Shown piece after piece: positions 1-32,000 of a stretch of DNA of 32,000 nt (positions are counted from its first letter, which is position 1; each line of letters opens with the position of its first letter). A model generated the notes under the pieces. That model had not been told where the DNA came from. It saw only the letters and a list, made by a program, of their open reading frames with translations, and made no database searches. Origin of the DNA: Flavobacteriaceae bacterium. Its GTDB lineage: Bacteria; Bacteroidota; Bacteroidia; Flavobacteriales; Flavobacteriaceae. Both the position numbers and the translations under genes were made by a program. The stretch spans positions 1,410,001 to 1,442,000 of the forward strand of contig OZ245049.1 in assembly GCA_965224465.1 (NCBI GenBank), given 5' to 3'.

Positions 1-600
1 AATAAGCTTCTTGGAAGCCCTTTTAACCCTACACAACTCGTCAAATTTGCTATGGAAGGAGAACGTTTGGCAAGTGGTGTAGCACATGCCGATAATGTAG
101 CACCTGCCCTATTTGGTGGATTTACGCTGGTACGAAGTACAGATCCATTAGAAATAGTAAAAATACACACTCCTAACCTATTGTACGCAACCGTAATTCA
201 CCCACAAATAGAAGTAAAAACATCCGATGCTAGAGAAATATTAAAATCAAACGTAACCTTAAAAGACGCCATTACCCAATGGGCAAATGTAGGTGGATTA
301 ATTAGTGGATTGTACACAGAAGACTACGATTTAATCGGCAGATCTTTACATGATACCATTATAGAACCAATTCGCTCTATTTTAATCCCTGCTTTTGACG
401 CTGTAAAATCCAATGCTCTTAAAGCAGGAGCTTTGGGCTGTGGAATCTCTGGTTCTGGCCCTTCTATTTTTGCTTTGAGCAAAGGGATAGAAACAGCACA
501 AAAAGTAGCAGCATCCATGAAATCTGTATACGAAAACGTAGGCATTGATTTTGATATTCACGTTTCAAAAATAAATCAACAAGGGATCAAAATATTATAA
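1..600 (+). CDS. thrB: Homoserine kinase, 3' part (5' end lies left of the window)
   Basis: Frame 1 is open from nt 1 (NKLLGSPFNPTQLVKF precedes the Met of listed ORF 52..600), so the gene is cut by the window edge. It has GHMP-kinase C-terminal features (GVAHADNVAPALFGG; GISGSGPSIFAL). Its stop lies 11 nt before the thrC start, the classic thrB-thrC order. Confidence 0.85.
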   Translation, partial: NKLLGSPFNPTQLVKFAMEGERLASGVAHADNVAPALFGGFTLVRSTDPLEIVKIHTPNLLYATVIHPQIEVKTSDAREILKSNVTLKDAITQWANVGGLISGLYTEDYDLIGRSLHDTIIEPIRSILIPAFDAVKSNALKAGALGCGISGSGPSIFALSKGIETAQKVAASMKSVYENVGIDFDIHVSKINQQGIKIL

Positions 601-611
601 AAAATAAAACA

Positions 612-1916
612 ATGAACTATTATAGCCTAACAAACAAAAATAACAAAAGCTCTTTTGAAGATGCCGTTATCAAAGGAATTGCACCCGACAGAGGCTTGTA
701 TTTCCCTGAAAACATCACGCCACTTCCAAGTGAATTTTTTAAAAATATAACAAAGTATTCCAACGAAGAAATTGCTTTTAAGGTGATACAACAATTTGTA
801 GGAGACGAAATCCCAAAGTCTGTATTAAAAGACATCATCAAAGAAACCATCGATTTTAAATTTCCCGTTGTAAAAGTCGAAGATGCGATCTATTCTTTGG
901 AATTATTTCACGGTCCCACCATGGCTTTTAAAGATGTAGGAGCACGTTTTATGGCGCGTTGTTTGGGCTATTTTAACCGTGATAAAAAAGATGAAAAGGT
1001 TACGGTATTAGTTGCTACTTCTGGAGACACAGGCGGAGCGGTTGCCAACGGTTTTTTAGGAGTAAAAGGAGTAGATGTCGTTATTTTATATCCCTCAGGA
1101 AAAGTAAGTAATGTCCAAGAAAAACAACTGACTACCCTAGGTCAAAATATTGTAGCCTTAGAGGTAGATGGTGTTTTTGACGACTGTCAAGAAATGGTAA
1201 AAACAGCATTTTTAGACCGTGAAATCACAGATCAGCGTACGTTAACCTCTGCAAATTCGATAAATGTAGCCCGTTGGTTGCCACAAATGTTTTATTTCTT
1301 TTTTGCTTACAAACAATTAAAGCACAAAGAAAAAGGATTGGTGTTTTCTGTTCCAAGTGGGAATTTTGGAAATATATGTGCTGGACTAATGGCGCAACAA
1401 TTAGGCTTACCTGTGCATCAATTTGTGGCATCTACTAATATAAATGATGTAGTTCCAAACTTTTTTAAATCAAAAAAATACACACCTCAACCTTCAAAAC
1501 AGACTATTTCAAATGCAATGGATGTAGGGAATCCAAGTAATTTTATTCGCATACAAGAGATTTTTAATAATGATTTTGAACAACTAAGCAAGCATGTTTC
1601 ATCTTTTTCGTTTGATGATAATGCTACGCGAAAAGCCATGAAAAAAATACACCATACTACAGGATATGTAGCAGACCCACATGGTGCAGTTGGCTATTTA
1701 GGACTTAAAAAATACATCCAACAACAAGATTTACAAGGAGTATTTTTAGAAACAGCACATCCTATAAAATTTGCTGATATTGTAGAACCTGTTTTAAACA
1801 TCAAATTAGACTTACCTCCACAAATTATGGAAGTAATTGACAAGAAAAAAGTAGCCAGTAATATTTCTTCTTATGAAGACCTGAAAGCTTTTTTATTAAA
1901 ACAAACAGTCGCATAG
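612..1916 (+). CDS. thrC: Threonine synthase
   Basis: 434 aa. It has the PLP-lysine region HGPTMAFKDVGARF plus SGDTGGA and SGNFGN blocks typical of long-form threonine synthase. It directly follows thrB. Confidence 0.93.
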   Translation: MNYYSLTNKNNKSSFEDAVIKGIAPDRGLYFPENITPLPSEFFKNITKYSNEEIAFKVIQQFVGDEIPKSVLKDIIKETIDFKFPVVKVEDAIYSLELFHGPTMAFKDVGARFMARCLGYFNRDKKDEKVTVLVATSGDTGGAVANGFLGVKGVDVVILYPSGKVSNVQEKQLTTLGQNIVALEVDGVFDDCQEMVKTAFLDREITDQRTLTSANSINVARWLPQMFYFFFAYKQLKHKEKGLVFSVPSGNFGNICAGLMAQQLGLPVHQFVASTNINDVVPNFFKSKKYTPQPSKQTISNAMDVGNPSNFIRIQEIFNNDFEQLSKHVSSFSFDDNATRKAMKKIHHTTGYVADPHGAVGYLGLKKYIQQQDLQGVFLETAHPIKFADIVEPVLNIKLDLPPQIMEVIDKKKVASNISSYEDLKAFLLKQTVA

Positions 1917-1943
1917 ACATTCTCTGAAATGCTAAAAAAACAA

Positions 1944-2015
1944 CACCAATTACAATCCAAAATAACCGATATAAATAGGTTGTTTTTAAACCGTCACTTG
2001 GAAATGTATTTGGTA
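1944..2015 (+). repeat. Copy A (72 bp, short form) of the dispersed hairpin repeat family (MITE-like)
   Basis: Sequence CACCAATTACAATCCAAAATAACCGATATAAATAG..TTTTTAAACCGTCACTTGGAAATGTATTTGGTA. I count 66/74 identical positions (one flanking nt each side included) against copy C at 16630..16701. The termini are imperfect inverted repeats. It lies in the convergent spacer between thrC and the aminopeptidase gene. The flanking trinucleotides are CAA/TAA. Boundaries are +/-2 nt. Confidence 0.85.
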
Positions 2016-2040
2016 TAAGATTTCTCAACAGCGACGAATA

Positions 2041-2074
2041 AAAAAGGCTGCGATTTAATAATCCTAGCCTTTTA
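2041..2074. terminator. Bidirectional terminator-like hairpin between convergent thrC and the aminopeptidase gene
   Basis: AGGCTGCGATT-taat-AATCCTAGCCT, 11-nt arms with 2 internal mismatches, flanked by an A-run on the left and a T-run on the right. Confidence 0.55.
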
Positions 2075-2129
2075 TTTATGAAATTTAATCTTTTATGATC
2101 TCTGCAAACCGCCTACTGCAAACTGCATA

Positions 2130-3599
2130 TTAATCCAACAAAGGCAAGACAAATCCATCCAACACACTCGGTTTTTCCATCATATTCTCGATAGCTTCTG
2201 ACGATCTAGGAGCCGCTTCGGACAAATTGACGGGACCTTTTTTTGTAATTAATATATCGTCTTCTATCCGCACAGCAATCCCCCACCATTTTGGATCACA
2301 AGGGCTATTATACGGAATATAAATTCCAGGTTCTACAGTAATCACTTGGTTTTCCTTAAAAGAACCAAACAAGCCAGTGTCATGGACATCTAAACCAATA
2401 TAATGAGAAGAACCATGAGGGAAATACTGACGAGAATCTTCGCTGTTTTTAATAATTCCTAATTTAACCAAGCCTTTTGAGATGATAGCCCTTCCCGCTT
2501 TATCAGGTGCAGAAAACTCATTTCCCACTTTTACTTTTGCAATCCCTGCTGTTTGAGCTTTGTAAACCAAATCATAAATTAGTTTCTGTTCTTTAGTGAA
2601 TTTTCCACTTGAAGGAATCGTACGTGTAACATCCGCTGTATACCCATGGTATTCCGCACCTAGATCCATCAGTACCAATTGGTTTTTTATATTGGTTTTA
2701 TTATTTTCAATATAGTGCAGCACACATCCATTACTCCCAGCTCCAACAATGGATGGATACCCTTCATACTCGGCGCCATACTTTTTATAAACAAATTCGT
2801 GAATCCCCTGCACTTCAGTTTCTGACATTCCTTCGTGCATGGCTTTCATAATTTCGATCTGACCAATCGCCGATATTCTAACTGCCTTTGTTAATAAAAC
2901 CAATTCTTCTTTTGTTTTGATCTCGCGCAATGCTGCCATAAACTGCGGCAACCAATCACTATTTATTTTTTCAAGTTTCTTTATTTTCGGTCGGTCAACT
3001 TCCTTGTATCTTGCGGACTCCATAACAGCACTTAACATCTGTTTAAAACCATGGATTAAATCATATAAGTCCACTGCATCACTTGTATTTCTAACATCAT
3101 TTTGAAACCCTTTAAACAGAATTTTATCAAACCTATTAAAATCAATCATGCCTTCTAAAAAATCATAACCAGTAAGTGCCAATTTAAAATCTAATTCCTT
3201 CAATACCCCTTCCACTCCCATACGTTCACCCAGCCACAATTCTTTTTGAGCATCTTTTTGCTGAACAATCATCAATTCATTTACACGCATTCCGTGTATC
3301 AATTGCAGCTCAGAAAAAACCAATAACATTGTATGTGGCTCTTTATAGCCCGTCAAATAATAAAAATCAGGATCTTGATGGTATCTATATTCCACATCAT
3401 TAGACCTATTACGAATGGGATTTGCAAAAAAGACTGCTACTGAATTATCAGGTAACAAGTCACGCAAAGCGGATCTTCTTTTTGAATGAAAATCTGCAGT
3501 GAGATAATCTGTAGGTTTGTGTTTGTTTTGTCCTAAACCTCCATAAGTAAAGATCATAGACAATAGAATTGACAGTATATATTTCATTTCTTTATACAA
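2130..3599 (-). CDS. Xaa-Pro aminopeptidase / M24B-family metallopeptidase, exported
   Basis: 489 aa. It has M24 metal-ligand blocks (LMDLGAEYHGYTADVTRT, HYIGLDVHD, VEPGIY, RIEDD) after an aminopeptidase-P N-terminal region. A hydrophobic signal peptide is present. An alternative ATG at 3587 gives MKYILSILLSMIF. Confidence 0.85.
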   Translation of the reverse strand: MYKEMKYILSILLSMIFTYGGLGQNKHKPTDYLTADFHSKRRSALRDLLPDNSVAVFFANPIRNRSNDVEYRYHQDPDFYYLTGYKEPHTMLLVFSELQLIHGMRVNELMIVQQKDAQKELWLGERMGVEGVLKELDFKLALTGYDFLEGMIDFNRFDKILFKGFQNDVRNTSDAVDLYDLIHGFKQMLSAVMESARYKEVDRPKIKKLEKINSDWLPQFMAALREIKTKEELVLLTKAVRISAIGQIEIMKAMHEGMSETEVQGIHEFVYKKYGAEYEGYPSIVGAGSNGCVLHYIENNKTNIKNQLVLMDLGAEYHGYTADVTRTIPSSGKFTKEQKLIYDLVYKAQTAGIAKVKVGNEFSAPDKAGRAIISKGLVKLGIIKNSEDSRQYFPHGSSHYIGLDVHDTGLFGSFKENQVITVEPGIYIPYNSPCDPKWWGIAVRIEDDILITKKGPVNLSEAAPRSSEAIENMMEKPSVLDGFVLPLLD

Positions 3600-3722
3600 T
3601 TGATAACCTTCAAATATACATTATTTTATTTCTATATAATTTCTACTGAAATTTGATCTAACAAAAGGTATTTTCGAATCAATACCAGTTAAATTAGTAC
3701 AAAAACTCTGAACAATATTTAA

Positions 3723-3730
3723 TACATTTG
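3723..3730 (+). promoter_or_regulatory. Candidate Bacteroidetes -7 promoter box for gcvT
   Basis: TACATTTG matches the TAnnTTTG consensus and ends 16 nt upstream of the gcvT ATG. I saw no clear -33 TTG. Confidence 0.3.
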
Positions 3731-3746
3731 TGAAAAACTAAATTAG

Positions 3747-4829
3747 ATGAAAAACACAGCTTTAACAGATATTCACATAAAACTAGGAGCAAAAATAGTT
3801 CCTTTTGCTGGGTATAACATGCCCGTACAATACGAAGGTATAAATGCAGAACATGAAACCGTACGTAATGGCGTAGGTGTTTTTGATGTTTCTCACATGG
3901 GAGAATTCTTTTTAAAAGGAGAAAACGCCCTTGCTTTGATTCAGAAAATCACCACCAATGATGCTTCTGTTTTATTTGACGGAAAAGTACAGTACAGCTG
4001 TATGACGAATAATGAAGGAGGAATTGTGGATGATCTATTAGTCTATCGCATTAAATCTGACGCGTATTTATTGGTCGTAAATGCTTCTAATATAGAGAAA
4101 GATTGGAATTGGATAGCACAACACAACGATTTAGGTGTGGAAATCACAGACCGTTCTGATGAATATTCTTTATTAGCAGTTCAAGGACCAGATGCGGATG
4201 AGGTGTTACAGAAACTAACAGAAGTAAATCTTTTCAAAATGGTGTATTACACATTTGAAATTGGGAAATTTGCAGGAGTGGATGATGTTATAATCTCAAA
4301 AACAGGATATACAGGTTCAGGTGGTTTTGAAATCTATTTCAAAAATAAAAATGCAGTTGCTATTTGGAATGCGATATTTGAAGCAGGTACTGATTTCGGG
4401 ATCAAACCGATTGGACTGGCTGCTCGCGACACTTTGCGATTAGAAATGGGGTTCTGTTTGTATGGAAATGATTTAAGTGATACTACTTCTCCTATTGAAG
4501 CAGGACTTGGATGGATTACCAAATTCACTAAGGACTTTGTGAATTCTGAAGAAATTAAACGCCACAAAGAAGAAGGTGTTTCTCGCAGATTGGTAGCCTT
4601 TGAATTAACAGAAAAAGGAATTCCTAGACAAGGATACCCTATCTTAAACGAAAACGGTGAAGAAATAGGTGTCGTTACCTCTGGAACCATGTCTCCTTCT
4701 CTAAAAAAAGGAATCGGAATGGGCTATGTAAAAAAAGGAAATACAAAAAAAGACACCGAACTTTTAATTCAAGTTCGTAAGAAAACATTAAAAGCAACTG
4801 TTATAAAATTACCTTTTTACAAAGGATAA
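3747..4829 (+). CDS. gcvT: Glycine cleavage system aminomethyltransferase (T protein)
   Basis: 360 aa. GcvT family blocks [20 protein letters not shown] and [11 protein letters not shown] are present, and length and organisation are typical. Confidence 0.93.
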
Positions 4830-4911
4830 AATATTACCTTCTATAAAAACAAATAACCTCGACCCAAAGGCACGAGATTTGCTTTTGAAAGAACACGCTC
4901 TTTTATAGAAC

Positions 4912-4945
4912 TTAACCCCTTAATAAAGTTAACCCCTTAATAAAG
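4912..4945. repeat. Perfect tandem duplication of a 17-mer (TTAACCCCTTAATAAAG x2, then TTAA) in the gcvT 3' UTR
   Basis: Units at 4912..4928 and 4929..4945 are identical. A 15/17 related copy, TTAACCCCTAAATAAAA, lies at 5709..5725 just upstream of the rmuC ATG. Confidence 0.8.
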
Positions 4946-4954
4946 TTAAAAAAG

Positions 4955-4984
4955 GTTTTTGAATTCTTCAAAAACTTTTTTTTT
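4955..4984 (+). terminator. Rho-independent terminator of gcvT
   Basis: GTTTTTGAA-ttc-TTCAAAAAC is a perfect 9-bp stem followed by a run of nine T and preceded by an A-run. Confidence 0.8.
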
Positions 4985-5002
4985 ATGATTTTATTTAGCG
5001 AA

Positions 5003-5120
5003 TACCAACTACATTACCAAGTGGCGGTTTAGAAATAGAATTATTTTTTGTTCTGTTTTTCAACAACACTAGAACATAAAACAAACTATTTATATAGGTC
5101 ATTTTGAATTTCAATTGGTA
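5003..5120 (-). repeat. Copy B (118 bp, medium form, inverted orientation) of the hairpin repeat family
   Basis: Its reverse complement reads TACCAATTGAAATTCAAAATGACCTATATAAATAGTTTGTTTTATGTTCTAGTGTTGTTGAAAAACAGAAC|AAAAAATAATTCTATTTCTAAACCGCCACTTGGTAATGTAGTTGGTA. This equals the long form minus the central ~41-bp module. It overlaps the last codons and the stop of the acyltransferase gene. Flanks are GAA/TAA. Confidence 0.85.
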
Positions 5121-5659
5121 TAAAACCTTTCTGGGTGTTTCCCTTTCATACCTTTAAAAAAATCATAAAACACTTTAAAATCTTTTTCTTTATCATCGGT
5201 GATATTGTAAGGAGCTGATAGAACAACTTTCTTATTCCCAAAATCCAATCCGATCATTATTACAGGAACGTTTGCACCTTTGGCTATATAATAAAATCCT
5301 GTTTTCCATTGAACAACTTTCTTTCGAGTTCCTTCCGGAGCTAAAGCCAATATAAAGTGTTCTTTTGAATTAAAAATAGCTACAATTGCATCTACTAAAT
5401 TTGCACTTTTTGACCTATCTACTGGAGTTCCTCCAAGTGCTTTAAAAATAAAACCAAAAGGAGACTTAAAGATAGATTCTTTTCCAATAAAATTAGCTGG
5501 AAATCCACAAACCCATTTGGTAAAAATACCAACAGGAAAATCTTGCCAACTGGTATGGGGCGCAGCTATTATGATACATTTTTTTATATGATTTGGAATT
5601 GTGTTTTCTATTTTCCATCCACAAACACGGAGAAAAAGGAACTTTGCGATATATTGCAT
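5111..5659 (-). CDS. 1-acyl-sn-glycerol-3-phosphate acyltransferase-like protein (small PlsC family)
   Basis: It has the HX4D acyltransferase motif (PHTSWQD) and the APEGTRK block. I prefer the ATG at 5659 (MQYIAKFLF) to the GTG at 5689 used by the ORF track. The final codons (Y)TN and the TGA stop fall inside repeat copy B. Confidence 0.75.
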   Translation of the reverse strand: MQYIAKFLFLRVCGWKIENTIPNHIKKCIIIAAPHTSWQDFPVGIFTKWVCGFPANFIGKESIFKSPFGFIFKALGGTPVDRSKSANLVDAIVAIFNSKEHFILALAPEGTRKKVVQWKTGFYYIAKGANVPVIMIGLDFGNKKVVLSAPYNITDDKEKDFKVFYDFFKGMKGKHPERFYTN

Positions 5660-5729
5660 GATATAAATATGAGGAATTGATATTTCCACAAATATAAAAA
5701 TCTTATTTTTAACCCCTAAATAAAATCTT

Positions 5730-7058
5730 ATGAATCACGAATTACTTTTGATAATTATTGGATGCTTGGGCTTGCTGTTTGGCTTTATCATAGGAAAACT
5801 AGTTACTTCTAATACGCTTAACAAAAAGGTTTTCAAGTATAAAGAGCAAATAAAAAACCTTGAAAAAGAACAAACAATAGTCAAAGAACAGGTCCGAAGT
5901 ATTTCTTTTGAAAAAGACAACGAAGCAACGCTCAAAAAACAATTTGAAATTGAATGCGTCATTAAAAACGAAGAATTAAAGAACATACGTGAAAAATTAA
6001 AAAACAACAAAACAGAAGTTAAAGAATTACAGGAAAAATTCACTCTTCAATTCGAATTATTAGCCAACAAAATACTAGAAGAAAAATCCAGTAAATTCAC
6101 AGCACAAAATCAAGAAAATATTAAATCTATCTTGGCTCCTTTACAAGAAAAAATACAACATTTTGAAAAAAAGGTAGAAGACACACATAAAGATTCCATT
6201 GACAGGCATGCTGCATTAAGACAGCAAATAATAGGACTGGCAGAATTGAATAAGAAAATAAGTACGGAAGCGTTGAACCTCACCAGGGCATTAAAAGGAG
6301 ACAGTAAGACTCAAGGAAACTGGGGAGAATTAATATTAGAACGAGTCTTAGAAAAATCTGGATTGGAAAAAGGCAGAGAATACGAGCTAGAAAAAAGTTT
6401 TACTGTACATAGAGAAAACAAAACAAGATTGCGACCAGATGTAATTATCTACCTTCCAGATCAAAAAAAAATGATCATAGACTCTAAGGTATCCTTAACA
6501 GCTTATGAGCAATATGTAAATGCAGAAACAGAAGAAGACCAGGCAATGCATCTAAAAAACCATCTCATCTCTATAAACAGACATGTAAATCAATTGAGTG
6601 CCAAAAAATACGAAACTTTATACGACATAGAATCACCAGATTTTGTACTCTTATTTGTTCCTGTTGAACCCGCATTTGCCATCGCCATAAATGCCGACAA
6701 TCAATTGTACAATAAAGCCTTTGAAAAAAACATTGTAATTGTAACCCCTAGCACCCTTCTCGCCACACTTAGAACCATTGACAGCATGTGGAACAACGAA
6801 AAACAACAGAGAAATGCAATAGAAATAGCGAGACAAGCAGGAGCGCTTTATGATAAATTCGAAGGACTTTATCAAGATTTGAGTAACATTGGAAAAAAAC
6901 TAGAAGGAGTAAAAATTGATTATGACAAAGCTATAAATAAATTATCCGAAGGACGTGGAAACCTAATTTCAAGCGTACAAAAACTAAAAAGCTTAGGAGC
7001 TAAAGCAAAAAAGTCACTTCCACCAAATACAATATCAAGAGCAAGAGAAGACAAATAA
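5730..7058 (+). CDS. rmuC: DNA recombination protein RmuC
   Basis: 442 aa. It has an N-terminal TM segment, a long coiled-coil and the RmuC nuclease-like core (GNWGELILERVLEKSGL, RPDVIIYLP, IDSKVSL). Confidence 0.9.
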   Translation: MNHELLLIIIGCLGLLFGFIIGKLVTSNTLNKKVFKYKEQIKNLEKEQTIVKEQVRSISFEKDNEATLKKQFEIECVIKNEELKNIREKLKNNKTEVKELQEKFTLQFELLANKILEEKSSKFTAQNQENIKSILAPLQEKIQHFEKKVEDTHKDSIDRHAALRQQIIGLAELNKKISTEALNLTRALKGDSKTQGNWGELILERVLEKSGLEKGREYELEKSFTVHRENKTRLRPDVIIYLPDQKKMIIDSKVSLTAYEQYVNAETEEDQAMHLKNHLISINRHVNQLSAKKYETLYDIESPDFVLLFVPVEPAFAIAINADNQLYNKAFEKNIVIVTPSTLLATLRTIDSMWNNEKQQRNAIEIARQAGALYDKFEGLYQDLSNIGKKLEGVKIDYDKAINKLSEGRGNLISSVQKLKSLGAKAKKSLPPNTISRAREDK

Positions 7059-7167
7059 AGTTTGATACCTCATTATTTATACATATTTTCGCAACGGGTT
7101 TACTAGCAACAATTTAATTATTTATATCTCATAGACAACTTCTATGGGATAAATCCGCTTATAGCAT

Positions 7168-7437
7168 ATGGAGAAATACACTACCTTTTTTAAACAACTT
7201 GGTTACACAGATATAGAATGTGTAATTCTAAATTTGTTTTACAACAAAGAACAAACGTCCTATACATTTTTTGAAATAAGAAAAAAAACAGGACTCCCCA
7301 AAAACATATTAAATAGATGTTTAAAACACCTTATCAAAATAAATGAACTCACTTTTATAAAAAATGAAATAAGTCGTAAACGCCTATTTTCAATCTCAGA
7401 AAAAGCAATCTTAAAAAGTAAATTAGCTGATTATTAA
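7168..7437 (+). CDS. Small winged-helix (TrmB/MarR-like) DNA-binding protein, hypothetical
   Basis: 89 aa. The pattern LGYTDIECVILNLF..YTFFEIRKKTGLPKNILNRCLKHL resembles the TrmB/MarR N-terminal HTH. The gene is isolated in a very AT-rich, otherwise non-coding 0.8-kb stretch, so the coding status itself is only moderately supported. Confidence 0.45.
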   Translation: MEKYTTFFKQLGYTDIECVILNLFYNKEQTSYTFFEIRKKTGLPKNILNRCLKHLIKINELTFIKNEISRKRLFSISEKAILKSKLADY

Positions 7438-7488
7438 ATAGACCGTAAATAACTAAATTAAAAACCTTAAGCAACAAAAAAAGCACTA

Positions 7489-7502
7489 CACCAATAACAC
7501 TC
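7489..7502 (+). repeat. Possible solo left-end fragment of the hairpin repeat family
   Basis: ACACCAATAACACTC (7488..7502) matches the left end of copy F (ACACCAATTACACTC) at 14/15 positions. No matching right end is recognisable nearby. Confidence 0.3.
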
Positions 7503-7878
7503 AGATCATTACTTAAGGGAATTCTAACCAATTAAAAAAATCTTCATTTAAGTACCTTATATTTTCAACTAAAAGATTCACACCCCTAGCATCCTAAATA
7601 TAAAATTATTTTAAGCCATTTCTTACAAGAACGATGGAGTATTGACACGCCTAAATTTTAAGGACAAACGCGTCCTCTTCGTTTCAAAAGAAATAAATAT
7701 TTTCTATAAACTGCACTATACAACAGTAGAAATCTAAATAACAGAACATATAGCTAATCATGTAATTTACATTTATTATAACGTGAATTACACCTATAAA
7801 AACGCAAAAAATATTAGCTTAGTCGGAACTGTTATATATTTATATAAAACTCACAATAAATTAGTGATTTTTATATTT

Positions 7879-9564
7879 TTATTCAACAATACCATCACCA
7901 AGAACAAAATCCACATTCATACTTGCAGGCAATCTTCCTAAAGATTTTCCGTCTCCAAACATAATAGCTACAACATTTTTCTGAAAAACAGCACTGTTTT
8001 CGTAAGCAATAAATACAGATTTCACTTCTAAAAAAGAAACATTACGAATGGCATACAAACTGGAGAAGGAAACAAAAGAAACCTTATTTTCTTGGGCGAT
8101 TTTTTGAATCCAACGCGCCGTATTTAAAGAAACCTCTTTTGTTAGTCTATAATTCTTGCGATGATATGAGACAATCACTTTATCAAACTTTTTTAATTTT
8201 TTCAATAATACAGCAATATTTTTTTCGTTAAACACCTCAAGGTCTACTCTCAATTTCAATTGATTTAAAAAAACATCATTCGTACCATTTCCCAATTTTA
8301 CATAAGCGATTTTTTCTGAATTCCCAGTCAAAAACGGAATGTTTTGATCTTCGTTTTTCAGTAAAGTAATTGCTTTTAAACTCAAAGACTCTTTAATTTT
8401 TTGGTTAGACACATCGTTTAAGTCATTTACCAAGTTATCTGTAATCACTGGAGTATATTTCTCTAAACCTAACTTATACTTAGCATTCAGTATTTTTTTA
8501 ACAGAATGCGCCAACCTCTCTTCTGATATTAACTTATCAGTATAGGCTTTTAGGATCAATTTTATAGCCTTTGGTGGATTTTCTGAAAACAACAATACAT
8601 CATTCCCTGCCATAAAAGCAGCTAAATCTATATCTCCTGGTTGCTTAAAATTAGCAGCACCTTTCATATTAAGAGCATCGGTAAAAATCAAGCCTTTATA
8701 TTTCAACTTGTTCTGAAGTAATTCCGTTACAATCGCATAAGATAAAGAAGAGGGCAGTCCATCCTGTGTTTCCAAACTCGGTACATTCAAATGCGCCACC
8801 ATAACACTTGCTACTCCATAATCAAACAATTGTTTAAAAGGGTACAATTCTATACTATCAATTCTTTTAGCGTCAAACCGAATTGTAGGTAAGGTTTTAT
8901 GAGAATCAGAATGTGTATCTCCATGCCCTGGGAAATGTTTTACACATGCAAGTACACCTGTAGATTCCATTCCTTTGACAAAAGCCAATGCTTTATCTGT
9001 AACTAATTGGCGTTCCTCACCGTAAGACCTCACACCAATAATTGGATTTTGAGGATTGGTATTTATATCCACTACAGGAGCAAAGTTAACATGTATCCCT
9101 AGGCGCTTACAGTTTTCACCCTGTTGCTTTCCTAATTTTTGAATCAAGTTGTTATCCGAAATAGCACCCAACGTCATGTTATACGGAAAACGCACAGTAC
9201 TATCCAATCTCATTTTCAAACCCCATTCGGCATCGATACCAATTAACATAGGTATTTTGGAAATAGCCTGTAATGTATTAGTCATACGAGCCTGTCTTAC
9301 AGGGCCACCTTGAAAAAAACACAAACCACCAATTGCCTGCTCTTTCACAAGCATTTTCAAATCTTTAATATGTGTAGAATCCCTGTTAGAATAGGCAGCT
9401 ACCATAAATAATTGCCCCACTTTTTCTTTTAAACTCATTGCCTTATACACGCTATCAACCCAAACTTTCTGAGGATTAACTTTGGTGATTTTAACAGTTT
9501 TTTTCTGATTACAGGACACCAAAAACACTAATATTACTACTAGTAATATATTAATTCTACTCAT
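7879..9564 (-). CDS. nagZ: Exported GH3 beta-N-acetylglucosaminidase (NagZ-type) lipoprotein with a C-terminal extension
   Basis: 561 aa. It has a lipoprotein signal (LVFLVSC) and the GH3 fold. The NagZ-diagnostic motif KH(F/I)PG(H/L)GxxxxD(S/T)H is present as KHFPGHGDTHSDSH. About 200 extra C-terminal residues have unclear function. Its start lies 1 nt after the murQ stop, so the two genes form an operon. Confidence 0.85.
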   Translation of the reverse strand: MSRINILLVVILVFLVSCNQKKTVKITKVNPQKVWVDSVYKAMSLKEKVGQLFMVAAYSNRDSTHIKDLKMLVKEQAIGGLCFFQGGPVRQARMTNTLQAISKIPMLIGIDAEWGLKMRLDSTVRFPYNMTLGAISDNNLIQKLGKQQGENCKRLGIHVNFAPVVDINTNPQNPIIGVRSYGEERQLVTDKALAFVKGMESTGVLACVKHFPGHGDTHSDSHKTLPTIRFDAKRIDSIELYPFKQLFDYGVASVMVAHLNVPSLETQDGLPSSLSYAIVTELLQNKLKYKGLIFTDALNMKGAANFKQPGDIDLAAFMAGNDVLLFSENPPKAIKLILKAYTDKLISEERLAHSVKKILNAKYKLGLEKYTPVITDNLVNDLNDVSNQKIKESLSLKAITLLKNEDQNIPFLTGNSEKIAYVKLGNGTNDVFLNQLKLRVDLEVFNEKNIAVLLKKLKKFDKVIVSYHRKNYRLTKEVSLNTARWIQKIAQENKVSFVSFSSLYAIRNVSFLEVKSVFIAYENSAVFQKNVVAIMFGDGKSLGRLPASMNVDFVLGDGIVE

Positions 9565-9565
9565 T

Positions 9566-10381
9566 TTATTTTGTTTTATAAAGGTCTAATACTTTTTTAA
9601 TACTCTTGTGTTTAGTCAATAGTAAAGCGGCAGCATTATAATCAATCCTCAACTCTTCCATTAACATAAGTACACCTCGATTCACTAGCTTTTTATTAGA
9701 CAATTGCATGTGAACCATTTTATTCCCTTTTACACGGCCTAATTTGATCATTACAGCCGTTGAAATCATATTTAACACTAATTTCTGAGCTGTTCCAGCC
9801 TTCATTCTCGTACTTCCAGTAACAAATTCTGGACCTACGACCAATGCTATTGGAAACTCAGCCTCCTTAGCAACTGGGCTTTCTTTATTACAAACAATAC
9901 AGCCCGTAACAATATTATTTTTATTCGCCTCTTTTAATCCGCCAATAACATATGGGGTAGTTCCAGAGGCAGCAATTCCAATAAGTACATCTTTATCGGT
10001 TATCTGCTGTTTTTTTAAATCTTCCCAAGCCAGTTTATCATCATCCTCTGCATGTTCTACTGCTTTTCTAAGAGCACCATCTCCACCTGCAATTAATCCG
10101 ACAATCCAATCGTGAGAAACCCCAAAGGTAGGAGGACACTCTGATGCATCTAATACACCAAGCCTACCGCTTGTACCAGCGCCTATATAGAAGAGACGTC
10201 CACCAGTTTTCATTTTAGCAACAATAACATCTATAAGTTTCTGAATGCTAGGAATTTCTTTTGCAATAACATCGGGCACAATTTTATCTTCTCGATTCAT
10301 GTTTTCGAGGAGTATTGTGGTATTCATTTTTTCTAAATCACTGTAATGTGATGCTTGTTCTGTGGTTAGTTTATTTTTCAT
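9566..10381 (-). CDS. murQ: N-acetylmuramic acid 6-phosphate etherase
   Basis: 271 aa SIS-domain protein with MurQ blocks (FYIGAGTSGRLGVLDASECPPTFG, GSTRMKAGTAQK). Confidence 0.9.
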   Translation of the reverse strand: MKNKLTTEQASHYSDLEKMNTTILLENMNREDKIVPDVIAKEIPSIQKLIDVIVAKMKTGGRLFYIGAGTSGRLGVLDASECPPTFGVSHDWIVGLIAGGDGALRKAVEHAEDDDKLAWEDLKKQQITDKDVLIGIAASGTTPYVIGGLKEANKNNIVTGCIVCNKESPVAKEAEFPIALVVGPEFVTGSTRMKAGTAQKLVLNMISTAVMIKLGRVKGNKMVHMQLSNKKLVNRGVLMLMEELRIDYNAAALLLTKHKSIKKVLDLYKTK

Positions 10382-10486
10382 GTTGGTTTAATAATGATAA
10401 AAATACATATACAAAAGAAGCAAGCAATCTATGGTTAGTAGCATTCTTGTTTTCTAATAATAAAGACCTCTAAAAAGGATAGCACA

Positions 10487-10543
10487 ATAACAACGCACAA
10501 AAAGTTCAGTTGTTATTGCCCAGAGTAATTATATTACTCTGGG
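10487..10543 (-). terminator. Two adjacent hairpins downstream of susD (terminator candidate separating susCD from murQ-nagZ)
   Basis: CCCAGAGTAAT-tat-ATTACTCTGGG (10519..10543) is a perfect 11-bp stem. ATAACAAC-14 nt-GTTGTTAT lies at 10487..10516. There is no strong U-tract on the minus strand. Confidence 0.5.
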
Positions 10544-10591
10544 TTTCAATAACTTTTTAAATTAAATCAAATACGGGGGAATTATAAGCTT

Positions 10592-11917
10592 TTAAATTGC
10601 AGGGTCTGCAGGTGTGTTTGAATTATTCTCACGCTCATTATAAGGGTAAGGATAATAATTTCTATTGCGTTCTATACTATAGTCACCTGCTGCTGGAATT
10701 GTTAAATCTGGATGAATTCTCCTAGAGTCTTCTAGTCTCATTCCAAACATAAACAATTCAATGGATCTATTTTTAAAAATCTCATTCATTATTGCCGTTT
10801 TACTTGTAGCATCTCCAGTCCATTTTCCTAAACCGGCATTTACATTATAAATGTCATTTGTTTTTTCACGTACCATGTCCAAATATTTAACTGCATTTGG
10901 CAAGTCGTTCGTCATAGCATAAGCCTCTGCCTTGATCAATAACATTTCTCCTGGAAGAAAAACAGGTATTGAAGTAGATTCTGTACTAAAAAAACCAACG
11001 GCATTGTCTACATTGTGCATTCCAAATTCAGTTTCTGATTCATCTACAGAAGCCAAGTAAAAAGCGATTCTACCATCACCTACCTCTGGAATATATGTTC
11101 CAACAAGACCAAAATTATCTTGCGGTTTGGTATCAGGACTATCATTTACTGTAATATTCCAAATAGGGTTTTTATTAGAAACACCATCATACATCCATTC
11201 CGAAGAAACTTCCATATCTACATCATTTACAGCTGCTATAGCTTCACTATAGTTTCCTGCAAATAAATGATATCTTGCTAAAAATGCGTTTATTAAATTA
11301 TCTAAATCTAAATCAGGAATATACCCCAAGAATTCTTCAGATGCAGCATTTGCCGTTAAATCTGACTTAGCACTTTCCAACAATTTAATACATTCCAACA
11401 ATACATCTGCTCTTGAACTAAACACAGCCTTTCCATCAGCACTATTATCAATAGGAACTTGTTCAAAATTCTGAGCTAAGTAACCAAGCGTCATCGCCTT
11501 AAACCATTTCGAATAAGCTGACAGTCCTGCTTTGTTTCCAGCACTCATTTCTACTTTATCTATATTTAAAAGAATAGATTCCGCCATGCCTTTTCCTTTT
11601 AATAATCGAGACCACAACCTATTAACACCTGCATTCTCACCGTTTAACAAGGTACCTCCAAGAACCAATTCTGCAGGAGTTATAAAAGTAAGCGTATTAC
11701 CAAATTCTCGCGTACTCAATCCAGAAACCTCTACAACAGGGCTTAATGTTGATGTAGCAAAATGCTGTGTCATACCTGTAGCAATTGAAAACAACCCTAC
11801 TTTTGATGTAAATACTTGATCTTCATCAGGCCTATTCTCATTCTTAAAATCTGTTTCACACGCTGTAAAAGCAATCACACTTAAAACAGCAATACATATA
11901 TTTTTTATTTTTTTCAT
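10592..11917 (-). CDS. SusD/RagB-family nutrient-binding outer-membrane lipoprotein
   Basis: 441 aa. It has a lipobox (VIAFTAC) and TPR-like SusD features. It sits immediately downstream of susC-like, 11 nt away. Confidence 0.85.
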   Translation of the reverse strand: MKKIKNICIAVLSVIAFTACETDFKNENRPDEDQVFTSKVGLFSIATGMTQHFATSTLSPVVEVSGLSTREFGNTLTFITPAELVLGGTLLNGENAGVNRLWSRLLKGKGMAESILLNIDKVEMSAGNKAGLSAYSKWFKAMTLGYLAQNFEQVPIDNSADGKAVFSSRADVLLECIKLLESAKSDLTANAASEEFLGYIPDLDLDNLINAFLARYHLFAGNYSEAIAAVNDVDMEVSSEWMYDGVSNKNPIWNITVNDSPDTKPQDNFGLVGTYIPEVGDGRIAFYLASVDESETEFGMHNVDNAVGFFSTESTSIPVFLPGEMLLIKAEAYAMTNDLPNAVKYLDMVREKTNDIYNVNAGLGKWTGDATSKTAIMNEIFKNRSIELFMFGMRLEDSRRIHPDLTIPAAGDYSIERNRNYYPYPYNERENNSNTPADPAI

Positions 11918-11928
11918 CTTTTCTAAAA

Positions 11929-14877
11929 TTAAAAGTTAAAAATTACACCAAACTTAAACACCTGAGGAATAGGCACATTTGCCATATCTTGACCTCTAGA
12001 ACCATTAGACTGACTCTCTGTGTTTACCTCTGGATCAAAACCGTAGTAGTTATCAATAGAAATTAAATTAGTTCCACTCAATGTAAATTTAACATTGTCT
12101 AAGTAACTTTTATCTAGTTTTAAATGATAACTAAGTGCAACTTCTCTCAATTTAAAATACGAACCATCTTCTACAAAAGATTCAAAAATCCCAAAATTTG
12201 GAGAAGAAGATCCTTTTGGTACAACACCGTTTAACTCGTCAGCTGTAAACTTCCCTCCTTTAAATAGGTAAGCCATTCTTTTATCCCAGCTCATCACTTG
12301 GTTTCCTTGAGAAATATCCCATTGCATTCTAAATCCGAAATTTTTATATTCAAATTCGTTGGTGATAGAAGCAGTATAATCAGCGTTCGGATCTCCAATA
12401 ATCTTTTTTAATGTAGTACCTGTAGGCTGCCCTAGTGAATCAAAATCCTGAACAGGTGTATTCCCTTCGTAATGTCCTTTTGCTTTTTGCACTTTTCCAG
12501 CAGCGTTCAATAATTTATTACCCGCAGCATCGGTTGCAAAATAAGTACCATAAAAAACACCTAATGGCTGGTTGTCCTGAACTACAGAAGTCCCAAACAT
12601 TCCAACACCTAGTCTATAGTTTGCGACATCCGTAACAAGGTTTTTATTTTGACTTAAAGTTCCTGTCACAGTCCATTTAAAATCTTTCATTTTAACGGGG
12701 GTACCTCTTAATAAAAGTTCGAACCCTTTATTCGTCATATTTGCAACATTTGCATATCCAGAACCAAATCCAGTAGAAGGTGTTAAAACTCTTTTCAATA
12801 AAAGATCTTTAATTTCCTGATTATAATACGTAAATTCTACACTCATTCTCCCTCCAAACATAGAAGTATCAAATCCAAATTCCATCTCAGTTTGTCTTTC
12901 TGGAGCTACCTTTGCATTTCCTCTTGAGTTTTCAGCAACCAAACCAATATTCCCATTATATTCAGAAGCAATATAATTAGTGAAGATTTGATACGCTGGA
13001 ATAGCTGTTAAATTTCCTGCCTGTCCCCAAGCTGCTCTAATTTTGAATGAATCAAAAGTGTCTCCTATAGAATTCATCCAAAAATCTTCATCAGAAATAG
13101 TATAAGATGAGCTCACTTTTGGGTAAAATTGTTGTCTTTCGTCTACACCAAAGGTCGACGCACCATCAATTCTTCCCGCTAAGGTTAAAAATAATTTATT
13201 CTTAAAACCAAAACTTTGCTGTAAGAAACCTCCCCAGTAAGAAACTTGAGTTCTAGAATCGACACCTCCAGAAGCAGAATCAGGAGTTGTAACAACAATC
13301 CCTTCAATTGCCAATACCTTATCGTTTTTTACTCTAAACAATTGTGTTTCCTCATATTGATAACTATAACCAACACCCGTAGTAGATTTTAAATCATCTG
13401 AAATATCAAATTGATAACTTGCTGTAAGATCACTATTCACCATGTCCAAATTTACCGTAGCTTTCTGAGACAAACCATTCGCTTTTGTCTTAAAACCATT
13501 TGGAACATACAACAGACCTTCAGAACTTGAATGGTCATATCCAAATGTATAATTCAATCTAAAACCGTCAAAAGGTGTTAAACTTAATTGAATATCACTA
13601 ATAGACCTCATGTTTTTTGTGGTAGCTCTAATTCTATCAATAGCTTCCAATGGATTTGCCATCCAACCAATCTTAGGATAATTTCCAAATTCATCTGGAG
13701 CAGTATCCTTAATATTATCAGCAAATATAACACTGGTAATTGGCCCAAAATTTTTCCCATTAGGCATGTCGTTACTCTTATTAAAAGAAACAAACGAACC
13801 TCCAGAAATAGACAACCAACTATTAATTTCTTGGTCCAATCTCAAACGCAATGTTTTACGGTCAAAATCAGTATTTTTAACAATCCCTCCATTTTTATAT
13901 TGAGATCCTGAAAAAGAATATTTTGTTTTCTCAGACCCTCCAGTGATACTAATAGAATTCTCAAAACCTGTGGCTGTTTCAAAAATATCATCTTGGTAAT
14001 TATATCTTTTTGCAGGTACTGCAACGTCTCCATCCCATTTCAACTGCGCATCATTATATGGCAATTCCTTACGTAAAGTATTCATATTAACACTTGTAGA
14101 ATACGTAATTCTTGGCGCCCCTGTTTTACCTTTTTTAGTAAAAATCTGAATCACCCCATTACTAGCACGAGATCCGTAAATGGCAGCTGCAGCAGCTCCT
14201 TTTAATACTTCAATACGCTCAATATCATTTGGATTAATATCCACCATTCTATTTTGTGAATACCCTCCTAAATCTATCAATGATGGAGCACTGTTATTCA
14301 TAATTACCCCGTCTATAATATACAAAGGTTCTGAACTACCAGCAATAGTACTTGCCCCTCTCAATCGAACAGACATTCCTCCTGATGGATTTCCTGAGTT
14401 TCTAGTAATTTGAGCTCCAGCAACTTGACCTTGCAAAGCTTCTCCTACACTTACAACCGCTCTAGACTCACTTAAATCACCCGCACCTACTGTAGAAATA
14501 GCAGCTCCTAATTGTTTTTTAGTAGCAATTCCTGAGGTTCCTGTAATTATAACTTCATCCAATCCTAAAAGGTCTTCAACCAATTGTATATTTAGATTTT
14601 TTTTACTTAATGAAAACGAAATCGTTTTCGTCTTGTATCCAAGAAAACTAAACACAAGATATTTATTCTCAACATTTTCACTACTGATGGTAAACTTTCC
14701 ATCAAAATCAGTAACAACACCATGGGTGGTACCTTTTATGAGAACATTTACACCCGGCAGTGAAATCCCACTACCTTTTTCTGTTACTACCCCTGTAATA
14801 GTTTTGCTTTGCCCATAAGAATTTTGAGCAAAACAAACCATCAAAACGACAGTAAATAAGTAATACATTTTTTTCAT
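11929..14877 (-). CDS. SusC/RagA-family TonB-dependent outer-membrane transporter
   Basis: 982 aa. It has a signal peptide, a carboxypeptidase-regulatory-like N-domain (TITGVVTEKGSGISLPGVNVLIKGT), a TonB box/plug (LDEVIITG) and a terminal aromatic residue (..VIFNF). Confidence 0.9.
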   Translation of the reverse strand: MKKMYYLFTVVLMVCFAQNSYGQSKTITGVVTEKGSGISLPGVNVLIKGTTHGVVTDFDGKFTISSENVENKYLVFSFLGYKTKTISFSLSKKNLNIQLVEDLLGLDEVIITGTSGIATKKQLGAAISTVGAGDLSESRAVVSVGEALQGQVAGAQITRNSGNPSGGMSVRLRGASTIAGSSEPLYIIDGVIMNNSAPSLIDLGGYSQNRMVDINPNDIERIEVLKGAAAAAIYGSRASNGVIQIFTKKGKTGAPRITYSTSVNMNTLRKELPYNDAQLKWDGDVAVPAKRYNYQDDIFETATGFENSISITGGSEKTKYSFSGSQYKNGGIVKNTDFDRKTLRLRLDQEINSWLSISGGSFVSFNKSNDMPNGKNFGPITSVIFADNIKDTAPDEFGNYPKIGWMANPLEAIDRIRATTKNMRSISDIQLSLTPFDGFRLNYTFGYDHSSSEGLLYVPNGFKTKANGLSQKATVNLDMVNSDLTASYQFDISDDLKSTTGVGYSYQYEETQLFRVKNDKVLAIEGIVVTTPDSASGGVDSRTQVSYWGGFLQQSFGFKNKLFLTLAGRIDGASTFGVDERQQFYPKVSSSYTISDEDFWMNSIGDTFDSFKIRAAWGQAGNLTAIPAYQIFTNYIASEYNGNIGLVAENSRGNAKVAPERQTEMEFGFDTSMFGGRMSVEFTYYNQEIKDLLLKRVLTPSTGFGSGYANVANMTNKGFELLLRGTPVKMKDFKWTVTGTLSQNKNLVTDVANYRLGVGMFGTSVVQDNQPLGVFYGTYFATDAAGNKLLNAAGKVQKAKGHYEGNTPVQDFDSLGQPTGTTLKKIIGDPNADYTASITNEFEYKNFGFRMQWDISQGNQVMSWDKRMAYLFKGGKFTADELNGVVPKGSSSPNFGIFESFVEDGSYFKLREVALSYHLKLDKSYLDNVKFTLSGTNLISIDNYYGFDPEVNTESQSNGSRGQDMANVPIPQVFKFGVIFNF

Positions 14878-14930
14878 AAGATTAAATTATAAGAGTTAAT
14901 GGAGACGAAACTAACACTATATTTTCTTTT

Positions 14931-14985
14931 TTGCAATAAAAAACAGCAAAAATATTGCAAAACACCCTTTAAAAAACAGCAAAAA
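14931..14985. promoter_or_regulatory. Divergent susC / deoR control region: palindrome over a candidate -7 box, plus a 15-mer direct repeat
   Basis: TTGCAATA (14931..14938) and TATTGCAA (14953..14960) form a perfect 8-bp inverted repeat. On the minus strand it encloses TATTTTTG (14947..14954), which matches TAnnTTTG and lies about 70 nt upstream of the susC ATG. AAAAAACAGCAAAAA occurs twice (14938..14952 and 14971..14985). Confidence 0.35.
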
Positions 14986-15047
14986 AGACATCTCTTCCAA
15001 ATAAACGCTATTAATTCATGCATAAATGGTAACTTTACCGTACTTTA

Positions 15048-15839
15048 ATGCACTATATCACTAAAATTAAAAAAAATGAAATTTTGAACAAGAAACAGCG
15101 CCATCAAATTATACTAAACGAACTAAATATTCACAACAGAGTATTGCTTACAGATTTAGCCGATATTCTTAAAGTATCTATGGATACCGCAAGAAGAGAT
15201 GTAAAAGAATTAGACAAATTAAAAAAACTAGTAAAAGTACATGGAGGAGCCGTATCCAACGGCTTTAACATTTACAGTGATCGAAAAAGAGAAGTATATG
15301 AACTTGACAACAAATCCATCATTGCACAAAAAGGAATCACTTTAATTAACAAGGGAGATGTAATTCTTATCAGTGGCGGATCTACCAATTTAGAACTGAT
15401 AAAACTAATTCCTCAGAATTTAGGGTTGACATTTTTTACACCAAGTCTCCCTACAGCCATCGAATTATTAAATAACGCATCCAAAAATGATGATGTTATT
15501 TTTATAGGAGGAAAACTATCCAGAGGTTCACAACTTGCCACCGGCGGTAGCTCCTTAAATCTACTCTCTGAGATCAAGGCTGACATCTGTTTTTTAGGGA
15601 CAGGATACTTAGACCCCAACGAAGGCATTACCGCCATGGATTGGGAAATAGCACAGTTAAAGAAATCCATGGTTAAAGCATCTAGAAAACTAGTATTGCT
15701 TACCATTTCAGAAAAATTAAACACGAGCAACCGATATAAAATATCCGACATAGGATCCATTTATGCATTGGTTACAGAACTAAATCCAGCAGCTACAGAA
15801 CTAGACAAATACAGAGAGCGCAACATTCTTATACTATAA
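15048..15839 (+). CDS. DeoR/GlpR-family transcriptional regulator
   Basis: 263 aa. It has an N-terminal DeoR HTH (QRHQIILNELNIHNRVLLTDLADILKVSMDTARRDVKEL) and a C-terminal sugar-phosphate-binding DeoR-C domain. It is divergent from susC. Confidence 0.85.
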   Translation: MHYITKIKKNEILNKKQRHQIILNELNIHNRVLLTDLADILKVSMDTARRDVKELDKLKKLVKVHGGAVSNGFNIYSDRKREVYELDNKSIIAQKGITLINKGDVILISGGSTNLELIKLIPQNLGLTFFTPSLPTAIELLNNASKNDDVIFIGGKLSRGSQLATGGSSLNLLSEIKADICFLGTGYLDPNEGITAMDWEIAQLKKSMVKASRKLVLLTISEKLNTSNRYKISDIGSIYALVTELNPAATELDKYRERNILIL

Positions 15840-16162
15840 ATTATTGTTTTCAACAATCAATAACCTCACCCCAAGAACACAAAGTATACTTTCGAATGTT
15901 TATTTTATTTTTCGAGACTGAGCCCTTGAAAAAGTCAAGCACACATCCTAGCCAATTCCCATAACAATCTCTTTGGCACTAAAAAATGCTGTGAATTAAC
16001 AAGACAATAAAAGTAGTAACAAAACAAAATAGACAAGCCCTTCAGAAAGCTCCTCCTTTTTACTAAAAAACTAGACTACACTAACATACGCCGTATTTAA
16101 CGCATATACAAATTGTTTTTACAACAAAACTAGACTTATAAATAAAGCAATAATTTTACCTA

Positions 16163-16780
16163 ATAAAAACAAAGACATACATCGCTTTATTTAGAGGAAT
16201 TAATGTACGCGAAAAAAAATACAATCAAAATGACTGCGCTCAGAGACACACTTCAAAACAGTATCTTTATAGACGCTCAAACACACATACAATCTGGTAA
16301 TTTAATTTTTAAATCCAACGAGAAAGGTACCTGAATTCTTGAAAAAACACTAGAAACTCTTATTAAAATCAATTTTGGACATGACATTTCCATCCATGTA
16401 TTAACTAAAAAATTACTGGAGAAAATAATTACAAAAAACCAATTCTCACCTTTAAAAGATATTCGTTTTTCAAAAATATACATTTTTTATATAAAAGGCA
16501 CATCCAGTTCATACCTCGCTAAAAAATTTTCGAAAATACAGTTTCAGACGATAAATTCTACATTACTAAAAAGGTTTTTTATGCAAATTACAATCTCAAA
16601 TACAATGCTTCAAAAGCTAAAAACACGTATACCTATTACAATTCAAAATAACCGATATAAATAGTGTATTTTTAAACCGTCACTTGGAAATGTAGTTGGT
16701 AGTACTCTAAAAGAGCATTACAATGCGTAGCAACAACTAGAAACGGGAAAACAAGTCTAATTACAAGAGATAGTAAATAA
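16163..16780 (+). pseudogene. DUF1697-family gene, inactivated (frameshifts, in-frame stop, repeat insertion)
   Basis: Conceptual translation across three frames gives (T)YIALFRGINVRE / KNTIKMTALRDTLQNSIFIDAQTHIQSGNLIFKSNEKGT* / ILEKTLETLIKINFGHDISIHVLT.. / ..VSDDKFYITKKVFYANYNLKYNASKAKNT / [repeat C] / YSKRALQCVATTRNGKTSLITRDSK*. This follows the DUF1697 pattern (YIxLLRGINVGGKNKIxM..TYIQSGNxxF..ATxRNWxT). The lesions are one extra A in the A8 run 16212..16219, an in-frame TGA at 16332..16334, and a frame change in the A6T4 run 16521..16530. There is no ATG at the expected start; ATA at 16163 is a possible remnant. Confidence 0.75.
16630..16701 (+). repeat. Copy C (72 bp, short form) of the hairpin repeat family, inserted in the DUF1697 pseudogene
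   Basis: TACCTATTACAATTCAAAATAACCGATATAAATAG..TTTTTAAACCGTCACTTGGAAATGTAGTTGGTA is bracketed by a perfect GTA/GTA direct repeat (16627..16629 and 16702..16704). Confidence 0.85.
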
Positions 16781-16816
16781 CAATTAATTATATCTCCCTG
16801 CAAGAAAACCTTGCAA

Positions 16817-18316
16817 CTAAAAATACAAACCAGCCCAAAGCACAACAGAAGCAAGCAAAGCTAACATCACTATTAGAGGCCAAATAAACTTGAGCCATAC
16901 ATTATAATTTACATTTACCATTGCCAAAGAAGGCAAGATAAGACCCGTTGGCGTAATAAAACTCATCAAGCCCATTCCAAATAAATATGAATTCACAATT
17001 TCCTCTGGAGGCACTCCTACCACAGGCGCTAAAGAACTCATAATCGGCATCGTAACTACTGCCATGCCAGAAGAAGATGAAATAAATAAGGTAAGCACAA
17101 AAAAGACTCCCATCAACACTGGTAAAAATAAGGTTGGAGGAATTCCTTCTACCAAGTTTGTTGCATTAAATAATATTGTATCTGCAATCATTCCTTCATT
17201 TAGCACAAATGTCACTCCTCGAGCTATTCCTATAATAAAGGAGACTCCCAACAAATCGCGCGAACCTTGAATAAAATATTTGATAAAATTCTGTTCACCT
17301 AACCTTTGTAAAACAGCCATTACAACAGATGCTACCAAAAACAAGGCTGTCATTTCTTTAAACCACCATCCTTGAAAGGAAACCCCATAAATCATTATCA
17401 CAAAAGTAAGCGCAAACAACACTAATAAAAGTCTAGAAGTATTTGTCAAAACAGGGACATCCCCTCCAACTTTTACTGATTTTGCAAAAGGATTTTCCAA
17501 TTTACTACCGTACAATAAAGATTTTGTAGGGTCTTTTTTTATTTTATTTGCATAACGCATAATGTACCAAATACACAATGCTGAACCAAAAATTAACATT
17601 GCCAATCGGCTAGAAAGACCAACAGTCCAATTAATTCCCGCCGCATCTGAAGCAATAATTGTAGAGAACGGATTTACGGTAGAAGCCATAGTTCCGATAG
17701 AAGAACCAATGTAAATAACCGCTACTGGCACTACTAGATCATAACCAGCAGCAAGAAACACAGGGACTAAAATCGGATAAAATGCCAATGTTTCTTCTGC
17801 CAATCCAAAAGTTGTTCCTCCTAAGGCGATCAACGAAGTAACTATAATTATTAAGATACTTTCTCGCCCCTTAAGTTTTACGGATAAATGCCCTACTCCT
17901 TCATCAAAAGCACCAGATTTATTAAACACCCCAATAAAACCACCAATAATCAAGACAAACAAAATCACATCTATCGAATCATAAATTCCTTTAATCGGTG
18001 CAAATAAAACATCCAGCAATCCTTGCTTTTTTGATGTTACTTCCTGATAGGTATTCGGAATAGAAATAGGCTTGCTTATTTTACCGCTTTTAAAGGTTTC
18101 TAAAGGAATAATTATCCCGTTTTCTGTTAAAAACTCTTGACTAGCATCTATAATTTTACGGTTATCAACAGACTGAATTTCAAAAGTATTGGAATCAGAA
18201 TTATATGTCATACGATCATAACTCCCTGCAGGAAGCAACCATGTTGCCATGGCACTTAAAGCGATGGCTATCATCAAAACAGTATATGGAGTTGGGAATT
18301 TAATAGAAAATTTCAT
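16817..18316 (-). CDS. YfcC-family permease (DcuC-like anion/amino-acid carrier fold)
   Basis: 499 aa polytopic membrane protein. Its N-terminus, FPTPYTVLMIAIALSAMATWLLPAGSYD, is typical of YfcC-family proteins. Confidence 0.8.
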   Translation of the reverse strand: MKFSIKFPTPYTVLMIAIALSAMATWLLPAGSYDRMTYNSDSNTFEIQSVDNRKIIDASQEFLTENGIIIPLETFKSGKISKPISIPNTYQEVTSKKQGLLDVLFAPIKGIYDSIDVILFVLIIGGFIGVFNKSGAFDEGVGHLSVKLKGRESILIIIVTSLIALGGTTFGLAEETLAFYPILVPVFLAAGYDLVVPVAVIYIGSSIGTMASTVNPFSTIIASDAAGINWTVGLSSRLAMLIFGSALCIWYIMRYANKIKKDPTKSLLYGSKLENPFAKSVKVGGDVPVLTNTSRLLLVLFALTFVIMIYGVSFQGWWFKEMTALFLVASVVMAVLQRLGEQNFIKYFIQGSRDLLGVSFIIGIARGVTFVLNEGMIADTILFNATNLVEGIPPTLFLPVLMGVFFVLTLFISSSSGMAVVTMPIMSSLAPVVGVPPEEIVNSYLFGMGLMSFITPTGLILPSLAMVNVNYNVWLKFIWPLIVMLALLASVVLWAGLYF

Positions 18317-18462
18317 TTACACTATATTTATAGAAAACATAATTTTAAGCATTAAAAACTAAACCGACAGGATTTAACACGGAAAATTTAACAAATGATA
18401 TGTTTTTTGTTAATTATTTAACGCAAAACTAAACAATTCAAATTGTAAATTCAATGATTACT

Positions 18463-19731
18463 TTACATTTTTAAGAGTGTATTTCCTACCGCACAGTCTA
18501 AACATTTTTTAGCATTGCAATATTCAGTTTTCAACTGAATAAAAGCCTGTGATTCTAAAGCGTTTTTCACCTGTAAATTACATTCTTTAAATTTTGAAAT
18601 AAGCCCGTTTTTCTCTGGTTTAATTTGAGAAACAAGCTCAATAATAACCTCCGAATTAAACGTTCCTAATTGCTTTAAATAGCTTATTTTAATAGGAATT
18701 ATGGTATTTATAATTAGTAAATCCATAAAAGACTTTGTCAATTTCTTTGTTTTTTTTCTCGCTTGTTTCCCAAAAGTATAATGTTGTTCCCAATACTCAG
18801 ATGTTTTTGCACCTAAAATTTCATAAAACATATGAATATCATTTACGTTCATCAATTCAGAAAACAACTGCTTTTTTTGATGATACAAGGCACAAAACTG
18901 AGAGATCCTAACTGTTGGGAAATTCATAGGTCGCATTCCAAAAAATGCCAAAGGACTCCCTATATATGAACTCAATTTATATTTACTTTTCAAAAAATGA
19001 TACGATTTTCTCAAGTCCTTAAAATAAGAATCATCACAATCCTTGAGTAACAGATTCGCCTGCCCATAAAAAAGGCTTTCCAAGGCCAATTGATCACTGC
19101 TTTCTTTCCTGAAAACAGAAAAACCGATGGCATCTGCCAAGTCATACATTGCCTCTCCATTAGAATTTAACCCAAAATTTTTAGCTAACAGCAAAAATAA
19201 TACGCCTTCCCAATCCGACTTTGTATCGGTCAGCACCTTTTCTATTAATACTGATTTTTGTTCCAAACGTTCAAAATACAATCGTTCCAACCAATGATCT
19301 AAAACAAAACTGTCCACGCTACCAATCGAATCTTGACAAGGAATCCAGGAATGGGAACGCATCATCTCTTTGTAATTATCTAACAACACTCTAGAAACCA
19401 ATCCTTTTAACTCTAAGGTCGGGATTTCGGAATTATCCCCTCTAAAAACAGCGATATCGCACTCCCAAACCACGTGTAAAATAACAGAATCATAAGCTTG
19501 ATCTGTTTGGTGATGATGTAAATACCAATCGGAAGCATTGACATGAATTTCAACGTTCCCTGCCCATATCTGCCCTTTAATTTCTAATTTAGCATTAAAA
19601 AAATCTGGACCAGCAGTGTGTAATTGTTGTCCTACAGCAAAAATACAAATAGCATTCCCCTCTGTAGTTTTAAGTTGTGTAGCATTAAATAAGGAATACT
19701 TCCAAATATAATGCAAAAAAGCCTCTTTCAT
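18463..19731 (-). CDS. DUF2851-family protein
   Basis: 422 aa. It has the characteristic N-terminus EAFLHYIWKY..F, the block GPDFFNAKLEI..W.GNVEIH and a C-terminal CxxC (CNAKKCLDC). Confidence 0.75.
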   Translation of the reverse strand: MKEAFLHYIWKYSLFNATQLKTTEGNAICIFAVGQQLHTAGPDFFNAKLEIKGQIWAGNVEIHVNASDWYLHHHQTDQAYDSVILHVVWECDIAVFRGDNSEIPTLELKGLVSRVLLDNYKEMMRSHSWIPCQDSIGSVDSFVLDHWLERLYFERLEQKSVLIEKVLTDTKSDWEGVLFLLLAKNFGLNSNGEAMYDLADAIGFSVFRKESSDQLALESLFYGQANLLLKDCDDSYFKDLRKSYHFLKSKYKLSSYIGSPLAFFGMRPMNFPTVRISQFCALYHQKKQLFSELMNVNDIHMFYEILGAKTSEYWEQHYTFGKQARKKTKKLTKSFMDLLIINTIIPIKISYLKQLGTFNSEVIIELVSQIKPEKNGLISKFKECNLQVKNALESQAFIQLKTEYCNAKKCLDCAVGNTLLKM

Positions 19732-19973
19732 TCATCCAAATTTTATTGATTATTACACGTAAAAAAGAAGAAACAACCTTATCCACAAGGAGCTGGTAAT
19801 TCACAAATCTAATTTCACAGTGATTTCTATAAAGATACAAAATTTAAAAAACAATAAAAGCGTCCTAAAAACCAGTAATATTTATCCTATTTTTGGACTT
19901 TACTAAATTAAAAGAGATTTATAAAGAAAACACTTCTTTCTCTTTTATAATAACACAACAAATACTCCTATAT

Positions 19974-20606
19974 ATGGACATTATAAAAAGTCTAGAATGG
20001 CGCTATGCTACCAAAAAATTTGACACAACAAAAAAGTTATCTCCTCAGCAGATCGAAACTTTAAAAAAGGCATTTAACCTTACTGCCACATCCTATGGAC
20101 TGCAACCAATACGCTTAGTAATTGTATCAAACCAAGCAATAAAAGAAAGCTTGGTTCCACATTCGTTCAATCAACGTCAAGTTGCTGATGCTTCTCATCT
20201 TTTGGTTATTTGCATTCAAGAACAAATTACAACCAAAGATATCAATGCAAATTTTGACCAGCAATTAGAAGAACGCGACATTCAAGAGAAAGACATTGAA
20301 GGGTTCCGAAGCTTTTTACTAGATTCATTTAAAAAAATGACTCCAAATGAGCAGCAAGAAATCGGAAAACTGAATGCTTATATTGCTTTGGGCAATTTAT
20401 TAACAGTTTGTGCGACAGAAAAAATTGACGCCTGTCCTATGGAAGGATTTATTCCTACTAAATACGATGAAATTCTAGGGTTAAAAAAACACCAGCTAAA
20501 ATCGGTACTTGCCCTACCTGTAGGATATAGAGATGCAGAAGATTTTATGCAAAAGATGTCAAAAATGAGAAAAAAGTTGGATCAAATTACGATAACTATC
20601 GACTAA
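19974..20606 (+). CDS. Nitroreductase-family NAD(P)H oxidoreductase
   Basis: MDIIKSLEWRYATKKFD is the canonical nitroreductase N-terminus. I prefer the ATG at 19974 to the TTG at 19893 used by the ORF track, because the extra 27 aa are low-complexity. Confidence 0.8.
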   Translation: MDIIKSLEWRYATKKFDTTKKLSPQQIETLKKAFNLTATSYGLQPIRLVIVSNQAIKESLVPHSFNQRQVADASHLLVICIQEQITTKDINANFDQQLEERDIQEKDIEGFRSFLLDSFKKMTPNEQQEIGKLNAYIALGNLLTVCATEKIDACPMEGFIPTKYDEILGLKKHQLKSVLALPVGYRDAEDFMQKMSKMRKKLDQITITID

Positions 20607-20675
20607 ATCCTAGGCTATAATTGTTTTAAAATCATTAGAAATAATGTAACTTTACACTCAAATAAATTTACACTC

Positions 20676-22133
20676 ATGAGTACGGAAATAAGAAATCTTG
20701 AACCCAAATCTTTATGGAATCATTTTGCAGACCTAAATGCAGTTCCAAGAGGTTCTAAAAAAGAAGAACGCGTGATTCAATTCATGGTTGATTTTGGTAA
20801 AAAATTAAATTTAGATACCATTGTAGACCCTGTTGGTAACGTAATCATAAAAAAACCTGCTTCTCCGGGCATGGAAAACAGAGTAACTACAGTACTACAG
20901 TCCCATTTAGATATGGTACACCAAAAAAACTCAGACACTGTTTTTGATTTCGACAAAGAAGGAATCAAGATGTTAATTGATGGAGACTGGGTACGAGCAG
21001 ACGGAACAACTTTAGGAGCTGACAACGGATTAGGAGTGGCATCTATTATGGCTGTATTATCTTCTGACACCATTAAACACCCAGCAATTGAGGCCTTGTT
21101 TACTATTGATGAAGAAACAGGAATGACAGGTGCAAAAGGATTAGAATCTGGATATTTAGATGGGCAAATCTTATTAAATTTAGACACCGAAGATGACAAT
21201 GAGATAGACATAGGATGTGCAGGAGGTATTGATGTTACAGCTACGAGAGTCTATAACGAAGTAAACACTTCAAACAGTGGAACAGGATATGCAATTACTG
21301 TAAAAGGTCTAAGTGGAGGACATTCTGGAATGGACATTCACAGAGGACTAGGAAATGCAAACAAAATAATGAACCGCGTTATCTTCGAAACACAAGAATT
21401 TGTTCGAATCAATTCTATTAACGGTGGAAGTTTAAGAAATGCCATTCCTCGAGAGAGTTTTGCCATCGTAGTAGTTAAAGAAGCAAACGAAGCTAAATTC
21501 TTAAAATTAGTAAAAAAAGTGATTGCCTCAATTCAAAAGGAATTGAAAACCATGGAAGCTGATTTAGAAATAGTAGTAGAAAAAACAGACCGTCCAGAAA
21601 AAATAATGACTTCTATCAGTCAAGAGTCATTAATTAAAACATTGTACGGTGCACAAAACGGAGTCTATCGCTTGAGTCCAGACATGGAAGATTTGGTAGA
21701 AACATCTAACAACATAGCCCGCGTTATTGTAAAAGACGAGTCAATTAAAATAGGATGTTTGACACGTTCATCGGTTGAATCTTCTAAAATAGACTTAGCA
21801 AACACCTTGCGTGCTACTTTTGAATTAGGAGGATTTGAAGTTGAATTTGCAGGTTCGTACCCTGGATGGCAACCAAATACAGGATCACCTATATTAAAAA
21901 CATTAAAAAAAATATACAGTGATTTATTCAATAAGGAAGCAAATGTAGTCGCATGCCATGCAGGATTAGAGTGCGGAATACTAGGCACTAACTACCCAGA
22001 AATGGACATGATTTCTTTTGGACCTACCATTAAAGGAGCTCACTCTCCAGATGAAAGAGCCAGTATAAGTTCTACAAAAAAATATTGGAAATTCTTTTTA
22101 AAAGTACTGGAAGACATTCCTGCAAAAAAATAA
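20676..22133 (+). CDS. pepD: Aminoacyl-histidine dipeptidase (M20C, PepD)
   Basis: 485 aa. It has PepD blocks (SHLDMVHQK, GTTLGADNGLGVA, TIDEETGMTGA, GLECG, GPTIKGAHSPDE). Confidence 0.9.
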   Translation: MSTEIRNLEPKSLWNHFADLNAVPRGSKKEERVIQFMVDFGKKLNLDTIVDPVGNVIIKKPASPGMENRVTTVLQSHLDMVHQKNSDTVFDFDKEGIKMLIDGDWVRADGTTLGADNGLGVASIMAVLSSDTIKHPAIEALFTIDEETGMTGAKGLESGYLDGQILLNLDTEDDNEIDIGCAGGIDVTATRVYNEVNTSNSGTGYAITVKGLSGGHSGMDIHRGLGNANKIMNRVIFETQEFVRINSINGGSLRNAIPRESFAIVVVKEANEAKFLKLVKKVIASIQKELKTMEADLEIVVEKTDRPEKIMTSISQESLIKTLYGAQNGVYRLSPDMEDLVETSNNIARVIVKDESIKIGCLTRSSVESSKIDLANTLRATFELGGFEVEFAGSYPGWQPNTGSPILKTLKKIYSDLFNKEANVVACHAGLECGILGTNYPEMDMISFGPTIKGAHSPDERASISSTKKYWKFFLKVLEDIPAKK

Positions 22134-22146
22134 TTTCACTTATTAT

Positions 22147-22180
22147 AAAGAGCTTGGATCAACATTCAAGCTCTTTTTTT
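22147..22180 (+). terminator. Rho-independent terminator of pepD
   Basis: GAGCTTG (22150..22156) - 10-nt loop - CAAGCTC (22167..22173), followed by seven T and preceded by AAA. Confidence 0.8.
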
Positions 22181-22197
22181 ATATTGTTAACAAATTA

Positions 22198-22355
22198 CAC
22201 CAATTACAATCCAAAATGACCGATCTAAAAAGTTTGTTTTACGTTCTAGCGTAGTTGAAAAACAGAACCATAGCAAGGCTATCGTAAGATTTTCCACCTA
22301 GCTAAAACAAAAACGAATTCCATTTCTAAACCATCACTTGGAAATGTATTTGATA
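22198..22355 (+). repeat. Copy D (158 bp, long form) of the hairpin repeat family
   Basis: It has both family termini plus arm and central modules (..GTTTTACGTTCTAGCGTAGTTGAAAAACAGAACCATAGCAAGGCTATCGTAAGATTTTCCACCTAGCTAAAAC..). A perfect TTA/TTA direct repeat flanks it (22195..22197 and 22356..22358). It lies between the pepD terminator and parA. Confidence 0.85.
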
Positions 22356-22415
22356 TTAGACTTTTATAAATCATTTTTAATTGTATTTTTACGACACAAA
22401 TAAATAATTTTTTTC

Positions 22416-23180
22416 ATGGGTAAAATAATCGCCATAGCCAATCAAAAAGGTGGAGTTGGTAAAACCACAACAACTGTAAATTTAGCTGCTGCACTTGGTG
22501 TTTTAGAAAAGAAAGTTTTATTAATCGATGCCGACCCCCAAGCCAACGCCTCTTCAGGTTTAGGTATTGATGTTGATAGTGTTGAGCAAGGAACTTATGA
22601 AATTCTAGAACATACTGTCGCAACTAAAGACACGATCATAAAAACAAGCTCTCCAAATGTGGATTTAATTCCAGCACATATAGACTTGGTAGCCATTGAA
22701 ATAGAATTGGTAGACAAAGAAAACAGAGAATATATGTTACGAGAATCCTTAAAAGAGGTTCGCGATAATTATGATTATATTTTAATTGACTGTGCGCCTT
22801 CTTTAGGTTTGATTACCTTGAACGCCTTGTCTGCTGCCGACTCTGTAATTATACCAATCCAATGTGAATATTTTGCATTAGAAGGCTTAGGTAAATTACT
22901 AAATACTATAAAAAGCATACAAAAAATTCACAATGCAGATTTAGCCATTGAAGGATTGTTATTAACAATGTTTGATTCTCGATTGAGACTTTCAAACCAA
23001 GTAGTAGAAGAGGTAACTAAACACTTTCAAAACATGGTTTTTAAAACCATTATTCAACGAAATGTTCGCCTAAGTGAGGCTCCAAGTTACGGAGAAAGTA
23101 TAATTTCTTACGATGCTACTAGTAAAGGTGCGATAAATTATATTAATTTAGCCAACGAAATATTAAAAAAGAATAAATAA
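22416..23180 (+). CDS. parA: Chromosome partitioning ATPase ParA/Soj
   Basis: 254 aa. It has the deviant Walker A motif KGGVGKTTT and is followed by parB. Confidence 0.93.
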   Translation: MGKIIAIANQKGGVGKTTTTVNLAAALGVLEKKVLLIDADPQANASSGLGIDVDSVEQGTYEILEHTVATKDTIIKTSSPNVDLIPAHIDLVAIEIELVDKENREYMLRESLKEVRDNYDYILIDCAPSLGLITLNALSAADSVIIPIQCEYFALEGLGKLLNTIKSIQKIHNADLAIEGLLLTMFDSRLRLSNQVVEEVTKHFQNMVFKTIIQRNVRLSEAPSYGESIISYDATSKGAINYINLANEILKKNK

Positions 23181-23185
23181 ACAGC

Positions 23186-24085
23186 ATGGCAAAGGCAACA
23201 CGAAAACAAGCTTTAGGAAGAGGATTATCTGCGTTACTAAAAGATCCTAGTAATGAAGTAACTTCTATTCGAGACAAAAATGCAGATAAGGTTGTTGGGA
23301 GTATTATTGAAATAGATTTAGATGATATTGAGGTAAATCCTTTTCAGCCTAGAAGCTATTTTAATGAAGACGCCTTAACAGAACTTGCTCAATCTATTTC
23401 TGAATTAGGAATTATCCAACCCATCACCGTTCGAAAACTCTCTGGAAGTAAATTCCAACTTGTTTCAGGAGAACGTAGATATAGAGCTTCTAAGTTAATT
23501 GGAAACACTACCATCCCTGCATACATTCGTATTGCGAATGATCAAGAAATGCTTGAAATGGCCTTGGTTGAAAACATTCAACGAAAAGATTTAGACCCTA
23601 TAGAAGTTGCCATTTCGTACCAACGATTGATTGAAGAAATCAAACTAACTCAAGAGCAAATGAGCGCAAGAGTCGGTAAAAAGAGATCTACAATCACCAA
23701 TTATTTGCGTTTATTAAAATTAGACCCTATCATTCAAACAGGAATGAGAGACGGTTTTATCTCCATGGGACATGGAAGGGCATTAATTAATATTGAAGAT
23801 ACCGATATTCAATTGGGAATCTATGAAATAATATTAGAACAAAAGTTATCCGTACGTCAAACAGAACAGATTGTAAAAGACACAAAGGAAGGAAAGATAG
23901 GAAACAGTAAAACACCTAAAGACAGTCCAGAAATCCCTTCATTTGTTCAAGACAATATCAAAACATTCAATTCGTTCTTTGGACATAAAATAGACATTAA
24001 AGTTTCTGCAAAAGGAAAAGGAAAAATAACCATTCCTTTTCATTCTCAAGAAGACTTTGAGCGTATTAAAAAATTATTAGAATAG
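23186..24085 (+). CDS. parB: Chromosome partitioning protein ParB/Spo0J
   Basis: 299 aa. It has the ParB box GERRYRASK and an HTH region (QEQMSARVGKKRSTITNYLRLL). Confidence 0.93.
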   Translation: MAKATRKQALGRGLSALLKDPSNEVTSIRDKNADKVVGSIIEIDLDDIEVNPFQPRSYFNEDALTELAQSISELGIIQPITVRKLSGSKFQLVSGERRYRASKLIGNTTIPAYIRIANDQEMLEMALVENIQRKDLDPIEVAISYQRLIEEIKLTQEQMSARVGKKRSTITNYLRLLKLDPIIQTGMRDGFISMGHGRALINIEDTDIQLGIYEIILEQKLSVRQTEQIVKDTKEGKIGNSKTPKDSPEIPSFVQDNIKTFNSFFGHKIDIKVSAKGKGKITIPFHSQEDFERIKKLLE

Positions 24086-24669
24086 TGCAATACAAAAAAA
24101 CATCCATCGTCCTATTTTTATTAATAGGACTTTGTTCTTTAGCAGGGATTGCACAATCAACAGTAAAAACTCCTAAAGACTCTATCAGCACACGTATGTT
24201 GCCAAATACATACAAACCATTGGCACCTGCGAGAGCTGCATTTTACTCTGCCGTACTCCCTGGATTAGGACAGGCTTTTAATGGAAAGTACTGGAAAGTC
24301 CCAATTGTGTATGCAGCACTAGGAACTGCAGTTTACGCATATAGTTTTAACAATACAAATTACAAAAAATACCAAAAAGCGTACAAACAAAGGAAAAACG
24401 GAAAAACAGATCTTTTTGATGGTTTGGACGGTCGCCCTTCACTGTCTCTTGACGCCTTGGAACGCGCACAAAAATCATACAGGAAAGACAGGGATTTATC
24501 CCTACTCGCAGGTGTTGGACTGTACGTATTACAGATAGTTGAAGCGAGTGTAAATGCACATTTATTACAACACAACGTAAATGACAATCTAAGTGTTGGA
24601 CCACAATTTATTTTAGACCCTATTTCTAATAAAACAATTGTTGGTGCGGGATTTAAACTCAAATTTTAG
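24085..24669 (+). CDS. DUF5683-family membrane-associated protein
   Basis: 194 aa. It has a signal/TM segment and the block AAFYSAVLPGLGQAFNGKYWKVPIVY typical of the protein found after parB in Flavobacteriia. Its GTG start overlaps the parB stop (TAGTG). Confidence 0.7.
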   Translation: MQYKKTSIVLFLLIGLCSLAGIAQSTVKTPKDSISTRMLPNTYKPLAPARAAFYSAVLPGLGQAFNGKYWKVPIVYAALGTAVYAYSFNNTNYKKYQKAYKQRKNGKTDLFDGLDGRPSLSLDALERAQKSYRKDRDLSLLAGVGLYVLQIVEASVNAHLLQHNVNDNLSVGPQFILDPISNKTIVGAGFKLKF

Positions 24670-24681
24670 AAACACAATTAA

Positions 24682-24840
24682 TAGCAATTACAATCCAAAA
24701 TGACCGATATAAATAGTTTGTTTTACGTTCTAAGGTTGTTGAAAAACAGAACGATAGCTAAGGATAGCCATCCATTTCCCGCCTAACTAAAACAAAAAAT
24801 AATTCCATTTCTAAAACGTCACTTGGAAATATATTTGATA
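24682..24840 (+). repeat. Copy E (159 bp, long form) of the hairpin repeat family
   Basis: It is collinear with copy D along its whole length. The termini and arms are clearly similar and the central module is more diverged. It starts 12 nt after the DUF5683 stop. Flanks are TAA/TTA. Confidence 0.85.
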
Positions 24841-24899
24841 TTATTACAGAAAAACAAGATTTCTAGGACTAAGAAATCAATAAAAAAGCATACAAGCTG

Positions 24900-25598
24900 A
24901 TGAAAATAGCATTATTAGGATATGGGAAAATGGGTAAAACCATTGAAAAAATAGCCATTAAACGTGGTCACACCATTGTATTAAAAATTGAAGACGATTC
25001 GGAATATGACATCACAAAAGCAGATGTCGCCATAGATTTTAGCATCCCGACAGTAGCCTATAAGAACATCTCTAACTGCCTACAAAATAAGATCCCTGTA
25101 GTTTCGGGAACAACTGGATGGTTGGAAAATTACGAAAAAGCCGTCGCCTTATGTTCTCAACAAAAAGGAGCTTTTATTTACGCCTCCAATTTTAGCTTAG
25201 GAGTCAATATCTTTTTTGAACTCAACAAACAATTGGCAAGAATGATGAAGTCTCTAGATCAATACGACATTTCCTTGGAAGAAATTCACCACATTCAAAA
25301 ACTAGATGAACCAAGTGGAACAGCCATCACTCTTGCGGAAGGAATTATTGAAAACAGCGCTAAAACAAATTGGGTATTGGGAAGCACAAACAAGCAACAA
25401 GAGATAGGAATTGAAGCCATTAGAGAACCCGAAGTACCTGGGACTCACAGTATTTTTTACGAATCGGAAGTAGACAATATCACAATCAAACACACCGCCC
25501 ATAACCGACAAGGCTTTGCTTTAGGCGCCGTTATTGCAGCGGAATGGCTACAAGACAAAACAGGAACATTCACTATGAAAGATGTTTTAGGAATTTAA
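24900..25598 (+). CDS. dapB: 4-hydroxy-tetrahydrodipicolinate reductase
   Basis: 232 aa. It has the N-terminal Rossmann motif (MKIALLGYGKMGK) and the DapB signature EIHHIQKLDEPSGTA. Confidence 0.92.
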   Translation: MKIALLGYGKMGKTIEKIAIKRGHTIVLKIEDDSEYDITKADVAIDFSIPTVAYKNISNCLQNKIPVVSGTTGWLENYEKAVALCSQQKGAFIYASNFSLGVNIFFELNKQLARMMKSLDQYDISLEEIHHIQKLDEPSGTAITLAEGIIENSAKTNWVLGSTNKQQEIGIEAIREPEVPGTHSIFYESEVDNITIKHTAHNRQGFALGAVIAAEWLQDKTGTFTMKDVLGI

Positions 25599-25662
25599 CA
25601 CCTTTATAACAGATTTTCCAAACTTTTTTTTTCACCTTTGAATTCACTATAAGCACAATATT

Positions 25663-27207
25663 ATGACATTATCAGCATGGTTTATCTTTTTTCTAATCAT
25701 CCAAATAATCCATTTCCTAGGTACTTGGAAATTGTATGTAAAAGCAGGTAAAAAAGCATGGGAAGCAGCAATTCCTGTATACAATGCCATTGTATTAATG
25801 GATATACTTAAGAGACCTAAATGGTGGACTATTTTACTATTTATCCCAATAATTAATCTATTAATGTATCCTGTTGTTTGGATAGAAACAGCAAGAAGTT
25901 ATGGGAAAAACACACGTATTGACGGTTTTTTATCCGTGGCTCTATTAGGGTTTTACAGCTATTATATTAGTTATGCTACCAAAGCAGTATACGTAAAAGA
26001 CAGAAGTTTAACTTCAAAATCACAAGTAGGAGAATGGCTAAGTTCTATTGTATTTGCTATAATTGCTGCTACCTTGGTTCACACCTACGTAATGCAGCCC
26101 TATACAATCCCAACCTCATCATTAGAAAAATCTTTATTAGTAGGAGATTTCTTATTTGTGAGTAAGTTTCATTACGGAGCAAGAACTCCCATGACAACAA
26201 TAGCAGCTCCAATGGTACATGACTCTCTTCCATTAATTGGAACAAAATCATACCTCAAAAAACCACAACTCCCTTATTTTAGATTTCCCGGTTTTCAAGA
26301 CATCAAACGCAACGAAATCGTCGTATTCAGTTGGCCTGTAGATACCGTTCGATTTTTCAGAGATCACTCTGGAATACATATTGATAAACCTATTGATAAA
26401 AAATCAAATTACGTCAAACGTTGTGTAGGAATCCCTGGGGACTCATTAGCTGTTATAAACGGATATGTGTATATAAACGGAAAGAGAACCAAGTTACCTT
26501 ACCGTGCCAAAACTCAATACCTTCATGAAGTTGTTGCTACATCAGATTTTAACCCGTACAGTTTTACTTCTCGCTATGAATCTACCGAATTAGGAAGAAA
26601 CAAAAACGGAAACTACACGGTAAATCTAACAGATGCCAATGCTGCAAAATTACGTAACAATCCGTCTATAAAAAGTGTAACCAAACAAAATACTCCTGCT
26701 GGAATTTTTGATAAAATCATTTTTCCTCACTCCCCTAAATACCCTTGGAGTTACGATAATTTTGGTCCAATATACATTCCCGAAGAAGGAAAAACAGTGG
26801 CTTTAACACCTGCAAGCATTCCTTTTTACAAAAGAATTATCGAAGTCTATGAAAACAACAATCTAACCATTGATGGAGACACGTATTATATCAATGGAAA
26901 AGCTGCAACAACATACACCTTTAAACAAGATTACTATTGGATGATGGGTGATAACCGACACAATTCGGAAGATGCGAGAGCATGGGGATATGTCCCTTTC
27001 GATCATATTGTTGGAAAACCTGTATTTATATGGTTTAGCTGGGACAGTACTGCAAAAGGTTTGGCAAATAAAGTACGTTGGGACCGTGTATTTACCACCG
27101 TTCATGGCGAAGGAAAACCCTATTCATATATCTATGTATTCTTAGGCATATTGGCTTTATACTTTATTGGAAGTACAATTATCAAGCGAAGAAAAGAAGA
27201 AAACTAA
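25663..27207 (+). CDS. lepB: Signal peptidase I (S26) with an N-terminal multi-TM extension
   Basis: 514 aa. S26 boxes are present (SSLEKSLLVGD, YVKRCVGIPGD, GDNRHNSEDAR). The N-terminal ~110 aa hydrophobic module is the one commonly fused to the Bacteroidetes enzyme. Confidence 0.88.
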   Translation: MTLSAWFIFFLIIQIIHFLGTWKLYVKAGKKAWEAAIPVYNAIVLMDILKRPKWWTILLFIPIINLLMYPVVWIETARSYGKNTRIDGFLSVALLGFYSYYISYATKAVYVKDRSLTSKSQVGEWLSSIVFAIIAATLVHTYVMQPYTIPTSSLEKSLLVGDFLFVSKFHYGARTPMTTIAAPMVHDSLPLIGTKSYLKKPQLPYFRFPGFQDIKRNEIVVFSWPVDTVRFFRDHSGIHIDKPIDKKSNYVKRCVGIPGDSLAVINGYVYINGKRTKLPYRAKTQYLHEVVATSDFNPYSFTSRYESTELGRNKNGNYTVNLTDANAAKLRNNPSIKSVTKQNTPAGIFDKIIFPHSPKYPWSYDNFGPIYIPEEGKTVALTPASIPFYKRIIEVYENNNLTIDGDTYYINGKAATTYTFKQDYYWMMGDNRHNSEDARAWGYVPFDHIVGKPVFIWFSWDSTAKGLANKVRWDRVFTTVHGEGKPYSYIYVFLGILALYFIGSTIIKRRKEEN

Positions 27208-27208
27208 G

Positions 27209-27844
27209 ATGTCGAAAACACATCTTTTATATCCAGGATATTTAGGGTCGATTGCCCACTACGCTGTAGTGGCGCAATCTGATGCTATTATTTTTGAAAC
27301 CGCGAGTAACTTTATAAAACAAAGCTATCTTACCCGTTGCTATATTGCAACTGCAAGCGGAAAGCAGGCGCTTAGCATTCCTGTACTTCGCCCAAAAGAA
27401 AAGGGAAAACAACGTTTAAAAGATGTACGGATAGATTACAGAAATAACTGGCAACAAACACACCTACGAAGCATTCAAACAGCCTATAGATCCTCGCCGT
27501 TCTATGAATTTTATGAAGATGATTTACTACCTCTTTTCAATAAAAACTATACTTTTTTATTAGATTTTAATTTAAAAGCACACGAAATATTAATGGAATG
27601 CCTTCAATTAAATACACCTTCATCTAAAACGAGCGTTTTTGAATTAAATCCACTACAATACAGCGACACACGATTTTTAATTGATGCTAAAAAAGAAATC
27701 TCTGTGGATTTTGATTCTTACTATCAAATTTTTAACGACAAGAATGGCTTTCAAAAAAACCTAAGTATTTTAGACCTTATCTGTATGGAAGGTCCCAATG
27801 CTATTAGTTTTTTAGAACGCATTGATCTATCAAAGTTAAAATAA
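27209..27844 (+). CDS. WbqC-family protein
   Basis: MSKTHLLYPGYLGSIAHYA.., NWQQTHLRSIQTAYRSSPFYEFY and ILDLI resemble WbqC-like proteins. I prefer the ATG at 27209 (1 nt after the lepB stop) to the listed start at 27167, which lies inside lepB. Confidence 0.75.
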   Translation: MSKTHLLYPGYLGSIAHYAVVAQSDAIIFETASNFIKQSYLTRCYIATASGKQALSIPVLRPKEKGKQRLKDVRIDYRNNWQQTHLRSIQTAYRSSPFYEFYEDDLLPLFNKNYTFLLDFNLKAHEILMECLQLNTPSSKTSVFELNPLQYSDTRFLIDAKKEISVDFDSYYQIFNDKNGFQKNLSILDLICMEGPNAISFLERIDLSKLK

Positions 27845-28161
27845 TGGCTTATTTACAGCCAATTATTCATTATAGCATGCACTTTTTAGTGCCAGGGCTT
27901 ATTGCATTTCTGTTTTTTAAAGACTGGAAAAAAGCATGGCTTATTTTAACACTTACCATGTTGGTAGATTTAGATCATTTATTAGCTACTCCAATTTTTG
28001 ATCCAGAGCGATGCAGTATAAATTTCCATCCACTCCACACGTATTATGCTATGGTAATATATGCACTTGGGTTAACTTTTAAAAAAACAAGAATCGTATG
28101 CATAGGGCTTCTTTTTCATATGCTTACTGATTTTATTGACTGTAGCCTATCATTCCCATAA
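27844..28161 (+). CDS. Small integral-membrane protein of unknown function (DUF6122-like)
   Basis: 105 aa with three predicted TM segments and conserved-looking His/Asp residues (HYSMHF, DLDHLL, FHMLTDF). Its start overlaps the WbqC stop (TAATG), suggesting translational coupling. Confidence 0.6.
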   Translation: MAYLQPIIHYSMHFLVPGLIAFLFFKDWKKAWLILTLTMLVDLDHLLATPIFDPERCSINFHPLHTYYAMVIYALGLTFKKTRIVCIGLLFHMLTDFIDCSLSFP

Positions 28162-28316
28162 TTGAAACCCACCTCCCTATTATAAATTATAGTTATTCTA
28201 TTATTAGTTTTATCTATTTCACCTATCTTCGTAGTATCAAAAATAACACACCATAAATCTTTCCCTAAAGGATTTTAATAGGTAGAACGATATAGTTTAT
28301 CCTTAAACTAAAAGAA

Positions 28317-28340
28317 AGCCTCTTGATTCATCAAGAGGCT
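28317..28340. terminator. Hairpin in the convergent DUF6122-like / ettA spacer
   Basis: AGCCTCTTGA-ttca-TCAAGAGGCT is a perfect 10-bp stem. It is A-rich upstream and has only a weak T-tract downstream. Confidence 0.5.
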
Positions 28341-28351
28341 TCCCTATTATA

Positions 28352-28376
28352 TACCTTACAGAAAATAAATTTGGTA
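28352..28376 (+). repeat. 25-bp mini-remnant of the hairpin repeat family (both termini only)
   Basis: TACCTTACAGAAAATAAATTTGGTA retains left-end-like TACCTTACA and right-end-like AAATTTGGTA. Only the TTA at 28377..28379 separates it from copy F. Confidence 0.5.
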
Positions 28377-28379
28377 TTA

Positions 28380-28485
28380 CACCAATTACACTCCAAAACA
28401 ACCGATATAAATAGTTTATTTTATCCTCTATCGTTGTTAAAAAACAATCCTATTTCTAAACCATCACTTGGAAATGTATTTGGTA
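28380..28485 (+). repeat. Copy F (106 bp, medium form) of the hairpin repeat family
   Basis: CACCAATTACACTCCAAAACAACCGATATAAATAGTTTATTTTATCCTCTATCGTTGTTAAAAAACAATCCTATTTCTAAACCATCACTTGGAAATGTATTTGGTA. A perfect TTA/TTA direct repeat flanks it (28377..28379 and 28486..28488). The right-hand TTA is the ettA stop codon (TAA on the minus strand). Confidence 0.85.
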
Positions 28486-30177
28486 TTATCTTGTCAACTT
28501 TCTATATTTAATACGTTTCGGCATTAAATCACCGCCCAATCGTTTTTTCTTATTTTCTTCATAATCAGAGAAAGAACCTTCAAAAAAGTAGACTTCGGAA
28601 TTTCCTTCAAAAGCCAAAATGTGTGTACAAATACGATCCAAGAACCATCTATCGTGACTAATTACCACGGCACAACCCGCAAAATTATCCAAACCTTCTT
28701 CCAGCGCTCTCAGCGTATTAATATCTAAATCATTTGTAGGCTCATCTAATAAAAGCACATTCCCTTCTTCTCTCAGCGTCATTGCTAAGTGTAAACGGTT
28801 ACGTTCCCCTCCAGAAAGCATGCTTACCTTTTTGTTTTGTTCAGAACCAGCAAAGTTAAAACGGCTTAAATAAGCACGAGAATTTACTTGCTTCCCGCCC
28901 ATCATAATTAACTCTTGTTCATCCGAAAAGTTTTGCCAAATCGTTTTTTCTGGATCAATGTTTGAGTGGCTTTGATCTACGTAAGCTATTTTCACAGACT
29001 CTCCTACAATAAACTCTCCTTTGTCTGCTTTTTCCTCACCCATAATCATTTTGAAAATGGTTGTTTTACCAGCTCCATTGGGACCAATAACTCCTACAAT
29101 ACCAGCTTGTGGTAAACTAAACTCTAAATTATCGTATAATAATTTATCTCCAAATGCTTTTGAAACCCCTTTGGCATCAATCACATTAGTCCCCAAACGT
29201 GGGCCATTAGGAATAAAAATCTCTAATTTTTCATCCATCTTAGATTGGTCTTGACTCATCATGCTATCATAATTTGCCAACCTTGCTTTGGATTTTGAAT
29301 GCCGTCCTTTTGGAGCCATACGTACCCATTCCAATTCACGTTCCAATGTCTTTTGACGTTTTGAAGCTGTTTTAGATTCTTGCGCTAAACGTTTTGCCTT
29401 TTGCTCTAACCATGTAGAATAATTTCCTTTCCAAGGAATCCCTTCTCCTCTATCTAGTTCTAAGATCCAACCTGCAACATTATCTAAGAAATAACGGTCA
29501 TGCGTTACAGCAATCACTGTTCCTTTGTATTGTTTTAAATGATGTTCTAACCAGTGTACAGATTCTGCATCCAAGTGATTCGTAGGCTCATCCAATAACA
29601 ATACATCAGGCTGTTGTAATAACAGGCGACACAAAGCTACTCTTCTACGTTCCCCTCCAGACAAATTCTTGATAGGAGTATCACCATCTGGCGTACGCAA
29701 TGCATCCATTGCAATTTCTAATTTCGTATCTAATTCCCAAGCGTCTAAGGCATCTATTTGATCCTGTAATTCCGCTTGACGATTCATCAATTTCTCCATT
29801 TTATCAGCATCAGAATACACTTCTTCTAAGCCAAACATATCGTTTATCTTATTGTATTCGTCCAAAACGGCTACTGTTTCTGCAGCTCCTTCACGTACTA
29901 TTTCAATGACTGTTTTTTCATCATCCAAATGTGGTTCTTGAGACAAATACCCTACTGAATAATCTTGAGAAAACACCACATCACCTTGATAGTTGGTTTC
30001 CAATCCTGCAATTATTTTTAATAAGGTAGATTTCCCTGAACCATTCAATCCTAGAATACCAATCTTAGCTCCGTAAAAGAAACTCAAATAAATATTTTTC
30101 AACACAGGCTTGTTTGCACTTGCATACGCCTTGGTTACTCCAGACATGGAGAATATTATTTTTTTATCGTCTGCCAT
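28486..30177 (-). CDS. ettA: Energy-dependent translational throttle protein EttA (ABC-F ATPase)
   Basis: 563 aa. It has two ABC cassettes (GLNGSGKST / LSGGERRRV, GPNGAGKTT / LSGGERNRL) and the EttA-specific arm and linker. It is collinear with E. coli EttA to the very C-terminus (..PKRIKYRKLTR). Confidence 0.93.
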   Translation of the reverse strand: MADDKKIIFSMSGVTKAYASANKPVLKNIYLSFFYGAKIGILGLNGSGKSTLLKIIAGLETNYQGDVVFSQDYSVGYLSQEPHLDDEKTVIEIVREGAAETVAVLDEYNKINDMFGLEEVYSDADKMEKLMNRQAELQDQIDALDAWELDTKLEIAMDALRTPDGDTPIKNLSGGERRRVALCRLLLQQPDVLLLDEPTNHLDAESVHWLEHHLKQYKGTVIAVTHDRYFLDNVAGWILELDRGEGIPWKGNYSTWLEQKAKRLAQESKTASKRQKTLERELEWVRMAPKGRHSKSKARLANYDSMMSQDQSKMDEKLEIFIPNGPRLGTNVIDAKGVSKAFGDKLLYDNLEFSLPQAGIVGVIGPNGAGKTTIFKMIMGEEKADKGEFIVGESVKIAYVDQSHSNIDPEKTIWQNFSDEQELIMMGGKQVNSRAYLSRFNFAGSEQNKKVSMLSGGERNRLHLAMTLREEGNVLLLDEPTNDLDINTLRALEEGLDNFAGCAVVISHDRWFLDRICTHILAFEGNSEVYFFEGSFSDYEENKKKRLGGDLMPKRIKYRKLTR

Positions 30178-30202
30178 TTTTATTTTTTTATCACTTGAAC
30201 TG

Positions 30203-30210
30203 CAAAAGTA
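30203..30210 (-). promoter_or_regulatory. Candidate -7 promoter box for ettA
   Basis: The minus strand reads TACTTTTG, which matches TAnnTTTG, and the box ends 25 nt upstream of the ettA ATG. The T-tract of the upstream terminator copy sits where a -33 element would be. Confidence 0.3.
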
Positions 30211-30230
30211 CGGAATTTAGCGCAGAAAAA

Positions 30231-30254
30231 AACACCTCAATACCTTGAGGTGTT
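30231..30254 (-). terminator. Terminator hairpin, copy 1 (about 50 nt upstream of the ettA start)
   Basis: AACACCTCAA-tacc-TTGAGGTGTT is a perfect 10-bp stem, followed on the minus strand by a run of seven T. It is part of a ~45-bp direct repeat (30223..30270 versus 30365..30411). Confidence 0.7.
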
Positions 30255-30371
30255 TTGAAAACTTAAAAAGTGCTTTTTAAAGCGATTTTACCGCATTTTT
30301 TTTAAGGATTGTTTTCGTTTTAAGAATTTCCTGTAAAATTAAAAATATATTTAAAATACTCACCAAGAAAA

Positions 30372-30395
30372 AACACCTCAATACCTTGAGGTGTT
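30372..30395 (-). terminator. Terminator hairpin, copy 2 (aceA terminator)
   Basis: It has the same 10-bp stem and loop as copy 1. On the minus strand it starts about 30 nt after the aceA stop and is followed by TTTTTT. Confidence 0.8.
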
Positions 30396-30424
30396 TAAAA
30401 AACTTAAACTTAAAATACAATCGA

Positions 30425-31702
30425 TTAAAATTGTGCTGTTTCTGTAGAATCTTTCATTGCTACAGTAGATGATTTACCTGCGGTTACCGTATTTTGAACA
30501 GCATCAAAATAGGTAGTCCCCACAAAACTTTGGTGTTTTACAGCTTTAAACCCATCTTTTTGCAAGGCAAATTCACGCTCTTGTAATTCTGAGTATCCTG
30601 CCATACCACGTTCTTTATATGCTTTAGACAATTCAAACATGCTTGTATTCAAGGCATGGAATCCTGCCAAAGTGATGAATTGAAATTTATAGCCCATCGC
30701 TGCTAAGTCCTCTCTAAATGTTTCCATTTCGGCTACCGATAATTTTGCTGCCCAGTTAAAACTAGGAGAACAATTATAAGCGAGCATTTTCCCTGGAAAT
30801 TCTTTATGAATGGCATCTGCAAATTCACGAGCATATTCTAAATCTGGATTGGAAGTTTCCATCCAAATTAAATCTGCATAAGGTGCATAAGACAATCCTC
30901 TATCAATTCCTTGTTTCACCCCATTATTCACATAGAAAAACCCTTCTCCACTACGTTTTCCCGTTATAAATTTATGATCTCTTGGATCTATATCACTTGT
31001 AATTAAATTTGCTGCATCTGCATCTGTACGCGCTACAATTAACGTAGGAGTATCTGAAACATCAGCCGCCAAACGTGCTGCAATCAACTTATTAATAGCT
31101 TCTTGCGTAGGAACCAATACCTTCCCTCCAAGATGTCCACATTTTTTGGCAGAAGATAATTGATCTTCAAAATGTACACCGGCAGCACCCGCAGCAATCA
31201 TCCCTTTCATCAATTCAAAGGCATTTAAATTCCCACCAAATCCTGCTTCTGCATCTGCAACAATAGGGACTAAATAATCTAATTTATCCTTGTCTCCGTT
31301 TACACATTGAATTTGATCGCGGCGCAACAAAGAATTGTTGATTCGCTTCACCACCATAGGTACAGAATTGGCTGGATACAAACTCTGATCTGGATACATC
31401 TCTCCCCCCAAATTAGCATCTGCTGCTACCTGCCAACCACTTAAATAAATAGCGTCAAGTCCTGCTTCTACTTCTTGTACTGCTTGATTCCCTGTCAATG
31501 CGCCCAGCCCTGCCACGAAATCTTGAGTATTCAATTTTTTCCACAATTTTTCGGCGCCCATACGAGCCAATGAATGCTCTATATGATAAGAACCCCGTAA
31601 TGTAATCACTTCTTCTGCCGTATAAGGTCTCTTAATTCCTTCCCAACGTGGATTTGTTGCCCAATCTCTTTTTAACTGTTGGATTTTCTCTTCTGTTTTC
31701 AT
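30425..31702 (-). CDS. aceA: Isocitrate lyase
   Basis: 425 aa. It has the ICL signature KKCGHLGGK and family blocks throughout ([29 protein letters not shown]). Confidence 0.95.
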
Positions 31703-31741
31703 AAGTTTGCGTGCATTTATTTTTTTAAATTATTCTTGCTT

Positions 31742-31775
31742 AACCACCCTTTAATTTTGCGGTTTCCGGGTGGTT
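31742..31775 (-). terminator. Intercistronic hairpin between aceB and aceA (attenuator, stabiliser or partial terminator)
   Basis: AACCACCC (31742..31749) - 18 nt - GGGTGGTT (31768..31775), starting 4 nt after the aceB stop. The U-tract is on the plus-strand side only, so a terminator function for aceB is uncertain. Confidence 0.35.
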
Positions 31776-31779
31776 TTTT

Positions 31780-32000
31780 TTATAGTATTTCGTACCCTTT
31801 AAGAGTTAAAAATTCTTCATATATTTCCGATATTACGAAGCTATCAAATAGCTCTATTCCTTCGTCAAACCTCCCTTGACTAAAGCGTTCTTCTCCTAAC
31901 ATGTTTTTAATTTTTTCAATTTCTTCTTTTAATAACTCTTTGTATAATTCTTTGGTAAAATTTCGTCCATCTTCTATCCTGACTTCATGATGTAACCACA
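31780..32000 (-). CDS. aceB: Malate synthase A, 3' end (rest lies right of the window)
   Basis: This gene is not in the ORF track. The minus-strand frame entering at 31998 reads WLHHEVRIEDGRNFTKELYKELLKEEIEKIKNMLGEERFSQGRFDEGIELFDSFVISEIYEEFLTLKGYEIL*. That matches the AceB C-terminus as I remember it for E. coli (GEERFSQGRFD ... FLTLPGY). The stop is at 31780..31782. It gives the aceB-aceA glyoxylate operon order. Confidence 0.9.
   Translation of the reverse strand, partial: WLHHEVRIEDGRNFTKELYKELLKEEIEKIKNMLGEERFSQGRFDEGIELFDSFVISEIYEEFLTLKGYEIL

Follow-up and report, generated by a model that had tools for sequence, protein, structure and literature searches.

What are the six related hairpin-forming repeats that lie within 32,000 nt of DNA from a Flavobacteriaceae bacterium, and how did they come to be scattered there? 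This whole stretch of 32,000 nt is referred to as the window. A first-pass annotation, made from the sequence alone, had listed six copies plus remnants. All six copies were recovered at exactly the same positions (Table 1), together with one remnant; an nhmmer search of the window gave no others. The right end, CACTTGGWAATRTAKTTGRTA, is found six times in the window with no mismatches, where 0.03 matches are expected by chance. The left end is found five times with three mismatches or fewer (0.00 by chance), and the sixth copy, B, is more diverged. A repeat finder run on the window returned the same families. With ~685 bp in total, the copies make up 2.1% of the window, in agreement with the ~2 percent estimated earlier.

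Table 1. Copies of the repeat family and associated sites in the window.
Feature	Position	Strand	Form	Flanking triplets	Setting
Copy A	1944-2015	+	72-bp short form, outer arms only	CAA (1941-1943), TAA (2016-2018)	Between thrC stop and shared terminator
Copy B	5003-5120	-	118-bp medium form	GAA (5000-5002), TAA (5121-5123), on the + strand	
Copy C	16630-16701	+	72-bp short form	Perfect GTA/GTA (16627-16629, 16702-16704)	
Copy D	22198-22355	+	158-bp full-length form	Perfect TTA/TTA (22195-22197, 22356-22358)	Between M20 peptidase gene terminator and conserved parA upstream region
Copy E	24682-24840	+	159-bp full-length form	TAA (24679-24681), TTA (24841-24843)	Within parB-DUF5683-dapB gene string
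Copy F	28380-28485	+	106-bp medium form	Perfect TTA/TTA (28377-28379, 28486-28488)	
Remnant	28361-28376	+	Right-end remnant of an older copy, GAAAATAAATTTGGTA		Abuts F
Empty target	30410-30412		TTA		Occupied in L055 and L056

Over its entire length, the element is imperfectly palindromic. Comparison of one arm with the reverse complement of the other gives 21-57 Watson-Crick positions per copy, which supports the earlier description of the ends as imperfect inverted repeats able to form a hairpin. In a full-length unit of ~160 bp, outer arms of ~35 bp (YACCAATTACAATCCAAAATRACCGATATAAATAG ... TTTCTAAACCRYCACTTGGAAATGTATTTGGTA) are followed inward by a stem and then by a small core hairpin that is richer in G+C. 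In the outer arms, 21-27 of ~34 positions are complementary, and the terminal TACCAA/TTGGTA is perfect. Over all copies, sizes range from 49 to 160 bp, with shorter forms of 118, 106, 72, 58, and 49 bp; one additional copy of 194 bp contains Ns. The copies contain no ORF and thus no coding capacity, and none of the ORFs in the window encodes a transposase, as had been stated before. The window copies are only 82-93% identical to one another, so very recent movement is not indicated. Two candidate functions of the element were rejected. A terminator-like score for the core hairpin was obtained in one copy only, and a Bacteroidetes-type promoter directed outward from the conserved right end (TTTC-19 nt-TGTATTTG) was an approximate consensus match made by eye.

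Orthologous sites were compared in syntenic contigs of related North Pond Flavobacteriaceae, with protein identity of 85-96%. Five of the six window copies (B, C, D, E, and F) are missing at the orthologous sites of relatives, where the triplet occurs once, typically as a single TTA or TAA. The cleanest empty site is that of copy D, where L055 reads GTTAACAAATTAGACTTTT and the window reads GTTAACAAATTA[element]TTAGACTTTT; judged by spacer length, L056, L060, and L061 lack a copy at this site as well. At copy E, the spacer is 42-71 nt in relatives versus 230 nt in the window, and L057 reads TAATTACC against TAA[element]TTATTAC in the window. Copy C lies inside a decayed DUF1697 pseudogene. A tblastn search with the intact L055 DUF1697 protein matched the window at 16166-16759, and in L055 the coding sequence is unbroken at the copy C site and carries one TTA. 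The copy B site is empty in L062, L063, and L066, with a single TAA (or CTA). In the window, the left end of B forms the last three codons and stop of an acyltransferase gene (5111-5689, - strand), so that the C-terminus reads ..RFYTN* versus ..KFLAL* in L062. For copy A, the orthologous spacer of relatives could not be aligned.

Copy F records two events at one place. The adjoining remnant, a seventh match to the right end plus TTA (0.02 by chance), is common to the window, L055, and L056. In both relatives it is followed by a single TTA and no F. F inserted into the TTA adjoining the older remnant. The reverse case is seen at 30410-30412, which is empty in the window and carries a 160-nt copy in L055 (17518-17677) and a 49-nt copy in L056 (17519-17567). 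A further ~92 kb of syntenic DNA from relatives contained zero copies.

Flanking triplets were collected for 13 copies from the window and its relatives. Seven have perfect 3-bp repeats (TTA in four, TAA in two, GTA in one), four have one mismatch, and two have two mismatches. A TWA triplet is present at the left flank in 10/13 and at the right flank in 9/13. At D, F, B, E, and the ICL site, the empty site holds TTA or TAA. Exceptions to TWA are GTA/GTA at C and, for copy B, the empty site of L063, which reads CTA (TAA in L062 and L066). The triplets reported for the window were also correct, being perfect at C, D, and F and having one mismatch at A, B, and E, and the 3-bp duplication holds over the larger set. 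Canonical Harbinger elements generate 3-bp duplications, and the IS5 family is placed within the same superfamily (PMC12730594).

The family is not confined to this locus. A genome scan covered 185,579 species genomes, and true copies were recovered from three MAGs of North Pond Flavobacteriaceae, all at unrelated housekeeping loci: NORP167 (three copies), NORP129, and NORP150. Identity between non-orthologous copies of different genomes reaches 97-98%, while the orthologous copy in L055 and L056 is ~82% identical. The high identity between non-orthologous copies fits activity that may have continued after the lineages split. In metagenomes, a 28-nt right-end pattern had no matches, and a 21-nt pattern matched 29 loci, all by chance and without a left end. 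Matches in a viral scan were chance only, and BLAST of copy D against plasmid and phage collections gave short irrelevant matches only. Literature searches did not find a description of the family, and it appears to be undescribed.

The family displays insertion/absence polymorphism, a 3-bp duplication, and dispersal over several genomes. The copies are very probably MITEs, i.e., gene-less mobile elements whose transposase is supplied in trans. The first-pass annotation had proposed just such a MITE-type, non-autonomous element with a 3-bp TWA duplication, and both the empty sites and the copies sought and found in relatives at unrelated loci bear this out. A transposase encoded elsewhere would bind the terminal inverted repeats and insert the element at T(T/A)A by a 3-bp staggered cut, the repair of which would duplicate the triplet. 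The MITE reading accounts for ~2% of the window without new biology, as an ordinary kind of bacterial repeat, and opens no long-standing question. Its value is that of a clean bacterial case, combining a TWA-duplicating MITE, empty sites, decay in size in place, and a 72-bp minimal mobile unit. The family can also mark a lineage of marine or subseafloor Flavobacteriaceae that has been sampled poorly.

The size classes are most simply explained by internal, apical losses from a single long palindrome. The 160-nt and 49-nt copies at the single orthologous site in L055 and L056 demonstrate, on comparison of the two sequences, deletion in place. Such apical deletions may arise by slippage in place between short repeats of the two arms. 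Copies A and C have the same internal deletion junction, which indicates that the 72-nt form itself has moved. Since two loci carry this form with an identical junction, the outermost ~35 bp on either side would suffice for mobility.

The two strands of the hairpin differ in stability. RNA folding of copy D gave -53.2 kcal/mol for the complement of the '+' orientation versus -28.9 for '+', and folding of the alignment consensus gave -37.3 for the complement strand versus -20.6 kcal/mol. When the transition mismatches of the hairpin are sorted by pair type, 24 favour G.U on the complement strand versus 9. These asymmetries, together with the location of several copies in 3' UTRs between stop codon and terminator, would suit a conserved structured RNA (a small RNA or a 3'-UTR or cis-regulatory hairpin) kept for its function in the transcript and not by mobility. 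Such an origin is extremely unlikely in view of the orthologous presence and absence of copies with target duplication. Copy C also sits in a pseudogene, copy B takes over the last part of a coding sequence, and at the two informative sites, D and E, the strand that folds better runs antisense to the genes on either side. Sites occupied everywhere with compensatory stem changes had been named beforehand as the mark of a conserved RNA. Instead, empty sites were found, and 0/55 pairs had compensatory double changes, a count of limited power with only five full-length sequences. For the same five sequences, the covariation score was 0.129 versus a shuffle mean of 0.132, and every measure was equal to the shuffle mean. 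It had also been held that an Rfam match would remove novelty. Rfam 15, including Flavobacteria motifs such as Flavo-1, gave no matches at gathering thresholds across the whole window. At relaxed thresholds (E up to 10), the best overlap with copy D scored 15 bits against a gathering score of 90 bits (E = 2.7). The asymmetry itself could be produced by mutational skew, because the + strand of the window is C- and A-rich and B, the sole inverted copy, has no G.U bias (2 vs 2). As a side observation, the excess of G.U-favouring transition mismatches is not predicted by a plain double-strand DDE mechanism.

The strand-biased stability of an element that is essentially one hairpin also recalls enzymes of the HUH/Y1 type, which would move the hairpin as single-stranded DNA in a REP/RAYT-like or IS200/IS605-derived manner. 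The TTA would then be part of a fixed recognition tetranucleotide and not a duplication. Site-specific insertion beside T(T/A)A and the direct contact of F with an older end are in line with this mechanism. It is nonetheless very unlikely, since the triplet occurs on both sides, covaries (GTA/GTA, TAA/TAA, TTA/TTA), and is found once in empty sites. REP/BIME and IS200/IS605 elements are 20-40 nt palindromes or have like-oriented subterminal hairpins, produce no target duplication, and are associated with a Y1 transposase. The ends of the present family are true terminal inverted repeats of ~35 bp and not like-oriented subterminal hairpins. Its 72-160 bp far exceeds a REP unit, a GTAG-type head is absent, and no Y1 transposase gene was present in any locus examined.

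Within the MITE reading, the kind of transposase is a separate matter. Searches of the window, of ~250 kb of related loci, and of the plasmid and phage collections yielded neither a transposase nor a full-length IS bearing these termini. No transposase lies beside the copies in the five NORP loci or in any syntenic locus, where all genes are housekeeping; an unannotated 402-aa ORF adjoining the L018 copy is SbcD-like. A 2.9-kb insert in L056 was considered as a partner and rejected, as it has no element-like inverted repeats and no family matches. The length and TWA sequence of the duplication point tentatively to a DDE transposase of the IS5 / PIF-Harbinger type, possibly ISL2- or IS1031-like. 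The element ends can be used as a probe for this partner.

A transposase outside IS5/PIF, e.g., of the IS30 or IS982 family, is a somewhat less likely source of mobility. IS30 elements generate 2-3 bp duplications and are attracted to their own inverted repeats. IS982 elements generate 3-9 bp duplications, have 'AC' ends, and are common in Bacteroidota. Most IS5 subgroups typically end in GG/GA. The termini (Y)ACC...GGT(A) are nearer the 'AC' ends of IS982 than the GG/GA of IS5, and the insertion of F next to an older right end, with the same TTA hit twice, recalls the end-targeting of IS30. An IS982-derived MITE also exists in the Bacteroidota, having been described in Cardinium (PMC9769881). 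Against such a source, the duplication in the present family is always 3 bp long with a strong preference for TWA, in the flanks of the 13 copies as well as in nearly all empty sites. A TWA sequence preference is not known for IS30 or IS982. A 3-bp TWA duplication is a hallmark of PIF/Harbinger-IS5 (PMC12730594). As a separate observation, termini of the form YACC...GGTA are unlike GG/GA ends and give a lead against IS5 membership.

Several known systems resemble this family. The Tourist-type MITEs of PIF/Harbinger (e.g., mPing) and the ISL2 and IS1031 groups of the IS5 family share with it a small size, the lack of coding sequence, terminal inverted repeats, a 3-bp T(T/A)A duplication, a transposase in trans, and tolerated insertions near gene ends. 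Tourist/PIF elements and most IS5 subgroups have G-rich ends, unlike the YACC...GGTA seen here, and the host here is a Flavobacteriaceae bacterium. ERIC/IRU of enterobacteria and Correia elements of Neisseria are also intergenic, imperfect palindromes of ~100-160 bp that form one long hairpin. They share size classes from internal deletions or insertions, frequent co-transcription in 3' UTRs, and a short A+T duplication. However, they duplicate TA and not TWA and have no sequence similarity to the present family. Roles of ERIC/IRU and Correia in RNA processing and as promoters were established experimentally. MITECca01 of the Cardinium endosymbiont is, like this family, a lineage-specific, manually curated Bacteroidota MITE that is missing in close relatives (PMC9769881). 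It is ~240 bp and has a parental IS982-family element, ISCca4, with matching inverted repeats (PMC9769881), whereas the full palindrome here is at most 160 bp. Families of this class are common in the phylum, with 81,380 distinct elements catalogued in 46,051 genomes of Bacteroidota; the catalogue does not include mechanism or empty-site analysis (PMC11602168).

Many of the insertions fall at the ends of genes. Of 14 independent insertion events, five are located exactly on a stop codon, with one stop struck twice, and a sixth takes the place of a gene's final three codons. The right-hand TTA of copy F, for example, is the TAA stop of an ABC-F gene on the minus strand. A more specific proposal is that the family preferentially targets TAA stops, or TWA near its own ends or terminators, as a 'safe-harbour', with a possible role at the RNA level and a transposase family new to TWA targets in Bacteroidota. 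If so, the duplication would restore the stop and the strand-biased hairpin would land in the 3' UTR, with consequences for transcript stabilisation or processing. The stop-codon landings and the G.U bias of 24 versus 9 are compatible with this proposal, which is improbable. The stop-codon landings are more simply attributed to a TWA target combined with tolerance, which would follow because the duplication regenerates the stop. They make a small point on insertion tolerance in compact genomes.

The repeat family of six window copies (A to F) is very probably a MITE, non-coding and bounded by terminal inverted repeats, whose insertion at T(T/A)A creates a 3-bp duplication. This interpretation had been proposed from the window alone and is now supported by empty sites, by the duplication, and by copies at unrelated loci in relatives. 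The observation itself is real and confirmed, and all six copies were placed exactly where the first-pass annotation had put them. The right end CACTTGGWAATRTAKTTGRTA has six matches in the window with no mismatches, against a chance expectation of 0.03 in the pattern search. The left end has five matches at ≤3 mismatches, and is found in 6/6 copies once the flanking triplet is added. A repeat finder recovered the same copies in register, and nhmmer with end profiles found no further copies or ends within the window.

Copies of the repeat family in the window, the adjoining remnant, and the stop-codon triplets at insertions (limits of A to F from sequence reading; orientation as in the first-pass annotation; L011 and L024, loci of other genomes; L055, a syntenic locus of a relative)
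Feature	Location	Orientation	Length	Remark
Copy A	window 1944-2015	+	72 bp	
Copy B	window 5003-5120	-	118 bp	
Copy C	window 16630-16701	+	72 bp	
Copy D	window 22198-22355	+	158 bp	
Copy E	window 24682-24840	+	159 bp	
Copy F	window 28380-28485	+	106 bp	
Remnant	window 28361-28376			seventh, partial right end GAAAATAAATTTGGTA; adjoins F
Stop-codon triplet	window 28486-28488			
Stop-codon triplet	L011 7295-7297			
Stop-codon triplet	L024 346-348			
Stop-codon triplet	L055 3796-3798			
Stop-codon triplet	L055 15005-15007			

All copies share one architecture in the multiple alignment, composed of outer arms of ~35 bp, an inner stem, and a small central core hairpin that is richer in G+C than the rest. 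Each copy had been described as one imperfect hairpin, and the full unit is indeed a single imperfect palindrome of ~160 bp; medium and short copies are this palindrome minus apical parts. Aligning one arm to the reverse complement of the other gives 16-57 Watson-Crick positions per copy. A copy in the North Pond MAG NORP167 (L018 4828-5021) is 194 nt long, having gained two internal segments, ~22 nt in one arm and ~12 nt in the other. Because of Ns in the contig at this site, the form could be either an artefact of assembly or another variant.

Sites were compared with syntenic contigs of relatives whose orthologous proteins are 85-96% identical, and empty orthologous sites were found for B, C, D, E, and F. 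Site D is empty in L055, which reads GTTAACAAATTAGACTTTT, and the window has GTTAACAAATTA-(158 bp)-TTAGACTTTT. At site F, L055 and L056 carry the older right-end remnant and then a single TTA, where the window reads remnant-TTA-F-TTA. Site B is a single TAA (or CTA) in L062, L063, and L066, and GAA-B-TAA in the window. The spacer at site E is 230 nt in the window versus 42-71 nt in relatives; the empty L057 site is TAATTACC and its window counterpart TAA-E-TTATTAC. Copy C interrupts a DUF1697 gene that is decayed in the window and intact in L055. The spacer at site A is unalignable to relatives. The reverse case lies 3' of the isocitrate lyase (ICL) gene, where L055 and L056 share an insertion, 160 nt long in the former and 49 nt in the latter, and the window is bare (AAC-TTA-AAATAC). 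A further 92 kb of the relatives' syntenic DNA contains no copy, which indicates a local excess of insertions in the window's genome.

The DUF1697 pseudogene carrying copy C lies within window 15840-16816 (tblastn match 16166-16759), and this stretch lacks the epimerase gene that L055 has between deoR and DUF1697. Relative to L055, L056 has a 2.9-kb insert (270-3155) between the epimerase and DUF1697 genes; its ORFs of 300 and 163 aa have no Pfam or NCBIfam match, and terminal repeats resembling the element were not found in it. The left end of copy B forms the last three codons and stop of an acyltransferase gene (window 5111-5122, minus strand). Insertion was at a TTA Leu codon three codons ahead of the original stop, and the C-terminus is ..RFYTN-stop in the window versus ..KFLAL-stop at the empty L062 site.

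The 3-bp TWA-like duplication (TWA, TTA or TAA) holds on a larger set of 13 copies. Flanking triplets are identical on both sides in seven (TTA in four, TAA in two, GTA in one), differ at one position in four, and differ at two positions in two. The orthologous L055/L056 copy has flanks TGA/TAA and TAA/TGC, reconstructed as TAA/TAA. The triplet is single at empty sites and the GTA/GTA pair covaries between sides; it is therefore a true duplication and does not belong to the element as a constant end.

In 5/14 independent insertion events, the triplet that was duplicated coincides with the TAA stop of an adjacent gene: F, the older remnant (same stop as F), the copies in L011 and L024, and a remnant at the DcuC stop in L055. 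Because the triplet is duplicated, insertion exactly on a TAA stop regenerates the stop. The ABC-F stop was struck twice, by the older remnant and then by F, and the spacer that received F is 217 nt with ~19 TWA sites. The DcuC remnant is a 5'-truncated copy (right half only, L055 3741-3796); the window has a TAG stop there and no element. Copy B, with its replaced codons, is beyond the five. Landings on stop codons are above naive expectation and could reflect targeting or survivorship.

At the ICL site, the deletion junction falls between AGAATT on one arm and AGGATT on the other, which points to shortening by slippage in place. Copies A and C, at different loci, have a common deletion junction in the multiple alignment. 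The 72-bp form thus moved as such, which confines the cis requirements to ~35 bp at each end. Identity among window copies is 82-93%, and nothing in their pairwise comparison points to very recent movement within the window. Non-orthologous copies across genomes reach 97-98% (A/L011, L011/L023, the latter also a locus of another genome) versus ~82% over the shared part of the orthologous L055/L056 copy, a pattern that fits activity continuing after the lineage split.

That the repeat is a conserved structured RNA can be argued against, even though one strand is favored. The strand complementary to '+' folds better, both in copy D (-53.2 vs -28.9 kcal/mol) and in the alignment consensus (-37.3 vs -20.6 kcal/mol). 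In a palindrome alignment blind to mismatch type, transition mismatches are mostly G.U on that strand (24 vs 9 by pair type, 58 vs 15 by cell). However, no pairs show compensatory double changes, every covariation measure equals the shuffle mean, and Rfam has no match; the first-pass annotation had named a described RNA family and compensatory stem changes as counts against novelty and mobility, and neither was seen. At D and E, the two sites with informative orientation, the better-folding strand is antisense to genes. The window + strand is itself C- and A-rich (C>G, A>T), and copy B, the sole inverted copy, has no G.U bias (2 vs 2). The strand asymmetry may be due to mutational skew rather than selection.

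As first noted, no transposase is present among the window ORFs, which are Flavobacteriaceae housekeeping genes including thrC, pepP, gcvT, SusC/SusD, parA-parB-DUF5683-dapB-lepB, and ICL. For the MITE, a DDE transposase would presumably act in trans. PIF/Harbinger elements and IS5-family relatives have a 3-bp duplication of TWA as their signature (PMC12730594). ISL2- and IS1031-group elements are present in Bacteroidota, and an IS5/PIF assignment is plausible, if tentative. Most IS5 subgroups have GG/GA ends in the ISfinder tables, which we take to be unlike the YACC...GGTA termini of the repeat family. IS982 has AC ends, and IS30 makes 2-3-bp duplications and is attracted to its own ends. 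Because of the mismatch with most IS5 ends, these two stay candidates, and mobilization by an IS982- or IS30-type enzyme is possible.

ParB, GcvT, and ThrC place the host in the Flavobacteriaceae; with identities of only 73-80%, Lutibacter and Tenacibaculum come closest among named genera. With one genome per species across 185,579 species, the right-end pattern was found at 20 loci, and the left end was also present in only five. These five true copies, the further copies sought beyond the window, are all in North Pond subseafloor Flavobacteriaceae MAGs (three in NORP167, one each in NORP129 and NORP150) and adjoin unrelated housekeeping genes. No true copies turned up in two scans of metagenomes, a viral scan, or plasmid and phage BLAST. 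On this distribution, the family is restricted to one lineage.

ERIC and Correia elements are likewise hairpin-forming intergenic MITEs with size variants, and Tourist-type MITEs share the TWA duplication. A catalogue for Bacteroidota, where MITEs are common, counts 81,380 of them (PMC11602168), and a curated example is described in Cardinium (PMC9769881). No published description of this family was found in a search of the literature. A fair label is a further case of a known kind of element, itself without a found description.

Two other stretches of the window differ from relatives. Near-identical terminator hairpins at 30227-30267 and 30368-30408 have a spacing of 141 nt. Their counterparts in L055 and L056 stand on either side of a 208-aa gene without a family match, which the window lacks. 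The spacer after gcvT has a window-specific stretch of ~110 nt (~4833-4950), absent in L062, L063, and L066, containing a tandem repeat (4912-4949) that is a perfect 17-nt duplication, TTAACCCCTTAATAAAG, in 2.2 copies.
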